Shown: positions 1 to 64,000 of the stretch, in pieces | How positions within the stretch are numbered: position 1 is the stretch's first letter | Layout: each line of letters begins with the position of its first letter | Origin: a virus | Length of the DNA stretch: 64,000 nt | Reading direction: 5' to 3' (one strand) | Virus record (IMG/VR): IMGVR_UViG_3300046000_004279 | Span: 46,889-110,888 of that record | The notes under the pieces: model-generated | What the model was told of the DNA's origin: nothing | The model's input: only the letters and a program-made list of their open reading frames with translations | Databases searched by the model: none | Made by a program: the position numbers and the translations under genes

Positions 1-7
1 AAAACAG

Positions 8-316
8 ATGCTTTTAGATATTACACCGAACGCCAAAGAATATCTCACTAAGATGACTGAAGATAACGGTAAGCGATATGTTTACCTTAATGTCAAGGGC
101 GGTGGGTGCAGTGGGTTCAAATATGAATGGAACTTTACTGATGAAACCGACAAAGGTGCGTTGGTACAAGACATTCTTGTCTTGGATGCTATGGCTGAAA
201 TGTTTGTATTTGGTTGTACTGTGGATTACATTCGCGAGTTAGGCGGTAACTATCTCACAGTATTGAATCCTAACGCAAAAGCAAAATGTGGCTGCGGCGA
301 AAGCTTTGGCATATGA
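8..316 (+). CDS. iscA: IscA/HesB-family Fe-S cluster carrier (A-type)
   Basis: GGGCSGFKY and NPNA..CGCGESF motifs, 102 aa. Confidence 0.93.
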   Translation: MLLDITPNAKEYLTKMTEDNGKRYVYLNVKGGGCSGFKYEWNFTDETDKGALVQDILVLDAMAEMFVFGCTVDYIRELGGNYLTVLNPNAKAKCGCGESFGI

Positions 317-332
317 TTAGTGAAAATAACTG

Positions 333-361
333 TTGACATTTGGTTCAGAATAATGTATAAG
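333..361 (+). promoter_or_regulatory. sigma70-type promoter of the tRNA operon
   Basis: TTGACA(333-338)-17 nt-TATAAG(356-361) with an AT-rich upstream tract. Confidence 0.75.
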
Positions 362-382
362 TATACATGTAAGACGAATCAA

Positions 383-420
383 TGCTCTTTGAAAATTTAG
401 AAACAGAAGTGATTCTGTTT
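383..420 (+). promoter_or_regulatory. boxA-like antitermination element followed by a GNRA hairpin
   Basis: TGCTCTTTGAAA (383-394) versus rrn boxA TGCTCTTTAACA; AAACAGAA-GTGA-TTCTGTTT hairpin at 401-420. Confidence 0.55.
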
Positions 421-505
421 TCACATGCATCCTGTGAATGAGGGTAGGCCACCCAACACTTTGCGGACTACGCAGAAATGCTGGGGTGCATGTGAAAACA
501 GAGTT
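411..505 (+). ncRNA. structured RNA 1 (24-bp closing stem, two internal hairpins)
   Basis: 411-434 pairs with 482-505 (5 G-U pairs); internal GGGT-aggcc-ACCC and TGCG-gacta-CGCA hairpins. Confidence 0.6.
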
Positions 506-506
506 T

Positions 507-583
507 TGCGGGGTAGACTGGAGGTGGTTCCAGCACGGTCTCATAAGCCGAATACGTAGGTTCGATTCCTGCCCCCGCCACCA
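507..583 (+). tRNA. tRNA-Met(CAT), initiator-like
   Basis: Cloverleaf, loop CTCATAA, fMet-like acceptor GCGGGG/CCCCGC with 1:72 mismatch, encoded CCA. Confidence 0.9.
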
Positions 584-589
584 AAATAC

Positions 590-679
590 GGAGAGCTGGG
601 CGAGTGGTTTATGCCTGCAGTCTTGAAAACTGCCGAACGGTGAAACGTTCCGTGAGTTCGAATCTCACGCTCTCCGCCA
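590..679 (+). tRNA. tRNA-Ser(TGA)
   Basis: GCAGT-CTTGAAA-ACTGC anticodon arm, long variable arm, GCCA end. Confidence 0.95.
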
Positions 680-682
680 GAA

Positions 683-874
683 TTCGATGGACGGCGTAGT
701 TACACGGTCTTAGACGCCTCTCGTAGAAGCGCAACATCTAAGACGAGGTCGGGAGAGATGCTTCCCATATAGTCATACCCGCCCGTTTGGCGGTCCACTA
801 TATGGGGTATAAAGCTGATCATAACCTTGGGAACCCGTGCGCTGAAAAGGGGATGCATACCCGTTTCCATCGAA
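683..874 (+). ncRNA. structured RNA 2 (~190 nt, multibranch)
   Basis: Closing stem 683-694/861-874; arms 707-714/737-744 and 764-773/797-806. Confidence 0.6.
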
Positions 875-878
875 CTTT

Positions 879-984
879 ATACGGAGTCAGTAGTGTGTCG
901 GCTCGTTTTGAGGTTACAGATCTTATACCGTTGAAGGATAAGCACACCACTACTTCTGCGAAAGGCTTAGATCCCCTTTCGTAT
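879..984 (+). ncRNA. structured RNA 3 (~105 nt)
   Basis: Closing stem 879-885/978-984; AGTAGTG/CACTACT at 889-895/948-954; internal CTTAT..ATAAG hairpin. Confidence 0.45.
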
Positions 985-990
985 GAATTC

Positions 991-1063
991 GGGGCGGGTA
1001 ATGGGTTACGGGTGATCCTTGCAAGATTGCTGTCGTTGGGTTCGATTCCCAATTGCTCCACCA
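991..1063 (+). tRNA. tRNA-Ala(TGC) with atypical D-arm
   Basis: Loop CTTGCAA, G3-U70 pair, A73, TTCGATT T-loop, CCA. Confidence 0.8.
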
Positions 1064-1067
1064 AATT

Positions 1068-1141
1068 GGCCCATTGATGAAGTGGTATCATACCGGATTG
1101 TCTATCCGAGGTTGCGAGTTCGATTCTCGCATGGGTCGCCA
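1068..1141 (+). tRNA. tRNA-Asp(GTC)
   Basis: Loop TTGTCTA, G73, CCA, canonical T-arm. Confidence 0.9.
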
Positions 1142-1143
1142 AA

Positions 1144-1319
1144 CTTGGGGCTAGCCGCCCAAGACCAGTGTCAGAGAATTTCTTGTTACAACGCTGACAC
1201 TTTAATAAACTCTGGTATACAAGCGTGCCTGTCGACGATAATAGATGGGGGTTTTAGTTATATTCCACCCTTAAGAAATATGACGGGTAGTGATGCAACC
1301 TAGAAGGGGTGGCTCCCAG
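1144..1319 (+). ncRNA. structured RNA 4 (~175 nt)
   Basis: Closing stem 1145-1160/1307-1319; arm AGTGTCAG/CTGACACT at 1167-1174/1194-1201; arm GCCTGTCG/TGACGGGT. Confidence 0.55.
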
Positions 1320-1332
1320 CATCGTAAATTAC

Positions 1333-1406
1333 GGTCTGTTAGTTCAATGGTAGAACATCGTCTTTACACGGCGACTACGCGGGTTCGATTCCCCCACAGA
1401 CTACCA
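1333..1406 (+). tRNA. tRNA-Val(TAC)
   Basis: TCGTC-TTTACAC-GGCGA anticodon arm, ACCA end. Confidence 0.92.
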
Positions 1407-1412
1407 GATAAT

Positions 1413-1488
1413 GCCTTGGTGGTGAAATGGTAAACACACCGGTCTTAGAAACCGCAAGCTGAGAGTTCGAGTCTCTCCTGAGGCACCA
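1413..1488 (+). tRNA. tRNA-Leu(TAG), short variable loop
   Basis: Loop CTTAGAA, A73, CCA; variable region only about 5 nt. Confidence 0.9.
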
Positions 1489-1507
1489 ATAAATTTAGGA
1501 ATAGATA

Positions 1508-2641
1508 ATGAAGTCCAATGTGATACAAGATGAAATCACTGCTGAAATCAGCAAGATTTTTGACTATAAGTTTGACGGGACAACTGAGTTTGTTCCACCG
1601 TCAATTGGAATGATTGATAAAGAGACAACACTGAAAGACTTCAACATTGGCTTGATAGTCGGACCATCGGGATCTGGCAAGAGTACGATGTTAAAGGATT
1701 TCGGTGTTGAAGTCGATCCTCAATGGGATCCTGATCTCTGCGTTGCATCTCATTTTGAAAATGTGAAACAAGCACAAGAACGTTTAGGTGCAGTTGGGTT
1801 CAATAGTATTCCAAGTTGGCTTCGCCCTTATCATGTTTTGTCTAACGGTGAACAGTTTCGCGCTCGTTTGGCTCGTCAACTAGATAACAATGTAGTGGTG
1901 GATGAGTTCACTTCTGTCATTGATCGTGATGTTGCTAAGAGTTGTTCAAATGCAATTCATCGTTACATCCATGCAAATGGTTTGAAGAACATCGTCTTTT
2001 CATCCTGTCATTATGACATTATTGAGTGGTTACGTCCAGATTGGGTATTTGATACTCAAACTGGTAAATTGACCACAAGGAGGTTTGAAAGGCCAGCCAT
2101 CGTTTTGGAAATCCTACCTTGTTCCACCAAAGCTTGGTCATTGTTCAGCGACCATCACTATCTTGACGGGGACATCAATAAAAGTTCACGATCTTGGATC
2201 GTCACGTGGAACAACCGACCTGTCGGCTTTCTTTCAAGTTTAGCGATGCCTAGTGGTAGTCTTAAGAACGCTTGGAGAGGTCACAGAACTGTCGTTCTAC
2301 CTGAGTTTCAAGGTTTGGGTATTGGTGCTAGAATGACCGAAGCTTTAGGTGAGATGCACATCAGAGAAGGCAAAAGGTTCTTCACAAAGACCGCACATCC
2401 GCGCTTAGGTGAGTATCGTAATGCGTCTGACCTTTGGAGATCGACAAGTAAAAACGGGATCTTGAGAAACGACTACAAACACATATCAACTGATGGTTTA
2501 CCAAACCCTCGTGGCGCTGGTTACAGTCGTAAGTTTACAAAAGAATATCTGGCTAAACACGCTGACAGAGTGTGTTACAGTCACGAATACATAGGAAATA
2601 CAACGGATCGTGGGCTGGATGGTAAAGCAGCAGTTTGCTAA
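1508..2641 (+). CDS. ABC-type ATPase fused to a GNAT/Mom-like acetyltransferase
   Basis: Walker A GPSGSGKS, signature LSNGEQ, Walker B VVVDEF; C-terminal VVLPEFQGLGIG acetyl-CoA motif. Confidence 0.85.
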   Translation: MKSNVIQDEITAEISKIFDYKFDGTTEFVPPSIGMIDKETTLKDFNIGLIVGPSGSGKSTMLKDFGVEVDPQWDPDLCVASHFENVKQAQERLGAVGFNSIPSWLRPYHVLSNGEQFRARLARQLDNNVVVDEFTSVIDRDVAKSCSNAIHRYIHANGLKNIVFSSCHYDIIEWLRPDWVFDTQTGKLTTRRFERPAIVLEILPCSTKAWSLFSDHHYLDGDINKSSRSWIVTWNNRPVGFLSSLAMPSGSLKNAWRGHRTVVLPEFQGLGIGARMTEALGEMHIREGKRFFTKTAHPRLGEYRNASDLWRSTSKNGILRNDYKHISTDGLPNPRGAGYSRKFTKEYLAKHADRVCYSHEYIGNTTDRGLDGKAAVC

Positions 2642-2692
2642 ACTGTACTACCTGTAAGGGTAGAGTGGGTTCGATTCCCACACGATCCGCCA
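2605..2692 (+). tRNA. tRNA-Ser(GCT), overlapping the 3' end of the upstream CDS
   Basis: GGATCGT/ACGATCC acceptor, loop TTGCTAA, long variable arm, GCCA. Confidence 0.93.
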
Positions 2693-2700
2693 TATAAATA
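2693..2700 (+). promoter_or_regulatory. T4-type late promoter
   Basis: Exact TATAAATA. Confidence 0.6.
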
Positions 2701-2705
2701 ATCTC

Positions 2706-2858
2706 ATGTTCAAAAAGATTTGGTCCATTCTCTTGCCATTGACTGTCATAGTTAACTTTGGTTTAGCTATCAGTAACTTAATATCCACTAGATCAAACCA
2801 TTTTATGTTGATCGACCTATTGACTTTACATCAATCAAGCACTATATTAAGTAAGTAG
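2706..2858 (+). CDS. small membrane protein (50 aa, not in ORF track)
   Basis: MFKKIWSILLPLTVIVNFGLAISNLIST..., hydrophobic N-terminus, 5 nt after TATAAATA. Confidence 0.4.
   Translation: MFKKIWSILLPLTVIVNFGLAISNLISTRSNHFMLIDLLTLHQSSTILSK
2820..2848 (+). promoter_or_regulatory. sigma70-type early promoter
   Basis: TTGACT-17-TATATT; shares GCAC-TATATT with the promoter at 3414. Confidence 0.75.
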
Positions 2859-2868
2859 AGACAGAGAG

Positions 2869-3399
2869 ATGACCATGACAAACTTCAATTCTTTTGTGAC
2901 AAACTTTTCGGAGAGTGCATCGATTGAAAAATCTATGCAAGAAAAGATCTCCAAGGCATTTGCCGAATTGAATGCTAAGTTGATCAAATCTGATCAAGAG
3001 TGGGCCAAGAAAAAGATCGAAGGGTTCCAAGACCACATGAAAAAATGGGATGCAGATCACACCAAATACGCCGATTACAAACTTCGTGGTCCTGAAGTTA
3101 TCAAATATTGGGGCAGTGAAGCGATGATGAAACTGATTGCGAGTCGTGGTCTTCAAGGCGGTCTTGATAACATGATGAAAAACACTCATGCTCTTATCGC
3201 AAAAAGAGACAATCAGATTGTCGCGGCTCTACGTAAGAATAAGATCGACGGCATTCCCGATTTTGAACTGAAACACAATAGTGATGGTTACGAAGGCAGT
3301 TTCAAAGTTGGTGATCACAATGTTAACATCCGCACAATCGTTGCTGGTGGGTACAACATTCAAAGAATGCACATGCGAACGTTAATAAAAGTACAGTAA
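2869..3399 (+). CDS. hypothetical early protein
   Basis: 176-aa ORF directly after a promoter and purine-rich RBS. Confidence 0.75.
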   Translation: MTMTNFNSFVTNFSESASIEKSMQEKISKAFAELNAKLIKSDQEWAKKKIEGFQDHMKKWDADHTKYADYKLRGPEVIKYWGSEAMMKLIASRGLQGGLDNMMKNTHALIAKRDNQIVAALRKNKIDGIPDFELKHNSDGYEGSFKVGDHNVNIRTIVAGGYNIQRMHMRTLIKVQ

Positions 3400-3413
3400 A
3401 GCTAAAATAACTC

Positions 3414-3442
3414 TTGACTCTTGCTTAGAGATGCACTATATT
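3414..3442 (+). promoter_or_regulatory. sigma70-type early promoter
   Basis: TTGACT-17-TATATT followed by RBS GAGG. Confidence 0.75.
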
Positions 3443-3467
3443 GATACTGTAGTAAAGAGGAAAACAC

Positions 3468-3878
3468 ATGTACACGTTCGACGAATCAATTGTTTCTGAT
3501 CTGCACAAAGACACTTACGGCTTCCGCCCTGACAGTGCTTTCTGGTCTAACTGGAATGTCTCCTCAGATGCTGGCAAACAGTACATCTGGGATTGTCTGC
3601 TCGAAGCTTTCGCCCACACCATTGAGATTAATGCTAACGAGGATATCGCTGCGATCAATGCTTTCGAGCTTGAGATTGCAAACACGATTGATCTTGGTGC
3701 TACTTCGCGTGAAGTCGCTATTCGTTGGATCATTGAGTCGATGGGTCTGACTGAGACCGATTTGGTGTACGGTGGCAGTTATGTCTGTTTCTTGAAGAAA
3801 CTACCGTATTCAATGGCTCCGTTGTTTGATAACGCGATTCGTGATCTTGAAAGTAACTTCATCAAAGAGGATGCATAA
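3468..3878 (+). CDS. hypothetical early protein
   Basis: RBS; N-terminal SDLHKDTYGFRP motif recalls small phage proteins. Confidence 0.75.
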   Translation: MYTFDESIVSDLHKDTYGFRPDSAFWSNWNVSSDAGKQYIWDCLLEAFAHTIEINANEDIAAINAFELEIANTIDLGATSREVAIRWIIESMGLTETDLVYGGSYVCFLKKLPYSMAPLFDNAIRDLESNFIKEDA

Positions 3879-4096
3879 TGTTGGAAACTATCTCTGCGGG
3901 TGAACTGTGTATGGGCATTCTTGAATCAGAATTCCATCGCCCGTTGATCAATGGTAAAGCGAATCGTGAGAACATTGAAGATGCAATCACGATTGGCATG
4001 ATGGAAAAGAAACTTGGGTATGTGTCGCAAGAGACTGTTGACATTGCAATTGCTTTGGTCAACGATTTGCTAGCCCTACATAATGTAAAAGAATAA
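3878..4096 (+). CDS. hypothetical protein
   Basis: TAATG coupling, RBS GAGG. Confidence 0.7.
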   Translation: MLETISAGELCMGILESEFHRPLINGKANRENIEDAITIGMMEKKLGYVSQETVDIAIALVNDLLALHNVKE

Positions 4097-4100
4097 CCGT

Positions 4101-4176
4101 TTCCAGTTAGCTCAGTTGGTAGAGCATCTGACTGTTAATCAGAGGGTCGCTGGTTCGAGCCCAGCACTGGGAGCCA
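4101..4176 (+). tRNA. tRNA-Asn(GTT)
   Basis: Canonical cloverleaf, loop CTGTTAA, GCCA. Confidence 0.96.
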
Positions 4177-4183
4177 AATATAT

Positions 4184-4258
4184 CAGGGTGTAGCTCAGTG
4201 GTAGAGTGCTTCACTTGGAATGAAGAAGTCGCAAGTTCAATCCTTGTCACCCTGACCA
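4184..4258 (+). tRNA. tRNA-Pro(TGG)
   Basis: C1-G72, loop CTTGGAA, ACCA. Confidence 0.95.
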
Positions 4259-4280
4259 AATATACGTCAACACTATTGGT

Positions 4281-5405
4281 ATGAATAAAATGATTTTGAA
4301 TCCAAACGATGCTTTGTATGCATATGGTAAAATAAACGAAGCGTATGGTTCTATCAATCGTATTGACGATTATTTTAGAATGAAGAAACTTGAACGGATC
4401 AAACACCTTCCTACGCCCTTGTTTGGGTTTTCGATGGAAGATGAGATGTTTCAATCATACGATATGTCTCCTGATGATATGAATTTCAAAGTTGTTCAAC
4501 TGAAAAATCAAACCTTCAATACTTTGTTGGAGATGACGGCTTCATTCACTTATGAAGACGCCCCTGGTAAAGAACTAAAGCTTGCAATTCAAGAAACCAC
4601 AACTGGTAAGTATGTTGGGTTTATCAAGTTAGGATCTCCTCTAATCAACTCCAAACCAAGAAACGATTACTTAGGTGATGTTCCTGAGTTCTCTCGTTTC
4701 AACAAACATGCAATTATGGGGTTTATCATTGTTCCTGTTCAACCGTTTGGGTATAACTATCTCGGCGGTAAACTACTCAGCCTTATCTGTGCAAGTCACG
4801 AGATACGTGAGATGATAAACAAAAAATACAATTGTAATATCTGTTTGTTTGAAACTACTTCACTGTATGGCAATATCAAAGGAACATCTCAGTATGATGG
4901 TCTCAAGCCCTACTTGCGGTATCTTGGCGATACACAGTCTAAGTTTCTGTTAACTCTTCCTGATTCTATATACCATGATCTATACAAGTGGTTCAAAGAT
5001 AAAAACAATGGTGAAGAACTGATTCACAAAGGTGCGTCTAGCAGAAAACTAAAAATTCAGACTAAGATGATTTCAATCATTAAACACTCTTTGAAAGAAC
5101 ATCATCCAGATAAGTATACAGAGTTTGTGGAGTTTATCAAAAATCGTGAAGAAGTCACAACTCAAAAAAGGTTCTACATGTCTGACTATGGGTTCTCAAA
5201 CGTAAAAGATGTTTTGACTGGAAAGACTGATACATTGGTCCCGAATCCAGAGAACTATGACAAGTTCTATCTTGATAATCTTATAAAGTGGTGGAAGAAC
5301 AAAGCTACAAACAGATTTAACCGATTGAAAGAAACGGATTGTTTGCGTACCAATCTTGAGGTTTGGAACGAGGATACGATCAACACGATTGATATTATCA
5401 GATAA
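4281..5405 (+). CDS. DUF4338/DruA-like protein (Mom/GNAT-related fold)
   Basis: IVPVQPFGYNYLGGKLL and ETTSLYG...SQYDG motifs. Confidence 0.65.
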   Translation: MNKMILNPNDALYAYGKINEAYGSINRIDDYFRMKKLERIKHLPTPLFGFSMEDEMFQSYDMSPDDMNFKVVQLKNQTFNTLLEMTASFTYEDAPGKELKLAIQETTTGKYVGFIKLGSPLINSKPRNDYLGDVPEFSRFNKHAIMGFIIVPVQPFGYNYLGGKLLSLICASHEIREMINKKYNCNICLFETTSLYGNIKGTSQYDGLKPYLRYLGDTQSKFLLTLPDSIYHDLYKWFKDKNNGEELIHKGASSRKLKIQTKMISIIKHSLKEHHPDKYTEFVEFIKNREEVTTQKRFYMSDYGFSNVKDVLTGKTDTLVPNPENYDKFYLDNLIKWWKNKATNRFNRLKETDCLRTNLEVWNEDTINTIDIIR

Positions 5406-5426
5406 ACTATACTATATAATCATATT

Positions 5427-5501
5427 GCGGGAGTAGCTCAGTGGTAGAGCGCTATCCTTCCAAGTTAGATGTCGTGGGTTCGACCCCCATCTCCCGCTCC
5501 A
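5427..5501 (+). tRNA. tRNA-Gly(TCC)
   Basis: GCGGGAG/CTCCCGC acceptor, loop CTTCCAA, U73, CCA. Confidence 0.95.
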
Positions 5502-5506
5502 ATTTC

Positions 5507-5582
5507 GCTTCCTAAGCATTGCTGGCGATGCAACGGTTTTGTAGTCCGAAGATAGAGTGTTCGATTCACTCAGGAAGCACCA
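5507..5582 (+). tRNA. tRNA-Thr(TGT)
   Basis: G1-C72/C2-G71, loop TTTGTAG, short variable loop, ACCA; weak anticodon stem. Confidence 0.8.
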
Positions 5583-5603
5583 TTTTACATTATAGGAGTT
5601 ACA

Positions 5604-5966
5604 ATGGCATACTGGGGTTATCACGCGATCTTCGATTGCGCTGCTTGTGATATTGGTCTTATCACTAGCGAGAAAAATGTTTACAATTTCATTAAAGAAC
5701 TTGTCCCTGCGATTGATATGGTAGCCTACGGTGAGCCAATGATCAAACACTTTGCTACTCACGCTATCGACAAAGCTGGTATCAGCTTCTGTCAGATGAT
5801 TGAGACTAGCAGCATTACTGGGCACCTTGTTGATGCAAACGGTGATGCATATATTGACATCTTCTCTTGTAAGCCAGTTGATATTGGCATTGCTCAAGAT
5901 GTTATCACTAAGTATTTCAAGCCATCTAAAGTTCGAGTTAATTTCCTCACTCGCAGTGCTGGATAA
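5604..5966 (+). CDS. speD: S-adenosylmethionine decarboxylase proenzyme
   Basis: G.H...D N-terminus, IETSSITGH self-cleavage region, AYIDIFSC; strong RBS. Confidence 0.88.
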   Translation: MAYWGYHAIFDCAACDIGLITSEKNVYNFIKELVPAIDMVAYGEPMIKHFATHAIDKAGISFCQMIETSSITGHLVDANGDAYIDIFSCKPVDIGIAQDVITKYFKPSKVRVNFLTRSAG

Positions 5967-5987
5967 TCATACAATTTAGTATTAACG

Positions 5988-6010
5988 CCCCGTAGCTTAT
6001 GGCTACGGGG
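5988..6010 (+). terminator. GC-rich hairpin after speD (terminator or processing stem)
   Basis: CCCCGTAGC-ttatg-GCTACGGGG; poor U-tract. Confidence 0.5.
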
Positions 6011-6034
6011 TTGAACTCGTTTATAAGTAGCAGT

Positions 6035-6847
6035 ATGACAAGAACAACACCTTTACCATTCTATCGACCTGAAGATCCATTCTTCTTATATCATGATCTG
6101 TATCCAACAAATCAGGTAAAGCTGTGGTTGGATATTTCAACACATTGCAATGCAAAATGCCCACAATGTCACAGAACAGATGCTAATGGATTAGGTAAAT
6201 CCGATTGGTTACCTGTTGTGCAGTGGTCTTTTGAACAATTCAAGTTTGCATTTCCTCCCAAGACTCTACAGATGTTCAAAGAGATTCAGATCTGCGGTAC
6301 GTGGGGTGATCCTATGATGAACAAAGACATCTATGAGATCATGGAATACATTATGGATAACAGCCGAGGAATCCACGTACTGTTGAACACCAATGGCAGT
6401 ATTCGTGACGAAGAGTGGTGGTGGAAGTTCGGCACAAAGGTCCGTAACCGTTGCACAGTGTTCTGGGCAATTGAGGGGATCACCAACGAACAACATGCAA
6501 TGTATCGTCAGAACACCGACCTTGATAAGGTTCTACGCAACATGGAATCGTTCTCTGCTGCTGGTGGCATAAGCGAAGTATTTACAGTTGTGTTTAAGCA
6601 CAATGAGAAAGATATGTACAACATCGCCAAGGTTAGCAAAGACCTCGGTGCAAGGCAGATCATGTTTGTTCAGTCAAATAGGTTCTACAGACATTCTAAG
6701 TTTGACTTTGTTGATGATCAAGGTGTTGAACAGTCACTATATAGAGCAGAACTACCACCCAACAAAGAGTTCTATTGGAAATCGTGGGATTTGAATAACC
6801 CTGTTGCTATGGAGATTATAAAGAATGAAGCCAGTCGAACGCAATAA
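6035..6847 (+). CDS. radical SAM protein (no SPASM domain); start likely 6035
   Basis: CNAKCPQC motif, CGTWGDP in place of GGEP, NTNG; the track's ATG at 5999 lies in the hairpin loop; TATAAGTA at 6022-6029. Confidence 0.88.
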   Translation: MTRTTPLPFYRPEDPFFLYHDLYPTNQVKLWLDISTHCNAKCPQCHRTDANGLGKSDWLPVVQWSFEQFKFAFPPKTLQMFKEIQICGTWGDPMMNKDIYEIMEYIMDNSRGIHVLLNTNGSIRDEEWWWKFGTKVRNRCTVFWAIEGITNEQHAMYRQNTDLDKVLRNMESFSAAGGISEVFTVVFKHNEKDMYNIAKVSKDLGARQIMFVQSNRFYRHSKFDFVDDQGVEQSLYRAELPPNKEFYWKSWDLNNPVAMEIIKNEASRTQ

Positions 6848-7232
6848 GTGTGGGGTTGTTTGCGAATGGATGCAGACTGGTCGCATCTTAATTAATCCTG
6901 ATGGGCAAGTGTTACCTTGCTGTTACCTAGCAAATGTGATGTACATGGTTAACAAGCTAGGCACACCCGAGCAGGTGTTGGCTAATAAGAACAATCTAAC
7001 AGACCAGATTGGCCAACGCAACCTGATCCAAAAAGAGTTCTATGAAGAGCCAGTGTTGGTTGAGTATCTTGAGAACAAAGAAAAGTACAGCGTGTTTCAC
7101 ACACCATTCGAAGAAATCATTAATAGTGATTGGTTTACTAAAACATTACCACAATCTTGGGATGATTCTGATAGATTGGTATTACAGTGTGCACAACACT
7201 GTGGAACGGTAAAGCATCGTGGCAGAAAGTAA
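6825..7232 (+). CDS. stand-alone SPASM/twitch Fe-S domain protein
   Basis: C..W...ILINPDGQVLPCC ... CAQHC. Confidence 0.8.
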   Translation: MKPVERNKCGVVCEWMQTGRILINPDGQVLPCCYLANVMYMVNKLGTPEQVLANKNNLTDQIGQRNLIQKEFYEEPVLVEYLENKEKYSVFHTPFEEIINSDWFTKTLPQSWDDSDRLVLQCAQHCGTVKHRGRK

Positions 7233-8412
7233 ATTCTGCCCGCTTCCTTGGTTTAACATTACTACAGATGTAAACGGATCTGTTAGACCATGTTGTAGAT
7301 ATGCTCAACCTAGTGAGCAAGTTGATCACAAAATGCCTTGGTTGCAAGATGGTAGCATAAAGTCACTATGGAATGGTCCTGAGATGAGAGGCTTGCGTAA
7401 AGCTTTTCTCAATGGCGAGCAACCAGCCGACTGTAGTTGGTGTTGGAAAGAAGAAGATAACAATATCAAAAGCTACAGACAATTACACATTGATGAGTAT
7501 AGTAGCGATTATGATAATGTTGATTTAACAACTGATTATTCACCAAATCCAATAGTGTTTGACCTAAAACTATCTAATGTGTGCAATTTAAAATGTAGGA
7601 TGTGTGGTCCAACAGCTTCTAGTTCTATCTTAAAAGAACAAAAGACTTACAAATATTTTACAGACCGCGATAAAAAAGAACACGAATACTGGCTAACTAA
7701 TAAAATTCTTGGAACACATAATGAAAAAGATTTCATGGAGTGGTTACCATCTATTGTTGAACTTCAATTTACTGGTGGTGAGCCATTAGTAAGCCCAGAA
7801 AATAAACAATTAATAAAATTAATCTCAGAAACTGAATATGCAAAAAACATTAGTATTCAATTAAACACCAATGCTACACATTTTAACACATCATTTGTTG
7901 AACAATTAAAGAAATTTAAAAAGATTCATATAGACGCTAGTATTGACGATATTGGACCCCGAATTGAATATGCTCGACATGGGTGCAATTGGGAAAACTT
8001 GAATAATAATTTAAAAAGATACAACAGCATAGAAGAAATCAAACTTAACATATGGGCTACGGTAAATAATTACAACATTTGGTATTTGGATGATTTGATT
8101 AATTATTGTGAAGAAAATAATATCGAACTGGCCTTGGGGGCTTTGCACACTCCTAGTGAATTGTCAATTCAATACTTACCAGAACATTTAAAAGATGCTA
8201 TTCGCGAAAAGTATATAAAACCAATTCACTTAGATCCTGTTGCAAATGAATTACGCGCTAAAAGATTAAAACCTATTATTAATTTCTTGGACGCTTCTAA
8301 TGAAAACCGTCTTAAAGAATTTTTAAAAACAACTTGGGTCTATGATCGAATTCGTAAAGAAAAATTTAAAGATGTATTTCCAGAGTGGAGAGATATGATT
8401 TACTATGGATGA
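7219..8412 (+). CDS. radical SAM protein with N-terminal SPASM/twitch domain
   Basis: CPLPW..G.VRPCC..CSWC; CNLKCRMC; GGEP. Confidence 0.9.
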   Translation: MAESKFCPLPWFNITTDVNGSVRPCCRYAQPSEQVDHKMPWLQDGSIKSLWNGPEMRGLRKAFLNGEQPADCSWCWKEEDNNIKSYRQLHIDEYSSDYDNVDLTTDYSPNPIVFDLKLSNVCNLKCRMCGPTASSSILKEQKTYKYFTDRDKKEHEYWLTNKILGTHNEKDFMEWLPSIVELQFTGGEPLVSPENKQLIKLISETEYAKNISIQLNTNATHFNTSFVEQLKKFKKIHIDASIDDIGPRIEYARHGCNWENLNNNLKRYNSIEEIKLNIWATVNNYNIWYLDDLINYCEENNIELALGALHTPSELSIQYLPEHLKDAIREKYIKPIHLDPVANELRAKRLKPIINFLDASNENRLKEFLKTTWVYDRIRKEKFKDVFPEWRDMIYYG

Positions 8413-9151
8413 TTATAAAAGTCTTCTTGATAAGCGACAGCTAACAATGTGGTTGGACATATCAACATATTGTAATGCTGGTTGTCCTCAATGTCACAGA
8501 ACAAACCCAAACGGGTTAGATAAGATCTATTGGTTGCCGCTTGTGCAGTGGTCAATCGATGACTTTAAAAGAGCATTCCCGATCTCATCCATGGCGAGAA
8601 TTGACAAGTTTGATATTTGTGGTACGTGGGGTGATCCTATGATGAACAAAGACATCTATGAGATTGTCGAATACATCATAGAGAATTCTGAATGTACAGT
8701 ACAACTTCACACAAACGGTAGCATGAGAGACAATGACTTTTGGTGGAACCTAGGCGTCCTTTGTGGAAAACGATTGAATGTTCAATTCACAGTTGATGGT
8801 GTTACTGAACAAGAACACGCGTTGTATAGACAAAAAACAAGCCTTGCAAAAACCCTATCTAACATGTTGACATTAACAAGTACGAATGCTACAGCGGGTG
8901 TGTACACTGTGATATTTGAACACAACGAAAGATCTATACAAGATATCGCAAAACTATCTCGTGATCATGGTGCACACTATATAACATTTGTGCCTTCAAA
9001 TAGATTCAAAGTTAATGATGAAGAATTCAATTTTTTTAAATTTACTGATGATAAGGGTGCGGAACAGATGTTTGTTAAGTCAAATTTAAAAAAATACTTA
9101 ACAGGTGCGCTTACTGATAAATTTATTGAAAGTCTTGCCCATGTCTTGTAA
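8405..9151 (+). CDS. radical SAM protein, paralogue of 6035-6847
   Basis: CNAGCPQC, CGTWGDPMMNKDIYEI. Confidence 0.88.
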   Translation: MDDYKSLLDKRQLTMWLDISTYCNAGCPQCHRTNPNGLDKIYWLPLVQWSIDDFKRAFPISSMARIDKFDICGTWGDPMMNKDIYEIVEYIIENSECTVQLHTNGSMRDNDFWWNLGVLCGKRLNVQFTVDGVTEQEHALYRQKTSLAKTLSNMLTLTSTNATAGVYTVIFEHNERSIQDIAKLSRDHGAHYITFVPSNRFKVNDEEFNFFKFTDDKGAEQMFVKSNLKKYLTGALTDKFIESLAHVL

Positions 9152-9521
9152 AATTGAATGTGAATGGATGCAGAGTAAAAGAATCCTTGTCAATCCTGAT
9201 GGTCAAGTGTGGCCTTGTTGTTATCTTGCTAACAGTACATACATGCGTGCTGCATTAGGTTATCCAGAATCTTATACATCAAAAGAGACGTATAGAATTG
9301 AAAATCAGATTATAAACCTTGAAGATGCTGCTGTACGTACTGGCCAACAGGTTCTGTTAAAAGAATATTTTGATGAGAAAGAACAGTATAATATATTCAA
9401 TCATACGATTGATGAGATTGTTGAATCAAAGTGGTTTGCTGAGACATTACCAAAATCATGGGACGAACCAGAAAGAGTGCTATATCAATGCAAGATCAAT
9501 TGTTCGAAATCGGAAACCTAA
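9141..9521 (+). CDS. stand-alone SPASM domain protein, paralogue of 6825-7232
   Basis: CEWMQ..RILVNPDGQVWPCCYLAN...CKINC; ATG at 9141 matches the paralogue's start. Confidence 0.8.
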   Translation: MSCKIECEWMQSKRILVNPDGQVWPCCYLANSTYMRAALGYPESYTSKETYRIENQIINLEDAAVRTGQQVLLKEYFDEKEQYNIFNHTIDEIVESKWFAETLPKSWDEPERVLYQCKINCSKSET

Positions 9522-10555
9522 AGACTAGGTGTAAAGCGCCGTTTAACAATCTGTACTTCTCTACATTCGGCAAAGCGGGCCCGTGCTGGCTGCAAGTTAA
9601 TGTCACATCAGATTGGAGTCACACAACATCAATCAAAGACATATGGAACGGACCTGAGTTTAACAAGATCCGCGAAGATCTACTCAACGACAAGTTTTGC
9701 GGTAAATGTGAGATCTGCAAGACAAACTGGGATGACAACGTTTGGCCCCTCGCGCAGGCGTATGACAAGTTTGGTGTACAAGGATATCCCGAATGGCCAT
9801 CTTTGTTTGAGTTAGAGTTAAGCAACCAATGTAATCTTGAGTGCACGATGTGCAGTGGATATCTAAGCAGTGGTATTCGTAAGAATAGAGAAAAACTGCC
9901 ACCACTACCAATGATGTATGATCAGACATTCGTTGATCAGTTGACCGAGTTTGTTCCACATCTGGAAGAAGTACGATTCAATGGTGGTGAGCCATTTGCT
10001 CAGAAGATTGTGCTTGACATTTGTGACATGGTTGCGGGAATCAATCCAGGATTGAAGATCAACATTGCGACCAACGGAACAGTATACAACAAACGCGTTG
10101 AGAAGATCCTACGCCAGAACAATGTACACATGAATGTCAGTATTGACAGCTTGATAAAGGAAAGATATGAAGCAATTCGTATCAATGCAAACTTTGATCA
10201 GCTAATGGCTAACTTTGAGATCTTCCACAAGTATAGTATGGAAGGAAATAAAGAGATGGCTGTAATGGTAAATCCAATGCGCAACAATTGGGATGAGATG
10301 GTTGACTTTTTGCAGTTTGCAAATGATCGTAACATAAATCTTTGGTACAACACAATCAAGTATCCTGAGCATCTTGCAATATGGAATCTTGATTGTGATA
10401 AGTTGGTGGAAATATGTGATACTCTATCTGTAAAGTTAGATCAATACACGCGAAGTGTTAAACATCGTAAGTTCGACAAAGATAACACCTCTACGACTAA
10501 GCATTTGATTGAGAAACAAATAAAGACATGGTTGTTGGATAGCTACACAAGATGA
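9458..10555 (+). CDS. radical SAM protein with N-terminal SPASM domain (start may be 9488)
   Basis: CKAPF..GPC..CEIC; CNLECTMC; GGEP. Confidence 0.88.
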   Translation: MGRTRKSAISMQDQLFEIGNLKTRCKAPFNNLYFSTFGKAGPCWLQVNVTSDWSHTTSIKDIWNGPEFNKIREDLLNDKFCGKCEICKTNWDDNVWPLAQAYDKFGVQGYPEWPSLFELELSNQCNLECTMCSGYLSSGIRKNREKLPPLPMMYDQTFVDQLTEFVPHLEEVRFNGGEPFAQKIVLDICDMVAGINPGLKINIATNGTVYNKRVEKILRQNNVHMNVSIDSLIKERYEAIRINANFDQLMANFEIFHKYSMEGNKEMAVMVNPMRNNWDEMVDFLQFANDRNINLWYNTIKYPEHLAIWNLDCDKLVEICDTLSVKLDQYTRSVKHRKFDKDNTSTTKHLIEKQIKTWLLDSYTR

Positions 10556-11784
10556 GTCAAAAAGAATTTGAAAAGCGTAAAAAATATCTTTGCAAGGCCC
10601 CGTTTTCAGGTCTCACTGTTAACCCAACGGGATCTATAACTCTATGTTGTAGTGGTGGACCAGTAACAACTCCTCTTGGTCATATTAGTAAAGTTGACAG
10701 TCTTCAACAGTTTTACAACAGTGAGATAATGGAAAATGTTCGCATTCTTCACGAAAACAAAGCTATAGAACAATCTGTCTGTGCGGGTTGTTATAGACAA
10801 TATGCTGCTGGAAAACACAATATGATGGCCATTTTTAACAACTATTGGCATTGGTCTCGAAACAATTTTGATAATGATTGGTATGCTAGAAAAGACGGTA
10901 TAGATCGGCCATTGAGATTTCTTGAATATACGTGTAGCAACATTTGTAATCAAACGTGCGCGTCCTGTAGCAGTTGGTTTAGCTCTAAGTGGCGCGACTA
11001 TGAGTTAGCATTTACTCTCGACCAACAACATAAATTCGACAAAACCCCTAAACCCATTTTGAGGTTGGGGGAAACGGATATTGATAAGATCATTGATGTT
11101 CTTCCCCACTTAGATTTTCTATCAATGAAGGGGGGCGAACCTTGGGCGGATAAGAACAACGTTAAAATTCTTCAAAAATTGCTAGAAGTTAATCCATCAT
11201 GCACTGTCGATATTGTTTCTAATATGCAATCAATTCCAGAAAGCACTTGGAAAATGCTTGGTGATGTGGACCATAGTTTAACAAAGCTTTGGTTATCCGC
11301 TAGTATAGATGGTGTAGGTGAAGAGTATAATTGGATTCGCGGCGGAAATTTCAACAAAACGGTTGAAAATCTTGAAAGATGGCATGAAGTTACAAAAAAG
11401 AAAATTCGCATTAATCCTTTTGTGTCGATCTTTAACTTTTTTTCTCTAGACAAGATTGTAGATTATTTCGTATCAAAACCTTATGTTGTAGGTGTTAATA
11501 TTTCTAATATAGGCACTTACCCCACATATATTAAATCTCAAAATCTACCAAAATATATAATATTTGAAAAACAAGAATATTATAGAACTAAGTTTAAATC
11601 TTACGACCAAAGCAAATTATTTTGCACCCCTTTATTAGACGATATGAACGAAAGGGAAACTAATTTTATAGAATTAAAAAAATCATTTGAGTGGATTGAA
11701 GTTGTTAACAAGATGAGAGGTTTTGATTTGTTGGATCATGTTCCTGAATTAAAACGTATCAAAGAAGTTATTTGCGATGGGTGA
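10552..11784 (+). CDS. radical SAM protein with N-terminal SPASM domain
   Basis: CKAPF..LCC..CAGC; CNQTCASC; GGEP. Confidence 0.88.
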   Translation: MSQKEFEKRKKYLCKAPFSGLTVNPTGSITLCCSGGPVTTPLGHISKVDSLQQFYNSEIMENVRILHENKAIEQSVCAGCYRQYAAGKHNMMAIFNNYWHWSRNNFDNDWYARKDGIDRPLRFLEYTCSNICNQTCASCSSWFSSKWRDYELAFTLDQQHKFDKTPKPILRLGETDIDKIIDVLPHLDFLSMKGGEPWADKNNVKILQKLLEVNPSCTVDIVSNMQSIPESTWKMLGDVDHSLTKLWLSASIDGVGEEYNWIRGGNFNKTVENLERWHEVTKKKIRINPFVSIFNFFSLDKIVDYFVSKPYVVGVNISNIGTYPTYIKSQNLPKYIIFEKQEYYRTKFKSYDQSKLFCTPLLDDMNERETNFIELKKSFEWIEVVNKMRGFDLLDHVPELKRIKEVICDG

Positions 11785-13123
11785 TCAGACATTAACAGGT
11801 CTATCATATGGATTCCATGATGCAGCCATCACTGTTATTGATGGCGATAAAATTATAGAATGTCATCACGCAGAACGATTCTCTAAGATCAAAAACGATC
11901 ACAATCTTTGGCCCGAGTTCAAAACCTATGGTAAGACTGCCTACTATGAACGACCGTTTCTAAAGAACACTCGTAGATTGTTTGCAGGTCAGTCTTGGGT
12001 TAAGAAACCAAAACACGACTATTACGTTCCACATCATTGGTCACACGTTGCTGCTGGATACTACACGAGACCGTTCGTTGAAGAACCTGTATGTGTTGTG
12101 ATTGACGCCGTTGGCGAATGGGACACCGCATCTATTTGGTGGAAAAAGCAGAAGGTGTGGTCAACAAAATACCCTAGATCTCTTGGTCTGTTGTATAGTG
12201 CCATTACCGACTACGTTGGTTTGAAACCAATGGAAGATGAATACATTCTTATGGGGATGGCTGCATATGGCAACTACAGCATTAGGTTAGAAGATGCTAT
12301 ACAGAATCTTATGAAGACCAACCTACACAAAGGATGTCGTTGGGATTATCGACATCTTGGTCAAAACTATAATGACCTTGCTGCAACTGTTCAAAGTGTG
12401 CTAGAAGATAAGATTGTAGAGATTATGGCAATCGCTCGTCAATACTCAAACTATTTGTGTTACGGTGGTGGAGTGGCTCTCAATTGTGTAGCAAACTCAA
12501 AGATCCGACCAATGTTCACAGATGTGTGGATCTTTCCTAGCCCTAGTGATAGTGGCAGTGCATTAGGAGCTGCTGCTGCAATCAACGACAGGATCTTAGA
12601 TTGGCAAGGACCTTATCTTGGTTACGACATTAATAGGGAAATCAATCCAAAAGAAGTAGCACAATATCTCGTTGAAAATAGTGTCTGTGGTGTTGCAAAT
12701 GGTCGTGCAGAGTTTGGACCTCGTGCGTTAGGCAACCGTAGTCTTTTGGCTGATTGTAGACTGCCAATCAACGATACGGTTAACACAATCAAAAAGCGGC
12801 AGAAGTTTAGACCATTCGCCCCCGCAATACTAGCAGAGTTTGCTGATCAGTACTTTGATGGTCCAATGAATGAATATATGCAGTTTGTTGCGAAAGCAAA
12901 GCACGACTACAGATCTGTTACTCACGTTGACGGAACATCGCGAGTTCAGTTGGTAAAGGCTAACTGCAAGTCGGTGTTGAGACCAATACTTGAAGAGTGG
13001 TACGAGTTAACGGGTTGCCCTATGTTGCTAAACACCAGCCTAAATATAAAAGGTCAGCCTTTGGTAAACGATTGGAATGATGCAGAGGCTTTTGCAACTA
13101 CAAATAAAGTAAAGGTTTTTTAA
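11777..13123 (+). CDS. NodU/CmcH-family carbamoyltransferase
   Basis: HDAA, HHWSH, MGMAAYG, GGVALNC, EFGPRALGNRS, FRPFAP, THVDGTSRVQ, LNTSLN. Confidence 0.95.
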   Translation: MGDQTLTGLSYGFHDAAITVIDGDKIIECHHAERFSKIKNDHNLWPEFKTYGKTAYYERPFLKNTRRLFAGQSWVKKPKHDYYVPHHWSHVAAGYYTRPFVEEPVCVVIDAVGEWDTASIWWKKQKVWSTKYPRSLGLLYSAITDYVGLKPMEDEYILMGMAAYGNYSIRLEDAIQNLMKTNLHKGCRWDYRHLGQNYNDLAATVQSVLEDKIVEIMAIARQYSNYLCYGGGVALNCVANSKIRPMFTDVWIFPSPSDSGSALGAAAAINDRILDWQGPYLGYDINREINPKEVAQYLVENSVCGVANGRAEFGPRALGNRSLLADCRLPINDTVNTIKKRQKFRPFAPAILAEFADQYFDGPMNEYMQFVAKAKHDYRSVTHVDGTSRVQLVKANCKSVLRPILEEWYELTGCPMLLNTSLNIKGQPLVNDWNDAEAFATTNKVKVF

Positions 13124-13951
13124 ATGAGTTATTTGCTAGCATCGGGATGTAGTTGGACTGACGCCAATTTTAAATCTCCTATTATACCAACCTATGATGT
13201 TTCATTTCCAAAGTGGCCAGCGGTGCTAGGTGAAAAAATGGGAATACAAAAAGTTGTAAATGTTGGCGTTAACGGCGCATCTAACGATTCTATTTTTAAA
13301 AAATGTTACGATGAGATTTCTAAACAAAAACCAAAGTTGGTGTGTATATTAATTACCGATTGGTCAAGACATTCTGTTTTTGATAGTTACGCTTTAAACA
13401 TTATTCATCTTTTAGCAACAGACCGTTCTGTAGCGAACGATGATTTATCCGAAGAGTTGTATTTGCTGCGCGAATGGGTAGGACATGAACATGATGCTGT
13501 GCAGTTTGCTAAACATTTATGGTCATCCACTTTATGTGTAGAAGATATTGTAAGAAATACGTTGCGAGAAATTTGGTTGTTCCAGAATTTTTGTCAACAC
13601 AACAATATTGATTATATTATAATGTCAGGATTGAATCCTATTTATGATTACGGTTTAACTCTTTTAAATAGATTTGAATCCGCCGATTCGACAATTACAA
13701 ATTTTAGTAGTTATATAAAACAGACTCTAACTTCCCCCTATGCAGATAAACTCAATGATAAGAATTTGCTTGGATGGCCATTCTTTGCAGAAATTGGTGG
13801 ATATAGCGTTTGGTCAGATTGGGCAGACAAGGGATACGACGATGTTTTTGTCCATAAAGATTTTGATAGTCACCCCAATGGTTTAGGTCATCAACTAATA
13901 GCAGAAATGTTTTATAAAGGATATCAAGACATATATGGTAAAATATCTTAA
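13124..13951 (+). CDS. SGNH/GDSL-like hydrolase or acyltransferase
   Basis: GCSWT (block I), N.G..GASN (block II), DSHPNGLGH (block V). Confidence 0.75.
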   Translation: MSYLLASGCSWTDANFKSPIIPTYDVSFPKWPAVLGEKMGIQKVVNVGVNGASNDSIFKKCYDEISKQKPKLVCILITDWSRHSVFDSYALNIIHLLATDRSVANDDLSEELYLLREWVGHEHDAVQFAKHLWSSTLCVEDIVRNTLREIWLFQNFCQHNNIDYIIMSGLNPIYDYGLTLLNRFESADSTITNFSSYIKQTLTSPYADKLNDKNLLGWPFFAEIGGYSVWSDWADKGYDDVFVHKDFDSHPNGLGHQLIAEMFYKGYQDIYGKIS

Positions 13952-14054
13952 ATATCATTTGACAATTATAAGAATGTACTATAATATATGGTTTAAACGT
14001 AAAAAACGCAAACCAAATCAACTTTACATTTATGAACAACGCAAGGATAAGTGA
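13935..14054 (+). CDS. small basic protein (39 aa, not in ORF track)
   Basis: MVKYLKYHLTIIRMYYNIWFKRKKRKPNQLYIYEQRKDK; overlaps the upstream stop and is TGATG-coupled to the next gene. Confidence 0.55.
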   Translation: MVKYLKYHLTIIRMYYNIWFKRKKRKPNQLYIYEQRKDK

Positions 14055-14275
14055 TGTTTACAGCGATAGTTTTAATGTGCACAACAGAGATGTGGTGCTA
14101 CACAATTGTTCAAGAACAAGGGTTCTACGAATCTGAGAAGCAGTGTGTTGCAGCGATTGAAGAGTTGCTAACCAATGAAGAGTTTGATCCTGTGTATCGT
14201 TTTTACGAAGAAGGTCAAACGTTCGATGTGTACAGTTCAGAATGCGTTGAGTGGAAATTCTCGCGACCAACATAA
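14054..14275 (+). CDS. small protein with signal-like N-terminus
   Basis: MFTAIVLMC....C...C...C pattern. Confidence 0.65.
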   Translation: MFTAIVLMCTTEMWCYTIVQEQGFYESEKQCVAAIEELLTNEEFDPVYRFYEEGQTFDVYSSECVEWKFSRPT

Positions 14276-14281
14276 AACCTC

Positions 14282-14310
14282 TTGCCTTTCTGATCTAGAT
14301 ACTCTATAAT
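14282..14310 (+). promoter_or_regulatory. sigma70-type promoter
   Basis: TTGCCT-17-TATAAT. Confidence 0.65.
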
Positions 14311-14341
14311 ATTAGTATAGAAAGGAATCATTGGTGTAATT

Positions 14342-14827
14342 ATGTTCACTGATCGTCAAGTTGAAGAAATCGTAGATCTACTCGCTGGCTTGGAAAAGAC
14401 TTCGCGTGTATATCTTGGTTGCGATTCGGTTCGTTACCGTAGAGATAATGCGAATTGGGCTCGCTACGCTACCGTTGCAATCGTTCACATGAACGGTAAG
14501 AACGGCTGCCGTGTGTTCCACACTATCTCACACGAACCAGATTACGATGCAAAGAAGAACCGTCCAAAGGTTCGTATGATGAACGAAGTTGCAAAAGTTT
14601 GTAACTTGTACAACCAACTAATCCCTTTTATTGATGAGTACAATGTTGAGATTCATCTTGACATTAATACAGACCCCAAGCACGGCTCGAACTGTGCTGC
14701 TACCGAAGCTGCTGGTTACGTTCTTGGTATGACTGGTGTTGAACCTAAGCTCAAGCCAGAAAGCTGGGCTGCTAGCTTTGGTGCAGACGGTATCGTACAT
14801 GGTCGTGGTATTAGAGAGGAAGCATAA
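14342..14827 (+). CDS. RNase H-like YkuK-family protein
   Basis: VYLGCDS, RMMNEV, EIHLDIN, ASFGAD. Confidence 0.8.
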   Translation: MFTDRQVEEIVDLLAGLEKTSRVYLGCDSVRYRRDNANWARYATVAIVHMNGKNGCRVFHTISHEPDYDAKKNRPKVRMMNEVAKVCNLYNQLIPFIDEYNVEIHLDINTDPKHGSNCAATEAAGYVLGMTGVEPKLKPESWAASFGADGIVHGRGIREEA

Positions 14828-15585
14828 TGAAGGTTGTACTGGTCACTGGTGGATTTGATCCTATTCATAGTGGACATATCGAGTACTTTAAGGAAGCTGC
14901 TCAACACGGTGACTTGGTAGTTGTTGGGTTAAACTCAGATGAATGGCTGACTCGTAAGAAAGGTCAGCCATTTATGTCTTTTGCTGAACGCAAAGCTGTT
15001 ATTGAAACTTTGTGGATGGTTGATGAAGTAATTGCATTTGATGATACAGATAACACCGCTTGTAAAGCTATTGAGTATCTTCTTGAAGATCCTAACATTT
15101 CAATTATATTTGCCAATGGTGGAGATCGTACAAACACATCAACGCCTGAGTACGAACGATTCAAAGATAACCCTCGTGTCGAGTTTGCGTGGGGTGTTGG
15201 TGGTCGAGATAAGAAGAACAGCTCAAGTTGGGTTCTAGATAACTGGAAGAACGCTAAAACAATCCGACCGTGGGGTTGGTATCGTGTTCTTGATGATAAA
15301 GATGGATACAAAGTCAAAGAGCTTGTAATCCAGCCTAGCCAAAGTCTATCTGACCAGCGACATATGCTACGTAATGAGTACTGGTATGTCCTAAGTGGCT
15401 GTTGTAAAATTGATATAGAGTCGCTACACTTTAGAAAGACGTTCGAGCTCTATCAGCTTAGTGAGGGGTTGGATATTCCTGTGAACACGTGGCATAGAGC
15501 ATATAACGATACAGACAAACCTTGCCATATTCTTGAGGTGCAGTTTGGATCAAAATGTGTTGAAGATGATATTGAAAGGAGATAA
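14827..15585 (+). CDS. cytidylyl/adenylyltransferase fused to a mannose-6-phosphate isomerase type II cupin
   Basis: TGGFDPIHSGH (HxGH), ANGGDR, RPWGWY..SLSDQRH..E.W..EVQFG..EDDIER. Confidence 0.88.
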   Translation: MKVVLVTGGFDPIHSGHIEYFKEAAQHGDLVVVGLNSDEWLTRKKGQPFMSFAERKAVIETLWMVDEVIAFDDTDNTACKAIEYLLEDPNISIIFANGGDRTNTSTPEYERFKDNPRVEFAWGVGGRDKKNSSSWVLDNWKNAKTIRPWGWYRVLDDKDGYKVKELVIQPSQSLSDQRHMLRNEYWYVLSGCCKIDIESLHFRKTFELYQLSEGLDIPVNTWHRAYNDTDKPCHILEVQFGSKCVEDDIERR

Positions 15586-15587
15586 CA

Positions 15588-15827
15588 ATGGCTAATATAG
15601 ATGTAACCGTTGACATTGACATTGAAGACTATCTTGATGAGGTTGATGATCAGGATCTTGCTGATGAACTATCAAGTCGTGGATGGTTTGTTGGCGAGAC
15701 TAAAGATTGGTCACCGCCAAACGAAGAGTTGACTTATGAAGAGATAAATGTTATACTTGAACTGTTCCAAATGGCTTTGCCTGGAACGATTCGTTATGAA
15801 ATCTATGAGAAGTTGAGAAAGCGATGA
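15588..15827 (+). CDS. hypothetical acidic protein
   Basis: RBS AGGAG, coupled ORF. Confidence 0.7.
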   Translation: MANIDVTVDIDIEDYLDEVDDQDLADELSSRGWFVGETKDWSPPNEELTYEEINVILELFQMALPGTIRYEIYEKLRKR

Positions 15828-16258
15828 ACATTGCCCACCACCCCTTGTTTAACACTACCACCATTGCCGAATATTATTCAGAAATTGATGGTGTTCCTGT
15901 AAAATATGTCTGCACCTCTGCATTAACCAGTGATGCTAACTGGGCCGTAGACATCTTCTATCGTGAAACGCCACATCCCAAACATGGTAACCGATACTTT
16001 GGTATCTACAAGGATTCATACAATCTTGTTATGATTTGTAATGCTGATAAGATTGAGGATCTTAGGTTTAGTATGATTGAAGGGCCCAGTGGTTGGGAAT
16101 ACTCTCAACACCGTCATGATTATCGGCAAGTTGGTCAGGCTGCTATTGATGGTGGTCGTTCATATGTTAGATTGGTTGGCTATGGCAATGCTCAGATAAA
16201 AGTCGAAGTTATGAAGGTCAAAGATGGACAATTTGTGAAAGTTGCACATGAGGCATGA
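15824..16258 (+). CDS. hypothetical protein
   Basis: SQHRHDY...AIDGGRSY motif; ATGA overlap. Confidence 0.7.
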   Translation: MNIAHHPLFNTTTIAEYYSEIDGVPVKYVCTSALTSDANWAVDIFYRETPHPKHGNRYFGIYKDSYNLVMICNADKIEDLRFSMIEGPSGWEYSQHRHDYRQVGQAAIDGGRSYVRLVGYGNAQIKVEVMKVKDGQFVKVAHEA

Positions 16259-16433
16259 AGTGCTCATTCCACAACCACTCTCAGACTGGGTCTGTTACCT
16301 CAGTGGTGATCCATCTAAACCTATGGGTTCGGTGACGTACAGACCGCCTAAAGACAGAGAACCAAAATGGTTCAATAGAAAAATGCAGGAATTCTTTTTT
16401 GGAATTAAATGGTATAAACATGAAAAAAGATAA
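16248..16433 (+). CDS. hypothetical protein
   Basis: Short ORF overlapping both neighbours. Confidence 0.55.
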   Translation: MRHEVLIPQPLSDWVCYLSGDPSKPMGSVTYRPPKDREPKWFNRKMQEFFFGIKWYKHEKR

Positions 16434-17592
16434 TATCACAGAAACATCACAGGATTACTACAACAAGATAATCACAACACTTAATAATCCTCTCAATCTT
16501 ACTAAAGAACTGGTAGAACAAATGCCAGAACCTAAGGAATATCCAAATTCTAAATTTGTTGAGAGAGTGATAGTTCCACGTTCTTTGGTTAATTATGACA
16601 GATCAAAACAACCTAGGGATAAACTTAACGATAAAAAACACTTACAAGATCTCAAGAACGATTATGAGGTTTATGGTATTCGAACGGAAAAATATCCACC
16701 TATTGTTAAGAAATCAACTGACAGCACAAATGAACATCTTCTAGAAGGTGTTGGAGGGTGGCATCGTAACGAAACTCTGTCACAAATTGACCAAGAGTTT
16801 TATGTCTATGACATCTACAAGTTCGATTCTCCTTGGGCAGAACGTGTCGTGAGGAATGGATCTAACTGGTCAACTGGGCCCGCCAAGACACAGTCTCGAA
16901 ATGACTACATAAAAGAGATTTGTAATGCTGTAGAAGCTGGTGAAATTTCATCTGATGAAGAATCTATTGATAAAGCAATCGAAGAAATTGCAGCAGATAC
17001 TACAGCAAAAACCCGTAGATTTATCAAGAAAGAAGTAATTGCAAATACTCAAGTAATTGCTAACTTCCGTACATATAATCCTGAAGGTGGTCTGAAATCC
17101 AATAACTCAGTTAAATACTTCTGCCATGAACAAGGTATTCCTTTTGCTGGTACAGAGGGTCGTACTGACCAAGAGGTGATTGAGCAAGGTTGTATTATTT
17201 ACTTCGCATCAAATACCAACAACTTCTCTACATGGGGCCGAGGTTGGTTCAATGCTGCTAAGTATGGTGTACCCATCATAATTTTTGCATATCTTGAAGA
17301 AAGAGCTGGTGACATTATTAAAGCACGAGAAGAAAAACTGAATGAGTTCATCAAACTGAAACAAATGTGGGTTTCTGAAATCTTCAAAGTTGCTAGTGTG
17401 GATAATACTGGAGAAGACCACTATTTCCCCATTAAATTGGGCGGATTTCTTCCTCAGAATATTATGCCTGACAATGTAAACCGTGGGTTACCTACTGAAA
17501 CAACACTAGTCGATGTTGAAGGTAACACTATCGAGTTTAACCCTGAGATGCGATGCTTGTCTGAAAGTAGTAATATTGGAGGCGTCAAATGA
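16420..17592 (+). CDS. protein with N-terminal ParB/Srx-like domain
   Basis: QPR....HLQDLKNDY...G....PPIV...GGWHR. Confidence 0.55.
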   Translation: MKKDNITETSQDYYNKIITTLNNPLNLTKELVEQMPEPKEYPNSKFVERVIVPRSLVNYDRSKQPRDKLNDKKHLQDLKNDYEVYGIRTEKYPPIVKKSTDSTNEHLLEGVGGWHRNETLSQIDQEFYVYDIYKFDSPWAERVVRNGSNWSTGPAKTQSRNDYIKEICNAVEAGEISSDEESIDKAIEEIAADTTAKTRRFIKKEVIANTQVIANFRTYNPEGGLKSNNSVKYFCHEQGIPFAGTEGRTDQEVIEQGCIIYFASNTNNFSTWGRGWFNAAKYGVPIIIFAYLEERAGDIIKAREEKLNEFIKLKQMWVSEIFKVASVDNTGEDHYFPIKLGGFLPQNIMPDNVNRGLPTETTLVDVEGNTIEFNPEMRCLSESSNIGGVK

Positions 17593-17619
17593 AAGTCAAA
17601 GACGGGATATTAGTGGGAG

Positions 17620-18102
17620 TTGCATGGAATGACGTTTGAAGAATGGTTTGATGAACAAGAAGGCGCCGGAACACGGCGTGATAGATTTATTGACGATTTT
17701 GTTTTCTGCCATCCTTTTTTAGGTAGAGGCAAAGATTGGTTGCACGCTGCATACAATGCTGGGGTCAGAGAGGGGTCTAAACAACCTGTTCCTTTAACTG
17801 TTACGACAGTACCACACATTAAATACCCAACCCAAGATAACCCGTTTCCGTATCCTCAGCCGTTGCCCACTCCATTCCCTCGACCTATGCCTACCACACC
17901 ACCTACGCAACCTGTATGGCCTGGCGTTGTAAGCTGCTCAAAGTGCGGCATTAATTTGGGGGGTGTAATGGGTTATGTTTGCTGTGATCAAGCGTGCCCA
18001 ACCTTTAGGAACGTATGGAGTGGTGGGATCAGTGGTACAATCACTTCGGGGGACACAGGTCCTTATTTTGGTGGTAGTAGCAATCTTGGAAGCGGCAAAT
18101 GA
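17620..18102 (+). CDS. hypothetical Pro-rich protein with Cys cluster
   Basis: PFP/PxP tract; CSKC...YVCCDQACP. Confidence 0.65.
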   Translation: MHGMTFEEWFDEQEGAGTRRDRFIDDFVFCHPFLGRGKDWLHAAYNAGVREGSKQPVPLTVTTVPHIKYPTQDNPFPYPQPLPTPFPRPMPTTPPTQPVWPGVVSCSKCGINLGGVMGYVCCDQACPTFRNVWSGGISGTITSGDTGPYFGGSSNLGSGK

Positions 18103-18638
18103 AAGTATACATCGGGCCATATCGTCGGCATTGGTACAGTCATATCCATTATGATTATATGAACAAAAAGTATAATCACGATTGGACTGACAGCACCACC
18201 ACTTTTGAACACCTACTAGAGAAGTATGAAAACTTCTTGGATTGGATCTACAACAATACAATCAACAGGGTCTTTGATCTGCTTAAAGAACAAAAGATCA
18301 AGATACGCATCGATGACTATGACCTTTGGAGCATGGATGACACTCTTGCTCTTATCATTTCACCTATGTTGAAGAAGCTCAAAGAACAGAAGCACGGGTC
18401 ATCTTATGTTGACAATGACGATGTTCCACCAGATTTGCGGCATCCTGTCACTGATGATCCAGACCACGACAGCTTGATTGAGAAGCGTTGGGCTTATGTG
18501 ATTGACGAGATGATTTGGTCATTTGATCGAAAAATTAAAAATGACTACTTGTACGATGAATCATACAAAGAAGGTCAAATGCGTATGAGCAACGGCTTCC
18601 GTTTGTTTGGAAAATATTACGAATCTTTGTGGGATTAA
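18099..18638 (+). CDS. conserved hypothetical phage protein
   Basis: DLWSMDDTLA..I.PML..LK; GFRLFGKYYESLWD. Confidence 0.75.
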   Translation: MKVYIGPYRRHWYSHIHYDYMNKKYNHDWTDSTTTFEHLLEKYENFLDWIYNNTINRVFDLLKEQKIKIRIDDYDLWSMDDTLALIISPMLKKLKEQKHGSSYVDNDDVPPDLRHPVTDDPDHDSLIEKRWAYVIDEMIWSFDRKIKNDYLYDESYKEGQMRMSNGFRLFGKYYESLWD

Positions 18639-18671
18639 CTATTATGAAAATGGCAATGAGGTAAAATACGA

Positions 18672-19232
18672 ATGATCAAAGGCGACTTCACACATTGTAC
18701 ATCTTTGCAACAGTTCTACGACGAGATCGTAGCTGTTCAGAAAGAAGCTCATGGCCAGCTATACACGTCTCACCACGCTGATCTAATTGATCTTATGACG
18801 CAATGTAAAACTTATAAAGAGTTGGGAATCAACCAAGGGGCAACTGCAGCGGCTGTGATGTTGCAGGCTCCAAAGTATATCGAGCTTATCGATATTACAC
18901 TGACCAACTTTAACGAAAACTTACATTTGTTTGAACAGTTTGCTCAAGATAACGATGTTATTCTATCAGTAAAAGAGATTGGTTCAACAGATCCAGAGTT
19001 AGAGATCACTGAGTGTGATTTGTTGTTTGTTGACAGTTTGCATCATGGCTGGCATGTTGAGCAAGAGTTAATTCTGCATGCCCCCATGACAAACAAGTAC
19101 ATTGTTATTCACGATACTGATGATAGACCAATGAACCACGCAGTTGCTTTGAAAGTGCTGATGCCATTGGGTTGGAAAGAAGTAAAACGTGACACTCGTG
19201 GGTTTGGTCATTCTATCTTTAAAAGGGTTTAA
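18672..19232 (+). CDS. class I SAM-dependent methyltransferase (Methyltransf_24-like)
   Basis: ELGINQGAT, DLLFVDSLH, YIVIHDT. Confidence 0.75.
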   Translation: MIKGDFTHCTSLQQFYDEIVAVQKEAHGQLYTSHHADLIDLMTQCKTYKELGINQGATAAAVMLQAPKYIELIDITLTNFNENLHLFEQFAQDNDVILSVKEIGSTDPELEITECDLLFVDSLHHGWHVEQELILHAPMTNKYIVIHDTDDRPMNHAVALKVLMPLGWKEVKRDTRGFGHSIFKRV

Positions 19233-19234
19233 CA

Positions 19235-19456
19235 ATGTTTAGTGTTGAACATGAGTTTGACAGTTCATCAATCACAGTTTTAGATGACAGCGGCGAACAA
19301 GAAGATGTCGCTGTTATTCTTTTTGATGATGTTGTTTACATTCGTCAATATATTGAAGACACTGACATGGCTTCAGTTATAACGATGACACCGAAAATGT
19401 TTGCAGAACTGATTGAAGCATATAATTGCAGTGATGGCTCTTTTGTGGTAAGATAA
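19235..19456 (+). CDS. hypothetical protein
   Basis: RBS, 73-aa ORF. Confidence 0.7.
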   Translation: MFSVEHEFDSSSITVLDDSGEQEDVAVILFDDVVYIRQYIEDTDMASVITMTPKMFAELIEAYNCSDGSFVVR

Positions 19457-19459
19457 CTC

Positions 19460-19488
19460 TTGACAAACTGCTCAACGAGTGTTATGTT
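19460..19488 (+). promoter_or_regulatory. sigma70-type promoter
   Basis: TTGACA-17-TATGTT with TG extension. Confidence 0.7.
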
Positions 19489-19514
19489 AAAGGTGATACT
19501 TTAGAGGAAGAAAA

Positions 19515-19958
19515 ATGCTGATTTGCTTTGATATCGATGGAACACTGGCTGATGTGAGCCACCGTGTCCACTACTGGCGTCAAAAGCCAAAGAACTGGAA
19601 TATGTTCAAGTCTGAGATGGTTAATGATGATCCGATTGAACAGATCTGCACGATTGCTCGCGAAATGGATGCCACAGGGCACCGAATCATCCTGTGCTCT
19701 GGTCGTAGTGAAGATACTCGTGAATGGACAGAAGAGTGGCTGACTGCTCAGGGAATTGAATGGTCAAAACTGTACATGCGGGCAGATAATGACTACCGCC
19801 ACGATGATATCGTCAAGAAAGAACTGCTGGATCAGATTGTTGTTGACTTTGGCAAGAAACCTGATATAGTGTTTGATGATCGTCCACGTGTCGTTAAGAT
19901 GTGGCGTGAGAATGGCGTGTTTGTCGCCGATGTGTATCAAGGAACGGAGGACTTCTAA
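19515..19958 (+). CDS. HAD-family phosphatase (PseT 3'-phosphatase-like domain only)
   Basis: FDIDGTLA, SGR, D...K, FDDRPRVV. Confidence 0.85.
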   Translation: MLICFDIDGTLADVSHRVHYWRQKPKNWNMFKSEMVNDDPIEQICTIAREMDATGHRIILCSGRSEDTREWTEEWLTAQGIEWSKLYMRADNDYRHDDIVKKELLDQIVVDFGKKPDIVFDDRPRVVKMWRENGVFVADVYQGTEDF

Positions 19959-20272
19959 TGAGTGACGATCTGATCAAGCGCAGTGATGTTTTGTCTATGA
20001 TTGACGCGTTCGAGCGTGACTTTCAGCAGTCTTGGAGAGTGCAGTTCCGCGCAGATGTAGACGCTATCCCCGAAGTAAAGGATGAACGCGCCGAAGGGGT
20101 CGAGGCCAAACTTGCCAAGGCGGCAACGTATCTGCAAAAGATCAGCCGTCATGCTAATCGGTCTTGCTCTGCAATCGCCGGCCGCGCGCTGGCTGAACTG
20201 GAGGGCGAGCCTCTTGGCGCTGAGTTTGAGGCGGTGTGGGACGCTAACAAAGGGGAGTTGTATGAGCCATGA
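19958..20272 (+). CDS. hypothetical protein (GC-rich)
   Basis: TAATG coupling, RBS GGAGG. Confidence 0.65.
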   Translation: MSDDLIKRSDVLSMIDAFERDFQQSWRVQFRADVDAIPEVKDERAEGVEAKLAKAATYLQKISRHANRSCSAIAGRALAELEGEPLGAEFEAVWDANKGELYEP

Positions 20273-20541
20273 GTGACTACCGAATTGAAGCAGCCACCAA
20301 AGAGGAATGGGCTAATCGTGCTTTGGCCGCCGAAGCCAAACTCGACAAGGCGGGAATAGCCGCACTTGAGACTATACTAAATGAACGTGGCCCTGTGTTC
20401 GACGCGATGGTCGATGCCGCCGAGGATGCTGCGGGAAAGGACGTATCGTTCAACGTAGTAGTGGGTCGAGCCATCCGCGCTGCTCTCGCAGTGCTGGCTA
20501 TATATACTAGAACTGATAAAACCTCTGGATCGGAGTATTGA
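20269..20541 (+). CDS. hypothetical protein (GC-rich)
   Basis: ATGA overlap. Confidence 0.65.
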   Translation: MSDYRIEAATKEEWANRALAAEAKLDKAGIAALETILNERGPVFDAMVDAAEDAAGKDVSFNVVVGRAIRAALAVLAIYTRTDKTSGSEY

Positions 20542-20542
20542 T

Positions 20543-20854
20543 ATGACTAAGTATGTAATTGTAACTGCCATCTCGTCTTACCGTATGCGTTATTGCATTC
20601 CTGTTGATGAGTTGCAGAAGTTAAACACAGATGTTCCTATTGAAGGGCATGAGATTGAGTGGGCAGACGATTGTGTCACGAGCGAAGAAGTAGATGAGTT
20701 TTCGCAGATGCACATTGGTGAACAAATTATCGATACAGAGATTGTTACTGAAGAGCAGATGCTTAGTAAGTTTGATATTGATAATGACTATCTAAGTGAT
20801 TGGCCAAAAGAGAAGAAAATCGAATTCATTCGTAGTTGGAAACGTGACGGATGA
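20543..20854 (+). CDS. hypothetical protein
   Basis: RBS GGAG. Confidence 0.7.
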   Translation: MTKYVIVTAISSYRMRYCIPVDELQKLNTDVPIEGHEIEWADDCVTSEEVDEFSQMHIGEQIIDTEIVTEEQMLSKFDIDNDYLSDWPKEKKIEFIRSWKRDG

Positions 20855-21069
20855 AAAAACAACCTCTTCAAAAAGACCTACAGGATCTTCTGACAAAGCA
20901 TGAAGTTGATAAATACACAGGTCTGCACAACTATATGATGTCCGAGCACATCGTTCGTTGGATCGAAGAGTATGTTCGAGAGCAAAATGTCGCGACTCTC
21001 TGGTCCAATGAAGAGCAGACATCATATTTTGATTACATGAAACAAAAAGAGGGCAAGAATGTCGTTTAA
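20851..21069 (+). CDS. hypothetical protein
   Basis: ATGA overlap. Confidence 0.65.
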   Translation: MKKQPLQKDLQDLLTKHEVDKYTGLHNYMMSEHIVRWIEEYVREQNVATLWSNEEQTSYFDYMKQKEGKNVV

Positions 21070-21922
21070 CCTAACACTGGAGCACGTTAGTGCTATTCTA
21101 AAAGGCAACAAAGAAGTTGAAGCATGGCACAAGGCCATGGCTAAGGTATTGCCAAAGTATAAAATTGATACACCAGAACGTATTGCAGGATTCTTGGCTC
21201 AATGTGGCCATGAGTCAAATAATTTCACTGTGCTCGAGGAGAACCTGCACTATCGCGCCGAGACGCTCGACAAGATCTTCCCAAAGTACTTTGTAAAAGC
21301 TGGGCGTAAAGCAGCAGACTATGCAAAGCAACCTGAAAAGATTGCTAACATTGTTTACGGTGGTCGTATGGGCAACACTCAACCTGGTGACGGATACTTG
21401 TTCCGTGGTCGAGGCGTAATTCAGTTGACTGGCCGTGACAACTACACCAACTTTGGCAAGACTCTAAACAAGTCTGCCGAAGAAGTTGCTAGTTACGTTA
21501 CATCCAAAGAAGGTGCAATCGAGTCAGCATGTTGGTATTGGAACAGTCGTAACATCAATAAAGCAGCTGATGCGAGCGACATTGTTGCAATGACGAAGTT
21601 GATTAATGGCGGCACAATCGGCCTAGAAGATCGTAAGAAACACTACGAACACGCTCTTACAGTACTTACAGGTAAAGAGGTACATCAAGCCACACCATCA
21701 ACTGAATCAGTTGTTCCTACCGCATCTGGCGCAGTCTCACGGGTACTTAAAGTGGGTTCACGCGGTGCACAAGTCAAGAAGTTGCAAGAAGCTCTGAGTC
21801 TTGAAGCCGATGGTGTGTTTGGAAACGGTACAGAATCAGCTTTGAAAACATGGCAAGAAGCAAATGGTTTGACCGCTGATGGTGTTGCTGGTCCAGCGAC
21901 TCTTGCTAAACTGTTGAAATAA
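21059..21922 (+). CDS. endolysin: GH19 domain plus C-terminal peptidoglycan-binding domain
   Basis: FLAQCGHES, FRGRGVIQLTGRDNY, INGGTIGLEDR; ADGVFG..T..A...WQ..NGL.ADGVAGP.T. Confidence 0.92.
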   Translation: MSFNLTLEHVSAILKGNKEVEAWHKAMAKVLPKYKIDTPERIAGFLAQCGHESNNFTVLEENLHYRAETLDKIFPKYFVKAGRKAADYAKQPEKIANIVYGGRMGNTQPGDGYLFRGRGVIQLTGRDNYTNFGKTLNKSAEEVASYVTSKEGAIESACWYWNSRNINKAADASDIVAMTKLINGGTIGLEDRKKHYEHALTVLTGKEVHQATPSTESVVPTASGAVSRVLKVGSRGAQVKKLQEALSLEADGVFGNGTESALKTWQEANGLTADGVAGPATLAKLLK

Positions 21923-21957
21923 AACAAATCTTTTTTTCAAAATAATAAAAATGGCTA

Positions 21958-21986
21958 TTGACATTCGTGTTGATAGCCATTATATT
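21958..21986 (+). promoter_or_regulatory. sigma70-type early promoter with UP-like tract
   Basis: TTGACA-17-TATATT preceded by A/T tracts. Confidence 0.8.
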
Positions 21987-22013
21987 ATGTGTATGAGTAA
22001 TGGAGAACAGACA

Positions 22014-22223
22014 ATGTTGAAAGCTACAGTGATTCGCGAGTGGTCTGAGGTCAAGCGCAACGGGCGCAAGGTTGAAGATTGGTCTTGGACTGTGACGTTC
22101 CGTAAGGATGAACAGTTCATCGATCAACACTACTACAACACCGCAAAGGTCGCTAAAGCTGCTGCTCACTTGTTTGAAATTGGTCGCTACAGCGTTGGCG
22201 AATATGGTGGAGTGAAAATCTAA
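22014..22223 (+). CDS. hypothetical early protein
   Basis: ATG at 22014 after RBS GGAG; the track start lies upstream of the promoter. Confidence 0.7.
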   Translation: MLKATVIREWSEVKRNGRKVEDWSWTVTFRKDEQFIDQHYYNTAKVAKAAAHLFEIGRYSVGEYGGVKI

Positions 22224-22472
22224 ATGGATGGTATGAAAATGCAAACAACTGCTGAACGTATGGCTTTGATTCGTCAAGCACACGAGAAGTTCGCAAAAAA
22301 GATTAAAGTTCAAGCTAAGTTTGAACGTGAGGAACGTGTTCAAAAAGTTCATGAACTTGACAAGAAGTTCGAACGTGACGAACGTCTGTGGAACGATTCT
22401 TCTCAGTATGCTAAACAGTACTACGGTGAGACATTCCGTGAAACGACGAGGTTTGATAATGACTGGGATTGA
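22224..22472 (+). CDS. hypothetical protein
   Basis: Coupled ORF. Confidence 0.7.
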   Translation: MDGMKMQTTAERMALIRQAHEKFAKKIKVQAKFEREERVQKVHELDKKFERDERLWNDSSQYAKQYYGETFRETTRFDNDWD

Positions 22473-22620
22473 TCTTCCTCGCCTGCAAGTCAGGCTAGCA
22501 GAAACAGAAGACAAAGTCAAAAGTCTTCTGTTTGCTGTTGATAAACTTGAAGATGTTGTGTATGATCTCAATCAGAAGATTGTACAATTGGAAAACTTGA
22601 TTGAAAGGAAATTAGAATGA
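22459..22620 (+). CDS. small coiled-coil protein
   Basis: MTGIDLPRLQVRL..., heptad pattern, RBS GAGG. Confidence 0.6.
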   Translation: MTGIDLPRLQVRLAETEDKVKSLLFAVDKLEDVVYDLNQKIVQLENLIERKLE

Positions 22621-22850
22621 CTCGTGATGAAATGGTGACTGAACTACGTGCACGAACATGTCGTGTAATCTTTACCAAAGTGAATGGTGATGAACGTGAT
22701 ATGCAGTGTACTTTGAATATTGATTTTATTCCTGAGAATAAACAACCAAAGACTAGCAAAGATTACGCCGATGGTGTAATTCGTGTGTTTGATATCAACA
22801 AACAAGAGTTTCGGTCGTTCCGTGTAGAGAATGTACTTTCGTTCTCCTAA
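22617..22850 (+). CDS. SH3 beta-barrel/WYL-like phage protein
   Basis: VIFTKVNGDERDMQCTL...VFDINKQEFRSFR. Confidence 0.8.
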   Translation: MTRDEMVTELRARTCRVIFTKVNGDERDMQCTLNIDFIPENKQPKTSKDYADGVIRVFDINKQEFRSFRVENVLSFS

Positions 22851-22873
22851 ATAATACTAAACGGAGGTCTATA

Positions 22874-23095
22874 ATGTTTGGCATCGACCCTATATTGGCA
22901 ACTATCATTACAGCTGGCGGTATTTTTATCGTCAGCTATCTGATTAACCGTCAACACTTTCGACTACAATATGAAAAAATCATTGAAGCAACAATTGATC
23001 ATTTAATTAAAGATGGTTACATTGCTACACGTAAAGCTAAAGATGGTGATATTGAATTAATCACCATTAAAGAACTCAAAGATGTTGACTTCTGA
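22874..23095 (+). CDS. small membrane protein
   Basis: N-terminal TM segment, RBS GGAGG. Confidence 0.7.
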   Translation: MFGIDPILATIITAGGIFIVSYLINRQHFRLQYEKIIEATIDHLIKDGYIATRKAKDGDIELITIKELKDVDF

Positions 23096-23113
23096 TACAA
23101 AACATGGTATATT
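23085..23113 (+). promoter_or_regulatory. sigma70-type promoter
   Basis: TTGACT-17-TATATT with TG extension. Confidence 0.7.
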
Positions 23114-23148
23114 AATTATGCCAATGGTTACATATGATGGAGAAGTGA

Positions 23149-23775
23149 ATGGCTCGTCAGCCACAAACCAAGGAACAGATCGCAGCGCGTGTAGCGAAAG
23201 CTCAAGCGACCAAAGCAGCGAAGAAGACGAATGCACTTGCATTGATGGGTGCAGTTGCAAAGAAACCTATTAAACAAATTCGCAAACGGCGAGTAATGAC
23301 GGATGAACAAAAGGCTGCTGCTATAGCTCGTCTTGAAGCCGCTCGTGCGGCCAAAGGTCCATCAAAGAACATGATGATTGATGCAGATGTTCGAAATCTA
23401 CCTGATGATCATACGTTCAGTTTGAAGAATGTTCGTAAGTGGATTAGTGCCAACAAAGATCTGTTGGGTGCGATGCGTGGTATGAAGGACTCTAAAGAAT
23501 CCTCTGAACGAGCAAAGTATATAATCGTTGAAACTTATATTGCCAACTTGGAGAATTACCTCCGAAGTGGTCATTACCTAGATCTCCAATTTGGAGAAAA
23601 AGGTCAAAGCAAAATTAAATATGTGTGTCGTGGTATGGCGTATTATGCCAATGGTCATCCTAAGAGATCTGTTGGTGTATTGTACTCTGACATTGGAGTG
23701 TACACACAAGAAATGGAAGACGATGATCGAAGAAAAGCAATTTCTGACCAAACAAAAATTCGTAAAACTAATTGA
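23149..23775 (+). CDS. hypothetical basic protein
   Basis: RBS GGAG; Lys/Ala-rich N-terminus. Confidence 0.75.
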   Translation: MARQPQTKEQIAARVAKAQATKAAKKTNALALMGAVAKKPIKQIRKRRVMTDEQKAAAIARLEAARAAKGPSKNMMIDADVRNLPDDHTFSLKNVRKWISANKDLLGAMRGMKDSKESSERAKYIIVETYIANLENYLRSGHYLDLQFGEKGQSKIKYVCRGMAYYANGHPKRSVGVLYSDIGVYTQEMEDDDRRKAISDQTKIRKTN

Positions 23776-23956
23776 GGATGTCGTGCGAGCGACAAACTCA
23801 ACTTATATGGACGCAGTGATCTCAGTTTGTCAAGACAACGAAGTTGAGATCGAAGACGTCCGAAAGTTTATTACTCCAATCCTCAAAGATAAGATTCAAG
23901 CGGAGGCAATGAAACTAAACTATCTTCCAAGACAGAATACTTTACCTATTGACTAA
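23723..23956 (+). CDS. gp33: late-promoter transcription coactivator gp33
   Basis: F...IE.......YMDAV...C....E.E.V.K.I...LKDKI.AEA..LNYL; upstream of gp32. Confidence 0.88.
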   Translation: MIEEKQFLTKQKFVKLIEDVVRATNSTYMDAVISVCQDNEVEIEDVRKFITPILKDKIQAEAMKLNYLPRQNTLPID

Positions 23957-23977
23957 CCCTATATAATGTTCTATACT
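23949..23977 (+). promoter_or_regulatory. sigma70-type promoter for gene 32
   Basis: TTGACT-17-TATACT. Confidence 0.7.
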
Positions 23978-24021
23978 AATCATACTAACATTCAAATATT
24001 CAAACATACGGAGAACTACAC

Positions 24022-24921
24022 ATGTCTTTTGCAAACCTAAAACGCGGTGGTACTGACCTTTCAAAGCTCGTTAGCGAAGCTGAGAAATCCACTGGTGCGC
24101 GTGATCGCATCACCGACGAACGCTTTTGGAATTCCACTCGCGATAAAGCTGGCAATGGCTATGCTATTATTCGCTTTCTTCCTGGTAAAGAAGAAAACAC
24201 TGTTCCTTGGGTCCGTTATTGGGACCACGCGTTCAAAGGTCCAACTGGCCAATGGTACATTGAGAAGTCGTTGACAACTCTTGGCCAAGCAGATCCACTT
24301 TCAGAGTTGAACTCTAAGATGTGGAACGAGAGTGCAGATGGTTCTGCTCAACGTAAGCTGGTAAGCTCGCGTTCACGCAACCTTCGCTATGTTGCGAACG
24401 TAATGGTTATCTCAGACCAATTGGCACCTGAGAACGAAGGTAAGGTTAAACTGTATCGCTTTGGCAAGAAGATCTTTGATAAGATCATGGCTGCTATGAA
24501 GCCTCAGTTTCCTGATGAGAAGCCTATCGACCCATTCAATATGTGGGAAGGTGCTGACTTTGTTTTGAAGATCAGCTCTGAGATGGTTGGGGGTAAGCCT
24601 CTGCCTAAGTATGATGCTTCGTACTTCAAGGCCGCTTCTGCACTGTTTGGTGGTGATGAAGCTAAGTTGGAGGCTATCTACGATATGCAACACTCAATTG
24701 GTGAGTTTGTTGATCCTACCACATTCAAGAGCTATGATGAGTTGAAAGCTCGTCTGAATATGGTTCTTGGTGAGTCTGCACCTCGCACGATTCGTGAGAC
24801 TGCTACTCTAGACAACACTATGGAAGCTCCTACTATCAAGACCGCAGAGAACTTCTCTATGAGTGATGGTACTGAGAATGATGAGACTATGGATTACTTT
24901 GCGAAACTTGCGCAAAGTTAA
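24022..24921 (+). CDS. gp32: single-stranded DNA-binding protein gp32
   Basis: DKAGNGYAIIRFLP, GQWYIE, ENEGKV.LYRFGKKIFDKI, YFAKLA end. Confidence 0.97.
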   Translation: MSFANLKRGGTDLSKLVSEAEKSTGARDRITDERFWNSTRDKAGNGYAIIRFLPGKEENTVPWVRYWDHAFKGPTGQWYIEKSLTTLGQADPLSELNSKMWNESADGSAQRKLVSSRSRNLRYVANVMVISDQLAPENEGKVKLYRFGKKIFDKIMAAMKPQFPDEKPIDPFNMWEGADFVLKISSEMVGGKPLPKYDASYFKAASALFGGDEAKLEAIYDMQHSIGEFVDPTTFKSYDELKARLNMVLGESAPRTIRETATLDNTMEAPTIKTAENFSMSDGTENDETMDYFAKLAQS

Positions 24922-24949
24922 TAGTTTTAGCTAATTTAGATAAACAGAG

Positions 24950-24976
24950 GGCCCAGTGTAACGCTGGGCCTTTTTT
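24950..24976 (+). terminator. rho-independent terminator between convergent genes
   Basis: GGCCCAGTG-taa-CGCTGGGCC-TTTTTT. Confidence 0.9.
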
Positions 24977-24977
24977 A

Positions 24978-26765
24978 TTATCCTCGTGAACCGTATCCGA
25001 GGACATACAGTCGCTGCAAATCGCGGCGTGGGTCGTGGGCGCTAGGTCTATCCCCTTGGCCAAGATTAATAGTAGTATCGCCGCCTTTGTGGATAGTAGT
25101 ATTACCATTGTTTGCAACTACACCGCCACTCAAAGCACTACGTTGTGAACTGGTGAGACTACTTTGTGCTTGTTGTAAATTCTGACCTGTCGTTTTTGGA
25201 ACTGTAGTAATTGGTGGTTCATATGAAACCCATTCGTCCCCCTTGCCTCTGCCAAGAGATTTCCAATATCCTTTCTGGCCATCCTCGCCTGGCGGTGGAT
25301 TCGCAAGCGCTGATCCTTGTGGCGCTTGGGGTGGTGGTGCGGGTTGGCGAGGCAATCCCAAGTCTACATCTAAACCAAAGTATTCTGCCAAACCGCCAAA
25401 TTTATTTTTAATCCAATCTACCAATGGTCCAATCGAGTTATTCCAAATCCATGCTCCTAAGTCGCCACCGTACCCTAAAGCGTCATTCCACGCGGTGGAA
25501 ATCCATGCTGACAAATCCGGAAATGTGTTCTCAAACCAAGTCCACAATGGTTTAACAGCAATGTTGTATATCCACTCGCCAATGGTTTTGTACACACCGC
25601 TGGTGAGTTTAATATATGCCCAAAACAAATCGCTTAGTGCCTTTCCAGGATCTGTGAACAATTCTTCAACCCACTTTACCGCACCTTGAACAAGACCATA
25701 TATCCCGCCAATCAGGTCGTTGATAATTGTTTCAAAACTCCAACTTTGTAGCCACGTTGCAGCTTCTTTAAATCCAAGTTTTTCCAATGCCCATGCAACA
25801 ATACTTTTTAACAAGTCAAGAGGTGCACCAACAAAGTCACCAATAAACGCACCAATTCCTGCAACGAACTTATCCAGGAAAGACCCTTCAGTATTCATAA
25901 AGGCCATTACACCATCATAAGCTGAAAACAAGAATCCAATTGGTTTTAAGATCCTAAGTGCAAATCTAGCAAACTTACCAATGTTGGCCGCACCTCCAGA
26001 AATACCCATAACACTGGATAAGAATCCGAGCATCTTTGCCCCTGATCCTGTCATCCAACCACTAATTCCTTGACCAATTGATATAAATGGATTAATAATA
26101 ACTGACATTAACTTGCCAGCTTTAGATACAATCCTACCAATCTTACCACCATCTAAACCAACACCAAAGGATCTAGTAACATTTAAACGCAACAGATCAA
26201 ATGCTTCTGATATCATTACTGCTGTTGATTTAAGTTCTTTACCTGTAAACCTACCAAGAGCATCTTTTGCCATTCTACCGGTTTGTGGATTAATACCAAA
26301 CCGTTGAAGAATTCCACGAGCTATGTTATCAAATCCGCTTGCAAACTTTAACTTAAAATTGTCGGCTAATTTACCAACGCTGGATACAAGACTAGATGCT
26401 AGCTTTCTAATTACAGGAACTTCCCAACCTCTTAGACCCGCAATCGCAAGCGGCAGGGCAGCCAATACTGGCAACAAGTAATCACCAATATTAAATCCAG
26501 CACTCGCAGATTGACCCGCTTGCTGGCCAGATTCAAAACTCTTTGCAAATTTAGACTTGTTACGCGCTTCACTGGCAGTTTCAAGAGAATCCGTATTTAA
26601 TCGTTCCGCTTTCTTTTGATCAAAGAACATAGTAAAGGATTTGTCAATCGAATCCGTCAGCTTTTTAACTGCTGATGTTGTTTCGTTAACATTTTTGCTA
26701 GTCAGATCAGAAGACTTCTGATTGTTCTTTAACTGACTAACAATATCTTGTAGCGTGGCCGCCAT
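24978..26765 (-). CDS. tape-measure/baseplate hub protein (gp29-like)
   Basis: 595 aa, periodic Trp/Gly/Ala helices; follows gp26/gp51. Confidence 0.7.
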   Translation of the reverse strand: MAATLQDIVSQLKNNQKSSDLTSKNVNETTSAVKKLTDSIDKSFTMFFDQKKAERLNTDSLETASEARNKSKFAKSFESGQQAGQSASAGFNIGDYLLPVLAALPLAIAGLRGWEVPVIRKLASSLVSSVGKLADNFKLKFASGFDNIARGILQRFGINPQTGRMAKDALGRFTGKELKSTAVMISEAFDLLRLNVTRSFGVGLDGGKIGRIVSKAGKLMSVIINPFISIGQGISGWMTGSGAKMLGFLSSVMGISGGAANIGKFARFALRILKPIGFLFSAYDGVMAFMNTEGSFLDKFVAGIGAFIGDFVGAPLDLLKSIVAWALEKLGFKEAATWLQSWSFETIINDLIGGIYGLVQGAVKWVEELFTDPGKALSDLFWAYIKLTSGVYKTIGEWIYNIAVKPLWTWFENTFPDLSAWISTAWNDALGYGGDLGAWIWNNSIGPLVDWIKNKFGGLAEYFGLDVDLGLPRQPAPPPQAPQGSALANPPPGEDGQKGYWKSLGRGKGDEWVSYEPPITTVPKTTGQNLQQAQSSLTSSQRSALSGGVVANNGNTTIHKGGDTTINLGQGDRPSAHDPRRDLQRLYVLGYGSRG

Positions 26766-26947
26766 TATTGTGATCCTTTATTATGTTCCTGTTGCTCTTT
26801 AATCCATTGCATCAGCAGAGTAACGTAAACTTCTTTTTCCCATGGTATCAATCCGTCTATCTCATCTAACGAAAAATTATGATCGCGCATTAATCTAAAG
26901 TTACTAGTATAATAATTAGATAGGTTTTCGTGAGATAGACTTATTAA
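26765..26947 (-). CDS. gp51: gp51-like baseplate hub chaperone segment (probably reached by -1 frameshift; first ATG at 26890)
   Basis: LSHENLSNYYTSNFRLMRDHNFSLDEIDGLIPWEKEVYV; not in ORF track. Confidence 0.8.
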   Translation of the reverse strand, partial: LISLSHENLSNYYTSNFRLMRDHNFSLDEIDGLIPWEKEVYVTLLMQWIKEQQEHNKGSQ

Positions 26948-27654
26948 AAAAAATTCTGCATACCTTCAATTGTGTAGGTATTGGCATGTCGGCATTTAAC
27001 GCAATTAAAATGAACTTCGTGGGTCATCTTGGGAATTGTGTCAACGAATGATCTAATCTTTTGTAGTTGATCACCTGTCATTGATTCAATAAATTCTTCA
27101 ATATCTTTATGACTAACATCTTTTAAATCAATCCGTTCTTCGGCAGTATGAATAGCTTTCATTACTGTCATAATCATCTCAAATGTCTGTTCTGTTTGAG
27201 ATGTTGAGTTGGTCAGTTTTTTATTAGAAGCCATTGCACCAAAATGTGGATACGACATCTCAAGTGTAATATCATCTGTTAATTTTATCATGAAATCTGT
27301 TTTTGGAACAGTGATCTCAATGGATTGTAGATCAACCGAAACTTTGTTAGTATGTTCACATTCTGAACAGTTAATACCAATATCGCTTGTCTCGCCAACA
27401 GACTTTGAACGAATCTTGACAAACATGTATTCAATATCAAATGTCGTTAAACTCTTTGGATCAATAGTGTCATCAACACATGCTACAATAGTATCTAACA
27501 CAGCGTTCAGTGCTTGACCAGTATCCTTTGTTTCCATAGCAAGCAAAAGAATCTTTTCCTCTTTTACAAGATATGGTCGGAACTTGACCGTTTTGTTTGT
27601 AGACGGAATAACCAAATCATATTTTGGAGTATTATTTAACTTAGGTAGTGCCAT
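26944..27654 (-). CDS. gp26: baseplate hub assembly protein gp26
   Basis: MALPKL..P.Y, FRPYLVKEEKILL, FDIEY.F.KIR.KSVGE, CxxC pairs. Confidence 0.92.
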   Translation of the reverse strand: MALPKLNNTPKYDLVIPSTNKTVKFRPYLVKEEKILLLAMETKDTGQALNAVLDTIVACVDDTIDPKSLTTFDIEYMFVKIRSKSVGETSDIGINCSECEHTNKVSVDLQSIEITVPKTDFMIKLTDDITLEMSYPHFGAMASNKKLTNSTSQTEQTFEMIMTVMKAIHTAEERIDLKDVSHKDIEEFIESMTGDQLQKIRSFVDTIPKMTHEVHFNCVKCRHANTYTIEGMQNFF

Positions 27655-27674
27655 TCATTTCATCCTTATTCATT

Positions 27675-28238
27675 TCAAGCCATTTTCCATTTACGATAAG
27701 AAAGCTGCACAAGCAGTTCTACTGTCGCATTTTCAGAGGCATCAGATAATTCAATTGCGGTTACAGTTGTGGGGAACGCTTCATAAAGTTCACAACTATA
27801 CATGATTTTGTCTTTAGATATCAAATCAATATCAAATATTCTATCACTGTATATTGGTAGACCTATACCGCGTTTTAATTGATGGATCTTTACGGTTTTT
27901 GCGTATTCGTTAAGATATCCAATTTCATGAGTGTTTGGATCAATTGCAAGAGCCTGCCATGACTCAAAATATGTACGGATCTTATAATCGTTCATTACAT
28001 GAAAAGACAGACTAACATCGTCACTAATAGAACTGTAAGCTACCTTTTGATCAATTGCTCCAATGACTCTGTTGTTGGTCATTACTTGCCGACCAGGGAC
28101 ATTAACAGCTTTACACAACAGATCAAGATCACGAGTTGATATTCCGTTGATTGATGGCAATTCAACTCTGAAGTAGTTGGCCATTGCTATGCCACCACTA
28201 TTTGATATCAAACCTTTTAACTCTTCAATACTGGCCAT
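27675..28238 (-). CDS. tail-tube-like baseplate initiator (gp54-like)
   Basis: C..VN.PG, F..WQ, Y...V.I.QL, L.EAFP..V..IELS. Confidence 0.75.
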   Translation of the reverse strand: MASIEELKGLISNSGGIAMANYFRVELPSINGISTRDLDLLCKAVNVPGRQVMTNNRVIGAIDQKVAYSSISDDVSLSFHVMNDYKIRTYFESWQALAIDPNTHEIGYLNEYAKTVKIHQLKRGIGLPIYSDRIFDIDLISKDKIMYSCELYEAFPTTVTAIELSDASENATVELLVQLSYRKWKMA

Positions 28239-28834
28239 TAGATCATGTTCCTCGAATCGGCATAAACTTTATTTATGCTGTATTTCTTACCTTGAGAGTT
28301 GAAATCAGCGGTTGGAAGAAACACAGCAATTTCCCACTCAGGTGCTGGAACCATAGCAAATCGACTTCTGACGTGATCAGTCAAGTAGTGTTTGATACAT
28401 GGTTTAAAGTACTTCATCTTTGCGGCCCGTTGCAAAGCGTTGTACGTCAATTTAAACTTTGTCGTATCATCGTAACGATTATTGTTCGTAACTTCCAAAA
28501 GAGCGTCAAGAAACTTAGCTCTTAAAACTGGCGGTAGGTAGTGTAGGTTCAACCCTAAGAAACCACCTTCAGCGGGTTTCAGTACGATAACAAGTGGGAA
28601 AGAGTCATAGTATGGTAATGTCTCTTTGTGTTTTGGATCATAGAAGAACATAAACATTGAACCAACCACTTGGCGGTTCTTAATCTGTATAGGTTCTTCT
28701 TTCATCAACTTAGCACGGTTGATTTGCTTTATAGTTGACATTTTATTACGGAACCATTCGCGCGACTGTGAAGTGCGCGGCGTGATTCCAGCTCTAAAAG
28801 CTTCATATTCTAAGGTTTGAAATAAATTACTCAT
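28238..28834 (-). CDS. gp2: DNA end protector gp2
   Basis: YDPKHKETLPYYDSFPL, GLNLHYL, KPCIKHYL. Confidence 0.93.
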   Translation of the reverse strand: MSNLFQTLEYEAFRAGITPRTSQSREWFRNKMSTIKQINRAKLMKEEPIQIKNRQVVGSMFMFFYDPKHKETLPYYDSFPLVIVLKPAEGGFLGLNLHYLPPVLRAKFLDALLEVTNNNRYDDTTKFKLTYNALQRAAKMKYFKPCIKHYLTDHVRSRFAMVPAPEWEIAVFLPTADFNSQGKKYSINKVYADSRNMI

Positions 28835-28839
28835 GTGCT

Positions 28840-28847
28840 TATTTATG
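28840..28847 (-). promoter_or_regulatory. late promoter variant
   Basis: CATAAATA 5 nt upstream of the gp2 ATG. Confidence 0.6.
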
Positions 28848-28864
28848 TTGATATTTGTGTTATA

Positions 28865-29344
28865 TTACTTTTTAGGATAAGGTTTCATCGGTTTTAACGG
28901 TTTTAAAGGTTTGGGCATAATTCCCATTTGTTGTAAAGTGTGTTCTGTCCAAATTTGAAAATGCCATCCATGGTCTTTGGCGTATTCAGAAGCGGCTTTC
29001 CATTTGCATTGGTTCTTAACATAAGTCACAGCTTCGGTAATGTATCTTTTGGTTTTGCGTTGACTAGTTGGAACTTTGGTCTCTTTGTCGGGTTTTATCT
29101 CTATCAGAAAAGTAACACCCTCATTAGTGACATATTTTAGATCAACAAAGTATCTATGGTAACTTTTGTCAACGTCAAAAAAATATGGAATAACAACTTC
29201 TTCGCTTGACCATTCTTTTATTTGGGGGTTGTTGTCAAGCCATCTAAAACAATGACGTTCCCACATTGAACGGTATATTACGTTTGAATCGTCACCTTTA
29301 TACTTGTGAGGATTGATAACCTTGTATCTTCCCTTATATGTCAT
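28865..29344 (-). CDS. gp4: head completion nuclease gp4
   Basis: YKG....IYRS.WE, WSSEE..IPY, HRYFVD, IEIKP, KWKAA. Confidence 0.93.
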   Translation of the reverse strand: MTYKGRYKVINPHKYKGDDSNVIYRSMWERHCFRWLDNNPQIKEWSSEEVVIPYFFDVDKSYHRYFVDLKYVTNEGVTFLIEIKPDKETKVPTSQRKTKRYITEAVTYVKNQCKWKAASEYAKDHGWHFQIWTEHTLQQMGIMPKPLKPLKPMKPYPKK

Positions 29345-29354
29345 CAAAAAGCCT

Positions 29355-29362
29355 TATAAATA
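29355..29362 (+). promoter_or_regulatory. T4-type late promoter
   Basis: TATAAATA at the divergent junction. Confidence 0.8.
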
Positions 29363-29365
29363 TTT

Positions 29366-30334
29366 GTGGATGCAACTGTATTTATTAGGCAAACAATGGC
29401 TGGTTATTACCAATATCCCATAGAACATCAAGATGAGTTCTTAGGAACAATATCGTTTGAGGCGATGGTTGAGCCTCCAATTGAGGTAACTTTGTTTGGT
29501 GCTGGTGCTAGCACAAACATTCAAACTTTTGCCGACCGCGGCGCCGTTGCCGCAATTGACTACGATGTTCAACAACAATTGTTTGGTATACCAAGAACAC
29601 CCATAAGCCCCGGGATAAATGGTGTAACAAGTGATGGTAAGGTCACATTATTTTTACCAAGAGCTTTACAAATCCAAGATGGTGTAAGTTATGACAACAA
29701 TGTTAACTTAGGTGCCATTGGTGCCATCGGCGCAGGTCTAGTTGCTAATGGCGCAAGTATTGCTAGTGCATCACAAGCTGCAATTTCTGGAAGTATTCAA
29801 TCATTTATTGATGGTATGACCAATGGTGGTGGAGGAGGAGATCTTGCTCGTTTAGCTGCTGTTCGTGTTGGTGATAACGTTAATTCTGCTAGCCCAGAAT
29901 TTAATAATGCTGTAAAATCAATTGCGCAAGTTGTGCCAAATCCAAACACGAGAACCTTGTTTAGAGGCGTTGCAATGCGCGCCTTTATGTTTGATTTTTC
30001 GTTAATTGCTAACAGTGTTAGAGAAGCGCAAGAGATCAAGAATATTATCAGATTTTTCCGTACTCAACTATATCCAGAAGATATTGGTGGAACAGCTTCA
30101 ACTCAAGGTGTTCTAGGTTTAAAGTTTCCAAACAAGTTTGAAATTAAAGTTAAGTATCGTGATAAGGATCTTGGAATTCGTTTTCTACCTTGTTATTTAA
30201 CATCCTTTTCTGCGACTTACAATGAACAAGGCGGTGCAATGCATAAGGATGGTGGTTGGAACATTGTTCAAATTCAACTATCATTTAGCGAAACTCGTAC
30301 ACTTGTCAAACAAGATATTGAACAGGGATATTAA
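29366..30334 (+). CDS. gp48: baseplate tail-tube cap gp48 (start may be 29396)
   Basis: NPN...LF.G...R.F.F.F......EA..I..II.FF; L.FSE. Confidence 0.85.
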   Translation: MDATVFIRQTMAGYYQYPIEHQDEFLGTISFEAMVEPPIEVTLFGAGASTNIQTFADRGAVAAIDYDVQQQLFGIPRTPISPGINGVTSDGKVTLFLPRALQIQDGVSYDNNVNLGAIGAIGAGLVANGASIASASQAAISGSIQSFIDGMTNGGGGGDLARLAAVRVGDNVNSASPEFNNAVKSIAQVVPNPNTRTLFRGVAMRAFMFDFSLIANSVREAQEIKNIIRFFRTQLYPEDIGGTASTQGVLGLKFPNKFEIKVKYRDKDLGIRFLPCYLTSFSATYNEQGGAMHKDGGWNIVQIQLSFSETRTLVKQDIEQGY

Positions 30335-31056
30335 TGTCAAAATACTTTGCTCCTTTTCCGCTATTACAATACAGTTTTGGTACAGGTGAAGATCCTGTTT
30401 TATTTCAAAACATTTCAACGTATATTGATTTAGTCGATCAAATCAAAGATGATATATCTTATTATCAAACAATGCAAATAGAAGAATATGAACGACCAGA
30501 TACTCTATCTTATAAGTTGTATGGTACAACAGATTACTATTGGACATTCTATCTACTGAACGATGATATTCGTGAAGGTGGATGGCCACTGTCTGGTGCG
30601 GACCTACAAGCTAAGGCGTTGATTGACTACCCAAACAGAGTAATCACAACTACAGGCGATATATCCTCAACATTCCTTCCTAACGAAACCATAATTGGTC
30701 TTACTTCAACATCAACAGGTAAGATTTTAAAGAGATATCTTGATCTTGGTCAGATAGTGGTTAACTCTCCTAACAACTTTGGCGTTAATGAGTTGATTAG
30801 AACATCCACTGATGAAATTACAACTGTCAATGTGTACAGAGAAACTGCTCAATATAACAGTGTTCATCACTATGAGGATACGAATGGTAATTGGGTTGAT
30901 ATTAACCCATTCACTCAGAACGTATCAGGGTTAATTCCTGTGACATATTTAGATAGAATGATTGAACGTAATGAACAATTGAAAACTATTAAAGTGTTAA
31001 ACAAAAGAGTTGCTCCTCAGATATCATCTGGATTTAAGAAAGCGTTATTGAGTTAA
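30334..31056 (+). CDS. gp53: baseplate wedge gp53
   Basis: YF..FP...Y, ERPDTLSYKLYG..DYYW, WPL, HHYED. Confidence 0.9.
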   Translation: MSKYFAPFPLLQYSFGTGEDPVLFQNISTYIDLVDQIKDDISYYQTMQIEEYERPDTLSYKLYGTTDYYWTFYLLNDDIREGGWPLSGADLQAKALIDYPNRVITTTGDISSTFLPNETIIGLTSTSTGKILKRYLDLGQIVVNSPNNFGVNELIRTSTDEITTVNVYRETAQYNSVHHYEDTNGNWVDINPFTQNVSGLIPVTYLDRMIERNEQLKTIKVLNKRVAPQISSGFKKALLS

Positions 31057-31057
31057 T

Positions 31058-32422
31058 ATGCAATCAGCAAAGCATTACGTTATAGAACAAGCTCTAATCA
31101 CTGCAGATCGCACTGCGGGATTTACATTAGACATATCTGCTGCGATTGTAGAACTCAACATATTTGAGAATTTAGAACTTCCATATTTAACTGGAATTGT
31201 TCTAATAAATGATGAGTTTGATTTATTAAACAGAGTCGGTTTTGTCGGCACAGAGCGTTTAGAAATTAAAATTGCTCAACCAAATAATCCAAATACAATA
31301 ACCAAAAAGTTTGTTGTTGAACGAATTGAACGGTCGGAAAAAGTAAACGACCAAAAAGAAATGTTGATGATTCGTATTATTGAAGAGCATGCTTATAACA
31401 GCGATCTCATTAGATTCAGTAAAGCATATACTGGTAAACCTGAAAAAATTATTGAAAAAATTCTATTAGATCAATTACAGTTGAAATTGAATAACAAGTT
31501 TGCAGAATCTAGTCAACCTAACATGAAGGTCGTTGTACCATACATGACTCCGTTACAGTCGTGTGAGTGGGTGAGATCCCGCGTTTCTACCATTAATGGA
31601 TCTCCTTACTTTCTATACTCGGCTCTAAATGAAAAAGATTTGGTGTTGAGTGATTTGGATACCATATTGTCAACAGGTACTTGGAATGGTAGTATTGATC
31701 GTCCATTCTCATATTCACAAAAAAACGCAAGTTTTGTAGATGAGTCAAATATTGAAAGACAAGCATTCACTATAGAGTCATACACGTATGGTAATACCGA
31801 AGATACTCTTGCATTGGCTCGACAAGGTATCTTTGGCGCTCAATACTATTTTACTGATTTGTCTTCTGGGATAACTGAACAACAACATTTTGATATAAAA
31901 AATGTTGTAGCTAAGATGGAAAGCACTGGCGTATTATCCGGTGGTAAAACTCTTGCAATTGATCCTGACTATGTAGTTAATGGCAAACAGATTAATTTAA
32001 TTAATTCGGCTCACGTTCATCAAATTGTTAGCAATGGATCTTACCCAGACTATTTTAATTACTATGAAGAAGGTGCCGGCGCAATTGCTAAGTATATGTT
32101 AAATGCTTCTAACGTTGCGCTGAGATATTTGTTGTTTAAAAATGCACTACAATTCAAAGTCCCAGGTTTTAACTTCTTAACTGGAACAAATAGATCTATT
32201 GGTAAGATGGTGGAGATTAATATTTTCAACAGTGACATGACATTGCAAAATCAAGCAAGTGTTGCAATAGAAGACTTAAAAGATAAGAAGAAATCTGGCG
32301 ACTATCTAATATATGCTGTACGGCATGTGTTTTCACTTGGTAAACACGACATTATGGTTGATGCAGTAAAGTTAACATCTGATCGCGGCGCCGATGGCGG
32401 CAGATATCAGAGAGGTGTATAA
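31058..32422 (+). CDS. baseplate hub protein (gp27-like)
   Basis: Lies between gp53 and gp5; IFENL..PYLTG, SGDYLIYAVRHVF. Confidence 0.7.
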   Translation: MQSAKHYVIEQALITADRTAGFTLDISAAIVELNIFENLELPYLTGIVLINDEFDLLNRVGFVGTERLEIKIAQPNNPNTITKKFVVERIERSEKVNDQKEMLMIRIIEEHAYNSDLIRFSKAYTGKPEKIIEKILLDQLQLKLNNKFAESSQPNMKVVVPYMTPLQSCEWVRSRVSTINGSPYFLYSALNEKDLVLSDLDTILSTGTWNGSIDRPFSYSQKNASFVDESNIERQAFTIESYTYGNTEDTLALARQGIFGAQYYFTDLSSGITEQQHFDIKNVVAKMESTGVLSGGKTLAIDPDYVVNGKQINLINSAHVHQIVSNGSYPDYFNYYEEGAGAIAKYMLNASNVALRYLLFKNALQFKVPGFNFLTGTNRSIGKMVEINIFNSDMTLQNQASVAIEDLKDKKKSGDYLIYAVRHVFSLGKHDIMVDAVKLTSDRGADGGRYQRGV

Positions 32423-33384
32423 TGTTTGGTATGTTTAATTCACAATACTACGGTGATGTTACACGGTGGTTCATTGGTATCGTTGAACAAGTTGGTGGTG
32501 ATGTTCCACAGCTTGGTCGTGTAAGGGTTCGTATTCACGGTATTCACGGGCCTAGAGACGAACTACCATTAGCAGATCTTCCGTATGCAAGCGTGATGCT
32601 TCCAGCAACCGAAGGTGGAGTGTCGGGGATTGGAAGATCAACTGGGCTTGTTCAAGGTGCAACAGTGTTTGGAATCTTCATGGACGGAACCAACTCACAG
32701 TTACCTTTGGTACTTGGATCAATTCCAAAAATGGAAACACCATCTGCTGCTCAGTTAGCGGGAATGCGAACTGGAATACCGTATCAATCATCTGGTGTAC
32801 CATATGGTAATACCAACCCAACAATGAATGATTCACTAGTCGGTATTCCGCCTGGTGTTACATACAATCCAAACTCTGATCAAAAGCAGAATATCCAAAC
32901 AGCTTGGGATTATTTTATGTCCACTGGCAACTATAGCAAAGATCAAGTCGCTGCGATGATTGGTAACTTCTTGCACGAAAGTGGTATGAACCCAGGAATT
33001 AGATCTGGCATTGCGGTTGCATCTGGCGGCACAGAAAACTCGATTGGTATTGCTCAATGGTACTACTATGGTGCAACAGGTGGCCGCCAAACTGACCTGA
33101 GAAACTTTGCTGCACAAAAAGGTAAAAATTGGGATGACTTATACGTTCAGTTGGCATTTGTCGACCACGAACTTGCGACTTTTTCGGACTTGGGTGGAGC
33201 TAAGTTTAAGAGAACAACAAATGTTGTAGATGCTACACTTGCGTTTATGCGTGACTATGAAAACCCTGCTAAAACTGGTGAATACGGACCAGATGGGGAA
33301 GAGATGAGATTAGGTCAAAATGAACGTATTTCAAATGCACAAGGTATTTATCAAAACTTTGCTAGCAGCGGCATGGGGGTATGA
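32422..33384 (+). CDS. gp5: gp5 N-terminal OB-fold fused to phage tail lysozyme
   Basis: WFIGIVE..LGRVRVRIHG.H..LP.A; AAMIGNF..ESG.NP..GIAQW..YENP. Confidence 0.88.
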   Translation: MFGMFNSQYYGDVTRWFIGIVEQVGGDVPQLGRVRVRIHGIHGPRDELPLADLPYASVMLPATEGGVSGIGRSTGLVQGATVFGIFMDGTNSQLPLVLGSIPKMETPSAAQLAGMRTGIPYQSSGVPYGNTNPTMNDSLVGIPPGVTYNPNSDQKQNIQTAWDYFMSTGNYSKDQVAAMIGNFLHESGMNPGIRSGIAVASGGTENSIGIAQWYYYGATGGRQTDLRNFAAQKGKNWDDLYVQLAFVDHELATFSDLGGAKFKRTTNVVDATLAFMRDYENPAKTGEYGPDGEEMRLGQNERISNAQGIYQNFASSGMGV

Positions 33385-33387
33385 TAA

Positions 33388-35412
33388 ATGGCAGTTAATG
33401 TAAGTGAACTTAATTCCCAATTAAAAAACGTAAACAATCAAATTAGTTTTGATGAGATAAATTCAGCAGCTACTACATTAACTGATCAATTTAAAGCTGC
33501 GTCACACACTCAACTTGGTTTTGGCGTTGGTGAAATCAAAGGTGGCATCGAGTCTTTAGTTCAAACTGTTGATTATCCCTTAGGCGCAACATCATCGCCA
33601 CTTCCAGCTGTATCGCGTGTGACAGCCAACGTTGCGGATGTGAAGAGTGATCTTGTCCAAACGATTAGTGGAACAGATGCATCAAAGTTGGGGTCTATTG
33701 TAGAATCTACCGCCGCCTCTGGCATACTTGATGAAATTATTACTGCGGGCACTGCAGAGGCAATTGCCACAGCTTTCAAACAAGTGTTAGGTAAGACATC
33801 ATCAGAACTTGAAAATACTTTATCATCAATTGCGCCTTCTGACCTGTCTGTGAAAATCAGCACATCAGTTGATGATGTATTAAGTGGTGCTTTTAAGAAT
33901 CCATTTGCCTCAGGGGTTGGTAATATTGCCACTGCTCTTACGGCCGCTGTTGGTGGTTTAAATAGTACTAACTTAATAAAAAACGTTGTTGAGAATTTTA
34001 CAGGTCAGATTAAAAATACAGTATTATCATCAATTAATATTCCTGACAGTGTTATATCTCAATTAGCAGTTGTTGCAATTATGGATGGTAATGTTGGTCT
34101 TGCTGTTGATAAGTCAATTCCGTTTTTAACAATTCCAAAAGATTTGACAGATCTGTCTCTAAGAGTTGGTATTAATATTGATAAGTCTAGTGTGAATAAT
34201 TTAGTTAAATCGCTAGATCTTCTTGAACAGGCTGGTGGTAGTTCTTCATCGATCCAAATTGTTATTAACAATATCAGTAGCATTCAATCATCTTTCCAAG
34301 GAGCTGCTGGCGGAATTAGCAACACGATTCAATCAGGTAATCCAGCTTTAGGTGGACCGTCACCAGATCGTATGACCACAATCGGTGGTACTTCTAGCGG
34401 TGGGTCAGGTGCATATGATACTGACTTCTCGTATATTGAATCATTAGAAGAAATGACTGCAGATCTTCGTGCAGTTACTCGCCCCGTTTCAACAACCGTT
34501 GTGCATTGGACGTCCCATTACATTGATGACAACCATATTGATGCACAAGCTATTAAACAAATTCATATATCTAAAGGGTTAACAACAATAGGATATCACT
34601 ACATTATTAAACGCGATGGATCAATTCAAAGAGGCCGTAATCCAAATCAAGTGGGTGCTCATGCTAAAAGCAGTCATAACCCATACAGTATTGGTATTGG
34701 ATTTGTAGGTGGTTATAATTGCCCTAATGGTACAAGTAATCCAGAAAGATGTGCCAGTGCAGATTCTATTAACTCGGCGCAATGGGCAGCTTTTGATATG
34801 TACTTAAAAGCATTCTATACAGTTTATTCGGGCGGGGAAGTTTGGGGACATCAAGATACAGATCCATGGAACAAGATTGACCCCATGACTAACATGACGT
34901 CATATGTTAAGAATAAGTTTGGCAAGACCAATGTCAGCCCACAACCATCAAGAACATATTCTCTTGAAGAATTGTCCGAAAAACTTTTTGGTCCAGTTCG
35001 TACTGATCCTCTTGATGAAGGCAACTATACTGGAGAGAATGGTCGCTTAGATCCAAACACTTTAACTGTAGTTGCCCCAGGTCACAGATTACGCGCGGAT
35101 GCGGCTAGCGCGTATCTACAAATGGTTTCTAGCGCACGGGCCTCTGGAATTCAATGGTCAATTACAGATTCTTATCGTACATATGAGGTCCAAGTAAGAC
35201 TTGCACAAGAAAAGGGTCTCTATGGCGAAGGTGGGTTAGCCGCTAGACCTGGAACTTCTAGGCATGGTTGGGGGCTTGCTGTTGACTTGGGCCCACGCGG
35301 CGGCGCCGACACCAGTGGAACTCCTGAAAACAATTGGCTTGTTGCCAATGCTAACTCATTTGGATTCCAAACAATTCCTGGTGAACCATGGCACTGGCAA
35401 TATGTTGTATGA
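33388..35412 (+). CDS. virion peptidoglycan hydrolase: Amidase_2 plus M15 (VanY-like) peptidase
   Basis: VVHWT..IGYHYII.RDG..GR...GAHA..SIGIGFVGG..GHQD; SYRTY..Q..PGTSRHGWGLAVD..EPWHW. Confidence 0.88.
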   Translation: MAVNVSELNSQLKNVNNQISFDEINSAATTLTDQFKAASHTQLGFGVGEIKGGIESLVQTVDYPLGATSSPLPAVSRVTANVADVKSDLVQTISGTDASKLGSIVESTAASGILDEIITAGTAEAIATAFKQVLGKTSSELENTLSSIAPSDLSVKISTSVDDVLSGAFKNPFASGVGNIATALTAAVGGLNSTNLIKNVVENFTGQIKNTVLSSINIPDSVISQLAVVAIMDGNVGLAVDKSIPFLTIPKDLTDLSLRVGINIDKSSVNNLVKSLDLLEQAGGSSSSIQIVINNISSIQSSFQGAAGGISNTIQSGNPALGGPSPDRMTTIGGTSSGGSGAYDTDFSYIESLEEMTADLRAVTRPVSTTVVHWTSHYIDDNHIDAQAIKQIHISKGLTTIGYHYIIKRDGSIQRGRNPNQVGAHAKSSHNPYSIGIGFVGGYNCPNGTSNPERCASADSINSAQWAAFDMYLKAFYTVYSGGEVWGHQDTDPWNKIDPMTNMTSYVKNKFGKTNVSPQPSRTYSLEELSEKLFGPVRTDPLDEGNYTGENGRLDPNTLTVVAPGHRLRADAASAYLQMVSSARASGIQWSITDSYRTYEVQVRLAQEKGLYGEGGLAARPGTSRHGWGLAVDLGPRGGADTSGTPENNWLVANANSFGFQTIPGEPWHWQYVV

Positions 35413-35434
35413 TTTTTTATAAGGGTAACGTATT

Positions 35435-37492
35435 ATGTCAGACGAAAACGGCGATGATTTTGACGGTATTGTAGATCAACGAGTCGCGGGTATTATTAAC
35501 ACTCCAAGTGGTGCAGGGTTCTCTGATCCTTCAGGCGTGTATCCACGACCAGAATACCACTACAGAAGTTCAGTTAATAAAGTAGCAACGGGTCACGGTG
35601 TTACTGGATTGAGTATTGGTGGTGGTGATCCACGTGTCGATGGATGGGGATCGTTAAGTGATCCGACAACAGATCAAGCTGGAAAATATACTCATGTTGA
35701 TATTAATGAGACCAAGTCGGGGCATCAAATTGTTTATGATGACACTCCTGGCAATGAACGCATTTTGATTAAGCATCGACTCGGTGGTGGTATCGAACTC
35801 CGCGCCGATGGTACAATGATTATGAAGACTGAGTCCAACATAATTACATCAGTCATTGGAAACAGTGCTGTAATTATTGAGGGTGACATTCAAATGGCAG
35901 CTAAGAACTTCACATTAGACATTGCTGCTGATATGAACCTAAAGGTTGGTGGAGACTTCAATGTTACAGTCGGTGGTAGTTTAACTGAAAACATTAATGG
36001 TTCACGTAGAGAGACAATCCAAGGGCAAGCTGGAACAACCGTTAAGGGTAGCAAGTCAACCACAGTACTTGGAACCGTTACTAATACGACCCTTGGTTCA
36101 GTGAACAACATTGTAAAAGGTAACTCTAATAACTCTACAGAAGGTTCAGCATCTCACTCTTCAAAGGGTGCAATGAAAGTTTCATCTGAGGTTGAGACTA
36201 ACATGTCCTCACCAAGTGTCAATATCGCTGGTAACAGTCTATCTGTATTCGGTGCAACAGGGACAATTGGCGGTGAAGGTGTAATCGCTTATGTCAAAAA
36301 CATTTATGGTGAGTCAGGAACATTTACTGAAGGTTTCAAGGCTCCTACCTTTGAGGGCAAACTCAAAGGTAAGGCTGATACCGCTTTCCTAGCTGATGGT
36401 GCAACATCCGCAGGCCAAGCTCCTAATGGTGTCTATACCGCACCTGGTTCGCAAGTACACACCGCAGTTGATACTGCTGCAACAGAAAAACCAACAGCTT
36501 CTTTACTAAGCACATACTTAAACAAATCATCACGCGGTGTATCACGGATCAGTATTGATGCGGGTGATCACTTGAAAAATATGATTGACAAGTCTGTTAA
36601 GACGGGTGGTGTTACTGACCGACCACTTACAGAAGGTGAAACTCGCATTCGCATGTTAGACGAAGACAACGCAGCAAATGCAGACTTTGTCGCTCACTCT
36701 GTTGCGTCTGGAACACTTGCTCCAACATATTCCAATAGTGTTCCGCCAGCAGTTGGTAGAACAAGATCCACTCAACCTCATGTTCGTTCTGGAACATCAT
36801 TTAATCCTGGTAGTACTGCCCAATCAGCCATTAAATCATTTTTACCCGCTGAGAAGCCGCCTGCGAAAGTATTCTCCGCCGATCCAGCATATGACCCAAT
36901 GAATATTATTCCGCGAGCGGGTGCAACAGATATCAACTCCTCAACAATGTTGGCAAAAGGCGTTCCTCTAGGAACGTTCCTTGGTGGAACAGCAGACGCA
37001 GTAACTTTAAACCATATTGCAACTCTTGAAGAGCGTCAAGCAATTGTTCGAAACCTATTACCTCAAGCTGAAATAATTAAATACGTTCAAAATAACAAAG
37101 GCGAATTTAAAGACTATAGATTGGTTGTTGTTAGTGGGTTATATAAGCTAAGCCCAACTGAAACTGTAACAGCCAACTCAGATAAAGATCTTGCAACCAA
37201 AGGCAGACGTGTAATCTATGAACTGTATGGTCCAAATGGTAAGCCTGCACCTGATAAAATATATGAATTAGCCGACTATTTGACTGATGTGATCTATTTT
37301 GATAAAATGATGTTGTCGTATGATAATTTTAATCCAGCTGGAGCAATGGTCGCTCTATTGAGTGTTACAATGCCTGAACTGTCTAGAACGTATTCAATTG
37401 TAGGCGGTGGTAATTTTAAGAATTTACTTGAAACAAGATACAATGGTAAGGTACAAAGTGCTAACGATCTAATTGAAGTCTTACCACAATAG
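35435..37492 (+). CDS. gp5 C-terminal beta-helix needle part with extra C-terminal domain
   Basis: F.DP.G.YP, ET.SGH...DDTPG.ERI...H..G, V.G repeats. Confidence 0.82.
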   Translation: MSDENGDDFDGIVDQRVAGIINTPSGAGFSDPSGVYPRPEYHYRSSVNKVATGHGVTGLSIGGGDPRVDGWGSLSDPTTDQAGKYTHVDINETKSGHQIVYDDTPGNERILIKHRLGGGIELRADGTMIMKTESNIITSVIGNSAVIIEGDIQMAAKNFTLDIAADMNLKVGGDFNVTVGGSLTENINGSRRETIQGQAGTTVKGSKSTTVLGTVTNTTLGSVNNIVKGNSNNSTEGSASHSSKGAMKVSSEVETNMSSPSVNIAGNSLSVFGATGTIGGEGVIAYVKNIYGESGTFTEGFKAPTFEGKLKGKADTAFLADGATSAGQAPNGVYTAPGSQVHTAVDTAATEKPTASLLSTYLNKSSRGVSRISIDAGDHLKNMIDKSVKTGGVTDRPLTEGETRIRMLDEDNAANADFVAHSVASGTLAPTYSNSVPPAVGRTRSTQPHVRSGTSFNPGSTAQSAIKSFLPAEKPPAKVFSADPAYDPMNIIPRAGATDINSSTMLAKGVPLGTFLGGTADAVTLNHIATLEERQAIVRNLLPQAEIIKYVQNNKGEFKDYRLVVVSGLYKLSPTETVTANSDKDLATKGRRVIYELYGPNGKPAPDKIYELADYLTDVIYFDKMMLSYDNFNPAGAMVALLSVTMPELSRTYSIVGGGNFKNLLETRYNGKVQSANDLIEVLPQ

Positions 37493-37493
37493 G

Positions 37494-37501
37494 TATAAAT
37501 A
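37494..37501 (+). promoter_or_regulatory. T4-type late promoter
   Basis: TATAAATA. Confidence 0.8.
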
Positions 37502-37522
37502 AAAGTAAACAAAAGGGTTGAT

Positions 37523-37963
37523 ATGAGTAGGGCGTTTGCAGTAGAGGATAAAAACCTCAATCAAGCAAGTATTATTGTTTCGCGATCAAGATTGTATCGC
37601 GATATCGATCTTTCTTTTACTGTAAAACCAAGCGGTGAGATTTACAAAAAGATTGATGCGGGTGCAGTAAAACAAGCTATTAAAAATCTACTATTGACCA
37701 ATCATTTTGAAAAACCATTTTTACCTTTGTATGGTGGCAATTTAAGAGATCTATTATTTGAATTAGCTCACTCATCAATTGGTGAAGAGATAACATCTAA
37801 CATTACTCGCGCGATTGAATCCTACGAACCAAGAGTTAAAATTGTTGATATCAGAGTAGATAACCGAGCTGATTATAACTCAATTGGTGTTACTGTTGAA
37901 TTTCGTATTGTTAATACTGAAGAAACTGTAATCTTCACCACTACACTAGTAAGGCTAAGATAA
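37523..37963 (+). CDS. gp25: baseplate wedge gp25
   Basis: DIDLSF, AVKQAIKNLL.T...EKPF.P..G, YEPRV. Confidence 0.93.
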   Translation: MSRAFAVEDKNLNQASIIVSRSRLYRDIDLSFTVKPSGEIYKKIDAGAVKQAIKNLLLTNHFEKPFLPLYGGNLRDLLFELAHSSIGEEITSNITRAIESYEPRVKIVDIRVDNRADYNSIGVTVEFRIVNTEETVIFTTTLVRLR

Positions 37964-37964
37964 T

Positions 37965-39791
37965 ATGGCAACGACAATTCTTTCAACGGCACTTGATTTT
38001 AACAACATCAAGAACAACCTAAAGATATATTTGCAACAGCAACCTGAGTTTACTGACCATGATTTTGAAGCATCTGGTCTATCAAACATTCTTGATGTGT
38101 TAGCTTACAATACACACATCAACGGTTTAATTGCAAACTTTGCTACAAACGAATCATTCTTAGGAACAGCGCAACTCAGAAGCTCAGTTGTTTCACTTGC
38201 TGGTGGTATTGGATACATTCCAGATTCAAAAATGTCTGCACGAGCAACTGTAAATTTATCTGTTAACTTAGCAGGCGTTGCTGGCAGACCGTCATTGTTA
38301 TCACTCCCATCAGGTACAACACTGACATCGACTGTTGATGATATTGCATACACATTCCAAACCATTGAGTCGTATACTGCAGAAGATGATGGTACTGGCG
38401 TTTATCGTTTTAGAGATAATAACGGTACTCTTAATGTTATTGTGTACGAAGGCGCTTTAAAAACAAAGACATTCTACGTTGGACCATTCTCTGAGAATGA
38501 TGTTTATATTATACCCGATATTAATATTGATGCAAACACTGCAACCGTGAATGTTTATGATACAGCTACAAGCAATACATTTGCAACATACAATAATATC
38601 TTAAGTGCGACATCTATATCAGCGAATTCAACCTATTATATTCTTAAAGAAGCTCCTAATGGTTTTTATGAGTTATCATTTGGTGATGGTGTCAACCTTG
38701 GAAAAGCTCCTGTTGCTGGTAATAAAATCGTTGTTTCATATCTATCGACAAACGGTAGTGACGCGAACGGAGCTACAATTTTTACACCAACCGCAAACTT
38801 CACAGTAAATACTGTTGGATATCCATTAACTGTTGCTACAATTGCAAAATCTGTTGGTGGAGATATTTCAGAGTCAATAGAATCAATCCGTAAAAACGCT
38901 CCATTCCAATATGCAACGCAAAACCGTATGGTTACAGCAGCTGATTATACTTCATTAATTTTACGTAACTATTCGCAGTTTATTCAAGATATTAAATCGT
39001 GGGGCGGCGAAGAAAACTTAGAACCAAAGTTTGGTACAATTTTCACATCCATCTTGTTTGAGGATGATGTGAACGCTACTCTTCAAGCTTCAATCAAAAC
39101 TCAAGTTGAAAGTCTTGTTGATCAACTTGGAATTGTTTCATTTAATATTGAATACGCTGATCCAGTTGAAACTTATATTGAGACTAGTGTATATTTCCAA
39201 GTTAACCCAAAACTAACTACACTATCGTTGAATACTCTTGAGAACCAAGTGAACAGCACTATCGCAACATATTTCTCTAATACAATCGGATTATTTGACC
39301 AATCATTTAGACGATCAAACTTGCTAACACTTGTTGATGATATCAGCCCTGCTATTTTATCCAGTAGAGCTGATATTAAAATGCAACAACGCTTTATACC
39401 TTCTTTAAATACCTATGCAAATTATAATTTAAGATTTCCAACATCAATTGCAATTCCCGATAGAGACACACCAGTTATAACCAGTTCACTATTTACATTT
39501 AATAGTACCCTTGCTAAAATTCAAAACAAACTTGGGTCGACCACTTTGCAAGTAATATCAGCTGGAACAGGGACAGTACTTGTAGATAGCGTTGGATCAT
39601 ATAATGCAACATCGGGTACTGTTAATATTGTAGCACTAAACCCATCAAATGTTGTCGGTGGAGTTAACTATATTAAATTATCAGCAATTCCAACAAACAA
39701 TAGTGTTGTTTCTCCTCAGCGCAATGACGTGCTAAAGTTTGATCAAGAAGCCTCGTTTGCTTCACCAGAGATTGTATCGGCTACGAACTAA
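37965..39791 (+). CDS. gp6: baseplate wedge gp6
   Basis: LDF..IK.NL, LDVLAYNTH, NESFL.TAQLRSSVVSLA, FGDG..GK, QNRMVTAADY. Confidence 0.95.
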   Translation: MATTILSTALDFNNIKNNLKIYLQQQPEFTDHDFEASGLSNILDVLAYNTHINGLIANFATNESFLGTAQLRSSVVSLAGGIGYIPDSKMSARATVNLSVNLAGVAGRPSLLSLPSGTTLTSTVDDIAYTFQTIESYTAEDDGTGVYRFRDNNGTLNVIVYEGALKTKTFYVGPFSENDVYIIPDINIDANTATVNVYDTATSNTFATYNNILSATSISANSTYYILKEAPNGFYELSFGDGVNLGKAPVAGNKIVVSYLSTNGSDANGATIFTPTANFTVNTVGYPLTVATIAKSVGGDISESIESIRKNAPFQYATQNRMVTAADYTSLILRNYSQFIQDIKSWGGEENLEPKFGTIFTSILFEDDVNATLQASIKTQVESLVDQLGIVSFNIEYADPVETYIETSVYFQVNPKLTTLSLNTLENQVNSTIATYFSNTIGLFDQSFRRSNLLTLVDDISPAILSSRADIKMQQRFIPSLNTYANYNLRFPTSIAIPDRDTPVITSSLFTFNSTLAKIQNKLGSTTLQVISAGTGTVLVDSVGSYNATSGTVNIVALNPSNVVGGVNYIKLSAIPTNNSVVSPQRNDVLKFDQEASFASPEIVSATN

Positions 39792-39792
39792 T

Positions 39793-40779
39793 ATGACAGA
39801 TAAGACCTTACGCGACATTGGCAGACGTAATATAGATTTCCAGCGCGATCTGGTCAAAGAGGTTTTGCCTGAATTTTATGCAGCAGATTATCCAAATCTT
39901 GTCGAGTTTCTTGAAAAATATTACAAAAACCTTGACTCTGATGGTAACTTTTCTCGCAAGATCCATGACCTGTTTGCAACTCGCGACATTCAACAAACAT
40001 CTCAAGAGAACTTAACATATATTGAAGACGAGTTGTTGCTGGGTCAAAACTATCTTGAAGGTTGGTTGAACTCTCGTCAAGCTGCTTTGTTGTCTAACAA
40101 CTTCTATAGATCCAAAGGCACAAAGTACAGTATCGAACGGTTTTTCAGAGCATTCTATGGCCAAGATCCAGTTGTAGAGTATGGTAAAAATTATGTGTTT
40201 ACTATTGGTCAAGATATTGTTGGTCCAAGTAGTGGTAAGTATCTTATTAATGATAAAGTTTACCAATTTTGGGGTATCTTAATTAAAGTGGGTTTACCAG
40301 CTTCTGAGTGGTTAGAACTTTATAAACTGTTTGCCCACCCCGCCGGAATGTATGTTGGTTCCGAAGTTCAATTGGTCAGTGTCAACGGCGATATTAGTTT
40401 TGGCAATATGCCAATTGCTATTGCATCTGTAGACGTCCCAGTATTCTCTGGTCTTGCAACAATTACACCATTCGTGTTTACTGATATTACTGGTATCGAC
40501 ATTAACGACTCTGCAGGCAACTCTTACAGATACAGCCTTGATACGACCGTTATCCAAATTAGCAACAAGTTAGCGGATCAAACTGTTGGATTCTTGGATT
40601 CTGCTGAACCATTCTATAAAAACTTCAAGGATCTTACAAAAGCTGCATCGCCAACATTCGACGAAGATTCAAACGGCGCTGGCTCATCGATGAGAATGTC
40701 AAGTGAGTTTGTAACCTTTGACCTAGACAAATACGATGTTTACCTTGATTCAGACGGCGTGGGTAATCTTGTTCCATAA
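39793..40779 (+). CDS. gp7: baseplate wedge gp7-like (short)
   Basis: YP..VEFL..YY, FYRSKGT..S...FFR, HPAG; ATG at 39793. Confidence 0.8.
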   Translation: MTDKTLRDIGRRNIDFQRDLVKEVLPEFYAADYPNLVEFLEKYYKNLDSDGNFSRKIHDLFATRDIQQTSQENLTYIEDELLLGQNYLEGWLNSRQAALLSNNFYRSKGTKYSIERFFRAFYGQDPVVEYGKNYVFTIGQDIVGPSSGKYLINDKVYQFWGILIKVGLPASEWLELYKLFAHPAGMYVGSEVQLVSVNGDISFGNMPIAIASVDVPVFSGLATITPFVFTDITGIDINDSAGNSYRYSLDTTVIQISNKLADQTVGFLDSAEPFYKNFKDLTKAASPTFDEDSNGAGSSMRMSSEFVTFDLDKYDVYLDSDGVGNLVP

Positions 40780-40783
40780 CCGA

Positions 40784-40791
40784 TATAAATA
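40784..40791 (+). promoter_or_regulatory. T4-type late promoter
   Basis: TATAAATA. Confidence 0.8.
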
Positions 40792-40817
40792 AAACAAAAG
40801 AGTTTTAGGGATTTAGC

Positions 40818-41837
40818 ATGTCAAGACAAACCGTTAATATCGGCACAATAGCAAATGACACTACTGGGGATACCCTCAGACAGGCTGGTAACAAAATTAA
40901 TTCAAACTTTGCAGAGATATACACATCTTTGTATGGTGATAGTGTAACTGCAATCAGTACGCTAACTCTTTCTAACAATGCTATTATCTTTGAAGGATCC
41001 TCAGCAGATTCTTGGGAAACTACTTTTACATTGGTTAATCCAACGGCGGATAGAACAATTAAGCTACCAGATTACACTGGTACTATTGTAGTTGACTCTG
41101 CCACACAGACTCTGTTGAACAAGACTTTGAAAACGCCAGCGTTTACACGCCCTACGATTAAGGATGCTGATTCAAGTCATTCATACACTATTGTTCCTGG
41201 TAATTTAACAGGTAATAGAAATATTAATCTTCCTGTTTTATCTGATAGTGATACTATAGTATTTGCTAGCCTTACACAGACACTTACCAATAAAACTCTG
41301 ACATCACCAACACTTGTCACTCCAAAGATTGACTCAACAATCCAGGATTCTGCAGGCAACCCACTGATTGGTCATTCTGCTGCAGTCTCTGCTGTCAACT
41401 ATATCCAAATCAACAATGCTGCGACTGGTAATCATCCTGGAATTGAAACGGTCGGCACCAGCTCAAATATTAACTTGACGCTGGCGGCCAAGGGAACTGG
41501 AACTATTCAAGTTCGTAGTCGCTTTAACTTGTTATCAGAGACACTAAATGCGGGAGCTGCAGTAAGTACATCGTCTCCCACAACAATATTTAACCACGCA
41601 ACAGCAGAAGCGTTTACCTTAGCTAATGGTGTTACTGAAGGTGATGTTAAAAAGTTTATTAATAGAGGCGCTGGTGAAGCTCGTGTCACTCCAGCCACCT
41701 TCCCATATACAGGTAAAACAAAATTTACATTAAAACAATTTGGTGCAGTTGAAGCCGTTTGGGCATCATCGGGTTGGTTCTTACTGGGCTTAGACTCTAG
41801 TCACGATTCGTCAGCACGTTACATCTTTATTAGCTAA
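40818..41837 (+). CDS. gp9/gp10-like baseplate-fibre connector
   Basis: Q.VNIG..ANDTTGDTLR.AG.KIN.NF.E.Y; TQTLTNKTL repeats. Confidence 0.8.
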   Translation: MSRQTVNIGTIANDTTGDTLRQAGNKINSNFAEIYTSLYGDSVTAISTLTLSNNAIIFEGSSADSWETTFTLVNPTADRTIKLPDYTGTIVVDSATQTLLNKTLKTPAFTRPTIKDADSSHSYTIVPGNLTGNRNINLPVLSDSDTIVFASLTQTLTNKTLTSPTLVTPKIDSTIQDSAGNPLIGHSAAVSAVNYIQINNAATGNHPGIETVGTSSNINLTLAAKGTGTIQVRSRFNLLSETLNAGAAVSTSSPTTIFNHATAEAFTLANGVTEGDVKKFINRGAGEARVTPATFPYTGKTKFTLKQFGAVEAVWASSGWFLLGLDSSHDSSARYIFIS

Positions 41838-41849
41838 TAGGACAATTCA

Positions 41850-43217
41850 ATGTCAGCAATCATTACTGAGCGCATTAAAAAACTTATGATCCAGAATCTG
41901 TATGATGATATTACAGACTCTGCTAACAATTATTATATCGCGATTGGTCGTTCACAGGATTGGGATAGTGCTGATGATGCTCCTACACCAATACCAACAG
42001 ATCGCGAAATTCGCAATTTTAGATTGAGTGCGCAGTCAGCCAAACAAGTAACAGACTATTCTTTTGTTATTCCACGTTTCAATTGGTCAACTGGTACAAC
42101 ATATTACGGATATGACGATAACACAACTGGACATCCTCTAAACACATATTACGTGATTACTGATGACCAAGGTGTTTACATATGCCTACGTCAAGCAAAA
42201 AACACTGCTGGTGCAGCAGTCCCTTCAACTGTAAAACCAACTGGTATCTTAACTACTCCTTTTATTACAGCTGATGGTTACGTTTGGAAGTTCTTGTATA
42301 CAGTTGGTACAACCTATGCAAACAGATTCCTCGCTGCAAACTATATGCCAGTTCGTTTACAAACATTAACTGACTCAAACTCACTAGCCGTTGAAATTGA
42401 ACAAGAGACAATTCAAAACGCAGCGGTTGCTGGTCAAATTGTAGATATTCAATTAATTACTGGTGGTAGTGGTTTCACTTCTGCCCCAACGGTTACAATT
42501 GTGGGTGATGGTACATTGGCCCGTGCGGCCGCTACCGTTTCTGGTGGATCTGTTACAAAAATTACACTTGCTGAAAGTAACGGAACTATTGTGACGGGTA
42601 GTGGATACAGCTTTGCTGAAGTAAGACTTACTGGTGGTGGTGGAACTGGAGTCACTAGTAGAGTTGTTTTGGGCCCTAAAAATGGTCTTGGCGCTGACCC
42701 AAGAGATGATCTACGTGCAACAGCAATTATGTTCAATACCAAACCTGATGGAACAGAAGGCGGAACTTTTGTTGTTAACAACGACTTCCGTCAACTTGCA
42801 TTGGTAAAAAATCCAGAATTGTCTGACAGTGCTGCATTATTTACCGCAGCTGCGGGCAATATGCTTCGTAGATTAAAATTTGCAACAATTTCAACAGTGT
42901 TCAGTGCAGACCATACGCTTTTGGGTGCCACATCTGGTGCAAAAGGATATGTTAATAAGTTTGACTCAGATGAGGTTTGGTATCATCAAACAGAAGATAC
43001 TGGATTCATTCAATTCTCTGAAGGGGAAGTCGTTACTGAGACAGACGGTGCAGGCACTGGTACATTGCTAAGTGTAGGCGCGGATTCGGATACAAGAGCA
43101 TTTATTGCACCAGACATTGATCCGCTTAGTGGCGAGATCCTATATATTGAGAACCGTTCGGCAGTTCAAAGAACTGTTGGTCAGGTTGAAGACATTAAGA
43201 TTATCGTACAGTTATAA
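41850..43217 (+). CDS. gp8: baseplate wedge gp8
   Basis: PR.NW..GT.Y, VYICL, ADGYVWKFLY, SGEILYIENR...QVEDIKIIVQL. Confidence 0.9.
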   Translation: MSAIITERIKKLMIQNLYDDITDSANNYYIAIGRSQDWDSADDAPTPIPTDREIRNFRLSAQSAKQVTDYSFVIPRFNWSTGTTYYGYDDNTTGHPLNTYYVITDDQGVYICLRQAKNTAGAAVPSTVKPTGILTTPFITADGYVWKFLYTVGTTYANRFLAANYMPVRLQTLTDSNSLAVEIEQETIQNAAVAGQIVDIQLITGGSGFTSAPTVTIVGDGTLARAAATVSGGSVTKITLAESNGTIVTGSGYSFAEVRLTGGGGTGVTSRVVLGPKNGLGADPRDDLRATAIMFNTKPDGTEGGTFVVNNDFRQLALVKNPELSDSAALFTAAAGNMLRRLKFATISTVFSADHTLLGATSGAKGYVNKFDSDEVWYHQTEDTGFIQFSEGEVVTETDGAGTGTLLSVGADSDTRAFIAPDIDPLSGEILYIENRSAVQRTVGQVEDIKIIVQL

Positions 43218-43226
43218 GGATACGAC

Positions 43227-46200
43227 ATGGTAACCTCTGTTATTAAGAACACTTTCCTAACTACCTATCGTGACGATTGGAAAGACAGCGACAATTATCA
43301 CCGTATCTTGTTTAACAATGGTCGGTCTTTGCAAGCTCGTGAGCTTACGCAAATGCAGACTATTCTACAGAATCAAATTACTAAATCTGGCGACTTCTTG
43401 TTTAGGGATGGATCTCCTATATCTGGAGGTCAGATCCATCTTTCAACTTCAGCAGAGTTTGTTAAGTTAAATACGGCCGTATACAATTTACCTGTTGACC
43501 CTACGACAATTATTGGTGATATATTTACTGGATCGACGTCTGGAATTGAGGTTCGTATTGATAAAGTGGTTGTTGCGGAAGGTGCAGATCCAGCAACTCT
43601 TTACATATCATACATTGATAACAATAGTTTAACTGCCGCAGACACGACTGCCCCACTTAGGTTAAATGCTGGAGAGACACTAACTGGATTATCAAGCGGT
43701 GTAACTCTACGCGTTCAATCAACAAACACAACTGTAAATCCTTGCGTTGGCCGAGGTTCAACTGTCAGTATTGCTTCTGGCACATACTATGTCGCTGGGC
43801 ATTATGTTTTTGCTGATAATCAAACATTGGTTATTTCAAAGTACTCAACTACGCCTACAGAGAACGTTGGTTTTATCGTAACCGAAGATATTGTAACAGC
43901 TTCCGATAACTCTGCACTTTATGATAACTCTGGTCCAAACCCCAACTTATCAGCCCCAGGGGCGGATCGTTATAGAATTAAATTGACTATCGCTAAAGAA
44001 AGCGAAGTCGACTCTGGTACTGTATTTTTTAATGTTGTTAAAATTGATAATGGGTACATTGTTCAAAGTGCTGATGAGGGAACATCAAGTATTCTCAATA
44101 CTATTGGCGATATTATGGCCAAAAGAACTTCAGAAGAATCTGGTAACTATGTTGTAGATCCATTTATTATAAAGGTACAAACTAATGAAGATAGTGATCA
44201 AAGATTAGATATTGCAGTGGGCCCCGGATTAGCTTATGTTAATGGGTATCGCGTTCAAACCCTAGCTAACACAAACTTCACAATTCCAAAACCGCGTGAT
44301 ACAACTCTTTACCCCAACCAAGTTTCTGCTGTTAACTATGGTAACTATGTAATTGCATCTACGTTGAAGGGTCTTCCAACCATCAACACACTTGCTACAG
44401 TAAATCTAAGAAGTGCAATCACATACGGTGGGTCAACAATTGGAACGGCGCGGGTTCGTGCAATAGAAGAGAATGGCGCTAACTACAATATTTATCTGTT
44501 TGATGTAACAATGAGTGGTGGTAATAGCTTCCGTTCTGTTAGATCAATTGGTGTAAGCTCTGTAAAATATGCAGATTTGATTTTGGAAGACGGTGTAGCA
44601 ACTATTATTGATACGTCAAACAATAATTTGTTCTTCGATCTTCCACGTTATCGCCCAAGTGAATTATCAGATATTGTGTTAACAACTCAACGGCTGTTTA
44701 CTGGAACAACAAGCGGTGCGGGATCTATAACACTAACCGCTGGTACAAGTGAAGTGTTTGATGACGCTAATTCATGGATCACTGTTACCGATAGTAGTGG
44801 CACAGTTACATCTCCATCAATCTCTATCGTAGCACCTTTCACATCAGCGGTATTAACAGGATTACCATTCTCATCAGCTGTTACTGTTGCTGCATATGTT
44901 CAAAAGAACGCTGGATCTGTCAAGACAAAAACACTAACCAATAGAGCTACAACATACACTCCTGATGGTAGTGGTAATATTACACTTGATCGTGCCGATG
45001 TATATCGTATTAACTCTGCAAAACTTGGATCGTCAGTTGGTGCGGACATTACAAGTTATTACACTTTCATTGACGGTCAAAATGATAATTACTATGGTGT
45101 TGGCCAATTATTATTAAAACAAAACAAGACACCCCCTGTCGGTAACATCTATGTTGATTTTGATTTTTTCAACCACGGTGCTAACGGCGATTTCTTTGCT
45201 GCAAATTCATATACTGGTCAAGTTGCCTATGAGAACATACCATCACATACCCAAGCGAATGGTGATGTGATTAATTTGAGGGATGTTCTTGACTTTAGAC
45301 CACGTATTAATGATGCTGGAACAGGATTTACTGGTACGGGCGCTGTTCGTGTTGAACTTCCAAAAAATACTGACTTAGTAAACTTTGATGCTTATTACTA
45401 TAGAGCTCAACGCGGATTAATATCTATCAATCCAGATGGTTCCATGACGGTTGGAACAGGACCATCACTTGTAGTTGATCCAAAATATCCTGATGTGCCG
45501 CCTGACAGTCTTGTACTATATCGATTTGCAATCAATCCATATATGGTTGATGATTTGGATATGACAAGCGAATATATGCGCTACAGACATTACGACATGG
45601 CGGCAATTGGTAAGTTGGAAGATCGTTTAGATCGACTTGAAGAGTTAACTACTTTATCACTACTAGAGCTTGAAACCGCTAATATTCGAGTTCTTGACTC
45701 GGCGGGTGTTGATCGTTTGAAGGCTGGTTTTACTGCTGATAATTTCAGCAGTCATGGTTATTCTGATTTTAATAATCCAGAATATGCTGCATCTATCGAC
45801 TTTCAACGTCGACAACTTCGCCCAGAATTTGTTCAACGTTCTATTGAATTGGTGTACGATTCTGCGGCTTCTGTAGGAACAATCCTAAAGGGCGATACTG
45901 TTTACATGCAGTATTCAAATACTCTGTGGAAACAACAACCGACATTCACATCTAGCGAAGATGTTACATCTTTTGAAATTGCAAAAATGGTTGGAGAGAT
46001 TAAACTTTCACCAGCTTCAGATGTTTGGTTTGACGAAGAAACAAAACCTAAGAAAATCGTTGACGGTGGATTCGACCTTGATGTTAAATCGACAAGAACG
46101 TGGGCTGGATGGAATGGTGATTGGTCTGGATGGGACGATACTGAACTTGCTGCATTAAAGGTCGGTGATGATTTAAACTCAGGAACCGTTACAGATACAG

Positions 46201-46970
46201 GTACTCGTACATACAAATCAGGCAATTACAAATACACTGTAAAAGATCGAACCAAGTATACAAACGAAGTTTCATCAATATACACCGTTAATGTCCCTGG
46301 TCCAAGACTCGTTACTAAGAAATCTATTCCATATCAACGTGCAAAGTTTGTGTTTTTTAAAGCTACAAACCTAAGACCGAATACTAGATTCTTTGCTTTC
46401 TATAATAATACAAATGTAAGTAGTTGGATTAATACCAGTATATCTTTTACGAATTATGGATCTCTGTCTAGAACATCGCCTTATCTAGAAGCGGGTAACA
46501 TCTATAACGCTAATACTCAGTTTCCAGCAAGTTTGGGTGGTCCAACTGATATCTATTCTAACGCTGATGGGACTATTGAGGGTGTGTTTTTAATTCCAAA
46601 TACATCTACTTTAAAATTTCCAACAGGAACAAACAAATTAACATTAATTGATATTAGCGTTTTAAATTTAGATACAGCTATATCTTATGCAGAAGCCGAT
46701 TTTACATCATCTGGCATGTTAACAACATATCAAGATCAAACAATTAGCACACGCATGGTAAAAATAGTTACAGATACAGAACAGTTGGATCCAATTCAAA
46801 TTAGTAAAACAAGAATTCCAAGAGATCCGCCAGAACCATCGAAACCAACCCCAAGAGAACCAACTGGTAATAACTCTGGCGGAGGAGGTAATGGCGCCCA
46901 AGTTCAGAAAATGCCGGTTTGCAAACCGCCGAAGGTTTCGAACGGTGGTGGGGTCGGAAAGCCCCGCTAA
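43227..46970 (+). CDS. large virion protein, VrlC/DUF4815-like, N-terminal part
   Basis: Y.DD.....NYHRILF..G..LQARELTQMQTILQNQ, APGADR, ESGNY.V.PF, M..IGKLE.R...LE..T.LSLLE. Confidence 0.85.
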   Translation: MVTSVIKNTFLTTYRDDWKDSDNYHRILFNNGRSLQARELTQMQTILQNQITKSGDFLFRDGSPISGGQIHLSTSAEFVKLNTAVYNLPVDPTTIIGDIFTGSTSGIEVRIDKVVVAEGADPATLYISYIDNNSLTAADTTAPLRLNAGETLTGLSSGVTLRVQSTNTTVNPCVGRGSTVSIASGTYYVAGHYVFADNQTLVISKYSTTPTENVGFIVTEDIVTASDNSALYDNSGPNPNLSAPGADRYRIKLTIAKESEVDSGTVFFNVVKIDNGYIVQSADEGTSSILNTIGDIMAKRTSEESGNYVVDPFIIKVQTNEDSDQRLDIAVGPGLAYVNGYRVQTLANTNFTIPKPRDTTLYPNQVSAVNYGNYVIASTLKGLPTINTLATVNLRSAITYGGSTIGTARVRAIEENGANYNIYLFDVTMSGGNSFRSVRSIGVSSVKYADLILEDGVATIIDTSNNNLFFDLPRYRPSELSDIVLTTQRLFTGTTSGAGSITLTAGTSEVFDDANSWITVTDSSGTVTSPSISIVAPFTSAVLTGLPFSSAVTVAAYVQKNAGSVKTKTLTNRATTYTPDGSGNITLDRADVYRINSAKLGSSVGADITSYYTFIDGQNDNYYGVGQLLLKQNKTPPVGNIYVDFDFFNHGANGDFFAANSYTGQVAYENIPSHTQANGDVINLRDVLDFRPRINDAGTGFTGTGAVRVELPKNTDLVNFDAYYYRAQRGLISINPDGSMTVGTGPSLVVDPKYPDVPPDSLVLYRFAINPYMVDDLDMTSEYMRYRHYDMAAIGKLEDRLDRLEELTTLSLLELETANIRVLDSAGVDRLKAGFTADNFSSHGYSDFNNPEYAASIDFQRRQLRPEFVQRSIELVYDSAASVGTILKGDTVYMQYSNTLWKQQPTFTSSEDVTSFEIAKMVGEIKLSPASDVWFDEETKPKKIVDGGFDLDVKSTRTWAGWNGDWSGWDDTELAALKVGDDLNSGTVTDTGTRTYKSGNYKYTVKDRTKYTNEVSSIYTVNVPGPRLVTKKSIPYQRAKFVFFKATNLRPNTRFFAFYNNTNVSSWINTSISFTNYGSLSRTSPYLEAGNIYNANTQFPASLGGPTDIYSNADGTIEGVFLIPNTSTLKFPTGTNKLTLIDISVLNLDTAISYAEADFTSSGMLTTYQDQTISTRMVKIVTDTEQLDPIQISKTRIPRDPPEPSKPTPREPTGNNSGGGGNGAQVQKMPVCKPPKVSNGGGVGKPR

Positions 46971-47016
46971 TGATAAATATGAATATCTTGCAAGTCAATA
47001 AAGGCTGAGAAAATAA

Positions 47017-48606
47017 ATGGCACAAAATTATACATCACGTTATTATCACCCAATTGCTCAAACGTTTCACGTTAATAATGATCAGGGAGTCTTTATTACT
47101 CAATTAGGACTATTTTTTACTCAGAAGTCTACGCGATTTCCTGTGTCAGTGGAGATTAGGCCAACTCTTGCAGGCGCGCCAGATTCTTTTATTGTTTTGC
47201 CAGATTCGGTTGTTACTAAATCCCCAGGAAGTGTTAACGTAGCTTCCAATGGTTCTGCAGAGACATTATTTGAATTTGATGAACCAATATATCTTGCGCC
47301 TAAAACTTACTATGCAATTATTGTAAAAACATACGCCACTGGCGCAGATGGATATAATGTTGCAACAGCTAAACTCGGTGAATTTTTGTTTGGATCAACG
47401 GTGACTAGATTCACGGGTGATTTAGATCCTGGGGTGTTTTTTAAGTCTTCAAACGCAGTCACTTGGACCGAAAATCAAGAACAAAATCTAAAATACAAAT
47501 TGTATCGTGCTTCATTTACCCCAACAACTGCTTCGGCTGTTTTTGTTGATGCTAACACACCGCGCAGAAAACTAGCGGCGGATCCGTTTTATGTTGACTC
47601 TGGATCAAATTCAATTATTGTGTCGCACCCTAATCACGGTTTTCAAGTAAGTGATCGTGTTTATATCTCAGGATTAACAGCTGCTACTCGTTATAATGGT
47701 ATTTTGGGATCAAGTATTGTTGGTCGTAACTTAATCACTGCTGTTGACGGTAGTGGGTATAGCTTTAATGCTGACTCAAGTTCGACTAGCAAAGGTGATT
47801 TTGGTGGTAGTAGCATTTTGGCTACACAACAATATTTAATGGATGTGGGTCAATTACAAATCCAAGCGGCCGTGCCGCCGACAACTACTATAACATATAG
47901 TGGTGAGTTTACGACATCTAAATCTTTTGCTAGTGCCACAGAGACCGCATACGCTTCTGGGGATCTTATATTTATCGAAAATCAAAAAGATATATATTTT
48001 GCTCAGCCACACGTCATTATGAACGACTCAAATGAAGTTCTCAATATTGGTGGTGGTACATCAACGACTATTACAGGTACAATGAATAGAGCATCAAGTA
48101 ATAATTTTATCGCTCCCGCCATTGATTTGCAAAGAGCTAACCTCTTAGCTATTAACAACCTTATTGATAATCCAGATTCGGTCGCAACAAGTGGGTTTAA
48201 CGTACCACTGCAGTTTGTTGCTGAAACAGATCGGTCTGGGGGATCATCACTAGCTAAACACATTACAATTCCAATCACATTGGCAGAGCCTGCTGTTGGT
48301 GTTAAAATTATCTTTGCGGCTAATAGACCAGATGGAACAAACTTTAAAGTATACTATAGGGTTGTAGAAGCGGGTGCTGATGTTAATATTAAAACACTAC
48401 CTTGGATTGAAGAGTTAATCGACGTTCCTATGCCAACAGACCAAAATCCAACTAAGTATAGAGAATACAGATACACAGTTGGTGGTGAATATATTGGAAC
48501 AATACAACCGTTCACCAAGTATCAAGTGAAGATTGTTATGACTTCGGTTTCTTCATCCATCATTCCAAGAATTAAGGATCTGAGAACCATTGCATTGGGT
48601 GTATAA
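47017..48606 (+). CDS. VrlC-like virion protein, C-terminal part
   Basis: PIAQTF.V....GVF.T...LFF, F.F..PIYL, FFKS.N..TW, PRIKDLR.IA. Confidence 0.82.
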   Translation: MAQNYTSRYYHPIAQTFHVNNDQGVFITQLGLFFTQKSTRFPVSVEIRPTLAGAPDSFIVLPDSVVTKSPGSVNVASNGSAETLFEFDEPIYLAPKTYYAIIVKTYATGADGYNVATAKLGEFLFGSTVTRFTGDLDPGVFFKSSNAVTWTENQEQNLKYKLYRASFTPTTASAVFVDANTPRRKLAADPFYVDSGSNSIIVSHPNHGFQVSDRVYISGLTAATRYNGILGSSIVGRNLITAVDGSGYSFNADSSSTSKGDFGGSSILATQQYLMDVGQLQIQAAVPPTTTITYSGEFTTSKSFASATETAYASGDLIFIENQKDIYFAQPHVIMNDSNEVLNIGGGTSTTITGTMNRASSNNFIAPAIDLQRANLLAINNLIDNPDSVATSGFNVPLQFVAETDRSGGSSLAKHITIPITLAEPAVGVKIIFAANRPDGTNFKVYYRVVEAGADVNIKTLPWIEELIDVPMPTDQNPTKYREYRYTVGGEYIGTIQPFTKYQVKIVMTSVSSSIIPRIKDLRTIALGV

Positions 48607-48812
48607 TGGATAATTATATTAAGGTTGATGGTCAACCAAGTCTTGTTCGTGATAGAAACTCTGGCGCTATAATCAATATAAATAGCACTGAGTTTGAAAA
48701 AGCGCGCTTAGCTAAGCAAGCCAAAAAACGTCAAGAACAAAAGCTGCAAGATCTAGAGAATGACGTAATTGAAATAAAAGCCTTGCTCCGACAACTGATA
48801 GAAAAGAGCTAA
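48606..48812 (+). CDS. small conserved protein with C-terminal coiled coil
   Basis: KV.G...L.RD..SGAIIN; EIK.LL. Confidence 0.75.
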   Translation: MDNYIKVDGQPSLVRDRNSGAIININSTEFEKARLAKQAKKRQEQKLQDLENDVIEIKALLRQLIEKS

Positions 48813-48813
48813 G

Positions 48814-51800
48814 ATGACAAGAGTAGTAATCGGACCATCAACAACACTAACCGCCTGGAAGAATTCTACAAACTCGCTAGATTCTGATGTTGGTGTACGT
48901 ACATCGCTTACTGCGACCAAGAAATCTACGCTTGTAGCGGCGATTAACGAACTTGATTCCGACCTATTTGGATCTGGGGGTGGTAGTGCTAGAACCTCTC
49001 TTACAACTGCTTCTAAGACGATCTTAGGTGCTGTCAACGAACTTGATAGTGATATAGGTGCAAGATCTTCACTAACAACTGCAACCAAGGTCAGCCTTGT
49101 TTTAGCAATCAACGAACATGATGCTGAGCTCGGAACGATTACATCTGGCGCGATGGGCACTACAGCTTCCACCGTAAGCGGCGCGATCAAAGAACACGAT
49201 TCTGACATTGGCACTCGTTCGAGTCTAACGACTGCAATTAAAACAAATCTTGTTGCGGCTATTAACGAGCTTGATAGTGATATTGGTGCACGTTCTAGTT
49301 TGACAACTGCAACCAAGGTCAGCCTTGTTTTAGCGATCAACGAACACGATGCGGAACTTGGTACTATTACATCCGGTGCAATGGGTACGACTGCTTCAAC
49401 CGTAAGTGGAGCTATTAAAGAACACGATTCTGATATTGGTACTCGTTCAAGTTTAACAACTGCAATTAAAACAAATCTTGTTGCAGCTATCAACGAGATC
49501 GACAGTGATGTTGGTAACCGCTCAAGTCTAACAACTGCAATTAAGTCGACTCTTGTGGCCGCTGTCAATGAGCTGGATAGTGATATTGGCGCGAGAGCCT
49601 CGCTAACTACTGCAACCAAGGTTAGTCTTGTTCTAGCTATTAATGAACATGATGCAGAGCTTGGCACTATTACTTCTGGTGCAATGGGAACCACAGCATC
49701 TACTGTTAGCGGTGCTATCAAAGAACACGATAGCGATATCGGTACTCGTTCGAGTCTAACGACTGCAATTAAAACAAATCTTGTTGCAGCTATTAACGAA
49801 GTTGACTCTGATGTTGGTAACCGATCAAGTCTAACAACTGCAATTAAAACAAATCTTGTTGCAGCAGTTAACGAGCTTGATAGTGACATTGGCAACCGTT
49901 CAAGTTTAACAACAGTTAACAAATCTACTCTTGTGGCCGCTGTTAACGAAGTTGACTCTGATGTTGGAAGTCGTTCTAGTTTGACAACTGCAACCAAAGT
50001 CAGTCTTGTTCTAGCTATTAATGAACATGACGCTGAGCTTGGAACGATTACATCTGGTGCAATGGGCACTACGGCATCTACTGTTAGTGGTGCAATTAAA
50101 GAGCATGACTCTGACATCGGTACTCGTTCGAGTCTAACGACTGCAATTAAAACAAATCTTGTCGCATCTATCAACGAGCTTGATAGTGACATTGGCAATC
50201 GTTCAAGTCTAACAACTGCGATTAAGTCGACTCTTGTTGCAGCAGTTAATGAGCTGGACAGCGACATTGGCAACCGCTCTAGTTTGACAACTACGATCAA
50301 ATCTACGCTTGTTGCTGCTGTTAACGAAGTTGACTCTGATATTGGTGCACGTTCTAGTTTAACTACAACTAACAAGTCAACGATTGTTGCAGCAGTTAAT
50401 GAACTTAAAGCTCGTATTGACTCTGATGGGGGTCTTATAGATCAAGCGGTTCTAACAACATCAACTGTAAGATTTGATGGTGGTGTAAACGTTGACAACA
50501 TTAACATCAACGGGACCACAATTGCTTTGTCAAGTGGTTCTCTAACTTTTGATGCGGCCTCAAACATTGTCCTAGATGCTGATAGTGCGACATGGACGTT
50601 TGCTGACAATGGTGTAACGAGAGCACAGTTATCTGGAACCACAAACATAACACTTGGCGGCCTTGCAGGAACATTTACAGTCGATGCAGTTTCAAATATT
50701 AACCTTGATGCAGCAACCGGTATTATTCAATTCCAAGAGAACGGCGTAACATCTGGTTCTATTGTAATGGATAGTGCTGCAAACATTACGTTTGACGGAC
50801 CTGGCAAGATTTATATTGATGCTGATAGTGGTGAAATTGGTTTTAAAAATAACGGAACGCAGTTTGGTGCTGTCACAGATAGTGCTAGCAACTTGGTTCT
50901 TAAATCTGGATCGACCAAGGCTGTTAAGTTTGCAAGTGCTAACGCAGTGTTCCAAGGAACAATTAGATCAACAACTTCTCTAGATACAACCGCGCAAGAT
51001 TTTGCTGCCGCTATTAATGAATTGAAGCTACGGGTGGATTTGGTTGACAGTGGTGGTGGACTAATTCTCGATAGTGTATTTAGTGCAATAGGTACCTTAA
51101 CCAACCTTAACACTGCTGTTAAAACAGATCTCGTGTCTGCAATCAATGACTTCTATGATTCGGTTTATCCAGCCATATTCACAAGCAGTGTTGATTCTTC
51201 ACGTATAACAAGCCTTGCGGTATCAACTGCAAAGATACAAAACTTGGCTGTTACTTCTGCTAAGATTGCAAACGATGGTGTCACAACTACAAAGATCGCT
51301 GATGACAATGTAACATATGCAAAAATTCAAAATGTCGGTGCAGCAAATAGAGTACTTGGATCTAAAACAGTTGGCGGGATTATTACTGAATTACAAGTTG
51401 ACTCCGATATCTTGGGTGACAACTCTGTAATTGCAACTAAGATTAAAGACAGAGCTGTTACAAACACTAAGATTGCAACATCAGCTATTACCGATAGTGC
51501 TCTTGCGACTAACGCTATCTCAAATACTAAGATTCAAAATAACGCTGTTTCTCTCGCAAAGCTGGTTAACTCTACTACTGCTAAGCGTGTTATTGCTTCT
51601 GTAACATCCGGTACTTTCTATTCAGAACAACAAGTAGATTCTGATATGTTGGGATCGTTGTCCGTATCATCAGCTAAGATTCAGAACAACGCTGTAGCTC
51701 TTGGAACACAGACCACTGGTAACTATGTTAGTAACGTAACTGCTGCAAACGGTGTTAAAATTACTGGAACAGCAGGCGAGGGTTGGACACCGATTGTATC

Positions 51801-52740
51801 TCTTGACTCTACAGGCACAGGCACAATTGGTAACTTAACCGTTGGTAGCAATCTTACCGTAAGCGGTAACTTGACTGTATCTGGAACAACCACAAGCATT
51901 AACACTGAGACAATTACTCTAAACGATAACATTATCGTATTGAATAACAATGCTACAGGTGCTGCATCCCAAGACGCTGGTATTGAAATTGAGCGTGGAA
52001 CAGATTCTAACGTATCGATTCTTTGGAATGAGACAACCAATCGTTGGACGTTTACAAATAGTGGAACAACACTTGGTCCATTCTATAATATTCCAACGCC
52101 AGATGAATATATCGACAGTGCAACATCTAAGTTTCCAACTACGTTTACTTATACCGCTGGAACAACTGCGGGGCCAACTGGATCTCTAACAGGCACAAAT
52201 CTTACTGCAATTTCGTTTGCAGCAATTCCGTCTGCAGGAGCTGGAGCTTCTGGTATTATTACAACGGGTGCTCAGACGATTGCGGGTGCTAAGACATTTA
52301 GCAGTACAATCACTGGATCAATTGATGGTAACGCTGGAACTGTTACAAATGGTGTGTATACAACGGGTGCTCAGACGATTGCGGGTGTTAAGACATTTAG
52401 TAGTACAATCAGTGGTTCAATTGACGGTAACGCTGGAACGGCTACAGCTCTAGCAACAGGCCGAAACTTTTCATTGACTGGCGAAGTTACTGCACCCGCA
52501 ATTAGTTTTACAGGTGCTGGTGCTGTAGCACTAGTAGCCACGATTGCGGCAGATGCGGTCGACTCTTCTAATATTCTTGCACTGTCAATATCGTCTGCAA
52601 AGATTCAAGCCAACGCTGTTGGGTTTACTCAAATGGCCGATTCTGCTGTTGGAAGTAACGAATTGCGCCAATCTGTTGAACTAATCATATATAACTCTGT
52701 AGGAACAGCTTTGAAGACTCTTTATGGCGCAGGTGTTTAA
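48814..52740 (+). CDS. fibre/whisker protein with segmented coiled-coil repeats
   Basis: 1308 aa; about twenty 25/26-aa repeats, VT..KI repeats, DAGIEIERG module. Confidence 0.85.
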   Translation: MTRVVIGPSTTLTAWKNSTNSLDSDVGVRTSLTATKKSTLVAAINELDSDLFGSGGGSARTSLTTASKTILGAVNELDSDIGARSSLTTATKVSLVLAINEHDAELGTITSGAMGTTASTVSGAIKEHDSDIGTRSSLTTAIKTNLVAAINELDSDIGARSSLTTATKVSLVLAINEHDAELGTITSGAMGTTASTVSGAIKEHDSDIGTRSSLTTAIKTNLVAAINEIDSDVGNRSSLTTAIKSTLVAAVNELDSDIGARASLTTATKVSLVLAINEHDAELGTITSGAMGTTASTVSGAIKEHDSDIGTRSSLTTAIKTNLVAAINEVDSDVGNRSSLTTAIKTNLVAAVNELDSDIGNRSSLTTVNKSTLVAAVNEVDSDVGSRSSLTTATKVSLVLAINEHDAELGTITSGAMGTTASTVSGAIKEHDSDIGTRSSLTTAIKTNLVASINELDSDIGNRSSLTTAIKSTLVAAVNELDSDIGNRSSLTTTIKSTLVAAVNEVDSDIGARSSLTTTNKSTIVAAVNELKARIDSDGGLIDQAVLTTSTVRFDGGVNVDNININGTTIALSSGSLTFDAASNIVLDADSATWTFADNGVTRAQLSGTTNITLGGLAGTFTVDAVSNINLDAATGIIQFQENGVTSGSIVMDSAANITFDGPGKIYIDADSGEIGFKNNGTQFGAVTDSASNLVLKSGSTKAVKFASANAVFQGTIRSTTSLDTTAQDFAAAINELKLRVDLVDSGGGLILDSVFSAIGTLTNLNTAVKTDLVSAINDFYDSVYPAIFTSSVDSSRITSLAVSTAKIQNLAVTSAKIANDGVTTTKIADDNVTYAKIQNVGAANRVLGSKTVGGIITELQVDSDILGDNSVIATKIKDRAVTNTKIATSAITDSALATNAISNTKIQNNAVSLAKLVNSTTAKRVIASVTSGTFYSEQQVDSDMLGSLSVSSAKIQNNAVALGTQTTGNYVSNVTAANGVKITGTAGEGWTPIVSLDSTGTGTIGNLTVGSNLTVSGNLTVSGTTTSINTETITLNDNIIVLNNNATGAASQDAGIEIERGTDSNVSILWNETTNRWTFTNSGTTLGPFYNIPTPDEYIDSATSKFPTTFTYTAGTTAGPTGSLTGTNLTAISFAAIPSAGAGASGIITTGAQTIAGAKTFSSTITGSIDGNAGTVTNGVYTTGAQTIAGVKTFSSTISGSIDGNAGTATALATGRNFSLTGEVTAPAISFTGAGAVALVATIAADAVDSSNILALSISSAKIQANAVGFTQMADSAVGSNELRQSVELIIYNSVGTALKTLYGAGV
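48880..50430 (+). repeat. tandem 75/78-nt coding repeats
   Basis: RSSLTTAIKTNLVAAINELDSDIG-type units plus His-containing B/C units. Confidence 0.9.
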
Positions 52741-52743
52741 TAA

Positions 52744-53682
52744 ATGGCAGTCGTAACTCCTCTCAAGCTCGACGGATCTAATAATCTTCGCGCGATGGAC
52801 GCTACAGATATTGCGAACATCAAACTTGAGATGATTCGTCAGTATGGCTTGAGTCCATCTGTTACTCTGGCATATTCTGCTGGTACAGGAAATTTACCCG
52901 CGATCTCAGACACTCGTTATCAAGCTGGTGCTGCAATCCTTTCAAATACTGCATTTGCTGCTGAAACTACTACTGCTGAACCAACTCAAGTTACTGTTAA
53001 CTATCAAAACGTGTTGGAAACGTTCACATCGTTAGCAGCACCAGCAGATACAAGCAACGTAGCGTTTCCTGTATATTTAACAGGTGCGAACCAAGTTCAA
53101 GCTATGTCTTTAACCGATATGTATGACACGTTTGTTAATGACGTTATTACTACGTTGACAACAAACAGCTTTAGCACATCACAAGCTGGAACGTATACCG
53201 TTCACACCGCAACCTCGTTAGCTGGGGCAACTCTAATCAATGCCAGCCCAATATTTACCGATACAAGAGCTGATACCACATTATATACTGGCGCTGGTAT
53301 GCCAGAAACTCTAGACCAACCAATAACTATAACTAACTACTATCTGTTTAGAGTTGACGGTGCGTCAGTTGGAACAATTCCAACTCCATTACAGGCGTTG
53401 ACAAATGGTAACTTGCAGGAGTATACTACTGCAGCGTTCCAAACTCTATTACAAAACCTTGTAAGATATTATGCAGCAAACGTTGTCGGCGCTAAGATTG
53501 ATTACAACATTACAACCTCTGCCACGGGTGGAAGAGGTTCGGGTATGGTTAACACAGACTTTACGTCTGTTACTGGCGCATATACAACACTTCAAACACT
53601 TGACAACTATTATGCGCAAGAGTTCCCCAACGGCACTGTGTCGACAATTGCAACAAACTATTTAAACTGCTTAAGAGTATAA
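52744..53682 (+). CDS. virion structural protein (Thr/Ala-rich)
   Basis: Follows the fibre gene; C-terminal Y.AQEFPNG. Confidence 0.7.
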   Translation: MAVVTPLKLDGSNNLRAMDATDIANIKLEMIRQYGLSPSVTLAYSAGTGNLPAISDTRYQAGAAILSNTAFAAETTTAEPTQVTVNYQNVLETFTSLAAPADTSNVAFPVYLTGANQVQAMSLTDMYDTFVNDVITTLTTNSFSTSQAGTYTVHTATSLAGATLINASPIFTDTRADTTLYTGAGMPETLDQPITITNYYLFRVDGASVGTIPTPLQALTNGNLQEYTTAAFQTLLQNLVRYYAANVVGAKIDYNITTSATGGRGSGMVNTDFTSVTGAYTTLQTLDNYYAQEFPNGTVSTIATNYLNCLRV

Positions 53683-53691
53683 GGATTTATT

Positions 53692-54282
53692 ATGGCTATC
53701 TTCTCAGGTAAACAAATTTTAAGAGCTGTTTTTACCAACAATGCTAATGATACAATCGAGTTGGTATATGATCATAAAAGTGATGGTAAAAAGCCAGAGT
53801 ATATCAGCATATGGATTCCCGCAACTGATCCTACAAATGAAAATCTAATAGCTCTTAAAGAAGCTGGTTGGTCTTTTGAGAGAATTCAAAAGGAAACACA
53901 TGAAAACATCGACGCGATGCTAAAGGCTCGCGCAGCTCAAATTCACCAACAAATTGATGCTAAGGTAAAAGAACAAGTTGATCGTTATTATGAAATCATC
54001 AATAGTGAAACAGAGATGACGAGAGAGCAGATTGCAACAGCATACGAACAACGTTATGCTGAGATGATCAACACTGGTCCAGCGATTACTACAACAGTTT
54101 TTCAATCTGTACTAGATAATAATGTTGACGAAGAACTATTGTTTAAATCAAAACTAGCTGCATTTGAGATACCAAAAATTAAAGAGTTAAAAGACAGGGC
54201 ATCTAAACAGAAAATTAGAACTGCAAAGTCTTTAATGGAATTGTTTGGAATATTGGATTCGTTATTACAAGAGGTTAAATGA
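53692..54282 (+). CDS. hypothetical protein (possible assembly chaperone)
   Basis: RBS AAGGA; helical. Confidence 0.65.
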   Translation: MAIFSGKQILRAVFTNNANDTIELVYDHKSDGKKPEYISIWIPATDPTNENLIALKEAGWSFERIQKETHENIDAMLKARAAQIHQQIDAKVKEQVDRYYEIINSETEMTREQIATAYEQRYAEMINTGPAITTTVFQSVLDNNVDEELLFKSKLAAFEIPKIKELKDRASKQKIRTAKSLMELFGILDSLLQEVK

Positions 54283-54941
54283 ATATTATCTTCGTGAATT
54301 TTGGCACCAAGTATACACCTTGGGACGTCAATCGACTTTATGATGGTTTGAAGAAATACGACAAAGGCTTCAAATATTATGTTTACACTGACAATGGTAT
54401 TAAAGATCTGGGGCTATACGGCTTAGATTTTACCGTTGTAAAACCAATGAAACCAAACTTGCCAAAATGGTGGAACAAGCTCGCTATGTTTAGTGAGGCA
54501 TTTCCAGCTAAAGGTAAGAATCTGTATTTTGATTTAGATACTGTTATCAAAGGCGATCCCTTCACGATATTAGATAATATTGATTGGGATAAGTTAACAA
54601 TGATTGACTGTCATTGGAAATCAAAAGATATCGTTCGGTTAACCAACTTGGATGTTACAGTTAACTCATCAGTGTTAGCATGGCATTCAGACAATCCTAA
54701 AATTCATAATATTTGGAACCATTTCAACAGTGGTTACAAAGACTATTATCTAAGAAAATATGTTGGGATCGATAGGTTTTTAGCTCACGAACCTTTTGAA
54801 AAAGATATGTTTGCTTACTTTCCACACGACTACGTTATGTCATATAAGTATGAAAGCCATGATAAAGTGGCCCCTGTGATAACCTTTGAGGAACTTGATT
54901 TTGGATCAATTGATACTGTACAGATCACTCAAGCTAGTTGA
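54279..54941 (+). CDS. GT-A-fold glycosyltransferase-like protein
   Basis: GTKY....V..LY, WWNKL.MF, LYFDLDTVI (DxD), NSSV..W. Confidence 0.8.
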   Translation: MNIIFVNFGTKYTPWDVNRLYDGLKKYDKGFKYYVYTDNGIKDLGLYGLDFTVVKPMKPNLPKWWNKLAMFSEAFPAKGKNLYFDLDTVIKGDPFTILDNIDWDKLTMIDCHWKSKDIVRLTNLDVTVNSSVLAWHSDNPKIHNIWNHFNSGYKDYYLRKYVGIDRFLAHEPFEKDMFAYFPHDYVMSYKYESHDKVAPVITFEELDFGSIDTVQITQAS

Positions 54942-55539
54942 AGAGATCTATGATGAGTCTATGTACGGTGATCCTGATATCTATAGGATTAAGGACATTG
55001 TCCATAGTGTAGACATTAACCATTGGAGAAGTAAACAATGGTTGGTTGATATGTTTAGTCAAGTATACGGATTTGAATCTGGTAAGGTGTTTGTCGCTGG
55101 TGGGTGGTATGGTCTTTTAAGTTTTCTACTGCGTAAGAGATATCCCAACAAATCGTTTAATATTACATCTGCTGATATGGATCCAAAGTGTGAGCAGTTT
55201 GGTTACAAATTGTTTCCTGATCAAGACATTCAATTTCAAACAATGGATGTTGTTAAGACTGATCAAACGTTTGATGACTGCACTGCAATCATTTGCACCA
55301 GTTGTGAGCACATCGATAAGGATGATCTTGCGTTCTTCATTAGCGGTAAGCCTGAAAACGCTTGGCTGATCCTACAGACAAACAACTACAAAGACCTTGC
55401 ATCCCATGTCAACTGTAGCGAGAGCCTTGAAGAATTTGTGGAGTTCGTTAGCAAGGTGTTACCAAGTGATACGTATTGGGCATACAAAGGTGCACTTAAT
55501 CTTGGAGACTTCACGCGTTATATGGTTATTGTCAGATGA
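54886..55539 (+). CDS. class I SAM-dependent methyltransferase (start may be 54901)
   Basis: SKQWL, V.GGWYG, S.D.DP.C, CTSCEH. Confidence 0.78.
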   Translation: MRNLILDQLILYRSLKLVEEIYDESMYGDPDIYRIKDIVHSVDINHWRSKQWLVDMFSQVYGFESGKVFVAGGWYGLLSFLLRKRYPNKSFNITSADMDPKCEQFGYKLFPDQDIQFQTMDVVKTDQTFDDCTAIICTSCEHIDKDDLAFFISGKPENAWLILQTNNYKDLASHVNCSESLEEFVEFVSKVLPSDTYWAYKGALNLGDFTRYMVIVR

Positions 55540-56399
55540 AAAGAATAATCTTTACAATTTTTATTGACATCCCCGATGAAGATTTGGATAACCCAGCACC
55601 TTATTCGGCAGAGGGTGTTCAACAAGTAACTGATAAAAGCAAAAAGACTAAAGATCAATTAACCAAATACAAAGATCGGTTGATTGATAGACAACAGCAG
55701 TATGCTGACAAACTAGGTGTTGAGTATAAGGTCTATCAGTGGGATCAGACTTATACTGACTTTGTTGATCATTTTAAGCAAAACTACCCACAGATTTCTC
55801 ACTATGATATCATCTGTTTCTATAAGCATCATATAATGTTGTTGCTTGCAGAACAGTATGATCAAGTGTGTTATTTTGATTTGGATGTTATCCCCAATAC
55901 GGATGAAAGTATATTTGAAGCATTTGACATAACTAATACATTTGCCGTTCCAGATTCGAATAAGGAAGCTGAGTGGGGTAAAACAGTCAATGCAAAATAC
56001 TATAACACGTGCATTCGTAACCCCGCGACGAAGTATTGGAATGCTCATGCGATGTTATGGGAAGAAGGTTTTGAACCTGATCAACATGTCTACAACACGG
56101 GTATAATGATCGCTTCAAGTGAGATTATTAAGAAACTAGATTACTTTGGTGAGTTTCAATCAACAATTAATCTAATGACATACCTAAAAAATCAAACACC
56201 ATCAATGTATCCTAAAAACATCCAAAGAGTGTTTAACTATGATAACGAGACTATTTTTAGTTACAAGCTGATTAGCAATAATGTTCAATCAACGTTGTTG
56301 GGTGATATGTGGCATCATGCTGTTGATAAAATACCCCATGATCCAGCAGCCAAGATGTATCATGTGATTAACAAAAAATTTCAGATATTCTTTGAATGA
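55536..56399 (+). CDS. GT-A-fold glycosyltransferase-like protein
   Basis: YA..LG..Y, YK, YFDLDVI (DxD), YNTGIM, DNET, HVINK. Confidence 0.78.
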   Translation: MKRIIFTIFIDIPDEDLDNPAPYSAEGVQQVTDKSKKTKDQLTKYKDRLIDRQQQYADKLGVEYKVYQWDQTYTDFVDHFKQNYPQISHYDIICFYKHHIMLLLAEQYDQVCYFDLDVIPNTDESIFEAFDITNTFAVPDSNKEAEWGKTVNAKYYNTCIRNPATKYWNAHAMLWEEGFEPDQHVYNTGIMIASSEIIKKLDYFGEFQSTINLMTYLKNQTPSMYPKNIQRVFNYDNETIFSYKLISNNVQSTLLGDMWHHAVDKIPHDPAAKMYHVINKKFQIFFE

Positions 56400-57094
56400 A
56401 AGTATTTTGTGTTAGAATTGGTGACAAGTATGGTGTTGAGTACGAAGATTATATTAATGCTAAGTTAAAAGATTATGAAGTAGTTTGGATAAGAGATCCA
56501 TTTAGAGACGATGTTGCTCTACAATGGAATAAAATGCTGCCGATGTCAATGGATATTGACGAACCTGTTTGTGTAATTGATATAGATTTACTTCTTATCA
56601 ATGATTACAAACAGGTTTTTGATTATCCAATATCCAGAGGTCAGTTCCTCACGATTAACGATTGGGTCAGTGCTAATTCAAATTACCCTATCAATGGCGG
56701 ATTCTTTAAATACAATCCAAAAGACGTTAACTACATCTTCAATAAGTTTATGCAAGATCCAATCTATTGGCAAAACTACTACATCGCTAAAGGTATTGCC
56801 CGTGGGCCTGTTAATGGTGAACAACACTTTGTCTACGACTCAGCCAAAGAGCAATTGAAAGTCGTGACGTTACCTCCTAGCTGGTTTACGAGATGGTCAA
56901 CAGAGAGTGCAATTACTCATACTGATTACGACCATTGGCAATTAGAATTAAATAAGTTGTATAGAGAAAAAACAAGCAAAGACTATCTTTTCATGGGTGA
57001 AGAGTTTCATCCTGATGTAAAGATTGTTCACTTTACTCATGCAATGAATAAACCGCATGAGTGGGTTTATTATGATTCTTATAAATCACTGTAA
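56396..57094 (+). CDS. GT-A-fold glycosyltransferase-like protein
   Basis: GDKYG..Y, QWNK, VIDIDLL (DxD), NGGFF, GEQ.F, KIVHFT...NKP. Confidence 0.78.
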   Translation: MKVFCVRIGDKYGVEYEDYINAKLKDYEVVWIRDPFRDDVALQWNKMLPMSMDIDEPVCVIDIDLLLINDYKQVFDYPISRGQFLTINDWVSANSNYPINGGFFKYNPKDVNYIFNKFMQDPIYWQNYYIAKGIARGPVNGEQHFVYDSAKEQLKVVTLPPSWFTRWSTESAITHTDYDHWQLELNKLYREKTSKDYLFMGEEFHPDVKIVHFTHAMNKPHEWVYYDSYKSL

Positions 57095-57104
57095 GATTTT
57101 TTAT

Positions 57105-57112
57105 TATAAATA
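57105..57112 (+). promoter_or_regulatory. T4-type late promoter
   Basis: TATAAATA. Confidence 0.8.
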
Positions 57113-57144
57113 CCATAAAGAATTGCGTAAACGGTGAGAAACAC

Positions 57145-57495
57145 ATGGCTCAATATGAAGACATAACAATTGATCAGGGTGCTGATGTTGCAGTTGAGAT
57201 TCATCTGATTAACAAAGATGGATCTGCAAAGAATTTAACTAACCATTCTATTGCTGCAAAGATGAAGCGTACTTACAATAGTGATAGTGCTGATACGCTA
57301 GCATTCAATTGTATTGTTGCTGCTCCAGCATCGGGTGGTGTTGCCACAATATCATTAACAAATATTCAGACCAGCACGTTAAAAGCTGGGCAATACGTTT
57401 ATGATGTTGAGATGTCATTTGCAGATAGTAGTGCTACTATTGTTGAGCGTGTCCTAGAAGGTAAAATTTTAGTAACCCCATCAGTGACTAGGTAA
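57145..57495 (+). CDS. BppU-N-like fibre adaptor protein
   Basis: I.IDQGAD, G....SLT..QT..L.AG.YVYDVE, R.LEG...VTP.VT. Confidence 0.78.
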   Translation: MAQYEDITIDQGADVAVEIHLINKDGSAKNLTNHSIAAKMKRTYNSDSADTLAFNCIVAAPASGGVATISLTNIQTSTLKAGQYVYDVEMSFADSSATIVERVLEGKILVTPSVTR

Positions 57496-57499
57496 TTTA

Positions 57500-57754
57500 A
57501 TGGCAATTACAGTTGGTACTGGGATTACAGCTAAAAAAGTAATTGTGGTCGGTTCGACAACTCAAGTTAAACAGGTTACTGTTGGGACTCCCGTTAAAAG
57601 AGTTACATCTGGCGCATTTAACATAAATAACCTTAGTGGTGTTGACACAACGGGTGCTGTTGAAGGAAGTTTATTAATTTATAGTACTGCAGTATCCAAA
57701 TGGGTGGCTAGCAAAGACTTACAAGAACAAAACATTAACGGAGGCAGTTACTAA
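57500..57754 (+). CDS. small virion protein
   Basis: L..VD.....GSLL.Y.....KW, C-terminal INGGSY. Confidence 0.7.
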   Translation: MAITVGTGITAKKVIVVGSTTQVKQVTVGTPVKRVTSGAFNINNLSGVDTTGAVEGSLLIYSTAVSKWVASKDLQEQNINGGSY

Positions 57755-59331
57755 TGGCCGCTATAATTAGAATTAAAAGATCCACAAGTGCATCTGCGCC
57801 TGTAACACTAAAAACAGGTGAACTGTCTTATTCGGCGGGTGTTGGTACAAGTGCAAACGGAGGCGACCGTCTCTATTTTGGTAAGGGCGACGATGGATCG
57901 GGCAACGCTACTACAGTTGAAGTAATTGGTGGTGCCTATTTTGGCAATCTATTGGACCATACTGCTGGTACACTGACTGCATCAAGTGCAATTATTGTTG
58001 ACGCGAGTAGCAAGATTGATAACTTAAAGGTTGACAATCTTGACCTCAATGGTAACACAATTAGTTCCACTGACACCAACGGCAACATTATTATCAGCCC
58101 CAATGGATCTGGATCTGTCAACGTAGACACATCTAAAATCATCAACGTTAGTGATCCTGCTTCTGCTCAAGATGCGGCCACTAAAAATTATGTTGATGGA
58201 TTATTTGCTGGTGCCGCCTCAGTCTTTAAAATTGCAGGAGACGCTGGAACTCTAGATTCTATTTTTGGTGGTGGCACTGTTACTTTCCAAGGTGACTCTG
58301 ACATCCTCACCACTATCACAAACAATAAGATTGCCTTTACTCATAGAACGTCAAGTGTTACTGCTGGAACATATGGGTCAACATCATCAATTCCAGTATT
58401 CAGAGTAAATGCAAATGGTCACATTGATTCTGCCACTACTGTTAGTCTTGCGACAACATTAAACACAGCTGGCGAAACGGGCACAGGCAGCATTGCCCTT
58501 CTTACACAGACGCTAACACTTGCTGCAGGCGAAGGTATTGATACTACCGCTAGTGGTCAAACTATTACTATTGCAGCAGAGTTGGCCACTTCTGCTAACA
58601 AAGGTGTTGCGAGCTTTGATGCTACAGATTTTACGGTAACCACAGGAAACGTTGTTGCTAACCCAATCTATCTTGGTACAACACGATTAGACCTAGGTGA
58701 AACCGATTCTAACCTTGCTGGTTTGAATTCTATTGAAGTTGGGGATGTTCGTATCACATCGAACGTAATCAGTTCAAGAACCACTGGAACACTGATTATC
58801 GATCCAAATCCAATTGGTGACTCTGCTGGTGGATTTGCTGGTGAACTTATTGTTCGTGGTAACTTGACTGTTCAAGGTACAACAACTACAATTAACTCAA
58901 CAACCGTTTCGGTCAATGACAAGAACATTGTTCTAGCTGATAGTGCAGCTAATGCGACTGCTGCGGATGGCGCTGGACTAACTATTGGTGGTGCACTTTA
59001 TGCTGGTACTAAAGCAACAATTCTTTACGATGGTGTAACAGACCGTTGGGACTTCAATAAGCCACTCGACATTGGATTTGCTACACTAGACAGCGCCGTT
59101 AAACTAAATGGTGTTGGATTAAGAGAGGCTATTGAAGATCACCTTGTTACCAACTTCTTCTTAGAAGGTGAAGGTATTGATCTCACATATGTTGATGCAT
59201 CTAATACTTTAACTGTGGCCGCTGAGTTAGCTACATACACTAACAAGGGTGTTGCGAGCTTTGATTCTGCTCAATTTACTCTTACAAGTGGTTTTGCAAC
59301 AATATCTGTCATTGATGGCGGAACATACTAA
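57754..59331 (+). CDS. tail fibre protein
   Basis: IRIKRS....P..L..GEL, DAATKNYVD, GNLTVQGTTTTINST, IDGGTY end. Confidence 0.85.
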   Translation: MAAIIRIKRSTSASAPVTLKTGELSYSAGVGTSANGGDRLYFGKGDDGSGNATTVEVIGGAYFGNLLDHTAGTLTASSAIIVDASSKIDNLKVDNLDLNGNTISSTDTNGNIIISPNGSGSVNVDTSKIINVSDPASAQDAATKNYVDGLFAGAASVFKIAGDAGTLDSIFGGGTVTFQGDSDILTTITNNKIAFTHRTSSVTAGTYGSTSSIPVFRVNANGHIDSATTVSLATTLNTAGETGTGSIALLTQTLTLAAGEGIDTTASGQTITIAAELATSANKGVASFDATDFTVTTGNVVANPIYLGTTRLDLGETDSNLAGLNSIEVGDVRITSNVISSRTTGTLIIDPNPIGDSAGGFAGELIVRGNLTVQGTTTTINSTTVSVNDKNIVLADSAANATAADGAGLTIGGALYAGTKATILYDGVTDRWDFNKPLDIGFATLDSAVKLNGVGLREAIEDHLVTNFFLEGEGIDLTYVDASNTLTVAAELATYTNKGVASFDSAQFTLTSGFATISVIDGGTY

Positions 59332-59385
59332 ATAAAGCAATCGGTGTTTTTACACTTAGTCTAATCCTTTATTAAGGAAAACTTA

Positions 59386-62300
59386 ATGACTTATCCTACT
59401 ATTAAGTTAAAGCGGTCCTCTGTCTCAGGCAGGGTTCCCGACTCTTCTAGTTTAGAATATGGTGAGTTAGCGCTTAACTATACAGATGGAAAACTTTATT
59501 GGAAGTCGGCTTCTAATATTGTCAAAAGTCATATCATTGATTCGGAAGTTCAAGACGTTCTTACGAGAATGGTGGTTAACCAAGAGTTTGGTAATAGAAC
59601 AACTGATAGTTTGAATGAAGGTAGTATTAATCTATATTACACTCGTGTTAGATCAGAATCCGACATCACCGATATTGTAGATTCTGCTTATATTCAATTC
59701 TTACAACTACGTTATCTTGATTCAGCAAATGCTATCAATTTAATTGACTCTGCGTATATTCAGGCAAGACAGTCGTTTGGCACTGGAATAGATTCAGCTG
59801 ATATTATACTGCTCATTGACTCTGCATATGTTAATGCCCGTTTAAATAGATCCCTGTTCTTAGATTCTGCTGAAGCTATTAATTTAATTAATGTTTACGG
59901 ATTTGACTCAACAAACTTTAATGGTATGTTTGCAGCAAAGTCTACAACAGGTTTAAGCGAAGGTACAAACAAGTATTACACAAAAGCTAGAGCTGACTCG
60001 GACGATAAGTTTCCAACGACATTTACTTATACCGCTGGTACAACTGCTGGTCCAACAGGATCCTTAACAGGTACAAACCTCACTGCAATTTCATTTGCAG
60101 CCATTCCATCCGCAGGTGCATCAGCTTCTGGTATTATTACTACTGACACACAGACAATTGCTGGCGCTAAGACATTCAGCAGCACAATTACAGGTTCTGT
60201 CTCAGGTAACGCTGGAACAGCAACTACTCTTGCAACTGGCAGAACAATTGGTGACGTATCATTCAACGGCAGCGCAAACATTGTTCCAGAACGCACATTG
60301 TTCAAAGACACAAGAGCAGTCAATCATAACCCATACACCTATCCAGGCACAACTCTACATCTAAAACAAAATACTACAGATGGTTTGGCTGATGGTGGAA
60401 CATACCACGGCGTGCTAGATTTGCAACATTGGACTGATAGCTCAGGTGGTAAGAACCACCAGCTAGGTCTAACTGATAATAATAATATCTACATTCGCGC
60501 TTCCACTAACGCCACTACATGGGGTAGTTGGGTTAAGATAATTGATTCTGGTGACACCACAGCTTTAAACACTGCAAATACATTGGTGCGCCGTGATGCT
60601 AGTGGTAACTTCTCTGCAGGTACAATCACGGCAGCTTTGACAGGCAACGCTAGCACAGCGACAACTCTTGCAAGTAGCCAGAACTTCTCATTAACAGGTG
60701 AAGTTACTGCATCAGCAGTTAGCTTTAACGGATCTGGTGCTGTAGCTTTAAATACAACCATTGCAGCAAACGCCGTCGACTCTTCTAACATCCTTGCACT
60801 GTCGATATCGTCAGGTAAGATTCAAAGCGGTGCAGTCACAACAGCTAAGTTTGCCACAGGTGCAGTTGATTCTAACGCTCTTGGTGCTTTATCTGTATCA
60901 TCTGCTAAGTTGCAAGGTAGTATTCCTGACACAAAATTAGCGACCATTTCAACCGCCAGTAAGGTCGCAAACTCAGCAACAACAGCAACAAATCTAAATA
61001 CTGCAAGCGCCATTGTTGCAAGAGATGGTAGTGGTAACTTTACTGCTGGAACAATTACCGCAGCTTTGACAGGTAATGCTAGCACAGCGACAACTCTTGC
61101 AACTGGTCAGAACTTTTCGCTAACTGGCGAAGTTACTGCATCAGCGGTTAGCTTTAACGGATCTGGCGCTGTAGCATTATCAACAACCATTGCATCAAAC
61201 GCAGTTGACTCTTCCAATATTCTTGCACTGTCAATATCGGCAGGTAAGATTCAAAGCGGTGCAGTCACAACAGCTAAGTTCGCTACTGGCGCGGTCGACT
61301 CCAATGCCCTTGGCGCTCTGTCAGTGTCCTCAGCTAAACTACAAGGTAGCATTCCTGACACTAAGCTAGCGACGATCTCAACTGCAAGTAAAGTTTCTAA
61401 CTCAGCTACAACTGCTACGAACTTAAACACCGCCAGCGCTATTGTTGCAAGAGACGGTAGTGGTAACTTTACAGCTGGAACAATCACAGCAACCTTGTCA
61501 GGTAGCGCATCAACTCTTACGACTGCACAGAACTTCTCATTAACAGGAGAGGTTACAGCCCCTACAATTAGCTTTAACGGATCTGGCGCTGTTGCCTTAA
61601 ATACAACCATTGCATCAAACGCAGTTGACTCTGCTGCACTTGGCGCTCTGTCGGTATCAACCGCTAAGATTCAAAGTGGTGCAATCACAACTGCAAAGTT
61701 CACAGCAGGCGCAGTTGACTCTAACGCTCTTGGCGCTCTGTCTGTATCATCAGCTAAGATTCAAAACAACGCTGTAGCTCTTGGAACCCAAACAACTGGT
61801 AACTATGTAGCTAGCGCGTCTGCCGCCAATGGTGTTAAAATTACTGGAACAGCGGGAGAAGGTTGGACACCAACTGTATCTCTCGACTCCACTGGTACAG
61901 GCACAATTGGCAACTTAACTGTTGGTAGCAATCTTATCGTAAGCGGTAACTTGACCGTGTCTGGTACGACCACAAGTATCAATACTGAAACTGTTACCAT
62001 TAACGATAATATTATCGTATTGAATAATAATGCTACAGGTGTTCCAGGCGCTAGTGCATTATTCAATGCTGGTATTGAAGTAGAACGGGGTGATTCTAGC
62101 AACGTTCAGGTGCTGTGGAATGAAGTAAGTAACCGTTGGAGTTTCACAAACGATGGAACCAACTACCACAATATCCCAACATCAGATGAATACATTGACA
62201 GTGCTACATCCAAGTATCCAACAACCTATACTTGGACAGGTGGAACAACTGCGGGGCCAACTGGATCTCTAACAGGTAACAACCTAACAGCAATATCTTT

Positions 62301-64000
62301 TGGTGCAATTCCATCTGCAAGTGCTACAGCTTCTGGTATCGTTACAACAGACACACAAACAATTGCTGGCGTGAAAACATTCAGCAGCACAATTACAGGT
62401 TCTGTCTCAGGTAACGCTGGAACAGCAACTACGCTAGCTACGGGTCGCGACTTCTCATTAACAGGTGAAGTTACAGCTCCTGCAATCAGCTTTAACGGAT
62501 CTGGCGCTGTAGCATTATCAACAACAATTGCAGCAAACGCTGTCGACTCTTCTAACATTCTTGCACTATCAATATCGTCAGGCAAGATACAAAGTGGAGC
62601 TATTACAACTGCAAAGTTTGCAACAGGTGCGGTCGACTCTGCTGCGCTTGGCGCTCTGTCGGTATCGTCAGCTAAACTGCAAGGCAGTATCCCTGACAGT
62701 AAGCTAGCGACCATTTCAACTGCAAGCAAGGTTGCAAACTCAGCTACTACAGCAACAAATGCAAACACTGCTAACGCTATTGTTGCTAGAGATGCGAGTG
62801 GAAACTTTAGTGCTGGGACAATCACGGCTAATGTAACGGGAACCGTAACAAACGGAGCCTTAACTACAGGCACGCTTGCACAATTCGCAGCGACTACTTC
62901 ATCGCAACTTGCTGGTGTTATATCGGATGAAACAGGTAGTGGTGCATTAGTATTTGGCACAAGTCCAACACTAACTACCCCTACTCTCGGTGTTGCATCT
63001 GCAACAACTATTAATAAAGTAACGTTAACAACACCTGCTACTGGTTCCACATTAACAATTGCAGATGGAAAAACACTAACAGCAAGCAACACATTAACTT
63101 TTACAGGCACTGATGCCTCATCTGTTGCTTTTGGAACTGGTGGTACTGTAGCTTACACTGCTAACAAACTTTCGGTGTTCGCAGCAACTACATCCGCCGA
63201 ATTAGCTGGTGTTATATCGGATGAAACAGGTAGTGGTGCATTAGTATTTGGCACAAGTCCATCATTTACTACCGGTATTGATGCAGCAAGTGCCACTATG
63301 GCATTGTTTGATACAACAGCCACTACTATTAATTTTGCTGGTGCAGCAACAACTGGTAACTTTGGTTACGATGCTACCGCAGCCAGTACTACAAATATAT
63401 CAACAGGTGCTGTTGCAGCCGCTACTACAAAAACGGTAAACCTAGGCACAGGTGGTGCAGCTAGTTCTACTACTAATATTAATATTGGCTCAAGTGTTGG
63501 CGGTACTACTGCTATCGCTAGTCCGACAGTCACATTTGCTGGTCTAGCAGACACCGCAACCACCGCAACACATTACTATGTAGAAACAGCTAGTGGAAAC
63601 ATATTACCAAAAACATTAGCAAACGTTAAAACTGAAATAGTAACAACTGCTGCAGTAAATAGCGCCGCTGCAACCACTGTTGGTACAGTTACTAGTGGTA
63701 CTTGGAGCGGATTGTTTGGTGCAGTATCTGGCGCAAACTTAACAAGTTTAACTGCTGGTAACTTATCAGGAACCATACCATCAGGTGTGTTAGGTAACTC
63801 GGCGCTGTTTATTGGTACAACTTCGGTTGCATTAAACAGAACTACAGCTAACCTTGGATTAACAGGTATTACTTCCATCGCGATGCCTGGTTCTACATCA
63901 GGGACAATTACTGTAACACCTACCGCAACAGCGGGAACAACATCAATAACTATCCCCGCTACAACAGGCACATTGGTCACAACAGGTGATACTGGCTTTT
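59386..64000 (+). CDS. long tail fibre protein (partial, >1500 aa, runs off the window; absent from ORF track)
   Basis: MTYPTIKLKRSSVSGRVP..LEYGELALNYTDGKLY; RBS AAGGA; still in frame at 63961. Confidence 0.85.
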   Translation, partial: MTYPTIKLKRSSVSGRVPDSSSLEYGELALNYTDGKLYWKSASNIVKSHIIDSEVQDVLTRMVVNQEFGNRTTDSLNEGSINLYYTRVRSESDITDIVDSAYIQFLQLRYLDSANAINLIDSAYIQARQSFGTGIDSADIILLIDSAYVNARLNRSLFLDSAEAINLINVYGFDSTNFNGMFAAKSTTGLSEGTNKYYTKARADSDDKFPTTFTYTAGTTAGPTGSLTGTNLTAISFAAIPSAGASASGIITTDTQTIAGAKTFSSTITGSVSGNAGTATTLATGRTIGDVSFNGSANIVPERTLFKDTRAVNHNPYTYPGTTLHLKQNTTDGLADGGTYHGVLDLQHWTDSSGGKNHQLGLTDNNNIYIRASTNATTWGSWVKIIDSGDTTALNTANTLVRRDASGNFSAGTITAALTGNASTATTLASSQNFSLTGEVTASAVSFNGSGAVALNTTIAANAVDSSNILALSISSGKIQSGAVTTAKFATGAVDSNALGALSVSSAKLQGSIPDTKLATISTASKVANSATTATNLNTASAIVARDGSGNFTAGTITAALTGNASTATTLATGQNFSLTGEVTASAVSFNGSGAVALSTTIASNAVDSSNILALSISAGKIQSGAVTTAKFATGAVDSNALGALSVSSAKLQGSIPDTKLATISTASKVSNSATTATNLNTASAIVARDGSGNFTAGTITATLSGSASTLTTAQNFSLTGEVTAPTISFNGSGAVALNTTIASNAVDSAALGALSVSTAKIQSGAITTAKFTAGAVDSNALGALSVSSAKIQNNAVALGTQTTGNYVASASAANGVKITGTAGEGWTPTVSLDSTGTGTIGNLTVGSNLIVSGNLTVSGTTTSINTETVTINDNIIVLNNNATGVPGASALFNAGIEVERGDSSNVQVLWNEVSNRWSFTNDGTNYHNIPTSDEYIDSATSKYPTTYTWTGGTTAGPTGSLTGNNLTAISFGAIPSASATASGIVTTDTQTIAGVKTFSSTITGSVSGNAGTATTLATGRDFSLTGEVTAPAISFNGSGAVALSTTIAANAVDSSNILALSISSGKIQSGAITTAKFATGAVDSAALGALSVSSAKLQGSIPDSKLATISTASKVANSATTATNANTANAIVARDASGNFSAGTITANVTGTVTNGALTTGTLAQFAATTSSQLAGVISDETGSGALVFGTSPTLTTPTLGVASATTINKVTLTTPATGSTLTIADGKTLTASNTLTFTGTDASSVAFGTGGTVAYTANKLSVFAATTSAELAGVISDETGSGALVFGTSPSFTTGIDAASATMALFDTTATTINFAGAATTGNFGYDATAASTTNISTGAVAAATTKTVNLGTGGAASSTTNINIGSSVGGTTAIASPTVTFAGLADTATTATHYYVETASGNILPKTLANVKTEIVTTAAVNSAAATTVGTVTSGTWSGLFGAVSGANLTSLTAGNLSGTIPSGVLGNSALFIGTTSVALNRTTANLGLTGITSIAMPGSTSGTITVTPTATAGTTSITIPATTGTLVTTGDTGF
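60601..61760 (+). repeat. 429-nt (143-aa) tandem coding repeat, with a further copy near 62450-62820
   Basis: AGTGGTAACTT anchors at 60601, 61030 and 61459. Confidence 0.85.
62911..63261 (+). repeat. exact 57-nt direct repeat (62911-62967 and 63205-63261)
   Basis: GCTGGTGTTATATCGGATGAAACAGGTAGTGGTGCATTAGTATTTGGCACAAGTCCA twice. Confidence 0.9.

Follow-up and report, generated by a model that had tools for sequence, protein, structure and literature searches.

According to the parts of the report considered here, pelagimyophages carry, between VrlC and the neck genes, a hypervariable island termed the 'host recognition cluster' (HRC), which holds several fibres, GT8-type glycosyltransferases and radical-SAM cassettes, and whose transferases are read as modifying the host O-chain; those parts give no description of an Asp-Ser motif (Zaragoza-Solas et al. 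2020, mSystems, PMC7029224). A second system for comparison comes from trimeric adhesins and phage fibres, whose α/β coiled coils contain β-layers, or nonads (Hartmann et al. 2016, eLife, PMC4786415).

Judged by its genes, the fibre and cassette region of our window (the whole stretch of 64,000 nucleotides that was analysed, from the 110.9-kb genome of an uncultured marine T4-like phage) matches the pelagimyophage HRC. The published placement, from VrlC to the neck genes gp13/gp14, is recovered with the VrlC-like ORFs of the window (43227-48606) and with a close relative (G001, gp10-like protein 86% identical), where the genes after the fibres are gp13-, gp14- and gp15-like ones and those for the large terminase subunit and the sheath. 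The region contains three fibres, one GT8 gene and two other GT-A-like genes, and the radical-SAM genes, which relatives carry within the island, are located outside it in this genome. As for the HRC, gp6 and the cassette genes point to SAR11 phages as the nearest cultured relatives (best matches to Pelagibacter phages, 32-36% identity), and the host is likely SAR11-like; a megablast of the region against phage records returned no match. Unlike the cultured HRC members HTVC008M and Mosig, the window phage has an excess of Asp-Ser (DS) dipeptides.

All features described here are on the plus strand. The outer baseplate genes encode a gp7-like, or wedge N-terminal, protein (39793..40779) with a weak excess of DS (5 vs 2.3 expected), a gp9/gp10-like baseplate-fibre connector (40818..41837; 9 vs 1.7) whose N-terminus matches T4 gp10 and gp9, the gp8 baseplate wedge protein (41850..43217; PF09215; 6 vs 2.2), and the N-terminal (43227..46970; 1247 aa) and C-terminal (47017..48606; 6 vs 2.4) parts of a VrlC-like protein. 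They are followed by a tail fibre (48814..52740; 33 vs 9.9), in which 16 DS sites fall within a 25-aa repeat, AINELDSDIGxRSSL, by a Thr/Ala-rich, probably structural protein that has no DS (52744..53682; kept beside the cassette, with a Mosig counterpart at 44% identity), and by a protein without assigned function (53692..54282). Beyond the cassette lie a tail-fibre assembly chaperone-like gene (57145..57495; phrog_1084/3304), a second tail fibre (57754..59331; 8 vs 3.5) with a canonical β-layer-type motif, QDAATKNYVD, and a long tail fibre that is open at the window end (59386..63999; 25 vs 7.4). The last of these has a DSA array with spacings of 9/15 residues at residues 99-174, and AVDSxxLxALS repeats every 30 residues. 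No solved-structure homologues were found for the two long fibres.

Dipeptide counts were compared with chance expectation over the genome. In the eight outer baseplate and fibre ORFs (6287 aa pooled), DS occurred 99 times vs 37.3 expected (about 2.6-fold, z ~10), which ranked it first of 253 dipeptides by enrichment, whereas the remaining genome had 102 vs 113.8 expected (ratio 0.9). The reverse pair SD was not in excess in the outer ORFs (40 vs 39.9), and the Thr counterpart DT was depleted (ratio 0.56). The inner baseplate and hub were depleted of DS (6 vs 14.5, P<=0.004), and the sheath showed no excess (2 vs 3.5). The serine codons at DS were ordinary (70% TCN vs 67% elsewhere) and GANTC counts equalled expectation; therefore the signal lies at the protein level, as the sequence-only reading had concluded from its serine codons. 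The enrichment is thus confirmed as real, directional, at the protein level and restricted to the outer baseplate and fibres, where it spans unrelated folds.

The hand counts of the sequence-only reading were largely reproduced: 9 DS among 16 Asp in the 339-aa gp9/10-like protein, five in the gp7-like protein, six in gp8, two in gp6, 33 and eight in the 48814 and 57754 fibres, and 11, six of them DSA, in residues 1-204 of the 59386 fibre. Its count of six for each VrlC half was right for the C-terminal part, but the N-terminal part has seven vs 7.9 expected, so that its picture of DS-rich peripheral proteins stands for the pool and fails for this ORF. Of the inner ORFs, those at 29366, 30334, 31058, 35435 and 37523 are DS-free, but those at 32422 and 33388 have one and three sites.

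The excess is specific to a clade, since it was not seen in T4 (1.18), S-PM2 (about 1), HTVC008M or Mosig; no cultured phage with a DS excess was found. The homologous AINE repeat of Rhizobium phages is DS-free, and a general property of T4-like fibres can be discarded on the same evidence.

Between the fibre genes lie a GT-A-like glycosyltransferase (54279..54941; phrog_1962 at 1.5e-8), a class I SAM methyltransferase-like protein (54886..55539; a homologue of a Mosig 'putative methyltransferase'), a GT8-family glycosyltransferase (55536..56399; PF01501 at 8.6e-7; both D115 and D117 are invariant) and a nucleotide-diphospho-sugar transferase-like GT-A protein (56396..57094). The last is homologous to the product of the 54279 gene (hhalign probability 96.7%) and resembles nucleotide-diphospho-sugar transferases in a protein atlas. 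These identities, for which a GT family profile match and a DxD motif served as the yardstick of GT-A membership, agree with the earlier assignment of three GT-A-like genes and one methyltransferase-like gene. A T4-type late promoter (TATAAATA, 48677..48684) precedes the 48814 fibre and the cassette, and a second copy (57105..57112) precedes the chaperone and distal fibres. Up to 57094, the unit that starts at 48677 showed no convincing terminator, and the cassette is probably transcribed late as part of this unit. A further cluster at 5999..13951 encodes radical-SAM/SPASM, carbamoyltransferase and SGNH-like proteins; relatives carry homologues of this cluster fused to the glycosyltransferase/methyltransferase cassette beside the fibre chaperone. 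Together, the GT-MT-GT-GT cassette and the radical-SAM/carbamoyltransferase genes probably build a tailored glycan, for which either the host envelope or the virion may be the acceptor.

In the surroundings of the DS sites, the preceding position is aliphatic in 47% of sites vs 26% in the background; A or D is about 3-fold over background at position +1, which is A, D, S, N or G in 79% vs 42%; and L or I is about 2.5-fold over background at +6. Written out, the motif is hydrophobic-Asp-Ser-(Ala/Asp/Gly/Ser), with position +6 hydrophobic as well, and relatives share the same context. In the predicted model of gp8 (pLDDT 87.8), a protein with more than 1600 homologues, many from Tara Oceans samples, all six DS pairs occupy turns and loops. 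One of them, D372-S373, is modeled in a β-hairpin turn and is kept in 108/119 homologues; at the other gp8 sites Asp is kept and Ser alternates with Gly or Ala. Asp is the more conserved of the two. In the gp10-like protein, D41 is invariant, S42 nearly so, and D177 is invariant. The monomer prediction for this protein was uninformative, with residues 42-238 at pLDDT below 50. Among 32 non-redundant DS-rich fibres, DS-to-DS spacings peaked sharply at 9 residues (145/1071; lag-9 recurrence 4.6-fold over expectation), and nothing comparable was seen in 82 DS-poor fibres. In the fibre shafts of the window the periods are fixed at 25, 30 and 9/15 residues.

Because of this hydrophobic-D-S-(A/D/G) pattern with its second hydrophobic position, the gp8 turns and loops, and the 9-residue recurrence, we favour, tentatively and with a probability of about 0.45, the reading that the DS excess mostly reflects a structural building motif that belongs to one uncultured marine T4-like clade related to pelagimyophages. 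The Asp would open each short structural unit of a trimeric shaft, as its turn or N-cap residue, and would thereby resemble the capping residues of the β-layers of α/β coiled coils. β-Layer nonads and, on this reading, DS units are both short capping motifs of trimeric fibres with 9-residue (and 6+9) spacing, and the β-layer periodicity of 9 or 6 residues is seen as the peak at 9 in relatives and as 9 and 15 in the 59386 fibre. The units differ in sequence, as the β-layer consensus is [aliphatic]-A-T-K-[polar]-[D/E] (PMC4786415) and the DS units are chiefly aliphatic-D-S-A. Several observations stand against a structural role: the excess is confined to one clade; DS content shifts widely between fibre orthologues (those of the 57754 fibre range from 0.3 to 3.6 times expectation); it occurs in unrelated folds and is strictly directional; it is avoided in the inner baseplate and hub; and about 80% of the sites lie outside the 9-residue arrays. 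Clade specificity, lability, occurrence in unrelated folds, directionality and inner avoidance together look like selection on the dipeptide itself, which a purely structural reading explains poorly.

These same features fit the proposal, possible but rather unlikely in our judgment, that the DS serines are O-glycosylated late in infection by cytoplasmic GT-A transferases of the phage, giving an outer coat for shielding, stability or host attachment. The methyltransferase, radical-SAM and carbamoyltransferase proteins would then tailor the glycan, and the inner proteins would avoid DS to escape modification. In favour of it, the enrichment is Ser-specific, directional and at the protein level, it is found in unrelated outer proteins with the inner baseplate and hub depleted, it is clade-specific and labile among orthologues, and the cassette lies in the late unit. 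Precedents also exist: O-glycan extension on Ser-rich adhesins is the work of GT8 and GT-A enzymes, and mycobacteriophage virions are glycosylated by transferases that the phages themselves encode. Freeman et al. 2023, a study to which PMC11256854 refers, reportedly found this phage-encoded glycosylation to target C-terminal Ser/Thr-rich extensions of capsid and tail-tube proteins; here too the transferase genes adjoin virion genes, but the DS motif, a candidate modification site, is dispersed and limited to the outer baseplate and fibres. SdgA/SdgB (Ser-Asp repeats) and TibC/AAH (autotransporter heptosylation) act in the cytoplasm, O-glycosylating serines that lie in acidic or repeated stretches of fibrous, repetitive surface proteins, which resembles the process proposed here, but they are GT-B enzymes or heptosyltransferases, unlike the GT-A/GT8 enzymes of the window, and the substrate architecture also differs. 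The Bacteroidota sequon D-(S/T)-(A/I/L/V/M/T) shares an Asp before a hydroxyl residue and frequent Ala at +1; it was rejected as unlikely, since the window motif avoids Thr, D, G and S are common at +1, and the +1 class of that sequon makes up 47% vs 46% in the background. Bacteroidota O-glycosylation moreover acts in the periplasm, whereas virions assemble in the cytoplasm, and a Bacteroidota host is unlikely, as the sequence-only reading had also argued.

The comparison of relatives tells for and against this proposal. The median fibre DS ratio was 2.8 after cassette-bearing loci vs 1.33 after loci with another cassette, and the 54279/56396 transferase family was present in 21/28 DS-high and 7/26 DS-low loci. 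Exceptions, however, occurred both ways. Fibres of G004/G005, L116 and L062/L066 are 2-3-fold enriched in DS without the cassette, and cassette-bearing loci (L129/130, L135, L140, L150, L165, L191 and L192) have ratios of 0.3-0.9; Mosig has homologues of five cassette-region genes and a ratio of ~1.2. On the chaperone tree the cassette type changed only ~3 times, so that the association is inseparable from ancestry, and the independent-pairs test, with 1-3 pairs, has no power. With either type of cassette, gp8 has a similar excess, and the cassette does not keep one orientation with respect to the fibre genes. The alternative cassette has a 248-aa ORF, a putative transferase whose similarity to the GT8 family (hhalign) is only at the motif level (YDxxxYVDADM). 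The motif and the cassette thus appear only loosely coupled: the co-occurrence that the sequence-only reading asked about shows in the medians and breaks in the exceptions, and its functional link between DS and the transferases fails in part by its own standard, given DS-rich fibres without the cassette and cassettes without a fibre excess. Its view of DS as a sequon is likewise weakened by the gp8 turns and the 9-residue period. In addition, the sheath has no excess, the hydrophobic flanks and regular spacing of the sites are in keeping with a packed structural position, and the role assigned to the transferases in the parts of the HRC report considered here is host O-chain modification (PMC7029224). 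We regard as slightly more doubtful still the wider claim that, throughout a widespread SAR11-phage-related clade, HRC transferases O-glycosylate the phage's own outer baseplate and fibres at hydrophobic-Asp-Ser-small, with radical-SAM, carbamoyl- and methyl-transferase tailoring and an inner baseplate purged of the sequon. No relevant literature on glycosylated fibres of T4-like or marine phages was found.

It is improbable that DS is read by another process, such as Asp β-hydroxylation, radical-SAM/SPASM modification or recognition by the fibre chaperone. The genome does encode Asp_Arg_Hydrox family proteins, one of which lies within the cassette of a relative (G002); in L062, whose fibres are DS-rich (2.7-fold), and in L070, radical-SAM/SPASM clusters take the cassette's place upstream of the chaperone; and small chaperone-like and post-fibre ORFs are DS-rich in some relatives. 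We know of no enzyme of the hydroxylase or radical-SAM/SPASM families with a D-S sequon. The Asp/Asn-hydroxylase-like family also includes lipid hydroxylases and is core to pelagimyophages (PMC7029224), with or without a DS excess; HTVC008M is one that lacks the excess.

That composition, repeated copies or a DNA-level motif produced the excess as an artefact is very improbable: about one site in three falls within tandem repeats and GAY-TCN reads as GANTC, the CcrM methylation site, but collapsing the repeats left 73 distinct sites vs 37 expected, the excess outlasted shuffling within 10-residue blocks (99 vs 40.4, sd 5.7) with SD not enriched, which also rules out co-localisation in loops, and neither TCN at DS nor GANTC was over-represented.

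Under either of the two leading readings, outer enrichment with inner depletion is a clean, testable signal in phages that are abundant in the ocean and whose fibre island is already regarded as determining host range. Were DS a sugar site, the island transferases would act on the virion, not on the host envelope as published, and among T4-like phages no virion glycosylation sequon would have preceded it. If it is structural, it would be a recognisable, partly nonad-like fibre-shaft motif, which could aid the annotation and modelling of unannotated giant fibres in marine viromes.

Asp-Ser (DS) is enriched in the outer virion proteins, as the sequence-only reading had proposed: pooled over eight outer ORFs (gp7-like, gp9/10-like, gp8, two VrlC parts and the fibres starting at 48814, 57754 and 59386), 99 DS were found versus 37.3 expected (z ~10), which ranks DS first among 253 dipeptides. 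The hand counts of that reading were reproduced on recounting; the VrlC N-terminal part, described there as DS-rich, showed no enrichment. Shuffling inside 10-residue blocks gave only 40.4 DS (sd 5.7), and 73 distinct sites were left once repeat copies were collapsed. The reverse pair SD occurred in the outer ORFs as expected (40 versus 39.9) and Asp-Thr below expectation (observed/expected ratio 0.56). The remaining genome contained 102 DS versus 113.8 expected, and the inner baseplate and hub (29366-39791) showed a deficit (6 versus 14.5-17, P<=0.004) with normal SD. Ser codon families at DS were the same as elsewhere and GANTC was not over-represented, so selection acts on the protein, in agreement with the earlier proposal.

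The DS excess is clade-specific. T4 outer proteins contain 37 DS versus 31.3 expected, and the ratio is ~1 in S-PM2, ~1.2 in the cultured SAR11 phage Mosig and, in another SAR11 phage, HTVC008M, 1.4 in fibres and 0.98 in gp8. Homologues of the AINE repeat in the 48814 fibre occur in phages of Rhizobium and Agrobacterium, and the repeats there lack DS. Uncultured relatives share the polarity of the window, with ratios of ~0.5 in the inner baseplate, 1.3-2.0 in gp7, gp10, gp8 and fibres, and ~1 in VrlC. The gp8 family (120 proteins, at least 52% identity) has 815 DS versus 355 expected, and some giant fibres reach 85 versus 20.

We tentatively favour, with a probability of about 0.45, DS as a structural motif, because of conserved turn positions, a flanking hydrophobic pattern, fixed periodicities and decoupling from the enzyme cassette described below. 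DS is preceded by an aliphatic residue at -1 and followed by A/D/G/S at +1 and L/I at +6. In a confident predicted model of gp8 (pLDDT 87.8), all six DS sites lie in loops or turns, and one, modeled as a hairpin turn, is kept in 108 of 119 homologues; at variable sites Asp is retained and Ser swaps with Gly or Ala. The DS-to-DS spacing in 32 non-redundant DS-rich fibres has a sharp 9-residue peak (145/1071) and minor ones at 13, 15 and 25, whereas DS-poor fibres had no equivalent of the 9-residue peak. Arrays in the window have periods of 25, 30 and 9/15 residues. The nine-residue units resemble the nonads of alpha/beta coiled coils, whose published consensus, [aliphatic]-A-T-K-[polar]-[D/E] (PMC4786415), differs from the DS motif. 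A canonical beta-layer or short-neck-like QDAATKNYVD is found at about residue 150 of the 57754 fibre and is kept across orthologous fibres. A monomer prediction for the gp10-like protein was of too low quality to interpret, and no solved-structure homologues of the long fibres were found.

The window makes up the final 64 kb of one viral contig (110,888 bp), whose closest gp6 match is Phage C48C1 (42.5%), followed by Pelagibacter and Methylophilales myophages (32-35%). According to PHROG and Pfam, its T4-like order runs gp48, gp53, hub/gp5-like, gp25, gp6, gp7-like N-terminal protein, gp9/10-like connector, gp8, split VrlC, fibres, enzyme cassette, fibre chaperone (57145-57495) and further fibres. 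G001 is a close relative, with 86% identity in the gp10-like protein; downstream of its fibres come genes like gp13, gp14 and gp15, the large terminase subunit and the sheath. By the gene order in both, ~48.6 kb to the window end corresponds to the pelagimyophage 'host recognition cluster', described as a hypervariable island lying between VrlC and the neck genes that carries fibres along with GT8 transferases and radical-SAM cassettes (PMC7029224). The gp15-like tail sheath stabiliser homologue of G001 (L052:14623-15402) has 5 DS versus 1.6 expected, and its sheath 2 versus 3.5. A Thr/Ala-rich 312-aa protein (52744-53682), probably structural, has zero DS and no family match; it is kept beside the cassette in many relatives and is also present in Mosig (44% identity).

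Profile matches and homology bear out the proposed cassette identities: a phage glycosyltransferase family match (54279-54941), a methyltransferase-like gene (54886-55539), a GT8 glycosyltransferase (55536-56399; Pfam, 8.6e-7) and a nucleotide-diphospho-sugar transferase-like gene (56396-57094) homologous to 54279 (hhalign probability 96.7%). The T4-type late promoter TATAAATA occurs six times in the window, always on the + strand, and at five sites (29355, 37494, 40784, 48677 and 57105) directly upstream of structural genes. Given this placement and the lack of a convincing terminator within 48677-57094, the cassette is probably transcribed late, together with the 48814 fibre. Homologues of five genes from the cassette region are present in Mosig, where they share an opposite-strand sugar cluster with genes for an epimerase, a carbamoyltransferase and a protein with a nitroreductase domain. 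In many relatives (loci L097, L079, L082, L091, L103 and L063-65), the glycosyltransferase and methyltransferase genes directly adjoin counterparts of the window's radical-SAM/SPASM/carbamoyltransferase cluster (5999-13951), immediately ahead of the fibre chaperone; five radical-SAM genes and a carbamoyltransferase fill this slot in L062. This contiguity indicates that 5999-13951 and 54279-57094 are two halves of one split island of predicted glycan-tailoring genes, whose orientation differs among phages. Asp/Asn beta-hydroxylase family genes lie upstream of the window (contig positions 12251-12706, - strand, and 6413-7342, + strand), and one lies inside the fibre-island cassette of the relative G002 (L051:6854-7507, - strand).

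In 71 chaperone-anchored loci, fibres following the cassette had 710 DS versus 255 expected (median ratio 2.8), compared with 881 versus 640 (1.33) after an alternative cassette, with cassette type switching only ~3 times on the chaperone tree and 1-3 independent pairs remaining. The alternative cassette occupies the same slot (L049:6215-7647 and 36 chaperone-anchored loci) with 248-aa and 238-aa ORFs, neither matching Pfam; the former is possibly GT8-like, having a YDxxxYVDADM motif. An unbiased family scan found the 54279/56396 family in 21/28 DS-high versus 7/26 DS-low loci. The proposed tie to the transferases stands for these raw comparisons, but not for DS-rich fibres without the cassette (G004/G005, L116, L062/L066), nor for low-DS fibres with it, e.g. 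L129/130, L140 and L192. In GT8-anchored loci, fibre DS was bimodal with the cassette present (13 at 2.1-3.6, eight at 0.3-0.9). As gp8 is DS-rich under either type and 57754 fibre orthologues range from 0.3 to 3.6, the coupling is loose, and the outcome is in part the one that the sequence-only reading had named as refuting its proposal.

Clade specificity, lability among orthologues, occurrence in folds that are unrelated, strict directionality and the deficit in the inner baseplate go beyond structure alone and leave room for a modification sequon. Glycosylation at DS is less probable than the structural reading, and it is improbable that DS is read by other processes. Such transferases have also been proposed to alter the host O-chain (PMC7029224), a view that is equally hypothetical. 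The structural and modification readings are not exclusive, and both can hold.
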